Assembly: GCA_038831915.1 (NCBI GenBank)
Contig: JAWBKB010000003.1
Coordinates: 665 to 64,664, forward strand
Direction of reading: 5' to 3'
DNA: 64,000 bases
Source of the DNA: Candidatus Caldarchaeum sp.
Lineage (GTDB): Archaea > Thermoproteota > Nitrososphaeria_A > Caldarchaeales > Caldarchaeaceae
Part shown: positions 1 through 64,000 of the stretch, one piece after another
Numbering within the stretch: the first letter of the stretch is position 1
How the letters are laid out: each line of letters begins with the position of its first letter
Notes under the pieces: model-generated
Databases searched by the model: none
The model's input: the letters and a program-made list of their open reading frames with translations, nothing else
What the model was told of the DNA's origin: nothing
Translations under genes and position numbers: made by a program

Positions 1-8154: not shown

Positions 8155-10513
8155 CATGGCCGTAACCCGTTATTTCGGCGCGCGGGTCAAACGCCGCGAA
8201 GACCCACGGCTCATAACCGGACGCGGTAGATACACGCACAATATCGTTTTGCCGGGAATGGTTTACATCAGCTTCGTCAGAAGCCCTCATGCTCACGCCA
8301 CAATCAAGAAAATCAACACATCAAGGGCGGAAAAATCTTCGGGAGTTCTCCGTGTTTTGACGGGCAGCGACCTCGTTGATAAAGTCGTGTCTCTACCGTG
8401 TGCTTGGCAAATTCCCAACTCTGATTTGAAAGTTCCACGATACATGCCGTTGGCCGTCGACAAAGTCCGTTTTGTCGGCGACCCTGTCGCCGCGGTTGTC
8501 GCCTCATCTTTCGAAGAAGCCGTAGACGCTGCACACCTCGTCGAAGTCGAATACCAGAAACTACCCGCGGTAACCAATCCTGAAGAAGCCGTGAAAGACG
8601 GTGCGCCGCAGCTCTACGACGACGTCCCCAACAACAAGGCTTTCACTTGGAAAGCAGGAGACAGCGTCGACGAAATTTTCGCAAAAGCCGACGTTGTTGT
8701 TTCGCAGCGGCTTCTGAACAGCAGGCTTCAGCCCACACCGCTTGAAACAAGGGCCGTCGTCGCGGACTTTAACGCGACCACGCAGGAGGCCACGGTCTAT
8801 CTCACTACGCAGAACCCGCATGTTCACAGGTTTCTGCTATCAGCCGTAACAGGCATACCCGAACACAAGCTCCGCGTTGTTTCACATGACGTTGGAGGAG
8901 GGTTCGGTGCGAAAATCCACCTCTATCCGCCCGAAATCATCGCCCTACACGTCGCCAGTGAGCTGAAACGGCCCGTTAAATGGGTTGAAACCCGTTCCGA
9001 AAACTTCACAGCAACCATCCATGGCAGAGACCATGTTCAATACGTGGACGTGGCGGCTGACCGTGATGGCCGCGTTCTCGGCCTAAAAGTCAAATCTTAT
9101 GCAAACATGGGTGCTTATCTTTCGACGGCGGCTCCGGGAATTCCGACGATTCTGTTCGGCCCGATGTTGAGCGGGCCCTACCGCATACCCTCGATATACG
9201 TCGAAGTAGTCGGGGCTTTGACCAACACAGCTCCAGTTGATGCTTACAGAGGAGCGGGCAGGCCCGAAGCCACTTACATCCTCGAAAGAATGATAGACAT
9301 TTTGGCGCGCAAGCTCGGCAAAGACCCCGCCGAAATAAGGCTGAAAAACTTCATCCCGAAAGACCAATTCCCCTATTCAGCGAAGCCGATAGGACTTGTC
9401 TATGACAGCGGCGACTACGAGAAAGCGTTTCTCAAAGCCTTGGAGCTTGCACGATATCAGGAATGGCGCAACAAGCAGGCTGAGCTTCGCAAGCAGGGCC
9501 GTTTGATAGGCATTGGGATTTCGAGCTACATCGAGATTTGCGGGCTCGGGCCTTCTTCGGTGGCGAGAGCCACGGGCTTCGGTCTCGGTCTATGGGAAAG
9601 CACAATAATCAGAGTTCATCCCTCTGGCAAGGTTTCCGTCTTCATCGGCGGTCATCCACATGGACAAGGTGAAGAAACCACCTTTGCCCAAATCGTCGCC
9701 GACAGGCTTCAGATTCCAATCGAAGATGTGGAAATTCTGCACGGCGACACAGCGATGGTTCCGTTCGGCATGGGAACCTACGGCAGCAGAACAACACCTG
9801 TCGCAGGCGGCTCATTAGCCATTGCATGCGACCGAGTACTTGAAAAGGCGAGGAAAATCGCCGCACATCTATTCGAAGTAAGCGAAAAAGACGTTGAGTA
9901 TGGTGATGGAAAATTCTTTGTCCGCGGCCTTCCCGAAAAAAGCAAAAGCTTCGCCGAAGTGGCGTACGCAAGCTACGCCGCGGGTGCGAACGAGATTCCT
10001 CAGGGGCTTGAACCCGGGCTTGAAGTGACTGTTTTCTTTGACCCGCCGAACTTCACCTTCCCGTTCGGCACACATGTCTGCGTGACAGAGGTAGACAGAG
10101 AAACGGGAAAAGTGAAGATACTTGACTACGTCGCGGTTGATGACTGCGGCAACCGAATCAACCCCATGATAGTTGACGGACAGATTCACGGCGGAATCGC
10201 TCAGGGCCTTGCACAAGCACTGTATGAAGAGGCTTTCTATAACAGTGAAGGCCAGTTGTTGACAGGTGATTTGACGGAATATTTGGTGCCGTCCGCGCTC
10301 GAAGTGCCATTTATTCGCACGGATGAGACTGTGACACCTTCACCGGTCAATCCTCTCGGCGTGAAAGGCATCGGCGAAGCGGGAACAATCGCTTCGACTC
10401 CAGCAGTTGTCAACTCTGTTCTCGACGCCCTTGCACATCTCGGCGTGATACACATCGACATGCCTCTCAAACCTGAGAAAATCGTCGAGTCCCTCAAGAA
10501 ACCATCGTCATAA
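8155..10513 (+). CDS. Molybdopterin-binding large subunit of xanthine dehydrogenase/aldehyde oxidoreductase/CoxL family
   Basis: About 786 aa from ATG 8155 (MAVTRYFGARVKRREDPRLITGRGRYT). Motifs: GGGFG, AYRGAGRPE, GQGEETTFAQIVAD, AVDDCGNRINP. No adjacent FAD or 2Fe-2S subunit genes. Confidence 0.85.
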
Positions 10514-10565
10514 ATTCGAAGAAAACGCTTAATTGATGGGATAAAAGTTCATCCAGCGAAGACGA

Positions 10566-10994
10566 ATGTCGGTTCCACGTGGCAAGCTTATCGGAATGCA
10601 GGTCTACAGCCCCGACGGCTCTATTGTCGGAATTGTTCAAGACATCGAGCTTCCCATCGGTGAAGGCGAAATTTCATTACAAGTTATGTCGAAGTACAAC
10701 ATGGTTGAACGGGTTCCCTGGAGCATGGTCGCCGCCGCAGGCGATATCATCATCCTTAAGGAGAAAATCGCTTTGAAGCAGCCTGAAATTCCCCAGCCGC
10801 AGCCATATGCTCCACCAACAGCCGCCGCACCCGTCCAGCCTCAGCAACAGCGGCCAGGCTTCGTGACAAGCATAACATCGAAGCTGCCAATCGGCCGTAA
10901 GGAGAAAAACCCCTGCCCGACATGCGGCAAAGAACTCACATGGATAGAGCAGTATCAGCGATGGTACTGCTACAACTGCGGCAAATACGTGTAA
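10566..10994 (+). CDS. PRC-barrel domain protein with Pro/Gln-rich linker and C-terminal zinc ribbon
   Basis: 142 aa. N-terminal PRC-barrel-like region, then CPTCG...CYNCG. Confidence 0.5.
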   Translation: MSVPRGKLIGMQVYSPDGSIVGIVQDIELPIGEGEISLQVMSKYNMVERVPWSMVAAAGDIIILKEKIALKQPEIPQPQPYAPPTAAAPVQPQQQRPGFVTSITSKLPIGRKEKNPCPTCGKELTWIEQYQRWYCYNCGKYV

Positions 10995-11057
10995 TCTCCG
11001 GTTTTCCGACTTCTAAACCCTTAAAGCACCGCATCAAGTTTTCTTGATTGTCTAATC

Positions 11058-12608
11058 ATGCTGGTTACAGAGAAGACAAAAACGTTCGAGACAGTTATTC
11101 TCGCTGTTGTTGTTTTAGCCGTCTCGGCCTTGTTTCTTTTTCCTCCGGCGCTGGTGAATGAAGCTCCGTTCTGGGATGATAAAGCATACATCAACAACGC
11201 TTTAATCGCGAGCGGACGACTCAGTCCTTCAGATGCTCGAGGGCCCTACGCAGAGGAAAGGCCGCCGCTTTTCTGGTGGTTTCTCACAGGTCTTTATGCA
11301 TTGAACCTCCCGGCGGAAACAGCTCGAATTGTTTCACCTCTTCTCACAACGTTCGGCGTCGTAGCCATGTTTCTGCTCGTCGCTAAAGTGTTCGACAGCT
11401 TGCTCGCAGGATTTATAGCCGCGTTAACAACCACCGTCCTTAACTACTTTGTTCTCACCACTTCATACATTTTGACCGACGCGTCTGGGTCTGTTATCGC
11501 ATTCGTCGCGTTGCTGAGCTTCAGTCTCGGGCTACGCTACGGGCCTTTTCTCTGGGTCGCCGGCGGGCTGACAGGGGTATCTATTTTGGCGAGAGACCAA
11601 AACCTGTTGCTTCTTCCAGTTTTTCTGCTTTCGTTCGCATGGATTGCGCGGATGTCTAAGGTGGTGAAAATTGTCTATGTTGGTTTGTTGGCTGTTGTCG
11701 CGTTTTCGGCCGTGTCTATGGGTCAGGAAAACTTTCTCCAAGCGGTGTCGGACACGTTGACGCCGGTTGTCACCGACGTAACATTCATCCCCCTTCTATC
11801 CGTTTTCAGCATATTTTCGGTGATCGCTGTTTACAAAGTCGCCGAGCAGAAAAACCTGCTTTCCAGAAGACCCAGCATCGAGGAACGAGCGTTTGACATG
11901 TTCTTAGCCATCGCAATCTTGCTTTTCATCTTGCTGCCATTCTTCATAGACAACATCCGCCTCGGCCAAGAATTTCAAATCGAAGGCCGGGGGATACTAT
12001 CCAGACCCGTTGCACATTCGTTGATGGTGAAAAACGACATCGCACGAACGGGCCTCGGCACGGTTGAGCGTGTGATTTTCTGGCTCAACTCTATTCCATC
12101 GCTTTTCACGGCTCCTCTACTAATTACGGCTGGCGCGGGCGTTTTCATGGCTTTGAAAAACCGCGTCACGCTTGCGAAGCCTCTCATCCTCTACCTCGTG
12201 TTGACCATAGGCTACATCATGCCGTTCACACACATCGAATATAGGTTTCTCGCACCAGCTGTTCCAGCGGCCGCCGCGTTTACCGGATACGCCGTCGCCC
12301 AAGTTGCGAGAAAAAGCAAGCTGCTCGGAGCTGTTATCGCGGCTGTCGTGCTTGTCTACGCGTTCCCGGAAACATCGTTTTACGGTTTGGTTCCAACTTT
12401 TCAACAGCCAGCCGTGATAACGGGATGGCAAATCTTTCTCAGCTATTCCCGTTATGCTGAAACATGGTTTTCAGACTACGTCGCTTATCTCGACGGAGTG
12501 CTTAGGCCGCCGAACCTTCTGCTACCCATCTCCTATGTCGCGGCGGCGTGGTCAACAATATTGTTCCTCGCAGCCGCTGTCTACATCGGCTTCAAAAATC
12601 CTCTATAA
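11058..12608 (+). CDS. GT-C superfamily glycosyltransferase-like polytopic membrane protein (ArnT/PMT-like)
   Basis: 516 aa, more than 10 TM helices. Early loop with acidic/aromatic motif (FWDDKAY...ERPPLFWW) typical of GT-C. Confidence 0.45.
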   Translation: MLVTEKTKTFETVILAVVVLAVSALFLFPPALVNEAPFWDDKAYINNALIASGRLSPSDARGPYAEERPPLFWWFLTGLYALNLPAETARIVSPLLTTFGVVAMFLLVAKVFDSLLAGFIAALTTTVLNYFVLTTSYILTDASGSVIAFVALLSFSLGLRYGPFLWVAGGLTGVSILARDQNLLLLPVFLLSFAWIARMSKVVKIVYVGLLAVVAFSAVSMGQENFLQAVSDTLTPVVTDVTFIPLLSVFSIFSVIAVYKVAEQKNLLSRRPSIEERAFDMFLAIAILLFILLPFFIDNIRLGQEFQIEGRGILSRPVAHSLMVKNDIARTGLGTVERVIFWLNSIPSLFTAPLLITAGAGVFMALKNRVTLAKPLILYLVLTIGYIMPFTHIEYRFLAPAVPAAAAFTGYAVAQVARKSKLLGAVIAAVVLVYAFPETSFYGLVPTFQQPAVITGWQIFLSYSRYAETWFSDYVAYLDGVLRPPNLLLPISYVAAAWSTILFLAAAVYIGFKNPL

Positions 12609-14262
12609 CACGGATATCAACTAACACTGGTGTTCCTTTCCCAACCGTTTCAACTGCCTGCCGCAAAACTGTTTCGGCATCTTCAGGTTTTTCGATGAGA
12701 AACGCTCTGAACCCCATGCCTGGGCCAATCGACGCCACATCAACAGGCTTTGGAAAATCACATCCTTCGAGAAACGCGATTTCGTTTACGTCGACTCCAA
12801 AGTCTGCGATGCTTTTCTTCACATCACCCCAGCAGCCGTCGTTGAACACAGCCACGAGAACAGGAATTCTATACCATTGGCTCAAAGCCGCCGCCGACGC
12901 AGGGTTGTTGAAAACAAAGCTTCCATCACCCAGAACAGCGGCCACAAACTTTTCAGAAGCAGCCATCTTAAAACCGAGAGAAGCTGAAAAGCCCCAGCCG
13001 AGAGAACCGGCCGGCGGCTCGTAAAAATACGTTCCCGGTGATTCAAATGTTAGGAAATCTGGGCGGAGCGGATATTCGTTGAAGATTACCGCGTTTTTTG
13101 GAAGAGTTTTTCCGAGCAAATGAGAGGCAAGGCGTTTGGTTAAACGTTTCCGTTTCAAATCTGATTCGATAAGCTCGGCGTTTTTATCGGCCTGATTTTT
13201 CCAGTCTTGCTCCGCTCGGCTTCTCCTTTCGTCGAGAAGTTCTTTCTTGACGTTAAGCCTGTTGATTGCGTGGAGTAGGCTTCTGAGAAAAGCAACGGAG
13301 TCCGAGGTGATTGATTCGTCAAAGCTAAACCCCCAGATATTCATCCGGGTTTTCAAAGGGTCCGGACCTACTGTGACACGGTAAATGTCTTCACGCCAGC
13401 TCGACGCCGGAAGCCAAGGCACATCGGAATCAACTACCAGAACGAAATCAACCTCGTCCATGCTGAACTTCGCAGAAAAAACGTTGCGATTGGAGATGTT
13501 GACGTAGTCGCCGACAGCGTAGTTCACACGCATCGCCAACCTTTCCGCCAGCTCGGTCAAAAGATAGAAAGCTTGATGATTTTTTCCAGCAGACCTCGTT
13601 AAGACTACGGGGAAAGATGATTCGACGATTTTCGCTGCGATTTTTTTGACGACGGTGGCATCTGGTAACGGCGGATGACTAGTTACTGGTTTCCGCAAAG
13701 CAGGTGGGGCTTGTTGTTTTTTAAGCAACCATTCGCGATGCACACCGAGGTAGACAGGGCCTTCAGGTTTAGTCGTCGCTATTTCCACCGCTCTTACAAC
13801 CGCTTCGGGAATTTCAGACGGTGTTTTCACTACGTAGCTCCATTTCACCGAATGCTCCACGACGGCTTGAACATCGCGGAAATCCTGGCCCCAGTGCACG
13901 CGGATTTTACGTGACCCGGCGAATCCCTTGACAGAGAAAGATGTTATCCCCGAAACGAGTAGAATAGGGACTTCCGCCGAATACGCGTTGAAGATGTTGG
14001 GCAACGAGCTGAGAACTCCGGGCACGGTGTGAACAAGCACCGCCGCGGTTTTGCCCGATGCGAGATAGTATCCGTACGCAGCTGCCGCCGCCGCTCCCTC
14101 TGTGAGGCAAACAACCATGTCCGGTCGACTGTCTTCCGGGAGAACACGGTATTCGAGGAGAAGCGAAGCGTATTCAGTTCCTGAATTGATGAAGAATTTT
14201 TCGACTCCGGCGTGTTTGAGTGATTTGAGTAGAAGACCGCCGCCTGAAAGAACTTGGCTCAT
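12592..14262 (-). CDS. Thiamine-pyrophosphate-dependent enzyme (acetolactate synthase large subunit/sulfoacetaldehyde acetyltransferase-like)
   Basis: 556 aa. N-terminal TPP-pyrimidine domain, and GDGSFVFNNPASAAALSQWYRIPVLVAVFNDGCWG (TPP-binding GDG...N motif). Confidence 0.8.
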   Translation of the reverse strand: MSQVLSGGGLLLKSLKHAGVEKFFINSGTEYASLLLEYRVLPEDSRPDMVVCLTEGAAAAAAYGYYLASGKTAAVLVHTVPGVLSSLPNIFNAYSAEVPILLVSGITSFSVKGFAGSRKIRVHWGQDFRDVQAVVEHSVKWSYVVKTPSEIPEAVVRAVEIATTKPEGPVYLGVHREWLLKKQQAPPALRKPVTSHPPLPDATVVKKIAAKIVESSFPVVLTRSAGKNHQAFYLLTELAERLAMRVNYAVGDYVNISNRNVFSAKFSMDEVDFVLVVDSDVPWLPASSWREDIYRVTVGPDPLKTRMNIWGFSFDESITSDSVAFLRSLLHAINRLNVKKELLDERRSRAEQDWKNQADKNAELIESDLKRKRLTKRLASHLLGKTLPKNAVIFNEYPLRPDFLTFESPGTYFYEPPAGSLGWGFSASLGFKMAASEKFVAAVLGDGSFVFNNPASAAALSQWYRIPVLVAVFNDGCWGDVKKSIADFGVDVNEIAFLEGCDFPKPVDVASIGPGMGFRAFLIEKPEDAETVLRQAVETVGKGTPVLVDIRVIEDF

Positions 14263-14361
14263 TTAAGTGATGCTGTTGTAGCTAGTCAAAATATCTTTCC
14301 CGTCCTGATTTGGGATAATCCTTAAAAAAACCCAAAGCCATTTTCCGCGGGAACGCAAACT

Positions 14362-17160
14362 TTGACATATACTCCACGTAGAACCCGTAGAACTATCACT
14401 TCAGCGCTGGCGATTTTACTCGTGTTAGCCATCTTCCTAACAATTTTCGTCAGCTCGTTCCTCAACATATGGCTCAACATCCTCGAATTCGGCGACCTCT
14501 TCATCAGGCCCTTCTACTTCTCGATAGTAGGTGGGCTGGTGCTCGCTTTCATCGCGTTGTTCCGCTTTGACTTCGTGTCGAGAAAATCTGTATTCATCTG
14601 GGCACTGCGAACATTTCTCGTCCTCATCAGAGGCGGATTTTCTCCTAGACTGCTTGATTTTGAAAGGTTCAAGCTTCCGTTACAGACTTTTGTGGTTTGG
14701 CAGGTCACGAAAGTTCTAATCGGCACGATTCTTTTCGCGAACAGCCTTTTCGGGCTAACCGTCGTAGCGATGACAAGCGGCTGGCAGTCAGGCATAGAAA
14801 ACATTCCAAGACTATTTCTGCTTCCATTCACGATCTTCGGACGAGGCGACATCAGCGGAGCGCAAGCAGTAATCGAATCTTCCCCCGCGTTAATGCTGTT
14901 GATTCCTCCGCTCTTCTCCGCGATAGGTATCAGGCTGTTTTTATTGGTCGGTTTGACCAATATTCTCAAAGTGTTTGCGAAAGCCCTCGTCTCCTTCGGT
15001 GAAACAGGCACCATAACCATCAAAGCATCCACGATAGAGTTTCTCGCAAGCCTCGGCCTCGCATGGACCGGCTTCAACCTTTTCTTCGCAACCTCAATAG
15101 ACTACAACACAAGGGTGTTGATTGTTTCGGCTTTCGCAGCGGCCGCGATACTCGCGTTGTTCGGCTTCCTCGACCTCAGAGGTAAGCGTTTCCTCAACAA
15201 CATCTACCTCAGAGTCGGGTTACTCGTAATTCTTGCCCTTGCAACCGCTTCAATAGTGACGGTTCAGAACACCATAGCCGATGCACAGAAATTAGAATAC
15301 AAAGGCCCCTATGTATTGCAGGAAATCGCTATCAATAGATATCTCGCAGACCTCGACGTGAAAATTCTTCCCTATAATTTCAGCACGTTGACGGTTTCAG
15401 CCTCAGAAATCCCCAACATAATTAATGAAAACAGAGAATTGTTGAAGAGGACAAGGCTCTGGGACTGGGGAGCGGCTTTCGCTAAACTCAGGCCCGAAAT
15501 AGGGCTTATCCCATACGTCGACTTCGAAGATTCTGACATTCTACGGTTCAACGGCAGCCTTTTCTGGAGCGCGTCGATGAAACCCGTTCTACCACCCACG
15601 GTGACTGCTGCAGACGTGTGGTACAACCGCCATCTCGTCTACACACACATTCCACAAGGATTTTTGATGCTTGACGCCCACACGGGAGAAGTGGTTGACA
15701 GCTCGAAATTTTTCGCCGAAAGAAGAATCTACTATGGGGAAGGAGGGCCTCGAAGCTTGTTTTCAGCTACGTGGGCCGCGAAAATAGTTGGAAAAGAACC
15801 GTCCGACGAAATCGGCGGAGCTAATTACAACGGTAAAGGCGGTGTCCAAGTAGGCCCGCCCATAAGCTGGCTTTACGACATCACGTTCTTCCTCAGCTAC
15901 CCGGACAAAACCATCCATCTGCTTAGATACCGTGATGTCCACGATAGAGTTCAGCTACTATTTCCCTATTTCACCTACATTTTTGGCGACGACTACGTAG
16001 ACATGTTTCCGGTAACAGATGGTACGAAGACCTACTGGATGGTTCCGCTCATCGTCTCTCTTCCAACGGAGAAAGTGCCATGGTCCAACGGAAACATTTT
16101 CGTACGGTTCGTCGGCATAGCATTAGTCGATGCATACGACGGCACGTTAAACGTCATCACCGTCGGCGACGACTTCTTCACCAAACTGTTTGAAAACGCT
16201 TACTCCGACTTCGTCAGCCGAGATGTGCCATCATGGCTGTACAACCAGATAAGATATCCAGCGGAGCTTTTCAAGTACCAGATAAGAATGTTTTCGATTT
16301 ATCATATCGACGACCCGGGCATCTTCATCCAGGCGAGAGAATTCTATGAAATTCCTCAAGGGCTGGATGTTTACTATGTGATGACACGTCTGCCGAACAG
16401 CAACAGCGTCGAATTTGTGGGAATTCTTTCACTGGAACTACGTGGGGCGAGAGGGCAGAACCTCGCCGGATACGCCGTTGTCCGCAACGATTACCCAGTT
16501 CTCGGTCAAATGTATTTCTACAAAGTTCCGCTTGACTCGCCGACCAAGCTTCTCGGACCTTCAGCAGCTCTTCAAGCACTTCAACGAGACCCCGACTTCA
16601 GAACACTCAGCACGCTGCTCGCCTCTCCACGAATAGGTGAAAACATCTTCTACGAAGTCGGTGAACACCCTGTTTACGTTATCCCCGTTTACACCGCGAG
16701 AGAAGGGGAAGGGGTCGTGACGCAGATTGGAACAATCGCGGTCGTCGGAGCCGCTTTCACTGGCCTCTACTACGTCGGACTTGGAAACACCATAGAACAG
16801 GCTTTCGCCAACTACCTGTATAAAATCGCCGGCGAAACAGGCCCATCGCCCACTCTTCCGACAACCAAGGAAGAAAGGATAAACAAGGTCAAAGCTCTGC
16901 TTCTGGAAAAAGGGCTGGGAGACGAAATTCCAGAACAGATAAACGCCAACATTGTCTACAATGTGTCTAAATTCAACTACACCGATGAACAGAGTTTCGA
17001 AAAGATTAAACAGGGTTTGTCCGATTTCATAGATTCGTGGAAAAATTACGGAGCAATTCTCGTCTACTGGATTTCTGGCGATAGCTTATATTTAGGAGCG
17101 ATTTACCAAACGTCAGGAGTTACGGTGTTAAGATACGTGCAGGTCGAGGTGAGCGGCTGA
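14362..17160 (+). CDS. Large membrane protein (N-terminal multi-TM plus about 600-aa soluble domain), UPF0182-like
   Basis: 932 aa, TTG start. Architecture matches the UPF0182 family as I recall it; not verifiable here. Confidence 0.45.
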   Translation: MTYTPRRTRRTITSALAILLVLAIFLTIFVSSFLNIWLNILEFGDLFIRPFYFSIVGGLVLAFIALFRFDFVSRKSVFIWALRTFLVLIRGGFSPRLLDFERFKLPLQTFVVWQVTKVLIGTILFANSLFGLTVVAMTSGWQSGIENIPRLFLLPFTIFGRGDISGAQAVIESSPALMLLIPPLFSAIGIRLFLLVGLTNILKVFAKALVSFGETGTITIKASTIEFLASLGLAWTGFNLFFATSIDYNTRVLIVSAFAAAAILALFGFLDLRGKRFLNNIYLRVGLLVILALATASIVTVQNTIADAQKLEYKGPYVLQEIAINRYLADLDVKILPYNFSTLTVSASEIPNIINENRELLKRTRLWDWGAAFAKLRPEIGLIPYVDFEDSDILRFNGSLFWSASMKPVLPPTVTAADVWYNRHLVYTHIPQGFLMLDAHTGEVVDSSKFFAERRIYYGEGGPRSLFSATWAAKIVGKEPSDEIGGANYNGKGGVQVGPPISWLYDITFFLSYPDKTIHLLRYRDVHDRVQLLFPYFTYIFGDDYVDMFPVTDGTKTYWMVPLIVSLPTEKVPWSNGNIFVRFVGIALVDAYDGTLNVITVGDDFFTKLFENAYSDFVSRDVPSWLYNQIRYPAELFKYQIRMFSIYHIDDPGIFIQAREFYEIPQGLDVYYVMTRLPNSNSVEFVGILSLELRGARGQNLAGYAVVRNDYPVLGQMYFYKVPLDSPTKLLGPSAALQALQRDPDFRTLSTLLASPRIGENIFYEVGEHPVYVIPVYTAREGEGVVTQIGTIAVVGAAFTGLYYVGLGNTIEQAFANYLYKIAGETGPSPTLPTTKEERINKVKALLLEKGLGDEIPEQINANIVYNVSKFNYTDEQSFEKIKQGLSDFIDSWKNYGAILVYWISGDSLYLGAIYQTSGVTVLRYVQVEVSG

Positions 17161-17595
17161 ATGCAGCCAAGGAACGCAGGCGGAACAAACTTCTTCGGAC
17201 TACTACTGCTGATACTCGTCATCGTCGCCGCGTTGTCGTTTCTCGTAAGAATTCAGACAGGGTTGCTCGGTCTAGTCCTCGGAGCATCAGCCGTTGGACT
17301 CGCCGTCTACTGGTTCAGAGCCCTGAAAAACAGCATCAAAACATCCACGTGGGACGACTACCTGCTCGAACTTCATCAGGATGGAGACTATCTCGACGTA
17401 ACCGCTCAAGTACCAGGCCCCGAAAACAAGGTGAAAGTCGAGCTCTTCGGTAAAAAGCTTGTTCTGCAAGGCGGTATGGGTTTCAGAAGAACCGTAAAAC
17501 TACCGTTTGAAGCCATTCTCCGCGACCTACGATATGCAAACGGTATACTAAACGCAAAACTCGTGAAAAAACCTACGCAGTTGACAGCGAGGTAA
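17161..17595 (+). CDS. Membrane-anchored Hsp20/alpha-crystallin-like domain protein
   Basis: 144 aa. Start abuts the stop of the upstream gene. One TM, then YLDVTAQVPG...VKVEL...LVLQG beta-sandwich-like region. Confidence 0.4.
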   Translation: MQPRNAGGTNFFGLLLLILVIVAALSFLVRIQTGLLGLVLGASAVGLAVYWFRALKNSIKTSTWDDYLLELHQDGDYLDVTAQVPGPENKVKVELFGKKLVLQGGMGFRRTVKLPFEAILRDLRYANGILNAKLVKKPTQLTAR

Positions 17596-18322
17596 GCGAC
17601 TCAACTATCTTTTCTATTTTTTGATGAAGCGAAAGCACGTAGGGTATTCCCTCTGATCCTGCAAGCTCGATGGCGAGAGGGTCTACTTCGTCAACCGATT
17701 TAGGCCCGTGAATCGCTATCATTTTCGGCCTTATTGGGAAAATTTTCGCCGCTATGATTGGCGACCTTCCGCGTGAAACATTTGTGAACACGACGACGCG
17801 AACGGAATTTCCTCCGAAAAGCCGGAAAAAGTCATAAGAGTCGAGACGCTTAATCGCTTGAATACTGTCTATTATTGTGAAGCCGTAGATGAGGGAATTT
17901 TTCTGCTCTTCGCCTGACAGCCATACTCCGTTCAAAGCCGAAACAACCTGTTCAAGCGTTTTCGGCGAAGGATATTCAGCCATGCCCAGCACGATGCCTG
18001 ACAAATCCGTCACGGCTCCGGCGAACTTTTTGATGTGAACACCTCCCTTCGACTCGTCGAGCGTTATCAACGCATTAACATATTTGCGGATGAACTCTGT
18101 TCCGGGAGATTTACGTCTGTTTTTCTCATAGTCGCTCAGCACAGAAGATGCGACGCCCATGGCTTTCGCGAGGCTTCGCTGACTTTCTTCAAAAAGGAGA
18201 CGCCATTTTTTCAAAACTTCGCCGGGCCTCGGTGAAAAAATTATTTCACCCGCGATGATGTTTCTGAGGTTTCGTCGAACGTTTTCGTCGATTTTAACCA
18301 TGGTTAAGTTCAGTAAAAACAT
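17573..18322 (-). CDS. Archaeal HTH (XRE-like) transcriptional regulator with C-terminal domain (COG1395-like)
   Basis: 249 aa. The segment SQRSLAKAMGVASSVLSDYEKNRR is a helix-turn-helix. Confidence 0.5.
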   Translation of the reverse strand: MFLLNLTMVKIDENVRRNLRNIIAGEIIFSPRPGEVLKKWRLLFEESQRSLAKAMGVASSVLSDYEKNRRKSPGTEFIRKYVNALITLDESKGGVHIKKFAGAVTDLSGIVLGMAEYPSPKTLEQVVSALNGVWLSGEEQKNSLIYGFTIIDSIQAIKRLDSYDFFRLFGGNSVRVVVFTNVSRGRSPIIAAKIFPIRPKMIAIHGPKSVDEVDPLAIELAGSEGIPYVLSLHQKIEKIVESLTSLSTA

Positions 18323-18371
18323 GTGTCAGTTGTTTATAACCACCACTGTCGCAGAGCACACATTTCCCTTT

Positions 18372-19082
18372 TCAGGGATTCGGTGTCTTCTCGGCTAAAA
18401 TGGCTTTGGTGATCGATAGATAACCGTGAGAACCTTTCCAGATTTTTTCATGTTGAACAGGTACGATTTTTTTGTGGAAAAGCGGGCAGTCGAGGACAAA
18501 TGTTTCGAGTTCCCCTCCTTCACCGACCGGGTTCACTCCGTATTTTTTCTTAAGCTCGAAAAGCTTTTCAACCGATTCATAGTCGAGAATTTTGCCCAGC
18601 CATTCTTCGCCGAGGCCTTCAGCCGCAACCGCGACAACCATCACCGTAAATTTTTCCCGCAAAAGACTGAGTAGCAGGTTTTCAGGATCAGCGGCCCAAA
18701 GCGGCGTCAACAAAGTCAAACCATGTTTCGCAGCCAACTCGTTTACACGTTTTTTCTGATAACTACTCGCCACCACACCGACCACGAGTCCTTCAACCTC
18801 GTCCCGGATTTCGCCGAGAGCTTTGTCAAGAACTTCCTCCTCGGGTCTTTCAGCTATCGGGTAAATGCGGTGTTTTTTCCCCATGGCTTTTGCTTGCAGC
18901 GGGGTGAGATGGATGTTCGGATAATGGAAGAGATAGCTTTCGACTGATTGAGGCACGAAAGTGAGCAGAACTTCCACCCTGTGACCGGCTTTTTCGGCGA
19001 GAAAAATCGAATACGTCGAATCTTTTCCACCGGAGTAGAGAGCGGCGAACTTCATCGAACCGCTTTTCCAGCTCATAGGCAT
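18372..19082 (-). CDS. PP-loop ATP pyrophosphatase, diphthine-ammonia ligase (Dph6/MJ0570) family
   Basis: SGGKDS PP-loop near the N-terminus; about 230 aa, as expected for this family. Confidence 0.7.
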   Translation of the reverse strand: MPMSWKSGSMKFAALYSGGKDSTYSIFLAEKAGHRVEVLLTFVPQSVESYLFHYPNIHLTPLQAKAMGKKHRIYPIAERPEEEVLDKALGEIRDEVEGLVVGVVASSYQKKRVNELAAKHGLTLLTPLWAADPENLLLSLLREKFTVMVVAVAAEGLGEEWLGKILDYESVEKLFELKKKYGVNPVGEGGELETFVLDCPLFHKKIVPVQHEKIWKGSHGYLSITKAILAEKTPNP

Positions 19083-19144
19083 CGTAAAAACATGCCTTCA
19101 GCCAGTTGGGAAGTCTTATTATCGTGGTGTAAACCGGTTTCTCC

Positions 19145-20266
19145 GTGAAGCTATACGAATATGAAGGCCGTGAACTTTTCCGGCGTTACGGCATTCCTGT
19201 CAACGACTACGTGGTTGCGCGGAGCGTTGAAGAAGCTCGGAAGGCGGCTGAATTTCTCGGCGGCAAAACCGTTGTGAAAGCTCAGGTGCTTGTCGCCGGC
19301 CGTGGAAAAGCGGGAGGAGTGAAGGTCGCGGAAAACGTTGACGAAGCAGTCTTGCACGCAGGGCGAATGATTGGCTCTGTTTTGAAAGGGGAGAAGGTTG
19401 AATCGGTTGTCGTCGCCTCCTACACCGAAGTCGAATCAGAGCTTTATCTGGGCGTCATAGTTGACAGGTTCAAAAAATGTCCTGTCATCATCGCTTCAGC
19501 GGAAGGAGGTGTGGAAATCGAGGAGCTGGCGAGGACAAGCCCAAGCCACGTCCTCAAAACAGATGTCAACCCTTTGATCGGGTTAACCGACTACCAGGTG
19601 CGCAAAATCGTTTCATTCATGCGTCTCAGCGGCGACTTCGCATCTCAGGCCGGTAAAATTCTCCGCAGCCTTTACAGGCTCTTCGTCGAAAACGACTGCG
19701 AGCTTGCCGAAATAAACCCACTCGCCATAACTCCTGACAGAAAGCTCGTCGCGATTGATTCGAAAGTGATTATCGATGAGAACGCTGTTTTCCGTCATGG
19801 TGAATTTCAGCGAGTCGAAGCCGGTTCTGGGCTGGAGGCTGAAGCTCGGAGGCTTGGATTCACCGCTGTCGAGCTCGATGGTGATGTCGGCATAATAGGG
19901 AACGGCGCGGGATTGACCATGGCGACGATGGACATGGTTCAGCTCAAAGGCGGAAAACCCGCGAACTTCCTCGACGTCGGCGGCGGAGCTGCTGAAGACG
20001 TCGTAGACAAAGCCGCTCGACTGCTCCTCACACATCCACGTGTCAAGGTCTTGTTCGTCAACATTTTAGGCGGCATCACGCGTTGTGACGAAGTGGCCCG
20101 TGGAATTGTTTCGGCTTACAAATCCGTCGGCATCGGTAAGAAAATTGTGGTGAGGATGATGGGCACGAATGAAGAGGAGGGGAAGAAAATTTTGATGGAG
20201 AACGGCATATTGCCTTTTGACAGCATGGAGGAGGCGGCTGAGAAAGCCGCGGAGCTTGCGAGGTGA
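19145..20266 (+). CDS. sucC: Succinyl-CoA synthetase beta subunit (ADP-forming, ATP-grasp)
   Basis: 373 aa, GTG start. MKLYEYEGRELFRRYGIPV...VKAQVLVAGRGKAGGVK, typical SucC. Confidence 0.9.
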   Translation: MKLYEYEGRELFRRYGIPVNDYVVARSVEEARKAAEFLGGKTVVKAQVLVAGRGKAGGVKVAENVDEAVLHAGRMIGSVLKGEKVESVVVASYTEVESELYLGVIVDRFKKCPVIIASAEGGVEIEELARTSPSHVLKTDVNPLIGLTDYQVRKIVSFMRLSGDFASQAGKILRSLYRLFVENDCELAEINPLAITPDRKLVAIDSKVIIDENAVFRHGEFQRVEAGSGLEAEARRLGFTAVELDGDVGIIGNGAGLTMATMDMVQLKGGKPANFLDVGGGAAEDVVDKAARLLLTHPRVKVLFVNILGGITRCDEVARGIVSAYKSVGIGKKIVVRMMGTNEEEGKKILMENGILPFDSMEEAAEKAAELAR

Positions 20267-20269
20267 TGT

Positions 20270-21151
20270 GTGTACATGGCTATTTTGGTTAGTGAGGACA
20301 CACGGCTTCTTGTTCAGGGTATCACGGGGCGGCAGGGTGCTTTCCACACCCGTGCGATACTGAAATACGGCACAAAGGTTTTGGCCGGTGTCACTCCCGG
20401 AAAAGCCGGCCAAATCGTTGAAGGGGTGCCAGTCTATGATTCGGTTGAGGACGCGGTCGCGCATCATTCGGAAATCAACACTTCACTGGTCATGGTGCCT
20501 GCACCTTATGCGGGAGACGCGGTTCTCGAAGCCTTGGACGCCGGGCTGAAGCTCGTCGTCGTCATCACGGAACACGTACCCGTCCACGACTCCTTGAAAT
20601 TCATAACCTACGCCAAATTCCGAAACGCTGCAATTGTTGGCCCGAACTGTCCCGGAGTAATCACACCCGGGGCTGCAAAAGTCGGCATCATGCCGGGTCA
20701 CATCTTCAAAAGAGGCAAGGTCGGCATCGTTTCGCGAAGCGGAACCCTCACCTACGAAATAGCCTATCAGATAACTGTGAAGGGAATGGGTCAGTCGACG
20801 TGTGTCGGCATCGGCGGAGACCCCGTCGTCGGGTTGAACTTCATCGACGTCCTCGAACTGTTTCGGAAAGACCATGAAACCGAGGCCGTTGTACTTATTG
20901 GTGAAATCGGCGGAGACCTTGAAGAGCGCGCAGCTGAATACATCGTGAAGACACGGTATCCTAAGCCGGTGGTCGGCTACATCGCTGGAAGAACAGCTCC
21001 ACCGGAGAAACGCATGGGCCACGCCGGGGCCATCATCTCGCTGGGCGCTGGCGACCCTCAGAGCAAAATCAAGGCCCTCACCGAAGCAGGCGTATATGTG
21101 GCTTCGACACCCAGCGAAGTCGCGGCCCAGCTCGCCAAACTCCTGAAATGA
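20270..21151 (+). CDS. sucD: Succinyl-CoA synthetase alpha subunit
   Basis: [25 protein letters not shown] motifs. Start is GTG 20270 or ATG 20276. Confidence 0.9.
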
Positions 21152-21939
21152 GCCAACTCGTCGAACTCGCTTCACAGGCCCGTGAACTATTCGCGAAAGA
21201 GGCGTCACTCATCAGGCTGGAAGCTAAGCGGCTCCTCGTCGTAGGCGACACACACGGAGACGTTGATTCAACCAAGAAAGCCCTGCAGAAAGCCGACGAA
21301 CGAGGAGCCTTTCCCGTGTTTCTCGGAGACTACGTCGACCGAGGGCCCTACCAAATCGAAAACATCACACTGCTCTTCGAAAGGAAAAACGCCGAACCAA
21401 ACAAGGTCGTTCTTCTACGCGGCAACCATGAAACCCTAACCATGAACACCTACTACGGATTTCTCGAAACGGTGTCGAGGCGCTACGGCGTCAAAGTCTA
21501 CAAACAGGTTCTCGAAGCATTCACGCAGATGTCCTTCGCTGTTGTTTGGCGGGATGTTTTCATGGTTCATGGAGGAATCGCGAAAGGCCTGGAAACTCTT
21601 GAACAAGTGGAACGTGTTCCGAAAGGACAGGAAGACCCGGACGATGAAATCGGGTTTCAGCTTCTCTGGAACGACCCGCGTGAAAACATTTCTGGGTTTA
21701 TGGAAAGCTGGCGAGGAGGTGGCGCGCTGTTTTTCGGCGAAGACGTTCTAATCCATTTTCTCGAAAGAAACAAACTCAGGCTCCTGGTCAGGGCGCATGA
21801 ACCCATGCCGAATGGATACCGCTACATCTTCAACGACAAACTATTGACAATCTTCTCTTGCAGATACTACAACCTTCCTCCCAAAGCTGCACTCTTCGAT
21901 ATCCATAAAAAAGACGCGGAAATAATCGAACTGGGTTGA
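21148..21939 (+). CDS. PPP-family Ser/Thr protein phosphatase (metallophosphoesterase)
   Basis: GDTHGD, GDYVDRG, RGNHE motifs. Start overlaps the sucD stop (ATGA). Confidence 0.8.
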   Translation: MSQLVELASQARELFAKEASLIRLEAKRLLVVGDTHGDVDSTKKALQKADERGAFPVFLGDYVDRGPYQIENITLLFERKNAEPNKVVLLRGNHETLTMNTYYGFLETVSRRYGVKVYKQVLEAFTQMSFAVVWRDVFMVHGGIAKGLETLEQVERVPKGQEDPDDEIGFQLLWNDPRENISGFMESWRGGGALFFGEDVLIHFLERNKLRLLVRAHEPMPNGYRYIFNDKLLTIFSCRYYNLPPKAALFDIHKKDAEIIELG

Positions 21940-22811
21940 AGATCTCACCAAACATTTTCCTCATAGACACCGAAGCTCTCGGTTTTGAGCAAACAGTCGC
22001 CTGCTACGTTGTTATAGGGAGAAAAACTGCGATCATCGACACCGGTTATTCTTCGAGCGGCGACGTATTGCTAAATGCTTTAAAGGCCTATGGTGTGGAG
22101 AAAATCGACTACATCATTCCTACTCATGTTCATCTCGACCATTCCGGCGGTGCCTGGGTTCTCGCCGAAAAATTCCCCAACGCAACCGTGTTGGCCCATG
22201 AAAAAGCTGTGAAACATCTCGTCGACCCGACACGGCTCGTCGCCAGCGTCCGAGAAGTTTACGGCCCTGATATCATGCAGCTGTTCGGCGAAGTTAAACC
22301 TATAGAGGCCGACCGCGTGCATAAGGTGAGTGATGGTGAAACTCTTTCGCTCGGCGACGTCGACCTCGTCTTCATCTACACACCAGGCCACGCACCCCAC
22401 CAGTTCTCCATAATCTTAGACGACGGCTCTCTTTTCACCGCGGACGCCGTTCCCGTAAAATATCCCGGCAAACCCTACGTAATTCCGTCAACACCGCCCC
22501 CTAGCTACGATTTCGACCAATATATCGCAAGCCTCCGTATGCTCGGTGAGAAACAGGCGAAAAAGTTTCTCACACCGCATTTCGGCCAAACAACGGCAAG
22601 CCATGAATGGGTTGAAAATCTCATCCAGAAAACCTATCAATTTGTATCCGTGGCGGAGAAAGCGTTCAAACAAGGCAGAGGACTCGGAGCCATCTACAAC
22701 GCCTTACACGTCTTTATCCGGTCTCAAACAGATGAAGAACTACCCGTATATGCCGAAAGTCTGCTGAAAATTTCAGCGATGGGACTGTATGAATATTTCC
22801 GTAAAAAATGA
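21936..22811 (+). CDS. Metallo-beta-lactamase fold hydrolase
   Basis: HVHLDHSGG motif. Start overlaps the stop of the phosphatase gene. Confidence 0.7.
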   Translation: MKISPNIFLIDTEALGFEQTVACYVVIGRKTAIIDTGYSSSGDVLLNALKAYGVEKIDYIIPTHVHLDHSGGAWVLAEKFPNATVLAHEKAVKHLVDPTRLVASVREVYGPDIMQLFGEVKPIEADRVHKVSDGETLSLGDVDLVFIYTPGHAPHQFSIILDDGSLFTADAVPVKYPGKPYVIPSTPPPSYDFDQYIASLRMLGEKQAKKFLTPHFGQTTASHEWVENLIQKTYQFVSVAEKAFKQGRGLGAIYNALHVFIRSQTDEELPVYAESLLKISAMGLYEYFRKK

Positions 22812-22848
22812 CTGAAATCTATTTTACCGAGGCCATTGGGGTAAATTT

Positions 22849-23778
22849 GTGCCGTTAATCAGCGTTATTGGCTCTGGCAGGGTTGGAACTTCCACTGCTC
22901 TCCAAATCGCGATGCGTGAGCTCGGAGACATCGTTCTCGTCGACATCGTTCCAAACCTTCCCCAAGGCGAAGCACTTGACCTCAACCACATGGCTGCGAT
23001 TCTCGACCTTGACGTAGAGATAACTGGTTCAAACGACTACCGTGACATCAGCGGCTCGGACGTCGTGGTTGTTACCGCGGGCTTTACCCGTAAGCCAGAC
23101 ATGACACGACTAGACCTCCTGCTGAAAAACGCCGAAATCATCAAAGACGTTTCCCGCCACATAAAGGAATATGCACCAAAATCCAAGGTAATTGTTGTCA
23201 CTAACCCGCTTGATGTCATGACTTACGTGGCGTATAAAATGACCGGGCTTGAAAGTAGGCAGGTCATGGGTTTCAGCGGCTTGCTTGACATCGGACGTTT
23301 CCGCTATATGATTCATCGACAGCTCGGGGTCAGTTACAAATCTCTACGAGGCATGGTCATCGGCGAACACGGCGACAGCATGGTTCTCCTCCCGCGATAC
23401 ACGTATGTCGGTGTTGAACCGCTCGCCAAATTCATAGATGAGAAAACCATAGCGGACACCATTGAAGCCACACGTAAAGCAGGAGCCGAAGTAATCAGGC
23501 TGAAAGGCTGGTCGGCTCATCACGCTCCCGGAGCCGGCGCCGCCTTGATGGTTTCCGCGATAATCCGTGACGAAAAATCCGTGATACCGACTTCGGCGTT
23601 GCTCGACGGACACTACGGTGAAAAAGACGTTTACGCAGTTGTTCCATGTGTTCTCGGCGCCGGCGGAGTCGAAAAAATAATCGAGCTAAGCCTGTCCGAC
23701 GAAGAGATGCGAAAATTCAAGGAAAGCATAAAAGTGTTGAAAACCGCGATAGAACAGCTTAGGCTCGACAAGACTTAA
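22849..23778 (+). CDS. mdh: Malate dehydrogenase (LDH-like MDH family)
   Basis: IGSGRVG NAD motif. GFTRKPDMTRLDLL carries Arg at the substrate-specificity position (MDH, not LDH). Catalytic GEHGD. Confidence 0.85.
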   Translation: MPLISVIGSGRVGTSTALQIAMRELGDIVLVDIVPNLPQGEALDLNHMAAILDLDVEITGSNDYRDISGSDVVVVTAGFTRKPDMTRLDLLLKNAEIIKDVSRHIKEYAPKSKVIVVTNPLDVMTYVAYKMTGLESRQVMGFSGLLDIGRFRYMIHRQLGVSYKSLRGMVIGEHGDSMVLLPRYTYVGVEPLAKFIDEKTIADTIEATRKAGAEVIRLKGWSAHHAPGAGAALMVSAIIRDEKSVIPTSALLDGHYGEKDVYAVVPCVLGAGGVEKIIELSLSDEEMRKFKESIKVLKTAIEQLRLDKT

Positions 23779-23804
23779 AAACATGGAATAGAAGCCTTAG
23801 TCGG

Positions 23805-23942
23805 ATGGCTGAAAAAGAAGAGAAAAAATTCAAATGCCCCTACTGCGAATCATATTTCAAGTCGGAGGCAGAGCTGTCCAAACACATAGACCGAATTCAC
23901 ATCGGAAGCGGGCTTCTCGAAGGCAACCGAACAAAATGGTGA
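23805..23942 (+). CDS. Small C2H2 zinc-finger protein (45 aa), not in the supplied ORF track
   Basis: MAEKEEKKFKCPYCESYFKSEAELSKHIDRIHIG: classic C-x2-C...H-x3-H spacing. Confidence 0.5.
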   Translation: MAEKEEKKFKCPYCESYFKSEAELSKHIDRIHIGSGLLEGNRTKW

Positions 23943-23949
23943 ACTTCTC

Positions 23950-25296
23950 GTGGAAGCGGTGGAGGAGCTTTTCTACTACATAGAAGCTAACCGCGGCAAA
24001 TACGTCGAATGGGCGATGCGGTTAATCGGTGTCCCAAGCGTTTCAACTTATGGAAACGGGTTGACTGAATGCGCTGACTTGGTTGCTGAAATGATGGAGA
24101 ACGTCGGGCTCCGCAGTGAGAAGCTGCCCAACACCGAGGGCGGCGGGCCCTTTGTTCTCGGCATCTACAACGCTGAAGCACATGCAACACTTATGTTCTA
24201 CAACCATTACGACGTTCAGCCCGCCGAACCTTTGGAAAAATGGACATCGCCGCCTTTCACACCTGTCATCCGCGATGGAAAACTGTATGGACGCGGGGCA
24301 GCCGACAACAAAGGCAACATCGCGGCCCGTCTCGCAGCCGTCGACGCAGTTCTCAACACCTTCGGCGAGCTACCGGTCAACATAAAGTTCCTCATCGAAG
24401 GCGGGGAGGAGGTTGGCAGCCCTGGCCTTGAAAAATTTGCTGCAGAAAATCGGGACAAGCTTTTTGCGGATGGATGTATTTGGGAATATGGTTACCGCGG
24501 AAAAAAAGGTGCACCCGTGATATATCTCGGAGTTAAAGGAATGGTTTACGTCGAGCTGGAGGCCGAAGGATTAGGCAAAGAACTTCATTCATCATGGGGC
24601 GCAGTAGTCGAAAATCCCGCTTGGCGTCTTGTTCAAGCACTTTCAACTATTCGTTCACCTGACGGCCGAGTAACTGTCGAAGGATTCTACGACGATGTAA
24701 CATATGAAGGCGAGGAGCTTATCAGCAAAGTCGATGTGGAAGAATTCAGCCCTCCGCACAAGCTTCTTACCAGAGTTCATCAGAACTTTCTTAGACATCT
24801 TCTTCTCGAGCCGACCATCAACATCAACGGAATACTTTCAGGTTACACAGGTCCCGGAAGCAAAACAATTATTCCCCCAACAGCTTCGGCGAAGATTGAC
24901 ATCCGTCTTGTTCCACGACAACAGCCTGAAAAAGTTTTTCAATCGCTTCTCGAGCATTTGCGGAAACACAGGTTCAGCGACGTAAAAGCACGGATGATTC
25001 AGGCTTATCCAGCGGCTCGCACGAGTCCAGAAAACTTCATGACGCGTCTCGTCGCTGACACCGCTTGCCAGGCCTACGGCGTGGACCCTCTTGTCGTTCC
25101 GTCGGGATATGCTTCGGGCCCGATGTACGTTGTCACCGATATTCTCGGTGTACCATGTGTTGCGACGGGGTGCGGCTATTTTGGCTCGGCGGTTCACGCG
25201 GCTGACGAAAACATCCGCATCGAAGATTTCGTCGCGCACATCAAGCACATGGCTCTTGTCATGCTGAACTTTCACAGATACATGCATTTCGGCTAA
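23950..25296 (+). CDS. M20-family metallopeptidase (dipeptidase/ArgE/DapE-like)
   Basis: 448 aa. YNHYDVQPAEPLEKWTSPPF and GRGAADNKG motifs. Confidence 0.75.
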   Translation: MEAVEELFYYIEANRGKYVEWAMRLIGVPSVSTYGNGLTECADLVAEMMENVGLRSEKLPNTEGGGPFVLGIYNAEAHATLMFYNHYDVQPAEPLEKWTSPPFTPVIRDGKLYGRGAADNKGNIAARLAAVDAVLNTFGELPVNIKFLIEGGEEVGSPGLEKFAAENRDKLFADGCIWEYGYRGKKGAPVIYLGVKGMVYVELEAEGLGKELHSSWGAVVENPAWRLVQALSTIRSPDGRVTVEGFYDDVTYEGEELISKVDVEEFSPPHKLLTRVHQNFLRHLLLEPTININGILSGYTGPGSKTIIPPTASAKIDIRLVPRQQPEKVFQSLLEHLRKHRFSDVKARMIQAYPAARTSPENFMTRLVADTACQAYGVDPLVVPSGYASGPMYVVTDILGVPCVATGCGYFGSAVHAADENIRIEDFVAHIKHMALVMLNFHRYMHFG

Positions 25297-26411
25297 CGCA
25301 GGAGCCGCAACAAAAGCAGCCGGTAGAAATCCGCGGCCTTCGCCAACTCCTTCACGGCGACTTTTTCACGGAAACTATGTGCGAGCCGAAGGTCGCCGGG
25401 CCCGAAAATCACCCCATCCACTTTCCGAACCCTGTTCATGCGGTTGAGGTCTGTCGCCGCTGGTAAACCCCTCAAAAGAGGACGAATACCAGCCTCTTTC
25501 ATCGCTTCACGACATTCTTTGACGAGCTTCCCACGTATGTCTGTTATGTAGGATGGGATGTGCGAGGTTACCGCCCCCCTTATTTTGACGCTCGGCGGGG
25601 AAGCGGATTTTGCGATGGCGACGGCGGTCCGGAGAGTTGCGGCTGGTTTTTCACCCATGTTTCGGAAGTCGATGACCAACCGGGCTTGGTCGGGAACGAC
25701 GTTTGGCTTAAGCCCCGATTCAAACACTGTGACCGTCGCGGTGTTTCGGGGAAATAACCTGTTTTTCGGGCCATATCCCTTTTCCAGCTTTGCGATCTTC
25801 ACGGCGGTTTTCGCCGCCGCGGTCGCTGCGTTAACCCCAAACGTCGGTGTCGAAGCATGAGTCGGTTTCCCGTAGAAATGAAGGGTTACCTCGGTTCTTC
25901 CACGGCTGCCGGCACAGAGCTGGAGCGAAGTCGGCTCCCCGACGACGACGTAATCCATCTGACCGACTTCTTTCATCAACGACAAGGAGCCCATTCCACC
26001 GACTTCTTCATCGGCCACAGCCATCAAAACAACTCTGCCGCTCAGCTTCTCATCCTCCAGCGATGCTAAACTGGTCAGCATAGCGGCCAAACATCCTTTT
26101 GCGTCGACGGAGCCTCGGCCAAACACATATCCATCCTTCACACCGGTTGTGAATGGATGGAATTTCCAGCGTTCCAAAGACCCGGCCGGCACCGTGTCGA
26201 GATGAGAATTGTAAACGATGGTCCGGCCTTCCCCGAAAAACAGTTCAACCAGTGCTGAAGCTCTTCCTTGGCCATGGTCGATGACACGAGCTTTCAACCC
26301 GTTTTCAGCTGCTTTTTCAGCGAAAAACCTTGCCGCCTCGGCTTCCCTTCCCGGTGGGTTTTCGCTGTTGATGGCCACGAGCTGCGCTGCCAGCTTTGCA
26401 GCAAATTCCAT
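25293..26411 (-). CDS. M20-family deacylase (acetylornithine deacetylase / LysK-like)
   Basis: 372 aa. NSHLDTVP, GRGSVDAKG, ADEEVGGMGS motifs. Confidence 0.75.
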   Translation of the reverse strand: MEFAAKLAAQLVAINSENPPGREAEAARFFAEKAAENGLKARVIDHGQGRASALVELFFGEGRTIVYNSHLDTVPAGSLERWKFHPFTTGVKDGYVFGRGSVDAKGCLAAMLTSLASLEDEKLSGRVVLMAVADEEVGGMGSLSLMKEVGQMDYVVVGEPTSLQLCAGSRGRTEVTLHFYGKPTHASTPTFGVNAATAAAKTAVKIAKLEKGYGPKNRLFPRNTATVTVFESGLKPNVVPDQARLVIDFRNMGEKPAATLRTAVAIAKSASPPSVKIRGAVTSHIPSYITDIRGKLVKECREAMKEAGIRPLLRGLPAATDLNRMNRVRKVDGVIFGPGDLRLAHSFREKVAVKELAKAADFYRLLLLRLLR

Positions 26412-26533
26412 AGACCTCCGTAGGATAAAACGCCTTTTTAACCGTAACTAATCCGGCCCTGCATAGGCCAGCATAGACCACGATGGAGGATGGAGTCTGC
26501 GCAAACGGTCAATATTGCTAATATTCCCGAAGC

Positions 26534-26740
26534 CTAAAGGTCGATTCGAACGTATTTGTTCGTCGCTGATGGTTTCTTCTTGCGGGGACTGTTTCGCAGC
26601 AGTATTCCGCAGTAGGGGCAGCGCACACCATCAGTTAGATGGTATACGCGGCATCGGGAACAGTACTTATAGCCGTTTGCGTAACTCCTTCTCGCCGATG
26701 TCTTCTGTAAGAGCAGGGTTTTCTGCACCATTTTCATCAC
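26534..26740 (-). CDS. Small zinc-ribbon protein (68 aa)
   Basis: CSRC...CPYCG four-Cys ribbon. Divergent from gcvH across an AT-rich promoter region. Confidence 0.3.
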   Translation of the reverse strand: MMKMVQKTLLLQKTSARRSYANGYKYCSRCRVYHLTDGVRCPYCGILLRNSPRKKKPSATNKYVRIDL

Positions 26741-26910
26741 CTTTTTGCGAATGAATTTCCCTATATAGATTGCGTAAGTGTATTATATATATTTTGATAT
26801 GAGGCTAATAGATATCGACTGTAAATAGTCATCCTGAGAAAACAAAACAATTAACCTGCGTCACATCTCCTTAAATAACGCCTCATTTCGCTAGCTTCGG
26901 GTAGTTCATT

Positions 26911-27333
26911 ATGTCGGAAAGATATGAAGTTCCCGACGACCTACTGTATACGCGAGACCATGAATGGGTTCAGCAGGAAAAGAAGTATGTTATTGTTGGG
27001 ATTACTGATTACGCGCAGAAGAAGCTGCGTGAAATAATCTATGTTGAGCTACCGCACATTAACACGAAAGTTCGGACTCGCGAAGTTTTGGCCACGGTTG
27101 AGTCGGTCAAGTCGACGGCTGATGTTCTTGCTCCTGTTTCGGGCCGTGTGGTCGAAGTCAATTCAAAGCTGCTTGACCATCCGGAGATGTTGAACGAATC
27201 GCCTTACCGCGATGGCTGGATTGCCAAGCTTGAAGTTTCCGACCCATCGGAGTTGAACAAGTTGCTCGACGCCGACGAATACCGCCGGTTTCTCGAAGAG
27301 CTTGAGGAGGAGAAGACCGAAGAGGAGGCTTGA
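26911..27333 (+). CDS. gcvH: Glycine cleavage system H protein (lipoyl carrier)
   Basis: 140 aa; lipoyl-lysine context VESVKSTADVLAPVSG. Confidence 0.85.
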   Translation: MSERYEVPDDLLYTRDHEWVQQEKKYVIVGITDYAQKKLREIIYVELPHINTKVRTREVLATVESVKSTADVLAPVSGRVVEVNSKLLDHPEMLNESPYRDGWIAKLEVSDPSELNKLLDADEYRRFLEELEEEKTEEEA

Positions 27334-27339
27334 ACGTCG

Positions 27340-27687
27340 TTGGTGTTGGTTAAGGTTCAGCGTATCACGAGTTACACAGACCCCGAAACCATGCGGCCGG
27401 GAAAAATCATCGAATTGGTTGAAGTGAGGCGGAGCGGTGGTTTTCAAGCCGTCGGAATGGGGGAAGAATCGGTCATGATTCAACGCATGCTTCAGACCGC
27501 GATGCTCCAGCTTCAGTCGATGGGTTTGATGCCGATCGGCCGCGAATCTCTCTTCCCAAAAATCATCCTCTACGTCACCGAGCAGGAATACGACATGTTG
27601 AACGTCAAACTCGAAGTCAACGAAGTCTACGAAGTCAAGTTCAGCAACGGCTCGATTATCTTCAGTAAACCCGAAGGCATCGGATAA
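27340..27687 (+). CDS. Hypothetical protein (115 aa) immediately downstream of gcvH
   Basis: ORF only; short gap after gcvH suggests co-transcription. Confidence 0.3.
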   Translation: MVLVKVQRITSYTDPETMRPGKIIELVEVRRSGGFQAVGMGEESVMIQRMLQTAMLQLQSMGLMPIGRESLFPKIILYVTEQEYDMLNVKLEVNEVYEVKFSNGSIIFSKPEGIG

Positions 27688-27771
27688 ATCATCGAACTTT
27701 TACCTCAGGTCTAGTCTTTCGAAGAGAGTTACATACGCTTAATTTACTGTGCTGCATTTTTTGTTTGACGG

Positions 27772-28747
27772 GTGATGTTAGCAGGCCGTGTCCTTGTTTT
27801 GGAAGGAGCAGGTGACATGGGCGGCGGCGTTGTCGAGAAACTCGTCGAGCTTGGAGTTGAAGTTGACATCGGGGACATCAACGTTGTTCATGCGTTTAAG
27901 GTTGCGGAATCTTTGAAGAACGCGGTGGACATAACAGTGGTAAAGACCGATGTGTTGTCCCGAACAGAATTAATCACTGTTGCCAGAAAATACGACGTCG
28001 TCGTCAACACCGTCGGGCCGTTTTACAAATATGGGTTTTTGGTGGCCGAAACCCTTGTCAAAGCCGGCGTCAACGCAGTGAATATTTGCTACGACCACGA
28101 CGCGGCTGAGAAGATACTGGGCTTGTTTGGAGAAGCTTCGGCGAATGATGTGACTTGTAACTGGTCTCGGATGGACTCAGGGAGTTTCTAACATTTTCGC
28201 GAATCGATGCTGTGAAGAGCTGGGGGGGAGAAGTTGACGCGGTGGACGTTGGTTGGTTTGGTTCGGCAGCTGATTCTAAAGGGCTGGCCGTTGTCATGCA
28301 TCTTTTCCACACGATAACCGGCAAAGCACCCATGTATTTGAACAGGGAAATCAGGCTTGTCGAAGCCGGGTCTTCGCCCATGTTTTTCGAGTTTCCCCGT
28401 GTTGGGCTGCTGAAGCTTTACTACGTGGGCCATCCAGAGCCGTTGATTTTGCCGAAACATCTCAGGGTTTTGAAAAGGGTTTCTGTGAGGGGTTGTCTGG
28501 TGCCGCAGTGGCAAAATAGTTTGGGCAGGATGTTGGTGAAGATAATTTGACAGCGACCGAGAAAAAGCTTGAAAGGCTTTCATGGTTTATTCACAAGATT
28601 GAGAACGCTTTTAGAGCTGGTGGGTTGGAGCTAAGCGGTGTAAAAGTCGTCGCCGAAAAAGACGGCGAAAAAGTGAGTTATTCAGCCGTGGACAGAATGC
28701 GGAAACTTAGCAACACCCGCAGCTCTGGGCACATACCTCATCCTTAA
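27772..28747 (+). pseudogene. Saccharopine dehydrogenase-like oxidoreductase, split over three reading frames
   Basis: N-terminal Rossmann domain 27772..28191. Middle part with HPEPLILPK motif 28212..28550 in another frame. C-terminal part 28547..28747 in a third. A G7 run at 28222..28228 sits at the first junction. Confidence 0.6.
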
Positions 28748-28818
28748 ACACGAGTTGAAGGAAAAGGGTGTTTTCCCACCTGAAGCCGTAATCAGTCCAT
28801 CACATTTTCTCAAGAGGC

Positions 28819-29771
28819 TTGAATAACTTGGCATCCAAACAATCAGACATTAAACTCCTACTCACGGTCTCCGTCGCCTGCATTCTTTTGTTTGTCACGG
28901 TTCATTTCGTCGCTGAACCAATTATCTCCGAAATACCGGTCACAAGGTCTGATATACGGTTCAACGCCACAAAGGCCTATGAATATGCGTCAAAGCTAGC
29001 GACCAGCTTTCCCAACAGACATACCGGAAGTGACGGAGCGTTTCAGGCGTTCATCTGGTTACAAGACGAGCTACGCGGCATGGGGTACGAGGTCTATGTT
29101 CAGGAATTCGAAGTCATGATAGAGGATCGTAGGAAAGGTAGAAACCTGTACGTGATACATGAAAGTGACAGAGCTGAAGCGGTGGCTGTGTTGGCGAACT
29201 ATGACATGGCTCCGATGAGTTTTCAGGCGGCCAGCGACACAGCCGGTCAGGTTGGGGTCTTGCTTGAGCTGGTCCGTTCGATAAAGGAAGTTTCCACGAA
29301 CAGGGCGGTCGTGTTTGCTCTTGTTGATTCAGAGGAATGGGGATGCAGGGCGCCAAACATTTTGTCGAGAATTATGAAGGACCGGCTCTCAAAGCGGTCA
29401 TAGTGGCTGAAGACCCGACAATAGGCAACATCATGGCAATATACCTCGAATCCATGGGCCAGTTCAAAGGCTATTCGCCTCTCTGGCTGAGGAAGCTTTG
29501 CAGAGACGTCGGCGAGCTTCTCGGAATAACTGTTCAAGACCCATATGGATTCGAGGAATACGTTTACAGGGCTGTCGACATTTCCTTCACGGACCAGGGC
29601 CCCATCTTGGCCAATGGAATTCCCGCCATCGAAGTATCAAGCCGAGGAGATAATCCCGAGCTCGCGGCAACCATCTACCACACGCCTTTGGACGTGATGG
29701 AATACATGCGACCACGTTCCTTCGACGTTTACGGCCGATATGTTTACACGTTTCTCAAAAGCCTGGACTAA
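28819..29771 (+). pseudogene. M28-family aminopeptidase, -1 frameshift near 29340
   Basis: Frame 1 ends ...VFALVDSEEWG. Frame 0 continues MQGAKHFVENY (M28 EEWG..G motif split across frames at tggggatg). Confidence 0.65.
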
Positions 29772-29936
29772 GCAATCCATATCCCACCCTACGATGATAA
29801 CTACCTAATGATTAACGGCGGCGTTTTGCCTGCATGGATAACCTTCATAGCCCCCATCCTTCTCACGATGCCAGCCCTGCTCAACACGATAATGCTCGTC
29901 AGAAGACGCGAATCTATCAGCGGTCTTTACTAATGT

Positions 29937-30482
29937 GTGGTTTATTTTGCGGCCTTCGTTGTTTCATTTTCGTTGGTTCGCTTCTCACCGGATTTGGGCC
30001 TGATACCGAGATATGAAACATATCCGCCGCCGAAACATCCATACCTCTACATGCCCAACCCGATAATCTATTTGTTTTTCATCGCACCGCCAATCGCCGC
30101 GGCTTTTCTTACACCGCGTAGAAAATCCAGCCCTCTTCCCCCCATGCTTTTCCTCACGGCACCCGCCATCCTTTCACTTTTCTACAACAGGTTTGCAACC
30201 GTAGTCATCTTCGCGCCCATCCTTCTGCTCTTGCCATGGATGCCCTATCTTCGAAAACGGCTGTCCAAATCAGTTCTACTGTTCGCGGGCCTCTCTATGT
30301 TCATTCTCCTGCTTGCCAGCTTCGGCGAAAGAATCTTTCTCGGACACTTGATAACGCGGTACGTGTTGCTCGGCGTCGCTTATGGACAGTTTCACTCTTT
30401 CGGCAACATGTTGACAGCGATGACTGGGGCAGCCATGCTATATCTGCTGAGGCACTACATCGTTCACAATCCGGAATCATGA
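29937..30482 (+). CDS. Hypothetical polytopic membrane protein
   Basis: 181 aa, about 5 TM helices. Confidence 0.35.
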   Translation: MVYFAAFVVSFSLVRFSPDLGLIPRYETYPPPKHPYLYMPNPIIYLFFIAPPIAAAFLTPRRKSSPLPPMLFLTAPAILSLFYNRFATVVIFAPILLLLPWMPYLRKRLSKSVLLFAGLSMFILLLASFGERIFLGHLITRYVLLGVAYGQFHSFGNMLTAMTGAAMLYLLRHYIVHNPES

Positions 30483-30624
30483 CCGGTAATCATACGCTGC
30501 ATGAACCCTGCCTTCGACATACGTGTTCACGGGAAAGCTTCGACCACCAAAAACCGATACAATACACCGGACTAGGATAAGACAACTCAAGTTATAATTC
30601 TGAGAGATATGTCTAACTGTTGGG

Positions 30625-31272
30625 TTGAAACAGCCGAGCATCAGCGACTTCTTCACCGGCGACGTCTTGCCTGAAAAAACGTATCTGGTTTACGGCGAAG
30701 ACAAAGCAGGTAAAACATCGCTGGCTCTGACGACGGCGGCGAAAACCGCGGCCCGTGGAATGAAAACTATGTGGATAGATTGTGGAGCGCGTCTTTCACC
30801 ATTACGTTTGAAACAAATAATCCCTGACAAATTTCTGGACAAAATCTACGTTACGCAGCCACGTGGGTTCCGCGAACAGCTAACATCCATCCTCAACATC
30901 CATGACTTCCTACCGTCTGACGTTTCGCTGATAGTTGTCGACGACTTCACAAACCTCCACCGCCTTGAACTAACGGGAAAACCGAGCATCGACCTCCCTG
31001 TTTACAGAGCGTTGTCCCTTCAAGCCGCGTTGTTGAAAAACATCGCGACCACCCGTAAAACAGCTGTCATCATCATCGGGCTTGTCCACGAAATCCCAGT
31101 CATCAACGTCACGACACCGGTCGCGCAACGCATCGTAACCTATTGGACAGACTTGGTCGCAAAAACAACCCGTCAAAACAACAAATACGTCATAGAGGAA
31201 GAGAAACCTGCAAATCGGAAAATCTTTTACAAAATCACGGAAAAAGGTGTAGAGATTTTACCCGGTTTTTGA
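30625..31272 (+). CDS. RecA-superfamily ATPase (RadB/KaiC-like)
   Basis: Walker A GEDKAGKTSLAL, Walker B LIVVDDFT; size about 215 aa like RadB. Start codon uncertain (TTG). Confidence 0.5.
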   Translation: MKQPSISDFFTGDVLPEKTYLVYGEDKAGKTSLALTTAAKTAARGMKTMWIDCGARLSPLRLKQIIPDKFLDKIYVTQPRGFREQLTSILNIHDFLPSDVSLIVVDDFTNLHRLELTGKPSIDLPVYRALSLQAALLKNIATTRKTAVIIIGLVHEIPVINVTTPVAQRIVTYWTDLVAKTTRQNNKYVIEEEKPANRKIFYKITEKGVEILPGF

Positions 31273-31665
31273 CAAATAGCCTCCAATCAGCCCGAGAGCA
31301 GCCAAAACTATCAGCAACCCGCTGAAAACAAGCATGTACTGCGAAGCACGGGGCGTAAACCGTTTACTGTAAGCCATGCCGTAAAGCAAGAAGCCCGCGA
31401 ACCCAAGCAAGTAAAAAGTCGAAGTAACAAGCATTTCCGCGACCGTTTGAATTCTTTGGTCAGGGTAGAAAACACGGATGACGTCGCCGAGAAAAGCAAC
31501 ACCTATCACCACGCCCGATGAAAACCCATACACCAACCCTGCGAAAAACAGCGAAGCCGCAACGACAACAACAATCGCTAACACTTCAACATAGACAGGC
31601 CGTTTAACGGTTTCAACCACCGCGTCAACGATTCGCCGAAACCTTTCAGACATCTCTCGAAACAA
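31258..31665 (-). CDS. Hypothetical membrane protein (4 TM)
   Basis: 135 aa ORF, hydrophobic helices. Confidence 0.35.
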   Translation of the reverse strand: MFREMSERFRRIVDAVVETVKRPVYVEVLAIVVVVAASLFFAGLVYGFSSGVVIGVAFLGDVIRVFYPDQRIQTVAEMLVTSTFYLLGFAGFLLYGMAYSKRFTPRASQYMLVFSGLLIVLAALGLIGGYLSKTG

Positions 31666-31692
31666 GAGAGACGTTTGTTAAAAAAGATATTT

Positions 31693-33423
31693 TTAGGTCT
31701 GCCAGGGCAGTGGCTGAGCCGGCGGCGGGGAGCCGCGTCTCCTTCCAACCAAGATCGCAACGCCAAGCAGCACGGCGATCATCAGCAGTATCATGGGTAG
31801 AATGTATGTGGACACGGGTTCTGCAAATGCAATCGTCGTCACGGCTGTGAGAGTTTGGGTCGTTGACTGAGTAGAGGTTACGGTGCTCGTCGAAGTAGTC
31901 GTCAAAGTCGTGGTTGTAGAAGTCGTGGTTGTCGTCGTTTGAGTGGTTGGAATCGTGGTGGTCGTAGTAACAGGGACGGTTGTGTAGCTTGTCTCAGTCG
32001 AAACCACAATAACGAAACTCGTCTGAGTAATCGTTGTAGTGGCAATTGCGTAGGCCGTCGTAGTAGACGTTACGAAGGAGGTAGTCGTCGTGGTCGTGCC
32101 CACCGTGGACGTGACAGTCGTGGTCGATGTCGAAATCAACGTGTCGGGACAGAACCGTGAATAAAACGCGTCGACAAGATCCGGAGTATCTATCGACGGA
32201 GTGTAAGACGCTATTTGAGGGATTACATTAACTTGGGCGGGCGTGACAGGAACGACGGACGGTGTGAGAGACGCTATGCTAAACGAAACAGGGTTGGATT
32301 GTCCGTCGAAAAGAACGTAAAACAGCGGCCATCCTTGGTTTTCACCAGTGAAAAAGACGCATGAACCTTGGGAAGCAGCTGCATGAGCTAGTGCGCTACT
32401 CGGCATTCCTCCCGCGGTGACGATGAAGGCGTGTGATAGGCTTCCGTCACCAGCGGCCATACCGACCAGTGCAACACCAGTGGAGCCCAAGAAATTTGTC
32501 CACCCAACCAAGTACACGAGTGAGCCTGCGACCGTTAGCCCGTTAGCTTTTTCATTACTCGTAGCCGAGCCAAATGCCTTTGTCCATTGATGATTGAGCG
32601 CTGAATCAAGCTTGATCAACACAGATTCAAGCTGCCGACCAGGTATGTTTGCATAACCCGCTACAAAGATGTTTCCACCAGAGACAACTATGTCTAATGC
32701 TTCTTCGTCGTTTGAACTGGCGAATTCACGCGTCGCGATATGTCCGCCGTTCACGTCGAACACCGATACAAACATGTTTGCAGAGTTTGGGTCTACTGCT
32801 GTTCCCGCGATGTAGACATGTCCTCCCCTCAAAGCAACAGCATGAGCTATGTCATTTCCGCTCCGCACCCTGAAGCTACGGGCCCAGACGACGTTCAAAG
32901 TTGCATTAAGTTTGGCGACGTAAGCTCCTCCTGAATCTCTTCCAACAACGTAGAACGATGGTTGCGGGCCTAGTTCTAACGCGATGTCTGAAATTTTTTC
33001 GTCCGGGCCTATGTCAAACAATCTAACACCAGTCAGACCACACGTGCTGGCGTCGAAGGACGCGACGAAATGATTCGGTGCATTTGGGCCGAATGATGTT
33101 TCGCCCACGACGAAGACTCTGCCGCCGACCACGGTCACAGCTTTCGCGGCTTCTTCGGCACCTAGGTCTAGGGCTACGCTGCAGCGGTGGCTGTTGTCGC
33201 TGTTGAATATGGTGAGAAACGCGTTTGGAGGATTGGCTCCATATGTTGATGTGGAGCCGACCGTGAAAATCACGCCGTTCCCGTCGACGAAGATGTCAAA
33301 GGCGCGGTCAGCGTCGCCTCCGCCGAATGAACGTCGAAAACTCACAACCTCAGCGAAACCCGTCGAAACAAAAGACAATATGATAAGAGCAGTCAAGCAC
33401 GTGTAAAACAAACGGGCCATCAT
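31693..33423 (-). CDS. Cell-surface protein: signal peptide, beta-propeller-like repeats, Thr-rich stalk, C-terminal TM anchor
   Basis: 576 aa. N-terminal hydrophobic signal. Repeated G..V.VG blades. About 90-aa poly-Thr/Ser linker, then hydrophobic anchor plus RRRG. Typical archaeal glycoprotein layout. Confidence 0.6.
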   Translation of the reverse strand: MMARLFYTCLTALIILSFVSTGFAEVVSFRRSFGGGDADRAFDIFVDGNGVIFTVGSTSTYGANPPNAFLTIFNSDNSHRCSVALDLGAEEAAKAVTVVGGRVFVVGETSFGPNAPNHFVASFDASTCGLTGVRLFDIGPDEKISDIALELGPQPSFYVVGRDSGGAYVAKLNATLNVVWARSFRVRSGNDIAHAVALRGGHVYIAGTAVDPNSANMFVSVFDVNGGHIATREFASSNDEEALDIVVSGGNIFVAGYANIPGRQLESVLIKLDSALNHQWTKAFGSATSNEKANGLTVAGSLVYLVGWTNFLGSTGVALVGMAAGDGSLSHAFIVTAGGMPSSALAHAAASQGSCVFFTGENQGWPLFYVLFDGQSNPVSFSIASLTPSVVPVTPAQVNVIPQIASYTPSIDTPDLVDAFYSRFCPDTLISTSTTTVTSTVGTTTTTTSFVTSTTTAYAIATTTITQTSFVIVVSTETSYTTVPVTTTTTIPTTQTTTTTTSTTTTLTTTSTSTVTSTQSTTQTLTAVTTIAFAEPVSTYILPMILLMIAVLLGVAILVGRRRGSPPPAQPLPWQT

Positions 33424-33535
33424 TTTTCGGCGACAACTGCCGAAAATGCGTTATAAAAAATTTCGACAGCGGAGATTAGTCGAAATTCTTGGAGGCTATG
33501 TTCGTATTACTGGGATAGGTTTTTAGTCTGGTTGT

Positions 33536-35659
33536 ATGGCGGTTATGGCTAGAACGGCGTTGGCGTTTTCTAAAATTGTTCGAACGTTCAGAAACGTGGA
33601 CCGTGTCATCGGTGGAAAAACAGGGCTCCTCGAGCTTGGAATCCTGCTTTTCATTCTTGGCATCGCCTTTATGCTCCGCATCCTTCCGCTTCGATGGGGT
33701 GTTGCGCTTTCCGAATTCGACCCATGGGTTCAGTACAAGGAAGCAATGTTCATCATCGAGCGCGGCTGGGCTGGGTTCTGGGATTTTTTCGACTGGCATG
33801 ACGACATGTCCTGGTATCCTTGGGGAAGGGACATGGGCCGCACAGCGTTTCCCGGCATCCCGTTCGCCATGGCTTTCATCTATTTCCTGCTCAGCTCCCT
33901 CGGGTTCAGGCCTGACACGCTTGAGCTCGCCGCGGTTCTACCCGTGGTCTACGGCACGTTAACAGTCGTCGCCGTCTACTTTCTCGGAAAAAGAGTCGGA
34001 GGAACTGCGACAGGCCTCGCCGCAGCCCTCTTCATGGCGGTTAGCACAGCACACATCGGACGAACACATTTCGGATGGTTCGACGACGAAAGCCTCAGCA
34101 TCCCCCTCATGCTCGGCGGCTACCTCTTCTACTTCATAGCAATCAACGAAAAACGTTCGACTCTTGGAACTGTTCTCTCCGCCGCTTTGTCAGGGCTGTT
34201 TCTCGGATTCATGGCGGCGAGCTGGGGCGCTCACAAATTCCCCCTCGCATTCATACCGCTTTTCAGCGTGTTCCTCGCCGTAATCGGCCGCTACCACCGC
34301 AAAATACTCATAACCACAGCGATCACATTCACCATTTACACCTTGATAGCCACATCAGTTCCCAAACTGGGCCCGGGATACATCTTCGAAATTACGATTT
34401 CATCGGGCTTCGTCGCTTTGTTCGTCCTCGCCGTCTTCGAAGCCGCGTCGAAAATCCAGTCACCTGAAACGAGAAGACTAACCATTTTCACGGTGCTGCT
34501 ATTATCAGCGGTAGGGTTTGTATCGCTTGCATCTCTCGGCGTCCTCGGATTACCGGGCATCAAGTTCCTGTCAGTTCTTCTCCCAGGCCTGAGAGGAGAA
34601 CAGCCCATAGTCCAATCTGTCGCCGAAAACCAAATCCCAACATGGTCGATAATGTTTTCAGACTTTGGCCTGACTTTGCTGCTCACCCCCTACGGCGTAT
34701 ACCTCCTCCTTAAAGCACGTTCAAACGAAGACTTGTTCATCGTCTTCTTCCTCGTTCTATCGGCTTATTTCGCCGCGTCGATGGTGAGGCTTTCGCTCAT
34801 CGCTTCGCCGGCGGTCGCGATAGTCGCGGGCCACGCATACGCCAGCATTTTCAGCAGGCTCGGCGACCTCCTCGCGCAGAGAACAACGGCGAAAAAGAAA
34901 ACAGGCCAATCGCAGGTAAGCCTCGCATTCATCACGCCGGTCATCCTTATTGTCCTGCTTGTCTACTCCATGATTCCATCTGTTTACGGCGGTCTTCAAG
35001 CGGGACGCATCACTTTATCACCCGTCGACCAAGGATACCAGCCCGCGACCATCATCACCTCGAGCTTTCCCGCACGTCAGTTCATACCTGACTGGGTCAA
35101 AGCACTCAACTGGATGAGAGATAATTTGCCGAAGGACGCGGTTGTCGCTTCTTGGTGGGACTATGGCTACTGGATAACCGTTCTCGGCGAACGCATCACG
35201 TTGATAGACAACGCAACCATCAACACCACACAGATAGGAGACGTCGCTTACGCGTTCATGAGCGATGAAGGAACCGCGATGGAGATGTTCCGAAGACACA
35301 ACGTAACACATGTTGTCATCTACGTGACGCATCAGTTCATAGTTCAGGGCGGGCAGGCGTATGGTAGGTTGCTGGGATTCGGCGACGAAGGCAAATGGAT
35401 TTGGATGCTCCGCATCGCCAACCAGACAGGCTACCCGTTCCGTGAATCAGACTACGTAGACCAAAACTTCCAGCCCACACAGCGTTTCTGGCAAACACTT
35501 CTCGGACAACTCATCCCATACAAGCCAACCCAAACAGTCTTCGGACCCGGCCACCTCTACAACCCATCACAGCTCAACTACTTCCGACTCGTGTACGAAT
35601 CAAGCCCACCATACCAATCATTCGCATACGTATACGTATACGAAGTAATCTACCCATAA
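33536..35659 (+). CDS. aglB: Archaeal oligosaccharyltransferase AglB (STT3 family)
   Basis: 707 aa, 13 TM-like N-terminal domain, diagnostic WWDYGYW motif, C-terminal soluble domain. Confidence 0.9.
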   Translation: MAVMARTALAFSKIVRTFRNVDRVIGGKTGLLELGILLFILGIAFMLRILPLRWGVALSEFDPWVQYKEAMFIIERGWAGFWDFFDWHDDMSWYPWGRDMGRTAFPGIPFAMAFIYFLLSSLGFRPDTLELAAVLPVVYGTLTVVAVYFLGKRVGGTATGLAAALFMAVSTAHIGRTHFGWFDDESLSIPLMLGGYLFYFIAINEKRSTLGTVLSAALSGLFLGFMAASWGAHKFPLAFIPLFSVFLAVIGRYHRKILITTAITFTIYTLIATSVPKLGPGYIFEITISSGFVALFVLAVFEAASKIQSPETRRLTIFTVLLLSAVGFVSLASLGVLGLPGIKFLSVLLPGLRGEQPIVQSVAENQIPTWSIMFSDFGLTLLLTPYGVYLLLKARSNEDLFIVFFLVLSAYFAASMVRLSLIASPAVAIVAGHAYASIFSRLGDLLAQRTTAKKKTGQSQVSLAFITPVILIVLLVYSMIPSVYGGLQAGRITLSPVDQGYQPATIITSSFPARQFIPDWVKALNWMRDNLPKDAVVASWWDYGYWITVLGERITLIDNATINTTQIGDVAYAFMSDEGTAMEMFRRHNVTHVVIYVTHQFIVQGGQAYGRLLGFGDEGKWIWMLRIANQTGYPFRESDYVDQNFQPTQRFWQTLLGQLIPYKPTQTVFGPGHLYNPSQLNYFRLVYESSPPYQSFAYVYVYEVIYP

Positions 35660-35728
35660 ATACGCCGATAATCCTTCATTACATTCCGCTGCATAACCTT
35701 TATACACAAATTTCCCCGCCGCCCGCCG

Positions 35729-36889
35729 ATGAGAAAAGGGGCGGGACTACTGTTAGCTCTGATAGTGTTGACCATTTTCGCACCATTTCTCCAAGCAGGC
35801 CCGGCATACGGCTTGCTGCGGACATTCGGCTCAGCTGCTCGTGACAACTTTATGGAAAGAGCATATGACATAGAGGTTGACGATTATGGCATTTACATCA
35901 TCGGCTCAACTTATTCACGTTGGGGTCAACCTCAGCCGTCGTTAACTATTTTGGAGCCGGACCACAGTCATCGATGCAGCACATTTCTCGAATTCGTCGT
36001 TGACCCCGATTTCGTTCAGGGCTTTAGCTTCAGTGTGGAGGTTAACCAGACCCATGTGTTTGTTGCCGGGGTACACTGGATACATAGATACGCGGCTGTT
36101 GCGGTTCATGTCGCTACCTTCTCTAAAACCGACTGCAAACTGACGGGGACTTATACATTCAGGTTAGGAAGTACAGGAGACGCATTCGCACTATTCCCGG
36201 CCATGCTTCTTGGAGAGGGAATTGACCTTGCCGTCGATGACAGCGGCGTCTATTTACTGGTGGGATATTTTATAGTCGAAAATCTCGACTTTCACGTCTT
36301 GAAATTCGATCAATACTTGTCACCGGTTGACCAAGGGTTCTACAACATCATTCCTGACAAACCGGACCTCGGATTATCGATAGCTCTTGGTGATGAAAGC
36401 ATTTATGTGGCGGGATTAACCAACTATGACGCGAATCGTCTTGGCGGCGAACGTGTCTTCCTTCTCGAAATCGACAAAAACAATTTAGGAACTATCAGGA
36501 ACGTTACTTTGGTTCGGCCAGTTGACGAATTTTTCACGGGGCTGGAAGTCGTTGTCGACGCGGTCAACGATATCTACCTTGTAACGACTTTTCAGAAATA
36601 CATGGCGAACAACGGCATCGTTGTCTACAAATTTGACCGGAATATGAATCAGCTGTGGACCCAATCTTACGTGCTGACTCGTCCGTATGTCGACCCTTCG
36701 TTCTCCCCACCTGAACACATCCCTGTCAAATTTGCGTACGGAGTTTCCGCGGCGGTTTCCTCAGTGTATCTTTTCGTCGGCGGCTTCATAACCAGTAATT
36801 TCATCTTTGCCGGAGATGAGATCTACAGCGGGTTGTTTGCGGCGATAAACAGCATGGACGGCGAAGCTTTTTTTTCGCCTTCAATATAG
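35729..36889 (+). CDS. Secreted beta-propeller-like domain protein, paralog of the N-terminal half of 31693..33423
   Basis: Signal peptide. Shared SHRCS-containing motif (EPDHSHRCSTFLE vs NSDNSHRCSVALD). Ends with TAG overlapping GTG of the next ORF. Confidence 0.55.
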   Translation: MRKGAGLLLALIVLTIFAPFLQAGPAYGLLRTFGSAARDNFMERAYDIEVDDYGIYIIGSTYSRWGQPQPSLTILEPDHSHRCSTFLEFVVDPDFVQGFSFSVEVNQTHVFVAGVHWIHRYAAVAVHVATFSKTDCKLTGTYTFRLGSTGDAFALFPAMLLGEGIDLAVDDSGVYLLVGYFIVENLDFHVLKFDQYLSPVDQGFYNIIPDKPDLGLSIALGDESIYVAGLTNYDANRLGGERVFLLEIDKNNLGTIRNVTLVRPVDEFFTGLEVVVDAVNDIYLVTTFQKYMANNGIVVYKFDRNMNQLWTQSYVLTRPYVDPSFSPPEHIPVKFAYGVSAAVSSVYLFVGGFITSNFIFAGDEIYSGLFAAINSMDGEAFFSPSI

Positions 36890-38019
36890 TGCCGAAAGAA
36901 TTTCAAGACCCAAACCAAGTTCCCTCTGTGTTAGTCCATGGTGTTGACGCCTTCCGCGACTGCGTCTACCTCGCCGGAGTTTCTCAATACTACAGGCTTG
37001 AATACGTTTTCCTTAACAACTTTAACTTTACCTTTTCATTGTTGACCGATAGCGGGAATCCAACACCGCTCGGACTCAAACATGAGAGACGCTACGACAG
37101 ACCCGACCAATACAGTTGGCAACCCATCTTCGACCAGGACACCGGTGCGTCATCGTACGGTTTTTATGGTGTTTTCTGTGTTGGGTCTTTCATCGCTTCG
37201 ACGACGTCCACGACGACGGTCACCGAAACAGCTACAATCGCCCAAACAACGACGTCCACCACCATGATAACACAGACGGACACGACGACAACCACACGAA
37301 CGACCACGAACACTTTACAACGCACTGTAACTACCACAAGTACTTCTGTCGCCACCGCTCTGGTCACTGACACGGTTTACGAAACACAGGTTGTCTACAC
37401 GACCAACCGCGTTACACGTGAAGAAACGGTCCGCACGACGGTTTATTCCACGGCTTACCAGACCTTAACCGATTACACAACTGTCACGAACGTGGTTGAA
37501 ATGACTAGGCATGGTGCGGGCTTGACCGAAACCGTGCTTCTTGTTCAGAACACGACTACGACAATTTACATGGACCAGACGAGGACTTTTATAACCACTG
37601 CCACCACGACCGTGAAGGAAACCGATTGGATTTCTCTCCCGCCAGTGTTTTACATACCGTTTTTCCTGCTTCCAATCCCCTTGGCCGCGGTTGTGCTGAG
37701 CAGGAAAAGAGTCCGCATAGTCATCAACAAGGCTCATCCGCCGCCTAATTGGAGGACAGGAGACGCGCGTGTCATCGATGACATATATTTCACGCCCAGC
37801 GTCCTCAACATCAGGAAAAACACAACCGTGACATTTGTGAACGAGGACGAAATACCGCACGTCATAGTGGCGTACGACGGGCCTGCGGAATATCTCTTCT
37901 CATCCGAGGAAATTCAGCCGGGAAAGAAGTGGAAGCATAAATTCGTCGAGCCAGGAGTGTATCACATCGCGAGCCTCAACAAACCCTACGCAGGCGCGAT
38001 AATCCGGGTCGGTCGCTGA
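36889..38019 (+). CDS. Thr-rich stalk + TM anchor + C-terminal about 100-aa domain; probably the detached C-terminal half of the preceding gene
   Basis: Begins with propeller-like sequence, then poly-Thr, TM, and a domain with HVIV...PG..W..F.EPGVYH (cupredoxin-like pattern, no Cys ligand). Confidence 0.5.
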   Translation: MPKEFQDPNQVPSVLVHGVDAFRDCVYLAGVSQYYRLEYVFLNNFNFTFSLLTDSGNPTPLGLKHERRYDRPDQYSWQPIFDQDTGASSYGFYGVFCVGSFIASTTSTTTVTETATIAQTTTSTTMITQTDTTTTTRTTTNTLQRTVTTTSTSVATALVTDTVYETQVVYTTNRVTREETVRTTVYSTAYQTLTDYTTVTNVVEMTRHGAGLTETVLLVQNTTTTIYMDQTRTFITTATTTVKETDWISLPPVFYIPFFLLPIPLAAVVLSRKRVRIVINKAHPPPNWRTGDARVIDDIYFTPSVLNIRKNTTVTFVNEDEIPHVIVAYDGPAEYLFSSEEIQPGKKWKHKFVEPGVYHIASLNKPYAGAIIRVGR

Positions 38020-38072
38020 ACCAATAAGCAACGGTTTTTATTGCCCTGTTTTCATCGTTATGCTGAAGGCCT

Positions 38073-38621
38073 ATGTTGTCGGCTATTTTCGACCTTGCGA
38101 TAGCGGTTCTGCAGCTTGTCATCGGCGTGGCTTTGGCGTTGTTCAGCATCACCATCGCCATCAACATCCTCAACAGAGCCACGAAAGACATCAACGAGTT
38201 CGAGGAACTTCGGAAACGAAACCTCGCGGTCGGCGTCTACGTCGCAGGCATTTTGATCGCTGTTGGAAACGTTGTCGGCCAGGCGGTTTCCGGCATCAGC
38301 AAAGCGGTTGTCCCCGGCGCGTTCAACCTACCAGCACTCATCGGAGGATTTGTCCAGCTCTTCATCGGACTACCGCTAGCCATCGTAGTGGTTACATGGG
38401 CCCAGAACAGGGTTTACAGCTGGCTCGTCAAAGCCGCGTCAGCACTGCCTAAAGTCGAAATCGAGAAATTCAACATCCAGGACGAGTTGAAGAACGGAAA
38501 CCTCGCCGTCGCCCTCGTGTTGTTCGGAACATTCGTGGCTATTTCGCTGGTCATCAGCCAAGGAGTCGCGTTCCTCAGCGAACCCATATCATCCGCCATC
38601 AGAACGCTGCTCGGCGGATAA
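38073..38621 (+). CDS. DUF350-like membrane protein (two repeats)
   Basis: 182 aa. Two TM pairs, each followed by GN.AVA-type motifs. Confidence 0.45.
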   Translation: MLSAIFDLAIAVLQLVIGVALALFSITIAINILNRATKDINEFEELRKRNLAVGVYVAGILIAVGNVVGQAVSGISKAVVPGAFNLPALIGGFVQLFIGLPLAIVVVTWAQNRVYSWLVKAASALPKVEIEKFNIQDELKNGNLAVALVLFGTFVAISLVISQGVAFLSEPISSAIRTLLGG

Positions 38622-38635
38622 AACCCTCTTCCTTT

Positions 38636-39400
38636 TTATCCAATATAGAACGGCTCTTTCGAAGGCCTTTCCTCTGCGGGGACAGCGGCCCGCGTCAACC
38701 CCAGCTGCTCCATCTCCTGAATCATGCGTGCTTGTTTGTCGATTTCGCGGTCGATGGCGGTGAAGTCGATTTCCACGTTGAGGTAGCGGGAAACCACTTC
38801 GAGAAGTTTTTTGGCGGCCAGATGGTCGGGCATGTAGGATGAAGTATCTGAGAAAAGCATCGATACTTTTCTCTTGTCACGTGCGAAAAACAGCATCAAA
38901 AACCCGCTCGTCCTATCCACCGGCAGGTTTTCCAGCGACGGACTTCTTTTAGCACCCGCGTCGAGAAGAGATTTTGACTGGTCAAGGTTTGTAGTGGAAA
39001 CGAAGACGCTTCCTTCACCGCTTATCCTGCCGCTGGCGAGAATAATGTATTCCTTAACCTTGTGTTGGACGAGAAACTGGTATATCTTCGAAGCGACTTC
39101 ATAGCTTCCTTCATTTCCTTCGACGGGGAAGGCTCTGCTGAGAAGAAGAAGTTTAACATCCCTGACCTTTACAAGGTAGAGCTCAAGCTTGGGCCGCGAA
39201 GCAATTCCATCATCGTTGATGATGCTTATCTGGGGAAAATGAGGTGAAACAATTTCCCCAACCAGAACCGCGTCGAACACTTCACGGAGGTAGTTGACGG
39301 CAAGGATGCCAGCTGCTCCAGCGGTCGGCGAGCCTTCGATGAAAATCGCTCCGTCAAGGTCAGGACTGTCGAAAACGCTGACTTTTGTTTCGAGAGGCAT
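38636..39400 (-). CDS. PAC2-family proteasome assembly chaperone-like protein
   Basis: 254 aa. IEGSPTAGAAGILAVNYL...SPHFPQ pattern resembles PAC2/DUF75. Confidence 0.5.
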   Translation of the reverse strand: MPLETKVSVFDSPDLDGAIFIEGSPTAGAAGILAVNYLREVFDAVLVGEIVSPHFPQISIINDDGIASRPKLELYLVKVRDVKLLLLSRAFPVEGNEGSYEVASKIYQFLVQHKVKEYIILASGRISGEGSVFVSTTNLDQSKSLLDAGAKRSPSLENLPVDRTSGFLMLFFARDKRKVSMLFSDTSSYMPDHLAAKKLLEVVSRYLNVEIDFTAIDREIDKQARMIQEMEQLGLTRAAVPAEERPSKEPFYIG

Positions 39401-39457
39401 TTCCTCACATATCGCTGGATTGGTTGTTAAAAAGCATGTCTCAGCAAAAAATGTAAT

Positions 39458-40123
39458 TTAAGCCGTGGCCGGCAGAAGGTCGGCATAGCAGAATCTGTTA
39501 TCGCGGACAACCGTTTCACCCACTTCGACCTTTATCGGAACGGAGAAGAGAGGCCCAGCGTAGACAAATGTATGGAATTCGCCGTTTTCACCACAGGGGT
39601 CGACTTCCGCCGGAAGTTCTTTGAGAAAGTTTCGGTCGAATTCACGGCCCGCGAAAGATTTGGGAAGTTTTTCGAGGTCTACTACAGCGACTTTGGCACG
39701 GTAGCCAAGGCTGAGAAAAGTTTCGGCGAGCTCCGCGGTCGAACGTCCCCAAATTGGAAAAAGCGGCTTCAAACCAACTGCGTTGAGGTTCTTTTCACGG
39801 TATTTTCTGACGTCTTCGAGAAATATGTCGCCGAAAGCGATTGCGTCGACGCCCAACTCCTTCAACTTCAAACACGTGTCACGCATGATGGATTCGTAGA
39901 CTTCGTTCCTGCAGTTAGGAGGGATGAATGCTTTGAAAAGTGGAAGACCGAGATGAAGTGCTTGGAGGTCGACCAATTCTTCCCGGACGCCGTGCATGCT
40001 GACCCGTCGGTAGCCGGTCGTCACGGTGGTCAGCAACCCAACCACCTCAACATCCATCTCCCTTAGAACATGAAGCGTGAAGCAGCTGTCTTTGCCGCTG
40101 CTCCAGGATACGATTGTTTTCAT
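39458..40123 (-). CDS. Second PP-loop ATP pyrophosphatase of the Dph6/MJ0570 family
   Basis: SSGKDS motif. Start taken at ATG 40121..40123 (MKTIVSW); the longer ORF would overlap the divergent SBP gene. Confidence 0.65.
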   Translation of the reverse strand: MKTIVSWSSGKDSCFTLHVLREMDVEVVGLLTTVTTGYRRVSMHGVREELVDLQALHLGLPLFKAFIPPNCRNEVYESIMRDTCLKLKELGVDAIAFGDIFLEDVRKYREKNLNAVGLKPLFPIWGRSTAELAETFLSLGYRAKVAVVDLEKLPKSFAGREFDRNFLKELPAEVDPCGENGEFHTFVYAGPLFSVPIKVEVGETVVRDNRFCYADLLPATA

Positions 40124-40140
40124 GCTGGTGGTTTGGTTGT

Positions 40141-40160
40141 TTGAATATTTATATATTGGA
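40141..40160. promoter_or_regulatory. AT-rich TATA-like element (tttatatatt) in a 55-nt divergent intergenic region
   Basis: Sequence only; positioned about 25-30 nt from both start codons. Confidence 0.3.
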
Positions 40161-40177
40161 TGGATTATCCAACCAAC

Positions 40178-41422
40178 ATGTCCCTCCGAAAAACCACCCC
40201 CATCTACATCGCTGTCACACTCATAATCGGTCTCCTCGCCGGATTCTTCATAGGTCAAACAGCCACGAGCGGCGCGGTTGTTGAGCGGACGGTCACGGAG
40301 CTGAGGGCTGTGACGGCAACGTTGACCGAGACACGGGTTGCGGCGACTACCGTGGTGAGGACCGAGACGGCGACTGTGACTGCTGTCGTTGAGGAGTCGT
40401 TGGTGAAGTATGCCAAGCTTTTCGACCTGCGTCGTGGCGAAGGGTATTTTCTGCTACGGGACGGTGTGAACCGGACGATTCTGCTGGTTCCGAAAGGCAT
40501 GCCTGTTCCAAATGTCAAAGCTGATGTCGTTGTTCGGACCCCTGTTGAAAGGGCGGTTCTGATGTCCGCAACCCATGTCGCCTTGGTGGAGCGGTTGCGT
40601 GAATTAGACCCCGAAATCTACTCTCGGGTCGACGCCATCATGTGGGGCCGGAGCTATGAATGGCATTTCCCCCATGTCGCGAAGCTGTTGGCGGATGGAA
40701 GGGTAAAAGACGTGGGAGCGGCATGGGCTCCTGACTACGAGCAGCTCGCCGCCATACGGCCCGACCTCGTCATGATCTACACTTTCCCCGGCGACCCTCT
40801 TGTCTCCAAGCTCGAAGAACTCAAACTACCCTACGTGGTCAACAACGAATACCTTGAGACGACGTTGCTCGGCAGGTTCGAATACATCAAGTTTGTCGCG
40901 GTCTTCTTCGGCTTGCTCGATGAAGCGAATAAGGTTTTCAGATATGTGGAGTCGAGTGTTCAGCTGACGTCTTCAAGCTGCAAACGGTTAGTCGAAGCCA
41001 ACGTGGTCAAACCACCTAAAGTGCTGTGGTTCTCCGTCTTCCGTGGAACAGTTTACGTCGCCGGCGGCGAAAGCTACGTCGCCAACGCGTTGACAGATTT
41101 GGCTGCTCAGTATCTTTTCAGAGACATTAAGGCATCTGGTTCTCGGACGGTTTCGGTTGAGGAGCTTGTCGCACGAGCCGTCGACGCCGACATCATCGTG
41201 ATATCGACAGATCTAATCACTTCGGCTGAAGACCTTCTGAAAGAAATTCCACAGCTCCGTGAATCGAAAGCATTTCAACAGAGCCGTATATACCGCTACA
41301 ACTCGAACATCTTCCAGCTGGGCTACTACGCTACCGAGGACTGGTTCCGCGAACTGGCATCGGTGCTTTATCCAGCGTATTTCCATGACTCAGCCTACGA
41401 CTTTTTCGTTTCCCTGAGATGA
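40178..41422 (+). CDS. ABC transporter substrate-binding protein, Fe-siderophore/cobalamin type, with N-terminal TM anchor and Thr-rich linker
   Basis: Periplasmic-binding-protein class III features (AWAPDYEQLAAIRPDLVM). Start taken at ATG 40178 (MSLRKTTPIYIAVTLIIG) rather than the track's 40160. Confidence 0.75.
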   Translation: MSLRKTTPIYIAVTLIIGLLAGFFIGQTATSGAVVERTVTELRAVTATLTETRVAATTVVRTETATVTAVVEESLVKYAKLFDLRRGEGYFLLRDGVNRTILLVPKGMPVPNVKADVVVRTPVERAVLMSATHVALVERLRELDPEIYSRVDAIMWGRSYEWHFPHVAKLLADGRVKDVGAAWAPDYEQLAAIRPDLVMIYTFPGDPLVSKLEELKLPYVVNNEYLETTLLGRFEYIKFVAVFFGLLDEANKVFRYVESSVQLTSSSCKRLVEANVVKPPKVLWFSVFRGTVYVAGGESYVANALTDLAAQYLFRDIKASGSRTVSVEELVARAVDADIIVISTDLITSAEDLLKEIPQLRESKAFQQSRIYRYNSNIFQLGYYATEDWFRELASVLYPAYFHDSAYDFFVSLR

Positions 41423-41428
41423 AGTGAC

Positions 41429-42430
41429 ATGCGTACCGGCGCGTTCCACCTTTTTCTCTCCTTTCTGTTTCTTTCCTTTGTTTCAGCTCTTCTTCTGGGA
41501 AGCGTACGTTTTCCGGTTCACGCTGTTTTACTTCATCTGATTGGGCTGGGTGATGGTTCCAGTCTGTTGAGCGTCGTCGTTGACCTCAGGTTGATTCGGG
41601 CCGTGGCTGCTATGTTGACAGGCGCGTCGCTGGGAATCGCGGGATGCGTTCTGCAGTCGCTTTTCCGCAACCCGTTAGCCGACCCATTCGTCCTCGGCAT
41701 TTCATCCGGCTCCACGTTCGCCATAGCGGCCACACTTGTTCTCGGAACATCTATTGGCTTGATGCAGTCATACGACCCCTACAGCCTCTACGTCGCCGGA
41801 GCAATCGGCGCCGCCGTCACATCACTAATCATTATCCTCTTCTCAACGTTCACCCGCACCGCGGTCGGGCTCGTCCTCGTCGGCGTAATGATAGGCTATT
41901 TGAACACAGGAATAACGACGCTGATAATAACGACGTCGGACGTCGAAACGATGAGGGCTTTCAGCTTCTGGACTCTGGGCACTTTCTCGGCGGCGAAATG
42001 GTCGATAGTCGAGCCAGTCGCACCGCTCACCATAGCGGGGGTTTTCGCGGCGTTTTTCGCGGCGAAGCCGTTGAACGCGTTGGCTTTCGGTGAAGAGCTT
42101 GCATCCTCGATGGGTGCATGGGTTCGCGGAGCCCGTATTCTCGCCGTCGCAGCTTCTTCATCGATTGTGGCCGCTGCGACCGTGGTCGCTGGGCCCGTCG
42201 GATTCATCGGACTCGCCGCACCTCATCTGGCGAGGCTTGCCTCAAAAACAGTCGACAACCGCTTCATCATTCCGCTGTCAGGCCTCGCAGGCGCATCACT
42301 CGCACTCGCAGCTGACATCGTCGCCAGAAACATCATGCCGCCACTCGACCTCCCCATCACAGCCATCACATCAATATTCGGCGCACCACTCATCCTGTTC
42401 CTCATACTGAGGAGAGGGAAATCAAATTGA
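41429..42430 (+). CDS. FecCD/BtuC-family ABC permease
   Basis: 333 aa, about 9 TM. GASLGIAGCVLQSLFRNPLADPFVLGISSG motif. Confidence 0.8.
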   Translation: MRTGAFHLFLSFLFLSFVSALLLGSVRFPVHAVLLHLIGLGDGSSLLSVVVDLRLIRAVAAMLTGASLGIAGCVLQSLFRNPLADPFVLGISSGSTFAIAATLVLGTSIGLMQSYDPYSLYVAGAIGAAVTSLIIILFSTFTRTAVGLVLVGVMIGYLNTGITTLIITTSDVETMRAFSFWTLGTFSAAKWSIVEPVAPLTIAGVFAAFFAAKPLNALAFGEELASSMGAWVRGARILAVAASSSIVAAATVVAGPVGFIGLAAPHLARLASKTVDNRFIIPLSGLAGASLALAADIVARNIMPPLDLPITAITSIFGAPLILFLILRRGKSN

Positions 42431-43596
42431 TCAAAACATTTCATCTATGCGTGGGATATGATGGAAAACCTGTTCTTTCGGACATCGCTGTCCATATTCC
42501 CAAAGGCCAGCTTAGCTTGGTGATAGGCCCTAACGCATCAGGTAAAACAACGTTTCTCAAAACGTTGGCCGGCCTTCTCAAACCCGTTGCGGGAACTGTG
42601 TTCGTCGGCGCGGATGAGCTTCATCGGTTGAGTAACCGTATGAAAGCCCGGCGAATCGGTGTTCTGTTAACGGGTAAACCTGACGTTGCTGGGATGGCCG
42701 TCGAAGAAGTCGTTGCTTTGGGCCGTTATCCATGGACGGGCCCTGTCCATCTTCTCACAGCCCGCGACTATCAAATCATTTCAACAGTCATGGAGAAAAC
42801 AGGTATCTCGGCTATCCGAGGAAGAAGGATTCACGAAATCAGCGACGGCCAGCTTCAACGCGTGATGATCGCGAGAGCTCTCGCGCAGGAGCCTGAAATC
42901 CTGATACTCGATGAGCCCACCACGCATCTCGACGCCAAATCACGCATCGAAATCCTAACATTCCTCAGAAAACTCGCACAAGAGGAAAACATGACCGTCC
43001 TCGCATCCACACATGAGCTTGAGCTCGCGTTCAGGTTTGCCGACAATCTTCTCCTGGTTTCCGATGGCCAGGTAGTCGTGTCTGACAACCCCGAAGAACT
43101 CGTCAACACACCGGCTTTTCAACATGCTTTCGGTTTCAACGGTGAATTGACTCTTTCGCCGACCACTTTGTCCATCGAATTTAGGCAGAACACAGCCGCT
43201 AAGGGCCCTGCTGCGTTCGTCATCGCGGGCGGTGGCACCGGTGCGAAAACTTACCGCATGCTGTTGAAGCAAGGGATTCAAGTGGTTTCAGGGATATTGC
43301 ATGAAAACGACATCGACCACCACATCGCATCCATGCTCGGCGTCGAAACAATAACCGAAAAACCCTTCCAGAAAATCTCCGAGGAAACATTCCAGAAAGC
43401 CGTGAAAAAAATGCTTTCATGCAGCATGGTCTTCTACACCGACCCGCCAATCGCCGAAACGAACAGACGCAACCTCGAGCTTTTCGAAAAAGCGGTTGAA
43501 AACAACATACCAACATTTCGGCCAAACGCGGTTCCATACACGGCCATGAAGAAGGCGTGGTTGCCGCCGACCGCGGCTTTGTCGACGCCAGAATAA
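42427..43596 (+). CDS. ABC ATP-binding protein (FepC/BtuD-like) with extra about 140-aa C-terminal domain
   Basis: Walker A GPNASGKTT, signature ISDGQLQR, Walker B ILILDEP. C-terminal extension of unknown type. Confidence 0.8.
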   Translation: MIKTFHLCVGYDGKPVLSDIAVHIPKGQLSLVIGPNASGKTTFLKTLAGLLKPVAGTVFVGADELHRLSNRMKARRIGVLLTGKPDVAGMAVEEVVALGRYPWTGPVHLLTARDYQIISTVMEKTGISAIRGRRIHEISDGQLQRVMIARALAQEPEILILDEPTTHLDAKSRIEILTFLRKLAQEENMTVLASTHELELAFRFADNLLLVSDGQVVVSDNPEELVNTPAFQHAFGFNGELTLSPTTLSIEFRQNTAAKGPAAFVIAGGGTGAKTYRMLLKQGIQVVSGILHENDIDHHIASMLGVETITEKPFQKISEETFQKAVKKMLSCSMVFYTDPPIAETNRRNLELFEKAVENNIPTFRPNAVPYTAMKKAWLPPTAALSTPE

Positions 43597-43714
43597 TGAA
43601 GACCGCTGTGTGGGATGGGTTTTCAAATTAGGATGAGGAACTAAACGCTTTTGAAATCCATGATTGCTTCCAGCGAATGTTCCGAATGCAGCGACAAGTT
43701 GATACGTGATAGTT

Positions 43715-43903
43715 TCATGGTTTGGATTCGACTTGAGCTTGGGCGAGTTTTTTCCTCGCCTTGAGAAGCAGCTGGCCGAAAGTGCTGTCAGGGACGAAGT
43801 GAATGGGATGGGGTGAAACGGTTTTTTCGCCGCATTTTGGACAGACCTCTTTCAGCGTGTAGGTACTACATGTTGGACATTTACGCAGCCGACCGGCTTT
43901 CAA
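43715..43903 (-). CDS. nop10: H/ACA ribonucleoprotein subunit Nop10
   Basis: 62 aa. RKCPTCSTYTLKEVCPKCGEKTVSPHP matches the Nop10 zinc-ribbon consensus. Confidence 0.7.
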   Translation of the reverse strand: MKAGRLRKCPTCSTYTLKEVCPKCGEKTVSPHPIHFVPDSTFGQLLLKARKKLAQAQVESKP

Positions 43904-43961
43904 TAGCTTGTAAACATTCGTGGAAAGCTATAAACACATCCAATAACTGGCATGCGTAGAG

Positions 43962-44687
43962 ATGAAGCCGTTGGTGTTGTGCGGCGGAGAAGGAAGCAGG
44001 CTCCGCCCACTCACATATTATTTTCAGAAAACCATGGTTCCCATCGGACGTGAGCAAAAACCATTACTCGAATACATTCTCCGCCACATCAAAATGCACG
44101 GCTTCAACGAAGCCGTTCTCCTTATCGGATATAAGGGAGAGCAGGTCGTCAACTACTTCGGCGACGGCGAAAGAGTTGGGCTTCGCCTCCGCTACGTATG
44201 GGACCCGGAAAACGTGAAAGGAACTTTGGCTTCGCTGCGGAACGCGTTGCGGCTGAAGGCTTTCGAAAGAATCGATTCCCTGCTAATCTACTACGGCGAC
44301 ATACTGACCAACCTCAACCTCCGTGAACTCGTCGACACACATTTCGAGCAAAAAGCAGCGGCAACACTCGCTCTTTCACCAGGCTACCAGCTGCCCGTCG
44401 GAGTAGCCGAAGTAGCGAACGGCCTTGTCTATGAAATGCGTGAAAAACCATCCATCCCCATCAACGTCACGATAGGCATCCTCACACTCGAAGCCCGCGT
44501 CATCAACGAATATGACAACCTCACAGACATCATGTCCGACCTAATCCCCCACCTCATCAAACAGGGCGAAAAAGTCGCAGCATACATCTCCGACTGTTTC
44601 TGGTACGACGTCGGCTCAACCGAAAAATACGAAAAACTTTCCAACGAAGACATCGACAAATATCTCAGCGCGATTCTCAAAGCATGA
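43962..44687 (+). CDS. Sugar-phosphate nucleotidyltransferase (NTP_transferase family)
   Basis: MKPLVLCGGEGSRLRPLT (G-rich N-terminal motif). 241 aa. Confidence 0.75.
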   Translation: MKPLVLCGGEGSRLRPLTYYFQKTMVPIGREQKPLLEYILRHIKMHGFNEAVLLIGYKGEQVVNYFGDGERVGLRLRYVWDPENVKGTLASLRNALRLKAFERIDSLLIYYGDILTNLNLRELVDTHFEQKAAATLALSPGYQLPVGVAEVANGLVYEMREKPSIPINVTIGILTLEARVINEYDNLTDIMSDLIPHLIKQGEKVAAYISDCFWYDVGSTEKYEKLSNEDIDKYLSAILKA

Positions 44688-44792
44688 AAAACGGAGAGCG
44701 GTTTATTTCTTGTCAGGTTGCAGACACGGGCTTCGGTGCCGGTGTCTGAGGTTTAGCGACACGTCAAAATACCGGTATGTCGTCGTAGAGCC

Positions 44793-45185
44793 ATGGTCTT
44801 AGACGAGCAAGCCCTGAAGCTGATTCAGGGCCGGAACTTCGCTTTTCTCGGCACAGTCAACGCAGACGGCTCGCCGCAGGTAACCCCGGTTTGGATAGAC
44901 GAAGAAGACGGATATCTACTCGTCAACACGGTGGTCGGCAGGGTGAAAGAACGAAACACACGGAGAGACCCACGCGTAACGATTGCCATCCCCGACCGAA
45001 TGAATTTATACCGCTATCTTTACGTCAAAGGCCGCGTCGTCGACCGCATCACGGGGCAGAAAGCCGAAGACCACATCGACAAACTCGCCGTAAAATACAC
45101 CGGCGACAAATTCAAATGGCGACGGCCTAGCGACACACGCGTCATCCTCAAAATCCAGCCCGAAGAAGCCAAAATGCTCGGATAA
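44793..45185 (+). CDS. Pyridoxamine 5'-phosphate oxidase-like FMN/F420-binding split-barrel protein
   Basis: 130 aa. FAFLGTVNADGSPQVTPVW pattern typical of the PPOX class. Confidence 0.55.
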   Translation: MVLDEQALKLIQGRNFAFLGTVNADGSPQVTPVWIDEEDGYLLVNTVVGRVKERNTRRDPRVTIAIPDRMNLYRYLYVKGRVVDRITGQKAEDHIDKLAVKYTGDKFKWRRPSDTRVILKIQPEEAKMLG

Positions 45186-45425
45186 AAATCTACCACAGCC
45201 TGTCGAGTTTTTCGTCAACTATTCTTTCTTAAAGCGGTTCCAGCCATCCCTTCACAGCTGAGGCGATTCCTCGATGGTCGTCCCGAATACATTTCAAAAG
45301 AAACCGATGGATGGACGTGAAATGTTTAGCAGTTTTCATCCACCGATGACCGAGCAAGGACCTAAATTTGCCGACAGGCTTTGAATGAACATGTTTGCGA
45401 GTTTTCCGGGTTGGTGGTGGGTTGA

Positions 45426-46421
45426 ATGGATTCGATTGTTGTTGAAAACCTTGTCAAGAAATTCGGCGGCGTCACGGCTGTTGACGACGTGAGCTTTTCA
45501 GTTGGTGAGGGAGAGCTTTTCGGGTTTCTCGGGCCCAACGGAGCGGGCAAAACAACAACCATCAACATTCTCACGACCTTGGTCAAGCCGACCTCGGGAA
45601 AAGCCATCGTCGCCGGATACGATGTTGCGACACAGGCCAACCAGGTCCGCAAACACGTCGGACTTGTTCCACAGGAGCTGACCGTCGACGACGACCTCAC
45701 AGGTTTGGAAAACTTGATGCTTCAAGCAGGTCTATACCACATCCCAGCAAGCGAAGCACGGAAACGCGCCAAAGAACTTCTCGAACTCGTGGGGCTTACC
45801 GAAGCGGCGAACAGAAAAGTTGAAACCTATTCGGGCGGGATGAGAAAACGCCTCGACCTCGCATCGGGCCTCCTACATCATCCTGAAATTCTTTTCCTCG
45901 ACGAGCCGACGCTGGGCCTCGACGTGGCGACACGCGCCGTGATATGGGACTACATCAGAAAACTTCAGAAAGAAACCGGCACAACCGTTTTCATGACCAC
46001 CCACTACATGGATGAAGCCGATGCTCTCTGCCAAAGAATAGCCATCATTGACCGTGGAAAAATAAAGGCGGTCGATTCTCCGGAAAGGCTGAAGTCGATG
46101 ATCGGCGGCGACATCATAGAGCTGGAGCTTCTGGAGAACGGAGTCGACGCGGGAAAGATTCTTGCAGAGATTGAAGGAGTGGGTCGACATAGTTTTTCCG
46201 ACGGTGTTCACCGGTTGACCGTTGAGGGAGGAGACCGCGTTCTTCCACTCATTCTTGAAGAATTGATGCGACACGGTGTCCGCGTCAAAAAAGTTAGCAT
46301 GAGTAAGCCTTCGCTCGAAGAAGTCTTTCTCGAATTCACGGGTAGGAAGCTACGCGACGAAGCGGGAAGCTGGGAAGAAGCCTTTAGACGGAGAGTTGTT
46401 TTGCGGAGGGCCCGGTCATGA
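45426..46421 (+). CDS. ABC transporter ATP-binding protein (ABC-2/DrrA-like exporter)
   Basis: Walker A GPNGAGKTT, signature YSGGMRKR, Walker B LFLDEPT. Confidence 0.85.
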   Translation: MDSIVVENLVKKFGGVTAVDDVSFSVGEGELFGFLGPNGAGKTTTINILTTLVKPTSGKAIVAGYDVATQANQVRKHVGLVPQELTVDDDLTGLENLMLQAGLYHIPASEARKRAKELLELVGLTEAANRKVETYSGGMRKRLDLASGLLHHPEILFLDEPTLGLDVATRAVIWDYIRKLQKETGTTVFMTTHYMDEADALCQRIAIIDRGKIKAVDSPERLKSMIGGDIIELELLENGVDAGKILAEIEGVGRHSFSDGVHRLTVEGGDRVLPLILEELMRHGVRVKKVSMSKPSLEEVFLEFTGRKLRDEAGSWEEAFRRRVVLRRARS

Positions 46422-47290
46422 GCGAAGTCGTCGGCGAAATACGTGTTTTGTTCATGCGTGAAATGAAGAAATGGTATCGTTCGCCGTTTCTAATGTTTTT
46501 CACCTTGATTCAGCCAATCATCTGGATGGGGTTGTTCGGCAAAGCCTTCAACCTAACCGGGTTGATGCAGATCCCTGACGAAGTGTTGAACAGGCTTCCA
46601 CCCGCCGTCACAGCTCAGATAGCGGACGTCTTCAACTCTTTGTTGACACGGTTTTTCGGCGTGGCAAACATCGATTACTTCAGCTACATTTCAGTCGGAA
46701 TGCTAACCATTACCGTGCTTTTCACCTCGATGAGCAGCGGCATGGGAATAGCATGGGACAGAAGACTTGGGTTCCTCAACAAACTTCTCGCCGCACCGAT
46801 CTGGCGCGGCTCCATAATCATTTCCCGGGTTTTCGCAGGCGTTGTAAGAGCCGTCTTTCAAGCGACTCTGCTCCTACTCGTCGCACTTGCTTTCGGAGCA
46901 AAGTTCAACGTTCTGCTTCCCTACGGGCCGTTCACCGCTTTCGCCGCCGTGTCGCTCCTCGCACTCGGCCTCACATCGCTTTTCATCGCCATAGGAGTCC
47001 GGCTCAAATCATGGGAATCACAGACCGCCGTCATGAACCTCCTCAACCTACCGCTGATGTTCGCCAGCAACGCACTGTACCCCATCAACCTAATGCCTGA
47101 ATGGCTCCAAACCATCGCGAGAATAAACCCAATCAGCTACGCGGTCAACGCTCTTCGACAATCCCTCCTCTACGGCGAAGCAGCAAACATCGCAGCACTC
47201 ACCACAGACCTGCTCGCCGTCTCGTTGTTCGGCGTCACGCTGGCCCTCATAAGCTCCTACGTCGCGGGAAACATGTTAAGAAAAAGCTAA
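46418..47290 (+). CDS. ABC-2 type transporter permease
   Basis: 290 aa, 6 TM. Start overlaps the ATPase stop. Confidence 0.7.
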   Translation: MSEVVGEIRVLFMREMKKWYRSPFLMFFTLIQPIIWMGLFGKAFNLTGLMQIPDEVLNRLPPAVTAQIADVFNSLLTRFFGVANIDYFSYISVGMLTITVLFTSMSSGMGIAWDRRLGFLNKLLAAPIWRGSIIISRVFAGVVRAVFQATLLLLVALAFGAKFNVLLPYGPFTAFAAVSLLALGLTSLFIAIGVRLKSWESQTAVMNLLNLPLMFASNALYPINLMPEWLQTIARINPISYAVNALRQSLLYGEAANIAALTTDLLAVSLFGVTLALISSYVAGNMLRKS

Positions 47291-47296
47291 AAAAAT

Positions 47297-48145
47297 TTAC
47301 CGCCAAATTCGGCACAAAGCTTCGTAGTCTTCCTCAGACAGCCGCCAACCAGCGGCTCCCGCGTTTTCCTCGATGTGTTCTTTCTTCAACGCCTTGGGAA
47401 TGGTGATGATGTTCGGCTTCCAGATAACCCAGTTCAACGCGACCTGTGCCGGTGTTTTGCCGTATTTCGCCGCTGTTTCCTCAAGTTTCCGCCCCTTCTC
47501 CGACCGGTCTGTTAGTAACCGGCCTTTACCGAGCGGTGTATAGGCAACAATAGTTATTCCGTTTTTCTCACAAAAAGGCAGCAGTTCACGTTCAATTGCT
47601 CTGTTTTCAAGGCTGTAGCTCACCTGGTTCGAAACGATTTCCTCACTTTTCATGGCTTCCATGGCTTCCTCAAGAAGAGGCACGTCGAAGTTGCTCACGC
47701 CGATGTATCGAACAAGCCCGTCCTTAACCAATTTCTCCATCGCCTTCATGGTTTCCGATATTGGAATCCGTGGGTTCGGCCAGTGCATCATATATAGGTC
47801 AACGTATTTGAGCTGAAGCCTTTCAAGGCTCTTCCTACACGAGGCTATCACGTTTTCATATCGGAGGTTTGTGTGCCAAACTTTGGTGGCTACGAAGACG
47901 TCGTCGCGTGGAAAATTTTTTATTGCTTTTCCGACGAGTTCTTCGGAATGACCCGCAGCGTAAAATTCAGCCGTGTCGATGTGGTTCATTCCAAGCTCGA
48001 CGGCGTAGCGAATGGCTTCGACAGCTTTGTTGTCCATGCTGTAGTCAGGTGTTTCCCACCCCCCTATTCCCCAAGTTCCGAAACCTATGGCAGCGACGCA
48101 TTCGCCTGTTTTCCCCAACATTTTCTTCTCCATGCCGTTGTTCAC
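47297..48145 (-). CDS. Aldo/keto reductase
   Basis: 282 aa. IDTAEFY, LYMMHWP, AKR catalytic tetrad context. Confidence 0.85.
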   Translation of the reverse strand: MNNGMEKKMLGKTGECVAAIGFGTWGIGGWETPDYSMDNKAVEAIRYAVELGMNHIDTAEFYAAGHSEELVGKAIKNFPRDDVFVATKVWHTNLRYENVIASCRKSLERLQLKYVDLYMMHWPNPRIPISETMKAMEKLVKDGLVRYIGVSNFDVPLLEEAMEAMKSEEIVSNQVSYSLENRAIERELLPFCEKNGITIVAYTPLGKGRLLTDRSEKGRKLEETAAKYGKTPAQVALNWVIWKPNIITIPKALKKEHIEENAGAAGWRLSEEDYEALCRIWR

Positions 48146-48187
48146 ACTCCTTAGAACATTTAAAACGTTGTGGAAAACATTTGACCT

Positions 48188-48463
48188 GTGTCCGACGACG
48201 CTGACTACTGGATAATCAAAATTCCGAAGCCGCGTAAAATTCTCCGCATCTTTGCAAAGATAGGTCTTTTCATGGGAAACGTTTTCTCACGTAGCTTCAG
48301 TGTCGACGTTCCCCTTATCTTGATCACTTCGCTTCTCGTAGGGGTTGTTTTGTTCATCATGTTCACCGTGGTTTTCCGCATCCCCGATTTTGTTGCAGCT
48401 GTCTTCACGGCGTTGCTCATACTGCTTTACCTACTTGTTCTGAGACGGGAAATGGGCAGGTGA
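48188..48463 (+). CDS. Small membrane protein (2 TM)
   Basis: 91 aa hydrophobic ORF. Confidence 0.3.
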   Translation: MSDDADYWIIKIPKPRKILRIFAKIGLFMGNVFSRSFSVDVPLILITSLLVGVVLFIMFTVVFRIPDFVAAVFTALLILLYLLVLRREMGR

Positions 48464-48823
48464 TGTCCATCTCCAGAAAAAAGCCGCGTCGGCACGTGGT
48501 TTCATAAAGTTGGCGCCGTAAACCGCGAGAGTAAGAGCCATGACGTAATCGTAGTGCTCGCCGACCGGTGCGCCGTATCTCACATGACCGTCCTTGAATG
48601 TCTGCTCAAAATGCCGTAGCTGCTTTATGAGCGTTGTTTCGCCGGCTGGGATGATGAGTTTCCTTTCGAGAACGGTGCTGCAAAGGTTTTTCACAAGCGA
48701 TTCCTTAACGGCTCTGGTAATGGTGACAGGCATGACCGGGGGCAGCTTTTTCTGAAGGAATTCTGAAAACGGCGCCCCCATCCCCGTGATGTCAACAACT
48801 ACCACCGCAGGCTTGAGAATCAA
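48431..48823 (-). CDS. Putative RNase H-fold (RuvC/terminase-nuclease-like) domain protein
   Basis: VVVVDITGMG (beta1 Asp), PAGE, and C-terminal GEHYDYVMALTLAVYG resembling the H..D..A..A motif of RuvC/terminase nucleases. TTG start. Separated from upstream ORF by a single in-frame TAA. Confidence 0.3.
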   Translation of the reverse strand: MILKPAVVVVDITGMGAPFSEFLQKKLPPVMPVTITRAVKESLVKNLCSTVLERKLIIPAGETTLIKQLRHFEQTFKDGHVRYGAPVGEHYDYVMALTLAVYGANFMKPRADAAFFWRWTSPAHFPSQNK

Positions 48824-48850
48824 GGGAGCCTCTTCGATGGCTTTGAGCTG

Positions 48851-49126
48851 TTATTCAAATTTCGCAAACGCCTTCACACACCCGGTTACAAAGTCCTGCA
48901 GCCTAGTGCCGACTTCAAACAACGCGATGCCCAGCCCACGTTTCAAAGCACCGCTGAAAACTCCAAACGCCGACGACAGTTTCTCCGCTTCACGGATACC
49001 TGCGTCACCCAAAGCATGAAGCTGCGTCTTCGCATAGGCTATCGTCTTGACCAATTGGTTCTCAGCCTTGAGAAGAACTTTGACTGTGAAGTTAGGCTGA
49101 GCCATCGGAAGCTTTGTCCAGAACAT
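48851..49126 (-). CDS. Hypothetical alpha-helical protein, in frame with downstream nuclease-like ORF
   Basis: 91 aa. Stop TAA at 48851..48853 is followed in frame by the 48431..48823 ORF. Confidence 0.3.
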   Translation of the reverse strand: MFWTKLPMAQPNFTVKVLLKAENQLVKTIAYAKTQLHALGDAGIREAEKLSSAFGVFSGALKRGLGIALFEVGTRLQDFVTGCVKAFAKFE

Positions 49127-49165
49127 CGATTATAGCGTTCAGCAAAATTGTAGACGACTGATACA

Positions 49166-49441
49166 TTGTTGACATGTGGAGAAGTCACTTTGACATGCCC
49201 TGTCTGCTGTGGCACAAACCTACTACACGCAAAAATCGAGTCAAACATTCCACCAAACATTCCACAGGCCTTTGAATGCCTCTACTGCCAAACACAGTTC
49301 AGCATTCTCAAGCCTCAGATTTTGGAGTTTGAGGTTTCATGTGAAGAAAGCCGTGAAGAACGGCAGAAGAAAATTAAACGGCGACGCAATTTAGCGGAAA
49401 TTCTCGACGGAATTCTACTCGGATGGCTTCTACGCAAATAA
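49166..49441 (+). CDS. Small Cys-rich (zinc-ribbon-like) protein
   Basis: CPVCCG...CLYCQ pairs, basic C-terminus. Confidence 0.25.
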   Translation: MLTCGEVTLTCPVCCGTNLLHAKIESNIPPNIPQAFECLYCQTQFSILKPQILEFEVSCEESREERQKKIKRRRNLAEILDGILLGWLLRK

Positions 49442-49483
49442 ACCCTTTTCTCCCGCTTATCGTTGCTCGATGGGTTATTTGGC

Positions 49484-50056
49484 TTAGTTTCTCGGTGTGT
49501 AGAGTGTCCATGTTGATGGGTTGAATTCGTTTCGGAAATCACGGATTTCAGCGTATCGGTTCACCACCAGCCAGAGGTTGACGTTGAGCACATGTGTCGC
49601 GTTGTAATCAACGTAAACCACGGCCACTAAGCGGTTGTAGCTGTCCATCACAGCGACGTCGTCAACATCGAGATAAACCGTTTTGCCTTCAATCAACCCA
49701 CGTAACGCGTTCGTCGCCTCCATGTATCCTGGCTGGTTTCTTTCAGGAGTGTTGATGTCCGCCAGCCTTACACGTCCCGACGGAAAGCCGTCGAAAGTAT
49801 CACCGTCAACAACACGAATAACCCTCGCAACCATGTCGGCTGGCTTCCCCCCTATCGACACAAGGCCCGCCGTGGTTGTCCGCGTCGTCGTCAACGTCGT
49901 CGTCTGCACAATGGTCGAGACAATTGTCGCTGTTTGAGTTCTATCAACTGTCAAAGTTCTCGTAACAGTCGGCTGCTGAGATGTTCCCGCGAGCAGATAT
50001 CCCGCGAGGAACGCGACAGCGATTAACGCTACTACAGTCGTGGCTGAAAGCCGCAT
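49484..50056 (-). CDS. Membrane-anchored thermonuclease (staphylococcal nuclease, SNase-like)
   Basis: N-terminal TM, Thr-rich linker, then VIRVVDGDTFDG...VRLADINTPE SNase catalytic motifs. Confidence 0.75.
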   Translation of the reverse strand: MRLSATTVVALIAVAFLAGYLLAGTSQQPTVTRTLTVDRTQTATIVSTIVQTTTLTTTRTTTAGLVSIGGKPADMVARVIRVVDGDTFDGFPSGRVRLADINTPERNQPGYMEATNALRGLIEGKTVYLDVDDVAVMDSYNRLVAVVYVDYNATHVLNVNLWLVVNRYAEIRDFRNEFNPSTWTLYTPRN

Positions 50057-50133
50057 AACAAGTTTGCAATGCTCATTTAAATATACCTAATGCTTAATCG
50101 CCTGTCAGCGTAATATCGTGATGGAGATAGGGG

Positions 50134-50560
50134 TTGAAGAAAAAATTTGTTCTGGGCTCGAGGGGATGGGTGGAAGCTTTTGTCAACGTCCTCAATTCAG
50201 ACCCCGAATACCAGTCTGCCGCAAAGGACTGGGAAGACCCAATAGTCATACTGATGACGGGCCTTCCGCCCAAGCTCCGAGAATATTTTCAAAGTGACGC
50301 AGTTGGATGCTGGTTTGACCTTTACCACGGTCGTTGCAGGTCATTCGAATTAGTGAAAAGCATCGACGAAAAACCCTCGCCAATTGTTCTTTACGGCATG
50401 TATGAAAAAAATCGCGATGGGCAAAGTAAACCCCACCATAGCAGTTGTAACAGGACAGGTCAAGGTCAAAGGAAACATGGCGAAGCTATTATCCAACGCT
50501 GGCGCGTCTTCGGCTTTCGTCAACGCTTTGAAGAAAGTTTCGACGGAGTTTTTGGCGTGA
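50134..50560 (+). pseudogene. SCP2 sterol-carrier domain protein with frameshift at an A7 run (50405..50411)
   Basis: N-terminal half in frame 1 (…VILMTGLPPKL…). C-terminal SCP2 motif MGKVNPTIAVVTGQVKVKGNMAKLL only in the adjacent frame, ending TGA 50558..50560. Confidence 0.55.
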
Positions 50561-50565
50561 ATGAT

Positions 50566-51606
50566 ATGCGGGCTGCGAGGTGGCACGGCTCCCAGGACAT
50601 CCGTGTCGAAGACGTTGACGAGCCTCGGCTACGGGTTGATAGCGATGCTTTGGTCAGGCCTACGGCGGCGTGCATCTGTGGAACCGATATGCATCTCTAC
50701 AAAGGCGACATCACCGCTGTTCCAGGCACCATCATAGGCCATGAATTTGTCGGCGTCGTCGAGAAAGTCGGGCCGTCGGTCAAAAAGTTCCATGAAGGAG
50801 ACCGAGCAATTTCGTCGTGCCGGATAGCTGACGGCGAATGCTGGTTCTGCAGACACGGTTTTTACGCCCAATGTGTCAACATTAACATCTACGGCATGGG
50901 CCCCGTTTACGGCGAAAGCTTGGACGGCTGTTTCGCAGAGCTTGTCCGCGTGCCATACGCCGACACGGTTCTGATTCCCGCTCCACCGAACGTTCCCGAT
51001 GAAAAACTCGTCACAGTCGGTGACAGCCTCGCGACAGGACATCAATCGATGGTTCACGGAGGCATGCGTGAAGGTGAGTTTGTGGTGGTGATAGGCTGCG
51101 GGCCTGTGGGGCTTTACAGCGGCATGTTTGCGAAGATTCTCGGAGCATCCCAGGTCGTTGTCGCCGATGTTTCCGCTGAGAGGCTTGAATATGCAAAACG
51201 GATTGGCTTCGAAACAATCAACGCAGCCGAAGTAGATGTTGCCGAGGAAGTTCGGGCGATGACAGACGGAGTTGGAGCTGATTTCGTCGTCGAAGCGGTG
51301 GGCCGTTCGCAGGAACCTCTCCTCAAAGCCGTCGAAACTGTCCGGAGAAAAGGCACGGTCTCGGTAGTCGGTTTCCATCTTCAGGAATACATCATCCCCT
51401 CGGGAATGCTCTGGCTCACCGAGAAAACACTAGTTTTCTCCATAGGCGACGCCATTAAACACAGCGAAACACTACTCAAATACATCAAGAACAACCGGAT
51501 CGACCCAAGCGTGGTCATCACACATCTGAAAAAACTGGACGAAATTCCGCAGGCGTTTGAAATGTTCGCCAAACAACAAGCCCTCAAAGTAATGATAACA
51601 TTATGA
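50566..51606 (+). CDS. Zinc-dependent alcohol dehydrogenase (MDR family)
   Basis: 347 aa from ATG 50566 (MRAARWHG). CGTDMH, GHEFVG, GCGPVG motifs. Confidence 0.85.
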   Translation: MRAARWHGSQDIRVEDVDEPRLRVDSDALVRPTAACICGTDMHLYKGDITAVPGTIIGHEFVGVVEKVGPSVKKFHEGDRAISSCRIADGECWFCRHGFYAQCVNINIYGMGPVYGESLDGCFAELVRVPYADTVLIPAPPNVPDEKLVTVGDSLATGHQSMVHGGMREGEFVVVIGCGPVGLYSGMFAKILGASQVVVADVSAERLEYAKRIGFETINAAEVDVAEEVRAMTDGVGADFVVEAVGRSQEPLLKAVETVRRKGTVSVVGFHLQEYIIPSGMLWLTEKTLVFSIGDAIKHSETLLKYIKNNRIDPSVVITHLKKLDEIPQAFEMFAKQQALKVMITL

Positions 51607-52698
51607 TGACACAGCCACCGCGGTCAGAGGGTCTGCTAAAAAATATCCATCAGCTCTCTTCTCCAAAACATTCAACTTAACCAATCCTTTGAGAATTCGT
51701 GATAGATGTGCGTTTGAAACGGGGACTTTCCGCCAAGCTTCGACGACCTGTTTTATTTCATTCCATTTGCTGCTGCCTTTCGCCACAGCTCTGACCACGT
51801 CTCTGTAAAGCGGTGACCGTGTGAAGATTTTCTCCAACTCATTCCGCGTTATCTGCACGGCTTCTTCAACAACTTTATCCAGCACTTCACCGTCGGCCCT
51901 CCACCTCGAAACGGCTTCGTACCCGTAGTAGGTGAGCCATCCAACAACCCCGTCAAGAACATCAACCACTTTCTCCAAAACAGCTTTGTCAGGCCTCATC
52001 CCGTATTCTTGAAAACCTTGACGCAGAAAATCCAGCGAAGCAGTTTGGTCAAATTTTTTCAAAACTATTTCCTCCCGGTAACGTCCGTATAATGGGCTTG
52101 AGGAATCGTATGCACCGATGAAATCCATCAGAAGCCCTACCTCTGAACCCGTCAACACAAATTTCACATGTCTAAGGTTGTCGTATGCGTAGGCGAGGAA
52201 GCTACGGAAATCTATGCGTCCTTTGCCGCCTCTCACAAACCTGAGCAACTGGGCTTCGTCGAAAGCCACCACGAAGTTCCTGTTCTCCTTTTTCATCGCG
52301 TTGTCGATTGCGCGGAAAAGCGACGAAAGCGAAACACCCGACCGTCCCCAGTCAAGCTCAACTTTCACACCGGCGACTTCGACACCACGCACTTTCGCGA
52401 TAAAATCTTTCAGCTTCCGCCATCTCGAAACGACGCGGCTCAGCTCCTCCGAAAGAAGCCTATAAAACGCAACCTTTGAAAAACCTTCCTCGGCAAATAT
52501 TCTCAAATCAAGGTAGATGTAGGGCCCGCGGTATTCGTTCAACGCTACTTTTAGCAGCGAGGTTTTTCCCAGCCTACGCATCCCCAACACCAGTATTAGA
52601 GGAGGCCCCGAAACAAACGCGGAAAGAAGCTTCTCCAGCTCCTCATCCCGTCCAAACAGGTTTTCTCGGCTGTCTTTGGGCCGTGGGTCGAATAGCAA
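51601..52698 (-). CDS. Archaeal ATPase family protein (AAA+ with C-terminal winged-helix, PF01637-like)
   Basis: 365 aa, TTG start. FGRDEELEKL, Walker A GMRRLGKTSLL, Walker B VVAFDEAQ. Confidence 0.7.
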   Translation of the reverse strand: MLFDPRPKDSRENLFGRDEELEKLLSAFVSGPPLILVLGMRRLGKTSLLKVALNEYRGPYIYLDLRIFAEEGFSKVAFYRLLSEELSRVVSRWRKLKDFIAKVRGVEVAGVKVELDWGRSGVSLSSLFRAIDNAMKKENRNFVVAFDEAQLLRFVRGGKGRIDFRSFLAYAYDNLRHVKFVLTGSEVGLLMDFIGAYDSSSPLYGRYREEIVLKKFDQTASLDFLRQGFQEYGMRPDKAVLEKVVDVLDGVVGWLTYYGYEAVSRWRADGEVLDKVVEEAVQITRNELEKIFTRSPLYRDVVRAVAKGSSKWNEIKQVVEAWRKVPVSNAHLSRILKGLVKLNVLEKRADGYFLADPLTAVAVSS

Positions 52699-52772
52699 GT
52701 ATCACCCCTGATACCTAAGTATCACCCCCGATACTTTAACGTTTTCACCACGCGTTACTTTAACGTTTTCAT
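52697..52772. repeat. Two tandem copies of palindromic AAGTATCACCCCYGATAC plus two copies of ACTTTAACGTTTTCA abutting the ATPase start codon
   Basis: Direct repeats at 52697/52717 (inverted GTATC...GATAC cores) and 52733/52758. Candidate operator/promoter elements. Confidence 0.6.
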
Positions 52773-53019
52773 ACTGCTTCTTCACAAGAGGTTTCAACGT
52801 GCCGCGGGATTCGAGAAAATCAACCAAAACACTCACCACCACGTCGGCTCTGCTGCGGAAACCACGCATCGCCGCCTCCTCCTCGCGGAGAAACACGTCG
52901 ATAGCCTCAGCCAAAGCCGCGAGAATCTTCACCGTGCAGTAATTTCTCGCGGCCGATGAATTATCGATGAATCTGCGATGATTCATCTGTGAATCATTTT
53001 TCTCCATCGTTTTTATCAC
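52702..53019 (-). CDS. Hypothetical protein (105 aa); C-terminus encoded by the repeat region
   Basis: ORF only. ENVKV repeated because it reads through the DNA repeats, so may be shorter or non-coding at the 3' end. Confidence 0.25.
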   Translation of the reverse strand: MIKTMEKNDSQMNHRRFIDNSSAARNYCTVKILAALAEAIDVFLREEEAAMRGFRSRADVVVSVLVDFLESRGTLKPLVKKQYENVKVTRGENVKVSGVILRYQG

Positions 53020-53118
53020 TCTCCGCGGCTTTCAGCTGTGTGATGCCCGGATTTATCCTTGGGAGGTGGCTGAAAGTTCAGCGGCTTTACCGTTGGTCGG
53101 ACAGGGAGGTGAGCGAAA

Positions 53119-53277
53119 ATGCCGCCGCTGAGAAGTTTCAGGAATAAATCACGCCGCCTGTCTCTCCGCCTTGCTGCTGAAATGTATGAATGGCTGGTCG
53201 CTGAAGCCGTTCGAGCAGGCCTGCCTCTTTCGATGTTTGTGCGACGTCTCATACGTGAGACGATGCGGAGGCGGTGA
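53119..53277 (+). CDS. Ribbon-helix-helix (CopG/Arc-like) small DNA-binding protein, 52 aa, not in ORF track
   Basis: MPPLRSFRNKSRRLSLRLAAEMYEWLVAEAVRAGLPLSMFVRRLIRETMRRR: beta-strand RLSLRL followed by two helices, as in RHH antitoxins. Confidence 0.55.
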   Translation: MPPLRSFRNKSRRLSLRLAAEMYEWLVAEAVRAGLPLSMFVRRLIRETMRRR

Positions 53278-53280
53278 AAA

Positions 53281-53562
53281 ATGCCCAAAATGTTTTCCAA
53301 ACAGCCGGCGGTGAAATCAATCTTCGCAGTCGGTGAAATTCTCTACAGGCTCGCGGAGGAAAAACAGTTGTCCATGATGAGCGTGGAGAAGGGTGAGTTG
53401 CGGCATCTGCTCAACACTGGGAAGAAACGCGGGAAATCAATCTTCACTATAGCGATTCAGCGTTTCACGGTTTCAACCGTGGTCGCGACGTCGCGGTGGA
53501 TGATTGAATTGGTGGACCGTGAAAAACCGTTGATTGTTTTCAAGGTGAGGTGGGATGAATGA
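53281..53562 (+). CDS. Hypothetical 93-aa protein between RHH and ParB-like genes
   Basis: Starts 3 nt after the RHH stop. 8-nt overlap with the next gene. No family recognised. Confidence 0.35.
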   Translation: MPKMFSKQPAVKSIFAVGEILYRLAEEKQLSMMSVEKGELRHLLNTGKKRGKSIFTIAIQRFTVSTVVATSRWMIELVDREKPLIVFKVRWDE

Positions 53563-54100
53563 AGTTGTTTGGCTCGACGTAATGTGTTTGCGGAAAGGTT
53601 TCTACAACCCGCGAATCGTTCAAGACCTCGACAGAGCGCAGATACTTCTCGAAAGCGTGAAAAAACATGGAATCAAGCAGCCGCTTCTCGTCGTTCCATC
53701 AGCAGACAGCCTGTATGAAGTGTTGGACGGCAGCCGGAGGCTCGAAGCTGCAAAACAAGCCGGAATACAGAAAATCCCATGCATCGTTATTGAAACATCT
53801 CAGATATCGCAGACATCTCTCGCCATCCATTTCAGCCAAGAAGACCTCACCGAACAGGAGCTTATCATCTATGTCTAAAGACTTGTCGCCGAAGAAATTT
53901 TCCCAACGGTCGAGGATTTGTGCCGTTTTCTCGGTGTGTCGAAGTCATGGTTCCACACTTTGAAGAAGGCCGCGAAACTCAGACCGTCAAGCGAAGAGAT
54001 TTCAACAACTTCTCTCGCCTTAATCAAAAAAGCAAACATCGACGAGGAAAAAAAGAAACAAATGCTTGAAGCGTATCCGTTGGCGCGGCATCTTCTCTAG
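53555..54100 (+). CDS. ParB/Srx N-terminal (ParB-like nuclease) domain protein with C-terminal HTH, interrupted by in-frame TAA at 53876..53878
   Basis: QPLLVV...YEVLDGSRRLEAAKQAG...PCIV (ParBc motifs). Downstream in the same frame, EDLCRFLGVSKSWFHTLKKAAKL (HTH) follows after one TAA. Confidence 0.5.
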
Positions 54101-54394
54101 AACGAGTTGGAGGAAATTGTGGATAAACAGCCTGAAAACCCTGTTGAAATCATCGAGAAACATTTTTTGATGACGCCACGTAAAGCCGACGACTACACGG
54201 TTACGGCGTCCGGCACGTATGACTACTTGCTGGGGAAGAATGCTGGCGTTGTGGAGTTTGTGGCCCTCCGCTGCGTGGAAACGCTTTGGCGAATACAGTT
54301 TCCCGCAGCCGATTTACCCGTGGTTAAGATGATGATTCAAAAGCAGTATCGGGATACGTTTTTTACCAGGGTTTATGGGTTAAGCAGGCGTAGA

Positions 54395-55807
54395 ATGGCG
54401 CAGACGGTGTTTGAGAAAATCTGGGATTCTCACGTGCTGGCTGAACGAGAGGACGGCATGACACTTCTCTACATCGACCGGCATTTAACACATGAAGTAA
54501 CATCCCCTCTCGCGTTCGAAAACCTGCGACATTCGGGCCGAACCGTTCGAAGACCAGACCTAACTTTCGCCGTCATGGACCACAACGTTCCCACCACGGA
54601 TAGAACCGAGCCGGTGAAAGACCTCATGTCAGCCGCCCAGATGCAGGCTTTGCAGCGAAACGCCAAACAGTATGGTATTGTTTTGTTCGACTATTTCAGC
54701 CCGTTCCAAGGTATCGTCCACGTCATCGGCCCAGAGCTCGGCCTCACGATTCCCGGCATCACTTTGGTCTGCGGCGACAGCCACACCTCGACTCACGGTG
54801 CTTTCGGCGCTCTTGCATTCGGAATCGGAACAAGCGAAGGAGAGCATGTCTTCGCAACCCAAACACTCTGGCTTAAGAAACCTAAGCAGATGAACATCGA
54901 GCTGAAAGGAAGCCTGCCAACCAACGTCTCGGCGAAAGACATCATCCTATACATCATCCGCACACTCGGAACCGGCGGCTGCATCGGCCACGTCGTCGAA
55001 TTCACAGGGCCTCTCACAAAGCAGCTCAGCGTCGAAGAAAGGATGACTCTCACCAACATGAGCATCGAAGGCGGCGCGAGGACAGCCATCATAGAGCCTG
55101 ACCAGAAGGTGTATGACTACATCCGCGACGCACCCTACAGCCCCAAAGGCCGTGAATGGGACGAAGCCAAGCATTACTGGGAGACGCTCAAAACAGACCC
55201 CAACGCCCGGTACGACGCGTTTCACAGCTTCGACGTCTCAAGCCTCGAGCCACAGGTTACGTGGGGCACAAATCCCGGCATGACAGTCGGCGTAACCGAA
55301 ACCGTTCCGTCACCGGATGACTTTGACGACCCAACTGAGAAAAAATCTGTGCAAAGGGCCCTCGAATACATGGGCCTCAAGCCGGGTATGAATATCTCCG
55401 ACATCAAAGTCGACACCGTTTTCATCGGTTCATGCACAAACGCAAGGCTGAGCGACCTGATCGACGTAGCTCGGATGGTGAAAGGCCGTAGGAAAGCTGA
55501 CGGTGTAAGGGTTTTGGTCGTTCCCGGCTCCCAGCTCACTAAACGGAGAGCGGAGAGAATGGGGCTTCACAGAATATTCATCGAAGCAGGGTTTGAATGG
55601 CGGAACAGCGGATGCAGCATGTGCATAGCGATGAACGAAGACCGGCTCAGACCAGGTGAAAGATGTCTCTCAACGAGCAACCGCAACTTCGAAAACAGAC
55701 AAGGCATCGGAGGACGCACACATCTCGCAAGCCCACTAACAGCCGCCGCAACAGCACTCACAGGAAAAATAACAGACCCAAGAACATTCGAACTACAATC
55801 ACTCTAA
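54395..55807 (+). CDS. 3-isopropylmalate dehydratase/homoaconitase large subunit (aconitase family)
   Basis: 470 aa from ATG 54395 (MAQTVFEKIWDSHV). DRHLTHEVTSP, GDSHT, GSCTN, Cys ligands CSMC. No adjacent small subunit. Confidence 0.85.
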   Translation: MAQTVFEKIWDSHVLAEREDGMTLLYIDRHLTHEVTSPLAFENLRHSGRTVRRPDLTFAVMDHNVPTTDRTEPVKDLMSAAQMQALQRNAKQYGIVLFDYFSPFQGIVHVIGPELGLTIPGITLVCGDSHTSTHGAFGALAFGIGTSEGEHVFATQTLWLKKPKQMNIELKGSLPTNVSAKDIILYIIRTLGTGGCIGHVVEFTGPLTKQLSVEERMTLTNMSIEGGARTAIIEPDQKVYDYIRDAPYSPKGREWDEAKHYWETLKTDPNARYDAFHSFDVSSLEPQVTWGTNPGMTVGVTETVPSPDDFDDPTEKKSVQRALEYMGLKPGMNISDIKVDTVFIGSCTNARLSDLIDVARMVKGRRKADGVRVLVVPGSQLTKRRAERMGLHRIFIEAGFEWRNSGCSMCIAMNEDRLRPGERCLSTSNRNFENRQGIGGRTHLASPLTAAATALTGKITDPRTFELQSL

Positions 55808-55811
55808 CGCT

Positions 55812-56192
55812 TTAAAGTTCCTCACTCCTCAAAACCCGCACATACTTCTTAGCGGTTTCAAACAGTTTCGAGTCATCGGTCACCAGGTCCAACCCGTTCT
55901 GAACAGCTGCTTGAAGATAAACGGCGTCGCAGAAAGTTATGTTTTCGCTTATCGCCAGCGACAATGCATCGCTAAAATTTACAGGAGCTGTTTTCATCAA
56001 CGCGATTAATGCCTGAAGTTTTTCAAAAACGGTTAGACAATCTTCATGTCTCATGCTGTCTCGTCTCTTCCATACGTAGTTTCCAACCTCAAACTTGACA
56101 AGCTCGACAGAGTAATGGCCGACAAGCTCCGCCGCCTTACCCAGCCAGACACAGTTTATCAACGCCGAAGCATCGAAAAGCCTATGTTTCAT
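55812..56192 (-). CDS. vapC: PIN-domain ribonuclease (VapC toxin)
   Basis: 126 aa. FDASALI...LVTDD acidic PIN residues. Overlaps upstream antitoxin gene by 11 nt. Confidence 0.75.
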   Translation of the reverse strand: MKHRLFDASALINCVWLGKAAELVGHYSVELVKFEVGNYVWKRRDSMRHEDCLTVFEKLQALIALMKTAPVNFSDALSLAISENITFCDAVYLQAAVQNGLDLVTDDSKLFETAKKYVRVLRSEEL

Positions 56193-56406
56193 CTCTGATT
56201 TCCCTGATCAGCCGCACGGTTTCCTCGGGGCTTGTCAGAAACTTCTTCACCTCGTCGAGCTCTTTCAAAAGAGTTCTTACTTTTCTCTTCTTCACCTCTT
56301 CCTCTAAAGCTCTTCTGATAACCTGCGATGGTTTTATCTTCAATCGTTTCAACTCTTGCTTCAGCTCGAGAGGTATTTTCGCGGAAACTGTTGCGTATTT
56401 CCTCAC
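56182..56406 (-). CDS. vapB: VapB-like antitoxin (small DNA-binding protein)
   Basis: 74 aa. TVSAKIPLELKQELKRLKIKPSQVIRRALEEE. Operon with PIN gene. Confidence 0.6.
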   Translation of the reverse strand: MRKYATVSAKIPLELKQELKRLKIKPSQVIRRALEEEVKKRKVRTLLKELDEVKKFLTSPEETVRLIREIRDET

Positions 56407-56629
56407 GGTTGTACCAAAAGTAATACTTCTTTGTAGTATAAAAAATTACTACCAAATTCTCAAACCACAAAGCAGCCTTTCCAAACCTTGCTACAAAAAC
56501 TCAGTCAAGAGCCATAGAGCTGTTGCTGACAGGGCTGTTATGAAAGTCGCGGAAGTTCAACGCGTGGCTGGTCTCATCGAGCAGTTGATGAACATGATGC
56601 AGAAAATCGGGCTCATGAAATTCACGTAG

Positions 56630-56953
56630 TCATATTTTTTGTGTTTTTGCTTTTTTCATGTAGTGCCGTGCTTCTTGTGGTGTTTGGATGTGGATTTCGA
56701 ACGGCGGCCGCACGCCGGCTCGTAGAAGAGCTGCACGCATCGCGGCGTGGTCTTTGTTCGTCACTATGAGAATGTCGATGTCGCTGACAAGCGAATGTCT
56801 TCCCTCCGCAACCGAGCCAAAGAGATAGATTTCGGCGTTTTCGTCCACCTCTGTTGCGGCATGTTTAATTTCCCGCAAATACTTTTCCAAATTTGCGAAG
56901 ATTTCTCTCCTCCTCATCGCTTCTTCGATAAGCAGTTTTTCAGACATTTGCAA
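56630..56953 (-). CDS. Minimal nucleotidyltransferase (MNT) antitoxin-like protein
   Basis: LFGSVAEGRHSLVSDIDILIV (GS...DxD NTase motif). Confidence 0.75.
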   Translation of the reverse strand: MQMSEKLLIEEAMRRREIFANLEKYLREIKHAATEVDENAEIYLFGSVAEGRHSLVSDIDILIVTNKDHAAMRAALLRAGVRPPFEIHIQTPQEARHYMKKAKTQKI

Positions 56954-57317
56954 TCAACTCCTTCACGGATTCCATTACCTTCTTAACCTCTTCTCCTCTG
57001 TACAGCCTCGGCACATATCTCGCAGTTATGTAAGCGTCTTCGAGCAAGCCCAGCTCGGTCAAATGCTTCTCCAACAACCTGTCAACCTCTTTGTTCTGTG
57101 AAACTTTTCCCAACATTTCCAGTAGAGCTGTTACGCTGTGTGACCGCGGATAGTCCACGCCGTTTTGCAGCAGCCTCGCCTTTAGGAAAAGCTGGAGGGC
57201 CTGCTCCAAGCTGAACATGGCCAGGTCATAGTAACCGACTTCATACTGATGCTCCGCGGTCTCGAGGAAACGTCGAGACCTCGTCAAAAGCATCTCTATT
57301 TCCTCTTTCCGGGACAT
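56940..57317 (-). CDS. HEPN domain protein (toxin-like partner of MNT)
   Basis: 125 aa, R-x4-H motif (YPRSHS). 14-nt overlap with the MNT gene. Confidence 0.75.
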   Translation of the reverse strand: MSRKEEIEMLLTRSRRFLETAEHQYEVGYYDLAMFSLEQALQLFLKARLLQNGVDYPRSHSVTALLEMLGKVSQNKEVDRLLEKHLTELGLLEDAYITARYVPRLYRGEEVKKVMESVKELIANV

Positions 57318-57511
57318 GGCGTCTGTCTGTGTTTACATGGACATGGTATATAAGGGGTCTTCGCCGAGAATGTTCGAGACAGTTAGATGTAAAAATCACT
57401 TGCATGACGAATTGCTGTTTTAGGCGTTGAAATGACGTCTCAGATGGCATAAGCTATTTAGCTCGTCGAGCGCTATCTTCTGTGGGAATTTGTTTGGTCA
57501 GTTTGGCTAAG

Positions 57512-60236
57512 ATGTTTAACCCACAGGTCGTTGCATTAATCGGTGCAAGCGATAGACCTGGCTCCGTTGGTCTTTCTGTTTTGCAGAACCTTTTGACTGG
57601 GAAGGCGAAGCGTCGTGTTTAAGCGGTCAACCCGAACCATGAAACCGCTTTAAACCTTCCCTGCCATCCATCTATTCGAAACGTTCCTGAACACGTTGAC
57701 CTAGCCGTTATCGCGACGCCCGCGCCGACCGTTCCAGCCGTAGTAGAGGAAAGTGGTGAAGCAGGGGTTGAAGGCGTTGTAATAATTTCCGCTGGGTTTA
57801 AGGAAACGGGGGAGGCGGGTAAACGGCTTGAAGAACAAATCGACATAATCCGCCAAAGATATGGGCTGCGTGTATTGGGGCCCAACTGCATGGGTTTCAT
57901 CAGGCCTTACATCAGTCTCAACGCGTCGTTCTTCAACAAAACACCCGAACCTGGTCAAATCGCCTTCATATCACAAAGCGGCGCCCTCGGCTCGTCCATC
58001 CTCGACTGGGCTGTCACCCGTCACATCGGCTTCAGCATGTTTGCATCGCTTGGCTCGATGCTGGACATCGATTTCGGAGACTTGATAGATTTCCTCGGAC
58101 AAGACCCCTACACGAAAAGCATTCTCCTCTACATGGAAAGCGTTGGAAACGCGCGGAAATTTATGAGCGCGGCGAGAGGATTCGCCAGAAACAAGCCAAT
58201 AATCATCATCAAGCCCGGAAAATTTGAAACAGCTGCGAAAGCCGCCAAATCCCATACAGGAGCTCTTGTGGGAAGTTTCGAAGTATACAGGGCGGCTTTC
58301 CGAAGAGCGGGAGCCGTCAGAGTAGATGAAATACAGGAATTGTTCAACTGCGCCAGCGTCCTCGATTCCAGACGTCTGCCCGTGGGCCTTAACCTCGCCG
58401 TAATAACCAACGCGGGAGGACTCGGAGTAATCACAGCCGACGCCATCGAAGAATACGGCGCGAAACTCGCAACACTTTCCGACAAAACCATAGATGAACT
58501 CGACGGTGTTTTACCCAGTTATTGGAGCCGTGGAAATCCAATCGACATTCTCGGAGACGCTGACGTCAGACGTTACACCACCGCTTTGAGGCTTTGTTTG
58601 AAAGACCGAAACATCGACGGCGTAATCATCATCTACACACCCCAGGGCGCGGCGGAGCCTAACGAGCTTGCGGAATCCGTGGTCTCCGTCGTCAGAGAAT
58701 ATGAATGGGTCAAGCCTGTTTTAACGGTTTGGGTCGGCGGAGATTCTCTAAATGAGGCGCGCAACATCTTCCACCGAAACGACATCCCGACCTACGACAC
58801 GCCTGAACAAGCCGTCAAAACATACATCTACATGTACAAGTACAAACGCAACCTCGAGCTTTTGTACGAAACACCCGAAGACCTTCCAATCGACCCTTCA
58901 CCGCCCAAAAACTTCCTCAAAATACTCGTCCGCAAAGCCTTGAACGAAGGCCGCTACGTTCTCACCCCTGACGAAGCCAACAAATTCCTAGACGTCTACA
59001 GAATACCAAGGCCCGACGGCGTACTCATTTCAAATATCCAAGAAGCACTTTCAGCCTCCCATCACATGGGCTTTCCCATAGCCCTCAAAATCGTATCACC
59101 TAAAATCGTTCACAAAACCGACGTCGGCGGAGTCGTGCTAAACATTTCATCAGACGAAGAACTACGCAAAGTATATTCAAACATGACTGAGGCCCTGAAA
59201 ACAGTCGTTCAGCAACCCGTCGATAATGCCGTCTTCGTCCAGAAAATGGTCGAACCCGTCCATTATGAATTGATTGTGGGCTCGAAGAAAGACCCTGACT
59301 TCGGGTCCGTGATAATGTTCGGCGCCGGCGGCGTCGCGACAGAGTTTTTAAGAGATACTTCGGTGGGGCTTCCTCAGCTAAACCAAGTGGTGGCCCGTCG
59401 GCTGATGGAAGAGACACGAATTTACTCGGTTTTGCAGAAAGGTCTTCGGAACAAGCCGCCCGCTGATTTGAGAAAACTCGAGGAGATAATCGTGAGGTTC
59501 TCCAACATCATCGTCGATTTGCCCGAAATCAAGGAAGCGGAAATCAATCCGTTGATTGTGTAATCAAGCGGCATTTACGCCGTCGACTTTAGGATTATTC
59601 TCGACCGTGAATACACGCAGACCGAAGAACAGTATCCGCATCTCGTCATCACACCGTATCCCACGAAATACGTGAAGCCGTGGAGGCTCAAAGACGGGCG
59701 ATGGGTTTTGCTCAGGCCCATCAAGCCCGAAGACGAAGAAATCGAATACGAACTCATCAAAAAACCTTTCCGAAGAATCGAGCAGGTTCAGATTCTTCAC
59801 CGTAATCCGGGAAAGCACGCATGACATGCTCGTCCGGTTCTGCAACATCGACTACGACCGCGAAATGGCCATCATCGCCGAATACACCGAAGGAGGGGAA
59901 CGGCGCAACGTCGGCGTCGGAAGACTGATCATCGAACCCGACAGGAAAAGAGAATTCGCCGTCCTCGTCGCCGATGACTTTCAAGGGAAAGGCATCGGCA
60001 CAAAGCTTGTCGACACACTTATCGAAGTCGCGATGGAGAAGAAACTCTCCTCAATCTACGGCATCATACTTCCTGAAAACACGCGGATGATTAATCTCTG
60101 CAAAAAACTCGGCTTCACAGTCAAGCATCGCGGCGAAGACGTCTACGTCGAGCTCAAACTCGACACAGGCATCGAACCACGGCCTAAACAACCTGCATCT
60201 CCTCAGCGAATCATGGAAGAAATTCGACAAACATAA
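57512..60236 (+). pseudogene. Pat-like protein: ADP-forming acyl-CoA synthetase (alpha+beta domains) fused to C-terminal GNAT acetyltransferase; interrupted by two in-frame TAA codons and an A6 frameshift
   Basis: MFNPQVVALIGASDRPGSVG...RRV-TAA(57620)-AVNPNHE, where homologs have Y-P-VNP. EINPLIV-TAA(59561)-SSGIYAVDFRIILD (conserved ACD C-terminus). GNAT domain (RFF...IDYDREMA...QGKGIG) enters at frame change near 59759..59764. Confidence 0.65.
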
Positions 60237-60378
60237 GCCACGCGGCCGAACCTTCATCCAACATGCTTCACATATCCTTCACAAAAAGAACATGAATCAT
60301 TTACATCGCTGATGTTTGTGAAGTTTTCATGTTTTTCCACAATCCTTTTTAAAGGCTGGTTGCTGTCGGGCCTTTAGA

Positions 60379-61344
60379 ATGCTGTGGAAATTTGATTTTG
60401 TGTATGAGGTTCCTGCTTCGCCGGGTGAAGTTTACGCTTTTTTCCGCAACGTGGAGAACATGAGTAAGGTCTGGCCCGCGGAAATGAAGATGCGACTGGT
60501 AGCTGTTGAAGGAGATGTTTACACGGTTCGGTTCCAGTTTCTCGGCCAAACCTACACCACGAAATTCCGAATCGAAGACAAGCCCGGCATGAAACAGTTC
60601 CACGAAACACTTAACTTTCCCTTCGGCAAGCTCCAGCATTCAATCGAAATCGAGCCCACAGGCCTTGGCAGCAAAGTCACGGAAAAAATGGAGCTGAGGT
60701 CGAACAACCCATTAGCTGGCTATTTCTTCAAAAAAATTCTCGACTACCGCCATGAAGCAATCAAGCATAGTTTCGGCGTCGTGGCGAAGCCTGTTTACCG
60801 CGACCCGTTCGAGCTCAGCACCGCTGCAGGCAACCTGATATCCATCGTCGGCGTCGCCGCCGCCTACCTACTCCTCATACTCCAGCCTTTCCAGTTCACG
60901 GGCGGACGATTCATCACAGGCATAATCTCATTCGCCCTGCTCTGGTTCTTCACCCATGACCTCGCTCACTACGTCGTCGGAAGAATCGCCGGCATACGCT
61001 TCAGCAACTACTACATCGGGCTCAGCAACATCGTCCGCCTCAACATCATACCGCAGCCGCTCAAAACACTACCGGTAGCCCTCGGCATAAAAATCGACCG
61101 AGAAAACAGCAAAGCAACACCACGCGGATACGCCGCGATGTACGCCGCCGGCCCCGTCGCATCCATGGCTTTTCCCCTCACCGTGCCAATAATCTTCCTC
61201 GCAAACAACGTCAACAGCATCGCAGGACTACTCCTCCTCATTTTCGCAATCGCAAACATCATCTTCACGTCGATTTTCAGTCCCAAAGCAGGATGCTTCG
61301 CAAAAGCACGAAAAGCACTCAAGAAAACAACCACGCAAATTTGA
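60379..61344 (+). CDS. SRPBCC (START/polyketide-cyclase-like) domain fused to a C-terminal multi-TM domain
   Basis: 321 aa. N-terminal about 140 aa soluble, then about 5 TM helices. Confidence 0.4.
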   Translation: MLWKFDFVYEVPASPGEVYAFFRNVENMSKVWPAEMKMRLVAVEGDVYTVRFQFLGQTYTTKFRIEDKPGMKQFHETLNFPFGKLQHSIEIEPTGLGSKVTEKMELRSNNPLAGYFFKKILDYRHEAIKHSFGVVAKPVYRDPFELSTAAGNLISIVGVAAAYLLLILQPFQFTGGRFITGIISFALLWFFTHDLAHYVVGRIAGIRFSNYYIGLSNIVRLNIIPQPLKTLPVALGIKIDRENSKATPRGYAAMYAAGPVASMAFPLTVPIIFLANNVNSIAGLLLLIFAIANIIFTSIFSPKAGCFAKARKALKKTTTQI

Positions 61345-61353
61345 CACTGTTAT

Positions 61354-61836
61354 TTAGAAGGCAGTTTCGAGCAGAACTGTTTGACCGCTTCGGCAAATGC
61401 TCTTTCCTCGTTCCCGTTGAAATGTTTGTCGGCAATCTCTGATAATCTCTTTAGGGTTTTTCTCTGAGTCTTGCAGCATGTATTTTTCTCGGAAAGTCTC
61501 TGTAACTTGATGTTCAAGGTTTTGAGGAACCGTGTAAACGAAAACCTTTACCGCACGGCCAGATTTATCATCTCTAACCTCTAGCGTATTTTCATCTAAC
61601 TGCGATATGCTGGGTTCGATGTTGTGCTTCTTACATCCTGTGTTGAAGAAGTTCTCCAGCCGCTCTTTCCGCAACTTTAACGGCTCATTATCCGAATCGG
61701 TTATCAACACAATCGGCTTGGTTATGCCCGCGCCCAGCAACTGAAGGAGAAGCCTTGTCGTCTTATCGAACAGCCGTGGGACGCCTCCGAAATCAGATAT
61801 CACAACATCGGAAGAAAAAACGTCGCAGCTCCTCAT
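61354..61836 (-). CDS. Small protein with TOPRIM-like acidic motif (IVLITDSDNEP); candidate RloB/AbiLii-like partner of the upstream ATPase
   Basis: 160 aa. DxD-E cluster resembling the TOPRIM DxD motif. Directly downstream of the fragmented AAA_21-type ATPase. Confidence 0.3.
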   Translation of the reverse strand: MRSCDVFSSDVVISDFGGVPRLFDKTTRLLLQLLGAGITKPIVLITDSDNEPLKLRKERLENFFNTGCKKHNIEPSISQLDENTLEVRDDKSGRAVKVFVYTVPQNLEHQVTETFREKYMLQDSEKNPKEIIRDCRQTFQRERGKSICRSGQTVLLETAF

Positions 61837-61944
61837 GAACTATTTCTGAGCTCACGCGTTTAATGTTGACATTATTGTTCTTGAGATATTCTTGAAAAAC
61901 CATACATCGCGCTTCCCTTCACATACGATTAACACATAAGGCAA

Positions 61945-63156
61945 TCACACGCCCCTCAAATCCATCTGGAGCCCCTCCGCTTCACTAAGAGCCTCATCAC
62001 CGCTCAGAACTTCGCAATCAATCTCGCCACGCATCAGATACATCCTGACAACCTGCGTAATGTCTGCGGCTTTCTCAAGCAGCGATTCCAGAAACTTTTG
62101 AGCTGTGCATCGAAATGAAGGTTTGTATGTTGTATTTTTTGATGTATTCGGCCATGTGTGTTGTAGTAAGCTCGATGAAGCCGGGATGCAGGTTTGATTC
62201 AGGCTCTTCAAGAACCAGCGTACCTTCCTTCGACAAGGCAATCGCAAACGCAATACGCAACAAGGCCTGAAAACCATCACCGGTTGACGAAATAGGGATC
62301 GGTTTGTCCAAACCGTCGAAGAAAGCAAAAAGCTCTTCGCCTATGCTGCGTAAGTCTCTCAAATAGCCTATGTTCTCTTTCAGTGAATTCAGCACATCGT
62401 GAAATCGGCCCGACTGAATCAATTTGTTGTAAAGGGATGTTAGATCGATTTTGTACTCAGTTGTCACAGGAAAGACATTGGAGGGAGAAGGGTTGTCTGA
62501 ACGTATCAGTATTAATTGGTCGTGTCGTTTTACTATTATGACTATCTTCTCAAAATCGACATCGCTTAGACAAATTTTGGGAAGAGACTCTATCTGTTTA
62601 ATCCGCTCGACCAATTCTATCATTCTTCTTCTTTCGTCGATGGGTCCGGTAAACTCGTAAGGCACTGCTGTGCGGTTTGCCAACGTGAAACCAGCTGCTT
62701 TGCCTCTCATAATACAGGTCTGGAAAGCCTGCTTCACAGTAAATGATGAGAAGCTCGTTTGTTGTTCCACCCTTTTGTCGTTAACTTTATCCGTGCTCGG
62801 TCATATCCGATTTTAATCCAGTAAATCAGGTTTCACTCTTTGCCAAACATGCGTGTTAGCAGGTCAACGTTTAGGGCATCTGTGTAGCCTGTTGGCGCGG
62901 TGGCTGCGATGGTTACGGCTTCGAGTACGCTGGATTTTCCAGTGTTGTCGCGTCCGACAAATATGTTGATGGGTTTTGTGGCTAGGTCCAGTTTGCCTAT
63001 TCCTCGGAAGTTTTTGACCGTTAGCCTGTTAATCCACACCACCAGCTCAGCATCTGACCATCTCAACGCGATATTAATCTGTTGAAGACGACAACACAGG
63101 TTGTGCTGGGTGAATTTTTGAACATTTCTTATTAGCAAGCTTAACTGAAGCTGCAC
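61945..63156 (-). pseudogene. ABC/AAA_21-type (OLD/AbiLi/RloA-like) ATPase fragmented into three ORFs
   Basis: N-terminal fragment with Walker A FVGRDNTGKSSVLEAV (62833..63156). Middle fragment with signature-like STGDGFQALL, Walker B LVLEEPESNLHP and H-loop (62075..62770). C-terminal fragment 61945..62328. Frames differ. Confidence 0.5.
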
Positions 63157-63161
63157 CGATA

Positions 63162-63644
63162 TTAGGCTGCTTTTTTCCTAACTTTGATAATTGATGGGTG
63201 ACTCTTTTCCCGCACAACCGCTAGGTTGAGCATGAAGGCTGAAAAGTAAAACCAGAAAACCATCGGCGCGTCCTCTGTGTTCCACCAGCAGTCGCAGAAG
63301 GAGAAAGTGAGCCAGAGGTTTGATGCGATGACGGCGCCAACTAATGCCGCTATCCGTGGAAAAACACCGATGACGATCATGGCTCCGACCGAAGTTTCAG
63401 CAATCGTGACAATTATTGCCATCGCTTCCCAGCTGTTTGCAGCCTGTCGAAGCAGGTCTCTGTAAATCGGAATGTAATTTCCCGCGGCTGCTGTTTCGAG
63501 CAAGGGCCTGACCCATGACCTGTCAAACCATCGCTGGCTTGCGAAGAAAAGCCAGAACACACCTACCGAAAAACGAAGCATTAGAGACCATAGCTGCGAA
63601 AAGTTCATCGAAAAAACCCTTGATTCCGTGAAAGATATAACCAT
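63162..63644 (-). CDS. DoxX-family membrane protein
   Basis: 160 aa, 4 TM, DoxX-like hydrophobic pattern. Confidence 0.5.
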   Translation of the reverse strand: MVISFTESRVFSMNFSQLWSLMLRFSVGVFWLFFASQRWFDRSWVRPLLETAAAGNYIPIYRDLLRQAANSWEAMAIIVTIAETSVGAMIVIGVFPRIAALVGAVIASNLWLTFSFCDCWWNTEDAPMVFWFYFSAFMLNLAVVREKSHPSIIKVRKKAA

Positions 63645-63735
63645 GTGGTTGATACTTGATGTTTATCGGCATCGATTTGAACGGGCTGTTCTACTGTTTA
63701 GAAATATATTGTGTAAGGGGTTTTTGTTGGTTGTA

Positions 63736-64000
63736 TGAAGGTTGGTTTTGTTTTGGTGGTTGTGGTGGCTGTGGCGTTGGTGGCGGGGGTTGCGGTGATG
63801 GGGTTGATGGCTCAGCCAAGTAAAATGAATGGACAGGTTTCTTTAATTCTCGACAAGACGGAGCTCCGTGGTAACGAGCGAACCATAACCTACACCATCG
63901 TCAATAATTCAGGTGAAAAGATTAGCTTTGGCGCCATGTATGATGTTCACATTAGGAGAGATGGTGAATGGGTGCGTGTTGATTGGATTAGAGACCGTGT
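63736..64000 (+). CDS. Partial (5') CDS: secreted/membrane-anchored protein running off window end
   Basis: MKVGFVLVVVVAVALVAGVAVMGLMAQPSK... signal/anchor, then soluble domain. No stop before window end. Confidence 0.35.

Follow-up and report, generated by a model that had tools for sequence, protein, structure and literature searches.

Seven genes in a 64,000 nt stretch of a Candidatus Caldarchaeum genome (hereafter, the window) are interrupted by frameshifts or in-frame stop codons, and these lesions are very probably genuine, reflecting an ongoing pseudogenization of accessory genes by ordinary decay. The Caldarchaeales were formerly called Aigarchaeota, and the host species has been sampled repeatedly in hot-spring metagenomes. 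Lesions were called by frameshift-aware alignment to the intact orthologs of sister Caldarchaeum species, which revealed 11 frameshifts and seven in-frame stops (five TAA, one TAG and one TGA; Table 1). An earlier note on this DNA had listed four TAA codons and at least seven frameshifts; every gene it named is disrupted at or near the positions it gave, but the lesions are more numerous and two of the TAA had been misread (see below). It had left the choice between sequencing error and pseudogenization open, and the latter is supported by the recurrence of the lesions in 16 assemblies, by the intact orthologs and by the clustering of the lesions.

Table 1. Putative pseudogenes of the window, their lesions and associated features (window positions)
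Feature	Position	Strand	Description
Saccharopine-dehydrogenase-like (SDH-like)	27775..28826	+	4 frameshifts
SDH-like lesion 1	28156	+	2 nt missing
SDH-like lesion 2	28222-28228	+	1 extra G in G7 run; G6 in other strains
SDH-like lesion 3	28545-28546	+	1 nt missing
SDH-like lesion 4	28709	+	2 nt missing
Membrane-anchored M28 peptidase	28828..30482	+	1 frameshift, 2 TAA
M28 frameshift	29344-29345	+	1 nt missing, EEWG/MQG
M28 stops	29769-29771, 29931-29933	+	TAA; ortholog has Glu at both
Beta-propeller/cupredoxin-tailed surface protein	35729..38019	+	broken by +2 nt (T)
Provirus remnant	48431..49126	-	tape-measure N-terminus joined to terminase C-terminus
Tail tape-measure piece	49126-48854	-	codons 1-86
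Junction TAA	48851-48853	-	between two unrelated gene remnants
Terminase large subunit piece	48850-48431	-	last ~139 codons
SCP2	50134..50560	+	8-bp deletion
Zn-dependent alcohol dehydrogenase (ADH)	50566..51606	+	intact in window
ParB-like nuclease	53555..54349	+	TAA, TAG, lost terminator
ParB-like stop 1	53876-53878	+	TAA; Glu in orthologs
ParB-like stop 2	54098-54100	+	TAG
ParB-like terminator	54347-54349	+	mutated to TAT; ORF continues into aconitase gene
Pat (acyl-CoA synthetase-like + GNAT protein acetyltransferase)	57521..60236	+	2 TAA, +1 A
Pat stop 1	57620-57622	+	TAA replacing Tyr
Pat stop 2	59561-59563	+	TAA replacing Ser; TCA in 4 strains
Pat frameshift	59759-59764	+	1 extra A in A6 run
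AbiL/AriA/OLD-type ABC ATPase (defense-system ATPase)	61948..63066	-	TGA + 3 insertions
ATPase stop	62833-62835	-	TGA
ATPase frameshifts	near 62781, 62666, 62101	-	1-nt insertion each

The clustering of the lesions is far above chance expectation. All 18 are confined to seven of the 58 genes, where about 15 genes would be expected to be hit by random placement, and none of 200,000 simulations of such placement hit seven genes or fewer (P = 0). The first 27 kb, with 23 genes, carry no lesion (hypergeometric P = 0.02); the excess of disrupted genes refers to this window alone. The core genes are free of lesions, and the affected genes lie in the accessory half of the window.

Intact orthologs of the SDH-like, M28, SCP2, ParB-like, ATPase and Pat genes align across the lesions, as does an intact conspecific allele of the beta-propeller gene, and the sister-species orthologs run in a single, unshifted frame through the lesion sites of the window. 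In the SDH-like gene, all five segments align to an intact 360 aa ortholog (P0001, locus L104) with 255 of 357 residues identical; the gene had been placed at 27772..28747 over three frames, and while it is indeed disrupted, it ends at 28826. The M28 peptidase, aligned to the 551 aa ortholog of loci L103 and L104, had likewise been described correctly as split at the EEWG/MQG motif, but as a gene at 28819..29771, short of its true end and with both TAA codons missed as lesions. The Pfam M28 profile match is split over this pseudogene (5-71 and 69-191), and its lesions are identical across 10 assemblies, two strains having an additional 1-nt deletion at 30339.

In the beta-propeller gene, TTGTTC has become TTTTTTTTC at 36865-36875 (+2 nt), with a T8 run at 36868-36875. 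The TAA at 36887-36889, where the gene had been thought to break, is the first stop reached out of frame after the +2 shift, so that the gene is broken by a frameshift and not by an in-frame substitution. An intact 762 aa allele occurs at three loci (L001, L004 and L108); with the 2-nt shift taken into account, 760 of its 762 residues match the window. Within the population the length of this T run varies, as does that of the SDH-like G tract (G6 or G7), and surface protein genes such as this one are typical targets of phase variation in bacteria; the two tracts could therefore be regarded as contingency loci, turning their genes on or off. This is most improbable, as the in-frame surface-gene allele is TTGTTC, with neither a homopolymer nor a shorter T tract, and the T8 therefore arose by substitution plus insertion; moreover, the surface gene shows only two states, each shared by descent. 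The SDH-like G tract is accompanied by three other fixed frameshifts, so switching at the tract would restore nothing.

Pseudogenization also accounts for SCP2, where an 8-bp deletion (CATGAAGA) at 50404-50411 lies between ATGAA direct repeats. The disruption had been placed correctly at an A7 run, which is itself a product of the deletion, as is a 490 aa chimeric ORF (50134-51606) that joins the SCP2 N-terminus to ADH. An intact 144 aa SCP2 allele is found at six loci (L011, L012, L013, L016, L019 and L106). The adjoining ADH gene is frameshifted in five other strains by a TG deletion at 51083, and both genes are intact only in GCA_038831565.1. SCP2 and its neighbor ADH have been knocked out independently in different strains.

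The ParB-like gene, for which a single TAA at 53876 had been reported, carries that stop but also a TAG at 54098 and has lost its terminator. A one-frame alignment across both stops matches the 270-280 aa orthologs of loci L021-L024, and the lesions are fixed in nine assemblies. The syntenic locus of these relatives holds intact ParB, SCP2, ADH and an ATPase of 367 aa, the ATPase ortholog being that of L022. In Pat, 756 of 916 residues are identical to those of an intact 918 aa homolog (P0113), and three strains have a separate TGG to TGA change at 59683. The ATPase was correctly described as spread over three frames, and besides its three frameshifts it carries a TGA; 222 of 367 residues are identical to the L022 ortholog, and the two halves of the Pfam AAA_15/AAA_21 match fall on different ORFs. 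The ORF at 61945-62328, the third frame, has no Pfam match and might be taken for spurious, but by alignment to the ortholog its last 49 codons are the true C-terminus. The L022 ortholog matches the PADLOC model PDC-M38A over its full length, and the AbiLi and AriA models as well; with a HEPN/MNT pair nearby, the suggestion of a toxin-antitoxin/defense islet is reasonable.

One supposed gene pair did not survive closer comparison. Two ORFs taken for an RNase H-like gene split by the TAA at 48851 are instead the N-terminus of a tape-measure gene and part of a terminase large subunit (TerL) gene, meeting at a deletion junction. Compared with the N-terminus of a PhageMin_Tail/tape-measure protein that is encoded at the syntenic site of L022 and is at least 417 aa long, the 91 aa ORF shows 58% identity; it showed no similarity to TerL. 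The 139 aa ORF aligned, in an exhaustive HMMER search, to residues 301-434 of the 437 aa TerL protein P0234 (Terminase_6N+6C), the gene for which, in L118, adjoins the same host genes as the remnant in the window. A word-indexed homolog search with the terminase fragment matched only the fragment itself, and a tblastn search against 84 loci of relatives (L021-L104) gave no match. Judging from these similarities, the pair is the leftover of a tailed provirus, nearly the whole of which has been deleted; sister species keep more of this provirus, and the window has lost almost all of it.

The earlier note had proposed comparison with an independent assembly and with an orthologous genome, and both were informative: uninterrupted orthologs were found in sister species, as described above, and the proteins of the window recur on contigs of nine NCBI MAGs and seven Logan-assembled runs, at 99.6-100% DNA identity. 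The fixed lesions are base-for-base the same in these 16 assemblies, which derive from distinct samples and were built by two pipelines, although most of them probably represent one study region and one platform. Being shared by so many assemblies, the lesions cannot be random sequencing errors. An artifact of homopolymer-biased indels and substitution errors in one MAG might be suspected because about three of the 11 frameshifts lie in runs of at least six (G7 at 28222, T8 at 36868 and A6 at 59759), because G and T run lengths vary among assemblies, and because scaffold N-gaps produce spurious split genes in some MAGs; indeed, split XDH, AglB, ABC ATPase and SucD genes in other MAGs were rejected as further pseudogenes because they coincide with scaffold gaps of about 100 N. 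The window has no N-gaps at its lesion sites, however, and eight of the 11 frameshifts, 2-nt and 8-nt deletions included, fall outside long homopolymers, while 46 homopolymers of at least six (six of them at least seven) within intact genes are all in frame. Errors would also not be expected to concentrate in seven genes instead of spreading over all. The names of the relatives' MAGs match a study from Tengchong that used Illumina HiSeq 4000 sequencing and SPAdes, and the data are presumably from this platform, which is not prone to homopolymer indels. The sequencing-error alternative is thereby largely refuted, and an artifactual origin is highly improbable.

It could also be supposed that the lesions are real but harmless, with ribosomal frameshifting, transcriptional slippage and TAA read-through restoring full-length proteins. 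Segments past the lesions are still 60-80% identical to orthologs, some of the shifts coincide with runs that look slippery (G7, A6), and five of the seven in-frame stops are TAA. Such programmed recoding would, however, require three or four distinct events in each fixed gene (+1, -1, +2, TAA, TAG, TGA), and this multiplicity argues against it, as do the unshifted orthologs, the absence of any such site in a core gene and the variation of lesions between strains. Of 51 intact genes, 27 end in TAA, which makes it the most frequent true terminator, and TAG and TGA are found in frame too, which bears out the earlier view that TAA is not a recoded stop; no suppressor tRNA was found within the window. 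Recoding is thus very hard to credit.

Returning to pseudogenization, differing stages of decay would be represented among the seven genes, which appear to be non-essential. Five (SDH-like, M28, ParB-like, Pat and the defense ATPase) are disrupted in every sampled strain with three or four lesions each, counting the strain-variable TAA of Pat and the lost terminator of the ParB-like gene; in these, an initial lesion would have lifted selection, and subsequent lesions would have piled up neutrally. The knock-outs of the beta-propeller and SCP2 genes appear to be young and segregate with intact alleles, and the ADH TG deletion, seen in other strains only, would be a third young event. Probable sources of mutation are slippage in short repeats and homopolymers, microhomology-mediated deletion, and substitutions to stop codons (GAA to TAA three times, TAY to TAA and TCA to TAA). 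Loss of function is likely for all seven genes, probably as a neutral rather than an adaptive event, and some fragments may retain residual function.

Variation among strains gives a view of this process. Three lesions are polymorphic, other strains carrying intact alleles, and other strains have lesions of their own (the ADH TG deletion and the Pat TGA). The strain-specific states comprise T8 or TTGTTC, the SCP2 8-bp deletion or the ADH TG deletion, TAA or TCA and TGG or TGA in Pat, G6 or G7, and the extra M28 deletion at 30339. SNPs number 5.4 per kb in pseudogenes and 2.7 per kb in intact genes, and the ratio of nonsynonymous to synonymous changes is 25:14 in multi-lesion pseudogenes versus 56:67 in intact genes, a weak signal that purifying selection may be relaxed (Fisher P = 0.065, on about 40 SNPs). 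Synonymous sites are saturated relative to the sister species (50-80% amino-acid identity). Amino-acid identity to orthologs is equally high before and after the lesions, so inactivation was recent. The Caldarchaeum population is nearly clonal, its 16 samples being at least 99.6% identical.

The chief value of these results is practical, in that annotation should treat the ORF fragments as pseudogenes and not as separate genes; they do not challenge current understanding. Public gene calls list the fragments separately (138 + 102 + 66 aa, 194 + 144 aa, 557 + 50 + 136 aa and others), and a 562 aa 'aconitase' call has a false N-terminal extension derived from the ParB-like pseudogene. Pat, the SDH-like enzyme, the M28 peptidase and the AbiL/AriA-like ATPase should not be treated as functional when the metabolism of this Caldarchaeum is reconstructed. 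The window also provides a small population snapshot of decay in an uncultivated thermophile, with fixed multi-lesion pseudogenes beside young polymorphic knock-outs. That its lesion density (about 12% of the genes, further lesions still segregating) extends genome-wide, as early reductive evolution after a bottleneck or sweep, is conceivable but rather unlikely; if so, a free-living thermophilic archaeon would have been caught early in reductive genome evolution.

Frameshift and nonsense decay of dispensable genes is well known in prokaryotes, and such pseudogenes are catalogued by, for example, NCBI PGAP or Pseudofinder. A literature search on Caldarchaeum pseudogenes found no paper. The genes described here resemble the classical cases in having intact orthologs in relatives and several disabling lesions per gene, in affecting accessory, defense and mobile-element genes, and in being strain-variable, with constraint that may be relaxed; there is no essential difference, except that local density is high (seven pseudogenes among 58 genes, and a provirus remnant besides) and that decay is documented at the population level in an uncultivated Caldarchaeum. 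A caudoviral provirus of Nitrososphaera viennensis reportedly exemplifies the defective or remnant tailed proviruses of Nitrososphaerota. As in these, host genes flank a terminase large subunit gene and a tape-measure gene, but the window keeps only the two terminal gene fragments (86 and 139 codons), which meet at a deletion junction; in sister species (L022 and L118) this site is occupied by fuller copies. The alpha-fucosidase gene fucA1 of Sulfolobus solfataricus is said to be an interrupted gene whose full-length product, made by programmed -1 frameshifting, was shown experimentally. Like fucA1, the genes of the window include archaeal genes in which a short slippery sequence marks the passage from one frame to another; fucA1 has a single specific site, whereas the window genes have several heterogeneous lesions, stops included, and orthologs that are unshifted.

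The excess of interrupted conserved genes that the earlier note read from the sequence alone is real but was under-counted: seven genes of the window carry 11 frameshifts and seven in-frame stops (five TAA, one TAG and one TGA). Lesions were called with a purpose-written frameshift-aware protein-to-DNA aligner against intact orthologues or intact conspecific alleles, which align across the lesions of all seven genes. The M28 peptidase is disrupted at the motif that the note had named, but it extends beyond the 29771 given there. The break in the beta-propeller gene had been counted as an in-frame TAA at 36887, but no TAA substitution hit this gene: the intact allele, found in two other MAGs, differs from TTTTTTTTC in the window by 2 nt, and the TAA is only the first stop met in the frame shifted by that upstream insertion. 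In PADLOC, the models PDC-M38A, AbiLi and AriA all recognise the orthologue of the ATPase.

Interrupted genes of the window and the corresponding provirus site in sister species
Feature	Position	Strand	Lesions or content	Reference
SDH-like (saccharopine-dehydrogenase-like)	27775-28826	+	4 frameshifts: 28156 (2 nt missing); G7 run (+1 G); 28545 (1 nt missing); 28709 (2 nt missing)	360-aa Caldarchaeum orthologue, 71% identity over all five segments
M28 peptidase	28828-30482	+	1 frameshift at EEWG/MQG; GAA>TAA at 29769 and 29931	551-aa membrane-anchored orthologue
Beta-propeller	35729-38019	+	+2 nt, TTGTTC to T8	intact 762-aa allele (loci L001, L004, L108)
SCP2	50134-50560	+	8-bp deletion	intact 144-aa allele, six loci
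ParB-like	53555-54349	+	TAA 53876; TAG 54098; own terminator now TAT	270-280-aa orthologues
Pat (acyl-CoA synthetase-like + GNAT acetyltransferase)	57521-60236	+	TAA 57620; TAA 59561; A6 run at 59759 with +1 A	918-aa homologue, 82% identity
ATPase (AbiL/AriA/OLD-type)	61948-63066	-	TGA 62833; three 1-nt insertions	367-aa orthologue, syntenic position, sister species
Tape-measure/terminase ORF pair	48431-49126	-	86 + 139 codons only, joined at TAA	
Provirus site, sister Caldarchaeum species	L022:1-1254; L118:853-2166		terminase (437 aa) and tape-measure (at least 417 aa), two edges, same host genes flanking	

The window has an even composition of about 50% G+C and archaeal gene content (AglB/STT3, UPF0182, Nop10 and diphthamide-synthase-like genes), and the nearest relatives of its aconitase (78–84% aa identity) lie in MAGs named Candidatus Caldarchaeum sp.; NCBI also gives this name to the Pat fragment of the window itself (P0167). 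Exact-protein matches yielded a conspecific set of contigs from nine NCBI MAGs (GCA_0387/0388...) and seven Logan assemblies of separate sequencing runs, with 99.6–100% DNA identity to the window. Judging by matching MAG naming, the related MAGs probably stem from a study of Tengchong hot springs that used Illumina HiSeq 4000 sequencing and sample-by-sample SPAdes assembly (PMC11094006).

Sequencing error, one of the two explanations offered in the earlier note, is refuted. The fixed lesions (those present in every sampled strain) are reproduced base for base in every covering assembly (8–10 per site), and runs of six or more hold only about three of the 11 frameshifts. The remainder include 2-nt deletions and the 8-bp SCP2 deletion between ATGAA repeats, which itself created the A7 run seen there. 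Intact genes contain 46 homopolymers of at least six nucleotides, six of them at least seven, and every one is in frame. Random placement of 18 lesions among 58 genes would hit about 15 of them, seven or fewer being reached in none of 200,000 simulations, and the first 27 kb (23 genes) is free of lesions (P = 0.02). Scaffold gaps of about 100 N in several NCBI MAGs (L004, L015, L105, L112, L113 and L116) produce spurious splits of the xanthine-dehydrogenase-like, AglB, ABC ATPase and SucD genes, which could be mistaken for further pseudogenes.

Programmed recoding, by which the interrupted genes would still yield their products, is not the explanation either. The orthologues have no shift at the corresponding sites, the window encodes no tRNA other than tRNA-Val, and TAA terminates 27 of 51 intact genes, bearing out the earlier rejection of a recoded stop. 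Given reproducible lesions and intact orthologues or alleles, the second explanation, pseudogenisation, is supported, and all seven genes can be called pseudogenes with high confidence.

Decay is ongoing in the population and differs among strains. The window and four assemblies have a broken SCP2, whereas six loci of five assemblies keep the gene intact. In five strains the adjacent Zn-ADH gene is disrupted instead, by loss of TG at 51083, and SCP2 is intact wherever their assemblies cover it. Different strains have lost one gene or the other through separate mutations, and a single MAG (GCA_038831565.1) retains both. The window allele (50134-51606, +) is a 490-aa ORF in which an out-of-frame linker joins the N-terminus of SCP2 to ADH. 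Four strains have TCA (Ser) in place of the second TAA of Pat, three of them carrying another nonsense mutation (TGG>TGA at 59683), and the dead M28 gene has a further internal deletion in two strains. Eight loci have a G6 run in the SDH-like gene, against G7 in the window and two others. Of nine indel polymorphisms over about 63 kb, two are intergenic, and all nine leave the core genes undisrupted. Pseudogenes carry 5.4 SNPs per kb and intact genes 2.7, and nonsynonymous to synonymous counts (25:14 in multi-lesion pseudogenes, 56:67 in intact genes; P = 0.065, not significant) suggest relaxed constraint. The beta-propeller gene, intact in part of the strains, has two nonsynonymous SNPs against ten synonymous ones, the pattern that a very recent knock-out should show. 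Intergenic A-run length also varies at 6456-6462 and 33454, the window having one A more at 6456 than all six spanning conspecific loci (L112-L117). A 91-aa ORF of no assigned function (49166-49441, +), conserved at 60% identity in sister-species locus L022, has lost one nucleotide in four strains (A3 to A2 at 49218) and may be another young knock-out.

The RNase H-like pair, earlier regarded as one gene split by a TAA, consists of two ORFs matching different proteins. The upstream 91-aa ORF shares 58% identity with residues 1-86 of a tail tape-measure protein (PhageMin_Tail and many PHROG tape-measure families) that a sister species encodes at the syntenic site. The downstream 139-aa ORF matches residues 301-434 of a terminase large subunit (Terminase_6N and RNase H-like Terminase_6C), whose gene in another relative adjoins the very host genes that are found here in the window. 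The two homologies meet inside the TAA codon (GAA T/AA CAG), which therefore marks the junction left by deletion of nearly the whole provirus. Compared with the flanking terminase and tape-measure genes of the sisters, the short remainder implies that a caudovirus-like provirus was almost fully deleted in the window's species.

Loss of its terminator means that the ParB-like ORF continues into aconitase. Public MAGs call the latter as 562 aa (54101-55807, +), the first ~92 codons being the dead ParB 3' end and a former intergenic region with a TATA-like TTTTTTAC that relatives share; aconitase proper starts at the ATG near 54395 (MAQTVFEKIW). The whole Pat region (57320-60370) lacks a counterpart at the syntenic site in sister loci L022 and L024, where ~130 bp separate the HEPN gene from the Polyketide_cyc2/M50 gene that comes next, so it was either inserted in the window's species or deleted in the others. 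In sister loci L101-L104 the intact SDH-M28 pair adjoins an IS240-family transposase and a VapBC pair, and unrelated sequence truncates M28 after residue 268 in L101 and L102, making this a variable island in relatives too. Directly downstream of the dead ATPase, a 160-aa gene (61354-61836, -) without a family match is still intact; the two are conserved together in L022, and it may be the partner in a two-gene AbiL/PARIS-like defence module.

The main use of the finding lies in annotation and metabolic inference in the Caldarchaeum lineage. Within the literature library searched, no paper ties Caldarchaeum to pseudogenes. The only more interesting reading remaining, that this lesion density extends genome-wide, is improbable. 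Homopolymer phase variation does not fit, the SDH-like gene being dead at either G6 or G7 and the intact beta-propeller allele reading TTGTTC. Functional interrupted genes have archaeal precedent in the programmed frameshifting of Sulfolobus, but this does not fit because it requires a single conserved site, whereas each fixed gene here would need three to four different events. The decay is instead ordinary in kind, classical prokaryotic pseudogene formation, and what it has struck is dispensable: a provirus and the genes for a surface protein, a defence ATPase, a ParB-like nuclease, a peptidase, a dehydrogenase and a regulatory acetyltransferase.

What the first reader, a model, noticed from the sequence alone, without database searches (positions are those of the whole stretch)
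53119..54100. RHH / unknown 93-aa / ParB-nuclease-domain+HTH three-gene module adjacent to an archaeal ATPase with operator-like repeats
A 52-aa ribbon-helix-helix gene (absent from the ORF track) is followed 3 nt later by a 93-aa ORF of unknown family. That ORF overlaps by 8 nt a ParB/Srx-domain gene (DGSRRLEAAKQAG) whose C-terminal HTH follows an in-frame TAA. There is no ParA ATPase. ParB-nuclease-domain proteins coupled to small DNA-binding proteins occur in plasmid partition (AspA-ParB) and also in poorly characterised toxin/defence modules. The middle protein has no obvious homology and could be the novel component.
Basis: partly seen in the sequence, partly recalled or inferred. Interest (0 to 1): 0.6.

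Follow-up and report, generated by a model that had tools for sequence, protein, structure and literature searches.

The report
Decayed provirus end: RHH, p90, ParB
The three genes are real and conserved, but here they are the decaying end-piece of a tailed-virus-like element in a hot-spring archaeon (Candidatus Caldarchaeum), with the ParB gene already broken by stop codons; the small middle protein is a previously undescribed partner of this 'orphan' ParB.

Summary
There is an RHH gene (53119-53277), a 93-aa gene (53281-53562, called p90 here) and a ParB_N gene (from 53555), with a 3-nt gap, an 8-nt overlap and an in-frame TAA.

The TAA is a nonsense mutation. Intact homologues are single 267-269-aa proteins with a ParB N-domain, an HTH and a new C-terminal domain. 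The window copy carries TAA (Glu in sister genomes), a second in-frame TAG and a lost stop codon, so it is a pseudogene.

In about 30 related Caldarchaeales loci the trio is the terminal module of a ~19.5-kb head-tail virus-like cluster. That cluster has HK97 capsid, portal, protease, tail tube, tape measure and TerL genes and lies between leuC and an aldo-keto reductase gene. The window keeps only fragments of it (TerL, tape measure, p168). The neighbouring archaeal ATPase and its repeats are a lineage-specific insertion.

p90 is an orphan family with a winged-helix-like model, always paired with this ParB. No ParA or ParA-binding motif is present. The module is under purifying selection, even in one clade that lost the structural genes.

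Most likely it is a ParA-independent DNA-binding and regulatory module of the element. An addiction role is the main rival. Interest is moderate for the family and low for this relic copy.

The parts
53119..53277 (+). RHH gene (52 aa), first gene of the trio. The ORF is intact and is preceded by the SD-like GGGAGGTGA.
   Evidence: NikA-like/CopG_antitoxin, E about 5e-4, sub-threshold. Orthologues at the same position are 40-42% identical. It has one nonsynonymous difference from the sister genome.
53281..53562 (+). p90 (93 aa): orphan small protein, winged-helix-like, a dedicated partner of this ParB family. The ORF is intact here.
   Evidence: No Pfam, PHROG or NCBIfam family and only a marginal sub-threshold PADLOC BrxB hit (E 0.009). 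Only about 9 representative clusters in 1.84 billion proteins and 20 clusters in the 5.8-billion set. AF2 model pLDDT 83.7 with topology H-b-H-H-b-b-b. No structural neighbour below E 0.1. dN/dS 0.03-0.12 in intact loci.
53555..53878 (+). ParB pseudogene, part 1: ParB N-terminal (CTPase-fold) domain, ended by a strain-specific TAA that replaces a conserved Glu.
   Evidence: PF02195 E 4.8e-16. Sister assemblies read GTTGAA where the window has GTCTAA. Intact homologues have Glu there.
53879..54100 (+). ParB pseudogene, part 2: HTH segment, ended by an in-frame TAG that the two sister assemblies share.
   Evidence: Weak HTH_17 hit. It aligns to residues 109-181 of the 267-aa homologues, which have Gln/Arg/Ala at the TAG position.
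54101..54394 (+). ParB pseudogene, part 3: remnant of the family-specific C-terminal domain. The original stop codon is lost (TAT), so the frame runs into the leuC ATG at 54395.
   Evidence: tblastn aligns the window up to 54343 with intact ParBs. Gene callers on sister genomes fuse this piece to a 562-aa 'aconitase'.
52756..53007 (-). N-terminal 86 codons of p168, the divergently transcribed fourth gene of the module. It is truncated by a deletion. The ORF as listed is 52702-53019.
   Evidence: 57-73% identity to residues 1-86 of the 167-183-aa orthologues. The sister genome has a stop at codon 11. The Calditenuaceae orthologue hits RHH_1.
53008..53118 (.). Divergent intergenic region between p168 and the RHH gene. 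It has a TATA-like box (GGATTTATCC, about 53050-53060) and a duplicated SD-like block GGGAGGTG (53061 and 53104).
   Evidence: The block ..GCCTGCATATATCCATGGGAGRTGG.. is conserved among Caldarchaeum-group loci.
52967..52997 (.). Overlapping inverted repeats ATGAATC..GATTCAT / ATGATTCATCTGTGAATCAT at the 5' end of p168. They are a candidate operator; binding has not been shown.
   Evidence: Related TGAnTCA-N4-6-TGAnTCA repeats sit at the same place in other loci.
51601..52698 (-). Archaeal ATPase (PF01637). It is a lineage-specific gene occupying the deletion and is not part of the module.
   Evidence: It is absent from all other related loci. Weak PADLOC PDC-S27 hit.
52697..52771 (.). Two 18-nt and two 19-nt tandem repeats directly upstream of the ATPase start, at the junction where p168 homology ends (52756).
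   Evidence: They are unique in the window.
48434..48928 (-). Relic of the large terminase gene (C-terminal about 165 residues) of the same element.
   Evidence: tblastn with TerL of L024, L027 and L033: 36-49% identity, E down to 1e-37.
48854..49120 (-). Relic of the tape-measure gene (N-terminal about 90 residues).
   Evidence: 44-54% identity to residues 1-94 of the 761-774-aa TMP.
49484..50056 (-). SNase-like nuclease. In the intact Ca. C. subterraneum element this is a cargo gene.
   Evidence: 61% identity to L024 11758-12321, which lies between the neck and TMP genes. PF00565.

Best explanation
What it is (shown). The window comes from a Candidatus Caldarchaeum genome. The trio plus the truncated minus-strand ORF p168 is the terminal module of a ~19.5-kb tailed-virus-like element.

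The full gene order in intact copies is:
- leuC (flank)
- ParB <- p90 <- RHH
- p168 -> ABC-ATPase/GNAT
- p169 <- p140 <- portal
- p83 -> protease -> HK97 capsid -> adaptor -> .. -> subtilase -> tail tube -> neck -> tape measure -> tail proteins -> TerL
- aldo-keto reductase (flank)

In this window the element is a wreck. Only TerL and tape-measure fragments, the nuclease cargo gene, the first 86 codons of p168, and the RHH and p90 genes survive. ParB is a pseudogene with two nonsense codons and a lost stop. SCP2/ADH and an archaeal ATPase occupy the gaps.

How the intact module most likely works (inferred).
- The 267-aa protein is an orphan ParB. It has an NTP-binding ParB N-domain, an HTH and a family-specific C-terminal domain.
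- With its obligatory small partner p90 (winged-helix-like), it would bind element DNA without any ParA.
- It would then act as a clamp or nucleoprotein complex that controls expression or maintenance of the element.
- This would resemble KorB with KorA on plasmid RK2, BisD on ICEclc, or ParB with AspA on pNOB8.
- The RHH protein, and p168 on the other strand, would autoregulate the two divergent operons from the shared promoter region.
- The module persists under selection after loss of the particle genes in one clade, so its function is at least partly autonomous. Immunity or repressor-like control, or addiction, are the candidates.

In this window the ParB function is lost. The RHH and p90 genes are probably drifting.
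For: - Identity of the source: near-identical NCBI and Logan contigs, 99.5%.
- Pseudogene: the read-through frame aligns end to end with 267-269-aa proteins. TAA replaces GAA of the sister assemblies, and TAG is shared with them.
- Element context: 15 genome loci and 12 metagenome loci show the same gene order. Hallmark genes were identified by Pfam and PHROGs.
- Relics in the window.
- Deletion series: L012, L018/L021 and L023.
- Selection in intact loci: dN/dS is 0.22 for RHH, 0.12 for p90 and 0.11 for ParB between L010 and L011.
- Selection without structural genes: dN/dS is 0.07, 0, 0.03 and 0.095 for p168, RHH, p90 and ParB in the clade lacking structural genes.
- ParB type: the best solved relatives are ParB/Spo0J/Noc CTPase domains (E 1e-15). 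The Spo0J alignment runs through the HTH. The TIGR00180 score is 57.9 against a cut-off of 58.45.
- No ParA in the module, and no ParA-binding motif in 14 orthologues.
- p90-ParB pairing also occurs in a third, unrelated ORFan-rich context without the RHH gene.
- Literature: orphan ParB-CTPase proteins are common on mobile elements, including in archaea without ParA (PMC12704722). A ParB-like clamp is known as a regulator of a mobile element (PMC12409273). Caldarchaeales prophage regions listing a 'ParB family transcriptional regulator' have been reported (PMC10547907).
Against: - No DNA-binding site, nucleotide binding or protein-protein contact has been shown.
- Several nucleotide-contacting residues of canonical ParB are replaced: GERR becomes GSRR, and ENLQR becomes (I)HFSQ. 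CTP-dependent clamping is therefore uncertain.
- The p90 fold has no significant structural neighbour, so 'DNA-binding winged helix' rests on topology alone.
- Retention of the module after loss of the particle genes fits an addiction module equally well.
- Relaxed selection in the window lineage is only a trend: 9 nonsynonymous to 2 synonymous against 12 to 12 in the flanks, Fisher p = 0.08.
Confidence: 0.6

Rival explanations
1. Addiction (toxin-antitoxin-like) or defence module. The RHH protein would be the antitoxin and autorepressor. p90 or the ParB-like protein would be the toxic effector. This would explain why the module outlives the rest of the element.
For: - The module is kept intact and under strong purifying selection in L018/L021 after clean loss of all head-tail genes.
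- It is also retained in L012 and the window while structural genes decayed.
- The RHH protein has sub-threshold CopG_antitoxin hits.
- In the window the putative effector (ParB) is inactivated while the RHH gene is intact, the order of decay expected for TA loci.
Against: - The ParB domain is closest to the DNA-clamp (Spo0J/Noc) type with an HTH, not to nuclease-type ParB/Srx proteins.
- No significant PADLOC, Pfam or NCBIfam toxin or defence family matches any of the three proteins; the only defence-library hits are weak (ParB N-domain to MTase_II, p90 to BrxB at E 0.009).
- In the third context (L037-L039) p90-ParB occurs without an adjacent RHH gene.
- In L023 the RHH and p90 genes were lost while a ParB fragment remains.
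Confidence: 0.2
2. Packaging-site recognition. The RHH, p90 and ParB-HTH proteins would act as, or together with, the small terminase that marks element DNA for the TerL/portal machinery. No recognisable TerS gene is present.
For: - No TerS family was detected. Only unannotated 75-83-aa ORFs precede TerL.
- ParB-like genes are common in head-and-packaging neighbourhoods of phages; many PHROG 'ParB-like' families hit this protein.
Against: - The module sits about 18 kb from TerL at the opposite end and is transcribed away from it.
- It is maintained under selection in genomes that have lost TerL, portal and capsid.
Confidence: 0.1
3. Ordinary partition locus of the AspA-ParB(-ParA) type, serving an episomal form of the element.
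For: - A small winged-helix-like protein lies directly upstream of a ParB-domain protein, as in pNOB8 (own knowledge of Schumacher et al. 2015, cited in PMC12704722).
- A ParA-family gene lies 2.5 kb upstream of the module in L018/L021.
Against: - That ParA-like gene is a host flank gene. In 'filled' loci it lies beyond TerL, about 20 kb from ParB.
- There is none in the Caldarchaeum-group loci or in the window.
- No ParA-binding motif is present.
- p90 has no PadR hit.
- All copies are chromosomal, with no att repeats and no replication genes.
Confidence: 0.06
4. The ParB gene is functional here through stop-codon read-through or recoding.
For: Both interruptions are in frame and no frameshift is present.
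Against: - Two different stop codons (TAA and TAG) interrupt the frame.
- The TAA is a GAA in 99.5%-identical sister genomes.
- The normal stop codon is also lost.
- There is a 3-residue deletion next to the TAG.
- The partner gene p168 is truncated.
- Other genes in the window end normally.
Confidence: 0.02

Closest known systems
Orphan ParB-CTPase-fold proteins on mobile genetic elements (survey in PMC12704722)
   Same: It has a PF02195 N-domain followed by an HTH. It is encoded outside any parAB operon, has no ParA-binding motif, and sits on a prophage-like element in an archaeon.
   Different: - It has a family-specific C-terminal domain with no Pfam or PDB match.
- Its nucleotide-pocket residues are altered (GSRR, HFSQ).
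- It has an obligatory 90-aa partner gene that has not been described.
KorB-KorA (plasmid RK2) and BisD (ICEclc, PMC12409273): ParB-like clamps acting as transcription regulators of a mobile element
   Same: A ParA-independent ParB-like protein with an HTH is encoded with small DNA-binding proteins in the regulatory region of a mobile element. This is the working model proposed here.
   Different: p90 and the RHH protein show no sequence similarity to KorA or BisC. The host is an archaeon and the element is virus-like. No binding sites or CTP dependence have been shown.
AspA-ParB-ParA partition system of Sulfolobus plasmid pNOB8
   Same: An archaeal system in which a small winged-helix-type protein is encoded immediately upstream of a ParB-domain protein.
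   Different: There is no ParA. p90 is not PadR-like. ParB here is 267 aa, against about 470 aa in pNOB8, with a different C-terminal domain. The element is chromosomal and virus-like, not a plasmid.
Caldarchaeales 'Mu-like prophage regions' (PMC10547907; Hua et al. 2018 as cited there)
   Same: This is apparently the same kind of region. It has capsid, portal, prohead protease, terminase and tail genes together with a 'ParB family transcriptional regulator', a CopG-like protein, a subtilisin, a staphylococcal-nuclease homologue and an aldo-keto reductase.
   Different: Those reports list gene annotations only. The end-module, the p90 family, its selection pattern and the decay series were not described. 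The window holds only a relic.
RHH-antitoxin type II toxin-antitoxin modules
   Same: A small RHH gene leads a tightly overlapping operon. The module is retained when the surrounding element decays.
   Different: There are three genes rather than two, no recognisable toxin fold, and RHH hits below family thresholds.

Membership tests
ParB/Srx superfamily (Pfam PF02195 ParB_N) | Significant match to the ParB N-terminal domain model above the gathering score | tested here: met
   59.0 bits against a cut-off of 26.3, E 4.8e-16 for window 53555-53875. Intact homologues score the same.
Canonical ParABS partition system | Adjacent ParA (Walker-type) ATPase gene in the same operon | tested here: not met
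   No ParA-like gene lies in the module in any of about 30 loci. The only ParA-family gene is a host flank gene in Calditenuaceae loci. None was found in the window by tblastn.
Canonical ParABS partition system | N-terminal ParA-binding motif [LFI]G[KR]G[LFI] | tested here: not met
   Absent from 14 orthologues and from the window read-through. The proteins start directly at the ParB_N domain.
Canonical ParABS partition system | Full-length match to TIGR00180 (parB_part) above cut-off | tested here: not met
   57.9 bits against a cut-off of 58.45. This is borderline.
Canonical ParABS partition system | Conserved CTP-binding and hydrolysis residues (GERRxR, ENLQR) and CTP-dependent clamping | tested here: inconclusive
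   GxRR is kept (DG[SGW]RR). The Glu of GERR and the E-N...R of box III are replaced. Nucleotide binding cannot be tested here.
Orphan ParB-CTPase proteins on mobile elements (PMC12704722) | ParB-CTPase fold, encoded outside parAB, on a plasmid or prophage-like element | tested here: met
AspA-ParB-ParA (pNOB8 type) | Upstream small protein is a PadR-family winged helix (AspA) | tested here: not met
   p90 has no PadR or other significant Pfam hit at E <= 1. Foldseek gives no significant match.
AspA-ParB-ParA (pNOB8 type) | ParB C-terminal histone-like DNA-binding domain and a ParA partner | tested here: inconclusive
   ParA is absent (above). The C-terminal domain has no sequence match to any solved structure.
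Type II toxin-antitoxin (RHH antitoxin) | Recognisable toxin family next to an antitoxin family hit above threshold | tested here: not met
   RHH hits CopG_antitoxin at 20.9-23.3 bits against a cut-off of 28. There is no toxin family for p90 or ParB.
Type II toxin-antitoxin (RHH antitoxin) | Toxicity neutralised by the cognate antitoxin | not testable with these tools
   This needs expression experiments.
Known anti-phage defence systems (PADLOC 2.0) | Match of module proteins to a defence-system model | tested here: not met
   Only a weak MTase_II hit, which reflects the shared ParB_N domain, and a marginal BrxB hit at E 0.009.
Tailed-virus (Caudoviricetes-type) provirus or derived element | HK97-fold capsid, portal, maturation protease, large terminase and tail genes in one cluster | tested here: met
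   Met in intact relatives: PF05065, PF04860, Peptidase_S78, Terminase_6N/6C, Phage_tube_2 and PhageMin_Tail. In the window only TerL and TMP fragments remain.
Tailed-virus (Caudoviricetes-type) provirus or derived element | Integrase and att repeats, or a replication module, as in an autonomous temperate virus | tested here: not met
   No integrase or replication domain appears among the ORFs scanned from ParB to TerL. There is no direct repeat of 10 nt or more at the two borders of L024. Several small ORFs remain unannotated.

The most novel reading that the evidence does not exclude
The four-gene module p168 / RHH / p90 / orphan ParB would be an autonomous, selectable control unit of a head-tail particle cluster. 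That cluster lacks integrase and replication genes and is kept at fixed chromosomal sites across several Caldarchaeales genera. This would make it a domesticated, gene-transfer-agent-like element of archaea. p90 would be a new kind of partner that loads or locks a ParA-independent ParB clamp, possibly one that does not use CTP. Such a clamp could silence or activate the ~18-kb structural operons from a distance, for example through the conserved 23-bp palindrome at the portal promoter.
Probability: 0.2. Interest if true: 0.65.

Novelty: new variant of a known kind. Interest (0 to 1): 0.35.

Why it matters
Orphan ParB-CTPase proteins on mobile elements were only recently recognised as a large, mostly uncharacterised class. 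Very few have a known partner or role (KorB, BisD, Noc).

This family offers a compact archaeal example with three useful properties:
- It has an invariant, previously undescribed 90-aa partner.
- There is a natural series of genomes in which the module is complete, stands alone, or decays.
- There is clear selection on the module independent of the virus particle genes.

That makes the question 'what do ParA-less ParBs do on mobile elements?' testable in archaea. It also flags a head-tail cluster in Caldarchaeales that may be domesticated.

The copy in this window is a non-functional relic. It matters mainly for annotation. The ParB fragments and the 562-aa 'aconitase' gene call in sister genomes are artefacts of pseudogenisation.

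Tried and rejected
- AF2 of p90 with only 3 sequences failed (pLDDT 42). It was repeated with 21 sequences.
- A profile search of p90 against PDB sequences gave only a chance hit (SSO1398, E 1.1).
- Three repetitive proteins (P0013, P0020, P0021) in the exhaustive p90 search are tandem-repeat artefacts around an 'ATSRW' motif, not relatives.
- The ParB C-terminal domain profile against PDB gave no hit.
- IMG/VR holds no relative of the ParB. No cultured phage or archaeal virus has p90, and none has a close ParB relative.
- Rfam finds no RNA family in the region.
- A search for shared operators between the p168|RHH and p83|portal intergenic regions found no common 8-mers of note.
- Perfect palindromes inside the module are not conserved between loci, apart from the TGAnTCA repeats and TATA-like boxes.
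- No att-like repeats were found at the element borders.
- dS is saturated for most inter-species pairs, so only close pairs were used for dN/dS.
- Strict vertical inheritance was considered and weakened. Between L012 and L014, leuC dS is 0.14 but ParB dS is 1.1.
- Stop-codon read-through or recoding was rejected (see rivals).
- The first dN/dS script timed out.
Full report
**1. Observation**

Reading the region and listing ORFs confirms three tightly packed plus-strand ORFs.
- A 52-aa ORF at 53119-53277.
- A 93-aa ORF at 53281-53562, which begins 3 nt later.
- A 107-aa ORF at 53555-53878, which overlaps the previous one by 8 nt.

Pfam results:
- The third ORF hits ParB_N at E 4.8e-16.
- The first ORF gets only sub-threshold RHH-type hits (NikA-like, CopG_antitoxin, E about 5e-4).
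- The 93-aa protein gets nothing.

A 73-codon HTH-containing piece follows, then a second in-frame stop (TAG, 54098-54100). Another 96 sense codons then run without any stop into the leuC start at 54395.

**2. The ParB gene is a pseudogene**

A search with the read-through translation found seven relatives. The best are single proteins of 267-269 aa that align over 94% of the query.
- At the TAA position every intact homologue has Glu.
- At the TAG position they have Gln, Arg or Ala.
- Their stop codon falls where the window has TAT.

Two near-identical public assemblies (NCBI GCA_038886635.1, Candidatus Caldarchaeum sp., and a Logan contig) are 99.5% identical over 9.4 kb.
- They read GTTGAA where the window reads GTCTAA.
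- They share the TAG and the lost stop.

The lineage first lost the C-terminal domain, and this strain then acquired a second nonsense codon. Gene callers on the sister genomes accordingly report a 181-aa ParB and a 562-aa 'aconitase' that includes the orphaned ParB C-terminal domain.

**3. Genomic context elsewhere**

I looked up the contigs that encode the homologues. I then scanned one genome per species (15 loci) and JGI metagenomes (12 loci). All hits are from Caldarchaeales (Caldarchaeum, Pelearchaeum, Calditenuaceae, HR01).

The trio always sits at one end of the same cluster. Reading outward from the trio, the cluster holds:
- A divergently transcribed p168 gene. The Calditenuaceae orthologue hits RHH_1.
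- A 482-aa ABC-ATPase/GNAT fusion.
- Two small genes.
- Portal (PF04860).
- S78-type protease.
- HK97 capsid (PF05065).
- Head-tail adaptor.
- A subtilase.
- Tail tube (Phage_tube_2).
- Neck protein.
- Tape measure (PhageMin_Tail).
- Tail proteins.
- A large terminase (Terminase_6N/6C).

In Ca. C. subterraneum (L011/L024) the whole unit is about 19.5 kb and lies between leuC and an aldo-keto reductase gene. I found no integrase or replication gene and no border repeats. Published work on Caldarchaeales genomes lists such 'Mu-like prophage regions', including a 'ParB family transcriptional regulator' (PMC10547907).

**4. The window holds a wreck of this element**

- The minus-strand ORF 52702-53019 is the first 86 codons of p168.
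- Upstream lie a TerL C-terminal fragment (48434-48928) and a tape-measure N-terminal fragment (48854-49120).
- A small conserved ORF (49181-49438) and the SNase-like cargo gene (49484-50056) also survive.
- All of this sits next to the same aldo-keto reductase flank.
- SCP2/ADH genes and the archaeal ATPase (PF01637) fill the gaps.
- The ATPase occurs in no other related locus.
- The two pairs of tandem repeats at 52697-52771 lie directly upstream of the ATPase start, at the point where p168 homology ends. They are unique in the window.
- The ATPase and its repeats are therefore neighbours by accident of deletion and insertion.

Other genomes show other stages of decay.
- L012 kept ABC-GNAT to ParB but lost the head genes.
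- The L018/L021 clade kept only p168-RHH-p90-ParB.
- L023 kept only a ParB fragment.

**5. Is the module functional where it is intact?**

- For the unsaturated pair L010/L011, dN/dS is 0.22 for RHH, 0.12 for p90 and 0.11 for ParB, against 0.05 for leuC.
- In the L018/L021 clade, which has no structural genes, dN/dS is 0.07 for p168, 0 for RHH, 0.03 for p90 and 0.095 for ParB. This is as low as the flanking host genes. The module therefore has a function of its own.
- In the window lineage the trend is the opposite. Between the window and L002 the module has 11 substitutions, 9 of them nonsynonymous or stop changes. The flanking genes show 12 nonsynonymous to 12 synonymous. The differences are not significant (p about 0.08-0.09).
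- L002 also carries a stop at codon 11 of the p168 remnant.

**6. The 93-aa protein (p90)**

- An exhaustive HMMER search of 1.84 billion representatives found only about nine true relatives, all 80-103 aa.
- A profile search of the 5.8-billion set found 20 clusters, all unnamed.
- With 21 sequences AlphaFold gives a confident model (pLDDT 83.7, pTM 0.74). Its topology is helix, strand, helix, helix and a three-stranded sheet, which is winged-helix-like.
- Foldseek finds no significant neighbour in PDB or BFVD. The weak top hits are winged-helix domains.
- p90 is directly upstream of this ParB family in every locus that is not degraded.
- This includes a third, ORFan-rich context (L037-L039) where a 214-217-aa gene replaces the RHH gene.
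- p90-ParB is therefore the invariant core pair.

**7. The ParB protein**

- The closest solved relatives are the CTPase N-domains of chromosomal ParB, Spo0J and Noc (E 1e-15). The Spo0J alignment continues through the HTH.
- The protein scores just under the TIGR00180 cut-off.
- GxRR is conserved, but the Glu of GERR and the Glu, Asn and Arg of the ENLQR box are replaced.
- It has no N-terminal ParA-binding motif.
- Its C-terminal 90 residues match nothing.
- No ParA gene belongs to the module. The one ParA-family gene seen is a host flank gene in Calditenuaceae.
- This fits the recently defined class of orphan ParB-CTPase proteins on mobile elements. [quoted passage not shown]

**8. Mechanism**

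Shown:
- The gene order and the divergent promoter region.
- The tight translational coupling of the three genes.
- The co-occurrence of p90 and ParB.
- The selection pattern.

Inferred:
- RHH, and p168 on the other strand, are operator-binding autoregulators.
- p90 plus ParB form a ParA-independent DNA-bound complex that controls expression or maintenance of the element, by analogy with KorB/KorA, BisD (PMC12409273) and AspA/ParB.

Candidate sites:
- The TGAnTCA inverted repeats at the 5' end of p168 (window 52967-52997).
- In intact elements, a conserved 23-bp palindrome between the p83 and portal genes.

The main rival is an addiction or defence module. It explains retention after element decay and the order of gene loss here. 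However, it has no support from known toxin or defence families beyond two weak PADLOC hits. A role in packaging-site recognition cannot be excluded, because no TerS is recognisable. It is hard to reconcile with selection in genomes that lack the packaging machinery.

**9. Novelty and verdict**

The window copy is a relic, and the prophage-like region is already on record at the annotation level. New here:
- The definition of the end-module.
- The p90 family and its strict pairing with a divergent orphan ParB.
- The evidence that the module is selected on its own.

I rate it a new variant of a known kind (orphan ParB modules of mobile elements). Interest is moderate for the family and low for this instance.

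Whether the whole cluster is a domesticated, GTA-like element is open.
- For: no integrase, replication genes or att repeats. The sites are fixed, and capsid and portal are conserved as strongly as leuC.
- Against: repeated decay, and a module far more diverged than leuC between two close hosts (L012/L014).

Noticed in passing
L011 1-10800 / L024 400-19530 (intact relatives); relics in window 48188-54394: A ~19.5-kb head-tail gene cluster (capsid, portal, protease, tube, TMP, TerL) occurs in several Caldarchaeales genera. It has no detectable integrase, replication genes or att repeats and sits at fixed sites (leuC/AKR, or C14-C17/ParA-like flank). Capsid and portal are under strong purifying selection (dN/dS 0.04-0.06). 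It could be a domesticated, GTA-like element rather than an active provirus.
   Followed up: partly
L011 5458-5480; L010 5467-5489; L006 2439-2461; L014 5274-5296: A conserved, near-perfect 23-bp palindrome CTTAATTCTCTGAGAGAATTAAG lies in the short divergent intergenic region between p83 (head operon) and the portal gene. There is one copy per element. It may be an operator or a pair of back-to-back TATA boxes.
   Followed up: partly
L011 7445-8893 (-) with p168 at 8921-9424 (-): A conserved 482-aa fusion of an ABC-type ATPase with a GNAT acetyltransferase domain lies downstream of the RHH-containing p168. It has phage relatives (phrog_11143, E 1e-30). The arrangement recalls RHH-antitoxin/GNAT-toxin pairs, but with an added ATPase. 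In Calditenuaceae it has moved into the head operon.
   Followed up: no
window 50407: The window has an 8-bp deletion relative to the 99.5%-identical sister assembly. It fuses the SCP2-like and zinc-ADH genes into one 490-aa ORF (50134-51606). The sister genomes have two genes of 144 and 346 aa. This is either a frameshift mutation or an assembly error.
   Followed up: partly
window 54107-55807: The longest ORF for leuC has a 96-codon N-terminal extension that is really the orphaned C-terminal domain of the ParB pseudogene. Sister genomes are annotated with a 562-aa 'aconitase' for this reason. The true leuC start is most likely the ATG at 54395.
   Followed up: yes
window 56630-57317 (-) and 55812-56406 (-): Directly downstream of leuC there is a HEPN / minimal nucleotidyltransferase pair (PF05168, PF01909). 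There is also a second small pair: 126 aa with no Pfam hit, plus 74 aa with a weak CcdA-like hit. These are typical toxin-antitoxin-type pairs and are syntenic in L012 and L014.
   Followed up: partly
L037 1535-2664; L038 4144-4558; L039 1225-1651: A divergent p90-ParB pair occurs on small ORFan-rich metagenome contigs. A 214-217-aa unknown protein lies upstream and a metallophosphoesterase downstream. This may be a different, uncharacterised archaeal mobile element or virus.
   Followed up: partly
L012 vs L014 (leuC 10851-12260; ParB 10001-10798): Two genomes with nearly identical leuC (dS 0.14) carry module genes that are far more diverged (ParB dS 1.1, p90 dS 0.7). This implies replacement or horizontal exchange of the element between close relatives at the same site.
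   Followed up: no
window 53061-53086 and 53104-53129; L004 and L006 equivalents: The SD-plus-start block upstream of the RHH gene is duplicated. In L004 and L006 the first copy starts a conserved 17-codon upstream ORF (M..FSKLTD..GR). In L012-L015 it seems to start a longer (~75-aa) RHH protein. In the window its start codon is GTT, so it is lost.
   Followed up: no

Follow-up and report, generated by a model that had tools for sequence, protein, structure and literature searches.

In one hot-spring species of Candidatus Caldarchaeum, the single syntenic copy of the gene for a Pat/PatZ-like protein lysine acetyltransferase, an archaeal type I GNAT, is very probably a unitary pseudogene, recently inactivated and decaying neutrally—a reading to which we assign a probability of about 0.93 on the sequence evidence. 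The gene lies in a 64,000-nt stretch of DNA (the window; Candidatus Caldarchaeum sp., assembly GCA_038831915.1, contig JAWBKB010000003.1), where it spans 57512..60236 on the plus strand (the strand of all pat domains and lesions given below), and amounts to 907 aa once repaired. Two lesions are fixed as founders (the nonsense codon Y37* and an A6 run), and four are later and lineage-specific (S684*, W724*, G212*, and the deletion of a Gly codon). Full-length Pat is predicted not to be made in this population.

Reading frames and domain content

Read from the ATG at 57512, the pat frame gives MFNPQVVALIGASDRPGSVG...KRRV, meets TAA at 57620–57622, and continues as AVNPNHET; judged against annotated ortholog starts, the true start may be a TTG at 57494. 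After this first stop the frame is open for 646 codons up to a second TAA at 59561–59563 (EINPLIV*SSGIYAVDFR), and then for another 87 codons until it closes at TGA 59822–59824, after GKHA. The GNAT domain is encoded in the +1 frame and is reached only if one base is skipped at the A6 run (59759–59764); skipping it yields ELIKNLSEESSRFRFF and carries the frame through to the terminator TAA at 60234–60236. Taking one A out of the run gives ...EYELIKNLSEESSRFRFF..., which ends at the same TAA (60234–60236). The preliminary description, made from the letters alone, had likewise brought the GNAT domain into frame only after a shift at the A6 run 59759..59764, and on this point it was right.

The repaired product shows the domain order of Pat and PatZ, with a GNAT domain placed C-terminal to an NDP-forming acyl-CoA-synthetase-like region (Pfam; PatZ alignment). 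The regulatory region (57527..59602; Pfam, NCBIfam) carries Pfam matches to CoA_binding_2 (aa 6–130 of the repaired protein), Succ_CoA_lig (aa 147–284), Ligase_CoA_2 (aa 296–450), and ATP-grasp_5 (aa 475–697), and the frameshift-split GNAT domain covers 59705..60119 (aa 732–869; Pfam Acetyltransf_1/3/7 and PatZ alignment). Escherichia coli PatZ (YfiQ/Pka; PDB 9it0/9isq) and Salmonella enterica Pat (PMC3195501) have the same order of domains, and residues 2–883 of the repaired protein align end to end with residues 10–878 of the PatZ 9it0 chain (E = 6e-155). The Pat-type ACD-plus-GNAT identity first proposed for the gene is thus upheld by both the Pfam order and the alignment with PatZ.

The definition of type I GNATs and the catalytic role of PatZ E809 follow published work (bioRxiv 10.1101/2024.11.12.623305), in which the regulatory region of the E. 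coli enzyme is also needed for activity. In the PatZ alignment, E814 of the repaired protein falls on this catalytic residue and the acetyl-CoA motif is present as QGKGIG (consensus Q/RxxGxG/A), yet the Gly/Ala adjacent to the Glu is deleted. Unlike PatZ, the locus described here is archaeal and inactivated: it does not specify one uninterrupted polypeptide, being broken by two in-frame TAA codons and a +1 frameshift in addition to the deletion before the catalytic Glu.

The first ~700 aa of the repaired protein are homologous to ADP-forming acyl-CoA synthetases (ACDs) such as the Candidatus Korarchaeum ACD (4xyl) and 4-hydroxybutyrate-CoA ligase (8wzu), with E = 1e-128 against 8wzu and 527 bits against NCBIfam TIGR02717. 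The NCBIfam scores fall under the equivalog cut-offs (531.8 vs. 1300; 527.1 vs. 567). Because a GNAT domain is fused at the C-terminus, the gene is placed in the Pat family and not among the catalytic ACDs, and the locus is best classed as a pseudogene of the Pat family by descent rather than as a functional member.

Lesions in the population and in intact orthologs

Eleven further copies of the locus were recovered (labeled L001–L011): seven from NCBI MAGs (GCA_038830025, GCA_038832125, GCA_038885335, GCA_038827665, GCA_038828585, GCA_038741045, and GCA_038831565) and four from Logan assemblies (SRR27730016, SRR27730017, SRR27730019, and SRR17794512). Several of the MAGs may share one study and site, so that the assemblies are independent and the populations perhaps not. 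Over pat, these copies are 98.6–100% identical to the window in nucleotides and fall into several SNP haplotypes. A 557-aa protein from Candidatus Caldarchaeum sp. (P0085) matches the stretch between the two TAA codons at 99.6%, with two differences, and its 90% cluster contains nine fragments of various lengths from several MAGs.

The first nonsense codon, Y37* (57620..57622), is a single third-position change from TAC/TAT to TAA and is present in 12 of 12 population copies. It reads RRV*AVNP and replaces the Tyr of the YxVNP motif, as the preliminary description had stated for a (Y/F)PVNP motif; across 118 full-length homologs this column is Y in 93, F in 22, and H in 3. The frameshift, a 1-nt insertion that turns A5 into A6 (59759..59764), is likewise found in all 12 copies. 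The second nonsense codon, S684* (59561..59563), is a single C>A change from TCA to TAA and is polymorphic (6/12 copies). It lies in the EINPL block, where it had been placed originally, between the invariant N679–P680 and D692/R694; its own column shows no more than moderate conservation (S 76, T 17, C 14, and A 7 in the 118 homologs). Each of these three lesions is a single-nucleotide event.

A fourth lesion, overlooked in the preliminary description, is an in-frame 3-bp deletion between AGA (R813) and GAA (E814), within 59949..59954 (59951/59952), which 10 of the 12 copies share. Lost with it is the Gly/Ala just ahead of the catalytic Glu equivalent, at a column occupied in 118/118 homologs (G 95, A 23).

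The lesions combine differently among the copies. In the window, L001, and L008–L011, codon 684 is TAA, there is no further stop, and the Gly before the catalytic Glu is deleted. The other copies all keep TCA (Ser) at codon 684: L005 has no other stop and lacks the Gly; L002–L004 carry W724 TGG>TGA and also lack it; and L006 and L007 carry G212 GGA>TGA and retain the GGA before E814. Since distinct SNP haplotypes all have the A6 run and TAA at codon 37, a shared assembly error is not credible, and this reproducibility across all 12 assembled copies indicates that the stop codons and the frameshift are real mutations rather than assembly errors.

Three intact orthologs are available with their DNA: L012 (P0001; 84% aa identity), L013 (P0002; 80%), and L014 (P0003; 79%). 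P0003 is MCS7095015.1, which with MCS7110307.1 belongs to a set of Caldarchaeum/Calditenuaceae MAG proteins annotated as 'bifunctional acetate--CoA ligase family protein/GNAT family N-acetyltransferase' (79–84% aa identity, ~912–918 aa). L012 and L013 have the upstream HEPN/nucleotidyltransferase (NTase) pair in common with the window, and L013 has the aconitase gene as well; L012 aligns just downstream of pat as well, at ~87% identity with the start of orf321. L014 sits in a different gene neighborhood.

In the codon alignment, codon 37 is TAC in L012, TAC in L013, and TAT in L014 (Tyr), against TAA in the window; codon 684 is TCA, GCG, and GCA, respectively, against TAA. At the A-run the intact orthologs have A5, with L012 reading ATC AAA AAC CTT where the window reads ATC AAA AAA CCT T. 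The archaeal orthologs thus differ from the window in having uninterrupted ORFs, Tyr at codon 37, Ser/Ala at codon 684, and A5, and in keeping the Gly/Ala before the catalytic Glu. Relative to intact syntenic orthologs (L012 and L013), the disabling mutations are derived.

Selective constraint, order of events, and competing readings

The preliminary description had reasoned that a dead gene would lose conserved residues and that this one had not. The second half of that argument fails: in addition to losing the Gly/Ala before the catalytic Glu, the window copy violates six columns in which the other 118 homologs do not vary (C81S, A516S, G573A, P622Q, L627V, and F670L), whereas those homologs themselves show a median of 0 such violations and never more than 5. 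The changes at 516 and 670 are polymorphic within the population, which segregates 14 synonymous, 23 nonsynonymous, and 3 nonsense polymorphisms within pat. Among the eight sequences that fully cover 54890–61836, segregating sites are denser in pat than in its flanks (15 in 2725 nt vs. 7 in 4222 nt; odds ratio 3.3, Fisher P = 0.0075). Extra stops, the codon deletion, breaks at invariant columns, and site density all point to relaxed constraint.

Broader measures of divergence carry no such signal. Comparing pN/pS of pat with that of the flanking genes was uninformative, the flanks having too few polymorphisms (2 synonymous vs. 9 nonsynonymous). In a relative-rate test that took P0002 and P0003 as outgroups, the window and P0001 did not differ significantly in lineage-specific amino acid changes (44 vs. 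40), a result that is consistent with recent inactivation and is not evidence for it by itself. The signal of relaxed constraint therefore depends on invariant columns, extra lesions, and polymorphism density; overall amino acid change is not elevated.

These comparisons bear on the age of the event. Between the window and L012, dN/dS is 0.10, indistinguishable from the 0.09 between the intact L012 and L013, so that almost all of the divergence would have accrued while pat was functional. The window and L012 share 79% nucleotide identity (dS ~1.2), and the sampled population diverges by ≤1.4% in nucleotides. Inactivation is thus recent when set against the divergence from the closest intact orthologs, and older than the coalescence of the sampled population. 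It is because inactivation was recent that pat still looks conserved: three lesions in an otherwise conserved gene are the expected look of a young pseudogene.

From the states observed at each site we infer the following order of events. In the ancestor of the sampled population, the Tyr codon 37 (TAC/TAT) would have mutated to TAA and the A5 run would have gained one A; either change alone would abolish the full-length protein. With selection gone, sublineages would then have independently acquired further lesions—loss of the Gly codon ahead of the catalytic Glu in most strains, S684 TCA>TAA in the window's lineage, W724 TGG>TGA in L002–L004, and G212 GGA>TGA in L006/L007—together with substitutions at family-invariant positions. 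Independent knock-outs that pile onto a broken gene are expected under neutral decay, whereas programmed read-through or frameshifting would predict the reverse; for the choice between readings this observation is decisive.

Four other readings were weighed against decay of a single gene. That the true pat is unbroken (TAY, TCA, and A5 at its three lesion sites) and was garbled in sequencing or assembly has a negligible likelihood. Homopolymer indels are a common error class, and the window does hold a second homopolymer-associated frameshift, in a Peptidase_M28 gene at the G4 run 29339–29342; but that frameshift is itself reproduced on at least five contigs of other MAGs, TAA-37 and A6 occur in all 11 other assemblies, which differ from one another by SNPs, and assembly of the intact L012 gave A5 in this same A-run context. 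The rest of the window is dense in long intact ORFs of 500–930 aa. Plain assembly error, which the preliminary description had named as the outcome that would overturn it, is excluded on these grounds.

Programmed recoding, in which read-through or reassignment of TAA, combined with a programmed +1 frameshift or with transcriptional slippage at A6, would yield full-length Pat, was implied by the earlier account and strikes us as extremely unlikely. TAA-37 and A6 are population-wide, the first TAA stands exactly at the conserved Tyr, and A-runs can support RNA-polymerase slippage; A6, though, falls short of the run lengths at which efficient slippage is known, and the shift needed is +1 at AAA-AAA-CCT, where there is neither a stop nor a rare or hungry codon. 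The sites are not conserved, since the orthologs are uninterrupted, with sense codons and A5, and purifying selection is not seen in the carriers, which instead gain stops: the second TAA is polymorphic, other strains carry independent TGA stops elsewhere, and the residue adjoining the catalytic Glu has been lost. No suppressor tRNA was found in the window, whose only tRNA is tRNA-Val(CAC); Rfam gave no match in 56000–61500, and a promoter/terminator scan of the pat region returned nothing relevant. Reassignment of TAA is excluded, as TAA is the commonest terminator, ending 29 of the 62 longest non-overlapping ORFs of the window, pat included. A weaker variant supposes a leaky pat, with rare read-through of TAA and RNA-polymerase or ribosomal slippage on the A-run giving traces of full-length Pat, so that TAA-37 and A6 would not be fully inactivating. 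This is just as improbable; were it true, the locus would be a down-tuned acetyltransferase gene instead of a dead one, at any rate in strains that, like L005, have none of the later stops.

It is unlikely, too, that the locus is a split gene in which one or more fragments are expressed and keep a residual role. The candidates are the 557-aa Succ_CoA_lig/Ligase_CoA/ATP-grasp ORF (57890–59563) and a 136–143-aa GNAT ORF ending at 60236; NCBI annotation calls these fragment ORFs as proteins in several MAGs, and archaeal ADP-forming acyl-CoA synthetases do occur naturally as separate subunits (PDB 4xyl A/B). But the N-terminal CoA-binding domain (aa 1–126) is missing from the 557-aa fragment, which is itself cut by G212* in L006/L007, the GNAT fragment lacks approximately the first 40 residues of its domain as well as the Gly before the catalytic Glu, and both fragments carry segregating nonsynonymous changes and an indel. 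In E. coli PatZ, moreover, truncating or mutating the regulatory domain strongly lowers activity (bioRxiv 10.1101/2024.11.12.623305). Under decay of a unitary pat gene, the annotated fragments—the 557-aa 'acetate--CoA ligase family protein', a 50-aa ORF, and the 136–143-aa GNAT piece—are most likely nonfunctional relics.

Spread of the fusion and meaning for the species

The ACD–GNAT fusion is common in Archaea, contrary to the view in the preliminary description that it is unusual for an archaeon. A database search returned hundreds of uninterrupted full-length homologs at 55–84% identity. In a genome scan the fusion was present in Calditenuaceae, Caldarchaeum, Wolframiiraptor, Hadarchaeum, Bathyarchaeia, Nitrososphaerales, and Nitrosopumilales; in ANME-1, Methanosarcinales, and Methanoperedens; and, beyond these archaeal groups, in Dehalococcoidia, Nitrospirae, and Syntrophorhabdus. 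The same scan, meant also to reveal a second pat copy, gave matches in other species only (≤80% identity). An ORF of the same size in the window (7790–10513, 907 aa) was considered as an intact paralog and rejected on its translation, which by eye we take to be that of a molybdopterin oxidoreductase/CO-dehydrogenase large subunit.

Other genes in the window are also interrupted or incomplete. A 1-nt frameshift near its G4 run breaks the Peptidase_M28 gene in two, the split recurring on the contigs from other MAGs noted above; an AAA_15/AAA_21 ATPase lies in two pieces on the minus strand (62075–63156); and a saccharopine-dehydrogenase-like gene has a domain match for its N-terminal part only (27772–28191). 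Scattered gene decay seems to be characteristic of this species, and the pat pseudogene is all the less remarkable for it. Our literature search found no paper on Caldarchaeum pseudogenes.

Nothing here is new in kind: the locus is an ordinary decaying pseudogene, and it matters little beyond annotation. In public MAG entries, a single pat pseudogene annotation should replace the separate pieces now listed as 'acetate--CoA ligase family protein', 'hypothetical protein', and a GNAT protein. The population sample offers a clean snapshot of stepwise gene decay. For the organism, the sequence suggests that this Caldarchaeum species is without Pat-type lysine acetylation; its sister species and many Archaea retain an intact, uncharacterized type I Pat.

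Nonsense mutations and site clustering within pat

Base changes in the Pat/PatZ-type acetyltransferase pseudogene (pat; window 57512–60236, + strand) include at least two, and probably three, C>A/G>T-class transversions among its four nonsense mutations, a sample too small for a mutational bias to be called. Both TCA>TAA at position 59562 and GGA>TGA at 58145, the latter carried by the copies L006 and L007 from other assemblies, belong to this class, which is typical of oxidative guanine damage; the TAA ending at 57622 probably does as well, provided that it arose from an ancestral TAC (TAC>TAA).

Segregating sites among closely related copies of the locus were unevenly placed: 7 of 15 crowd into 110 nt (58968–59078), at 58968, 58969, 59000, 59026, 59027, 59057, and 59078. 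Either a short tract of recombination or a cluster of mutations could explain this concentration.

Several MAG annotations also place an antisense ORF of 90–93 aa inside the pseudogene (57619–57900, − strand), as a hypothetical protein. A Pfam search with this ORF gave no match, and it is most likely a gene-caller artefact occupying the gap after the first TAA of pat.

Genes flanking pat

Directly upstream of pat lies a HEPN/nucleotidyltransferase (MNT-type) toxin–antitoxin-like pair (56630–57317, − strand), which keeps the same position beside the intact pat orthologs of sister species (L012 and L013). Downstream, a 321-aa Polyketide_cyc2/M50-like gene (60379–61344) is split in one copy of the locus, that of MAG GCA_038828585 (L009), by a 99-bp insertion (L009 positions 5723–5821) at about window position 60611/60612. 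Apart from this insertion, which may be an assembly artefact or genuine, the copy is 100% identical to the window.

Split and possibly fragmented coding regions elsewhere in the window

Profile matches recover an AAA_15/AAA_21 (AbiEii/OLD-like) ATPase in two pieces (62075–63156, − strand), with the N-terminal Walker-A part only at 62833–63156 (profile positions 3–45) and the C-terminal part only at 62075–62770 (positions 269–372); it is probably another degraded gene. A saccharopine dehydrogenase-like gene (27772–28747, + strand) is possibly fragmented: the Pfam match of its 139-aa ORF (27772–28191) is confined to the N-terminal NADP-binding domain, and the short ORFs next along (28212–28550 and 28547–28747) have no Pfam match.

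A Peptidase_M28 gene (28819–29771, + strand) is divided by a 1-nt frameshift at or near a G4 run (29339–29342) into two overlapping ORFs, 28819–29403 and 29337–29771, covering profile positions 5–71 and 69–191, respectively. At least five contigs of other Caldarchaeum MAGs carry calls for this same pair of ORFs, which makes the gene a second population-wide pseudogene, after pat.
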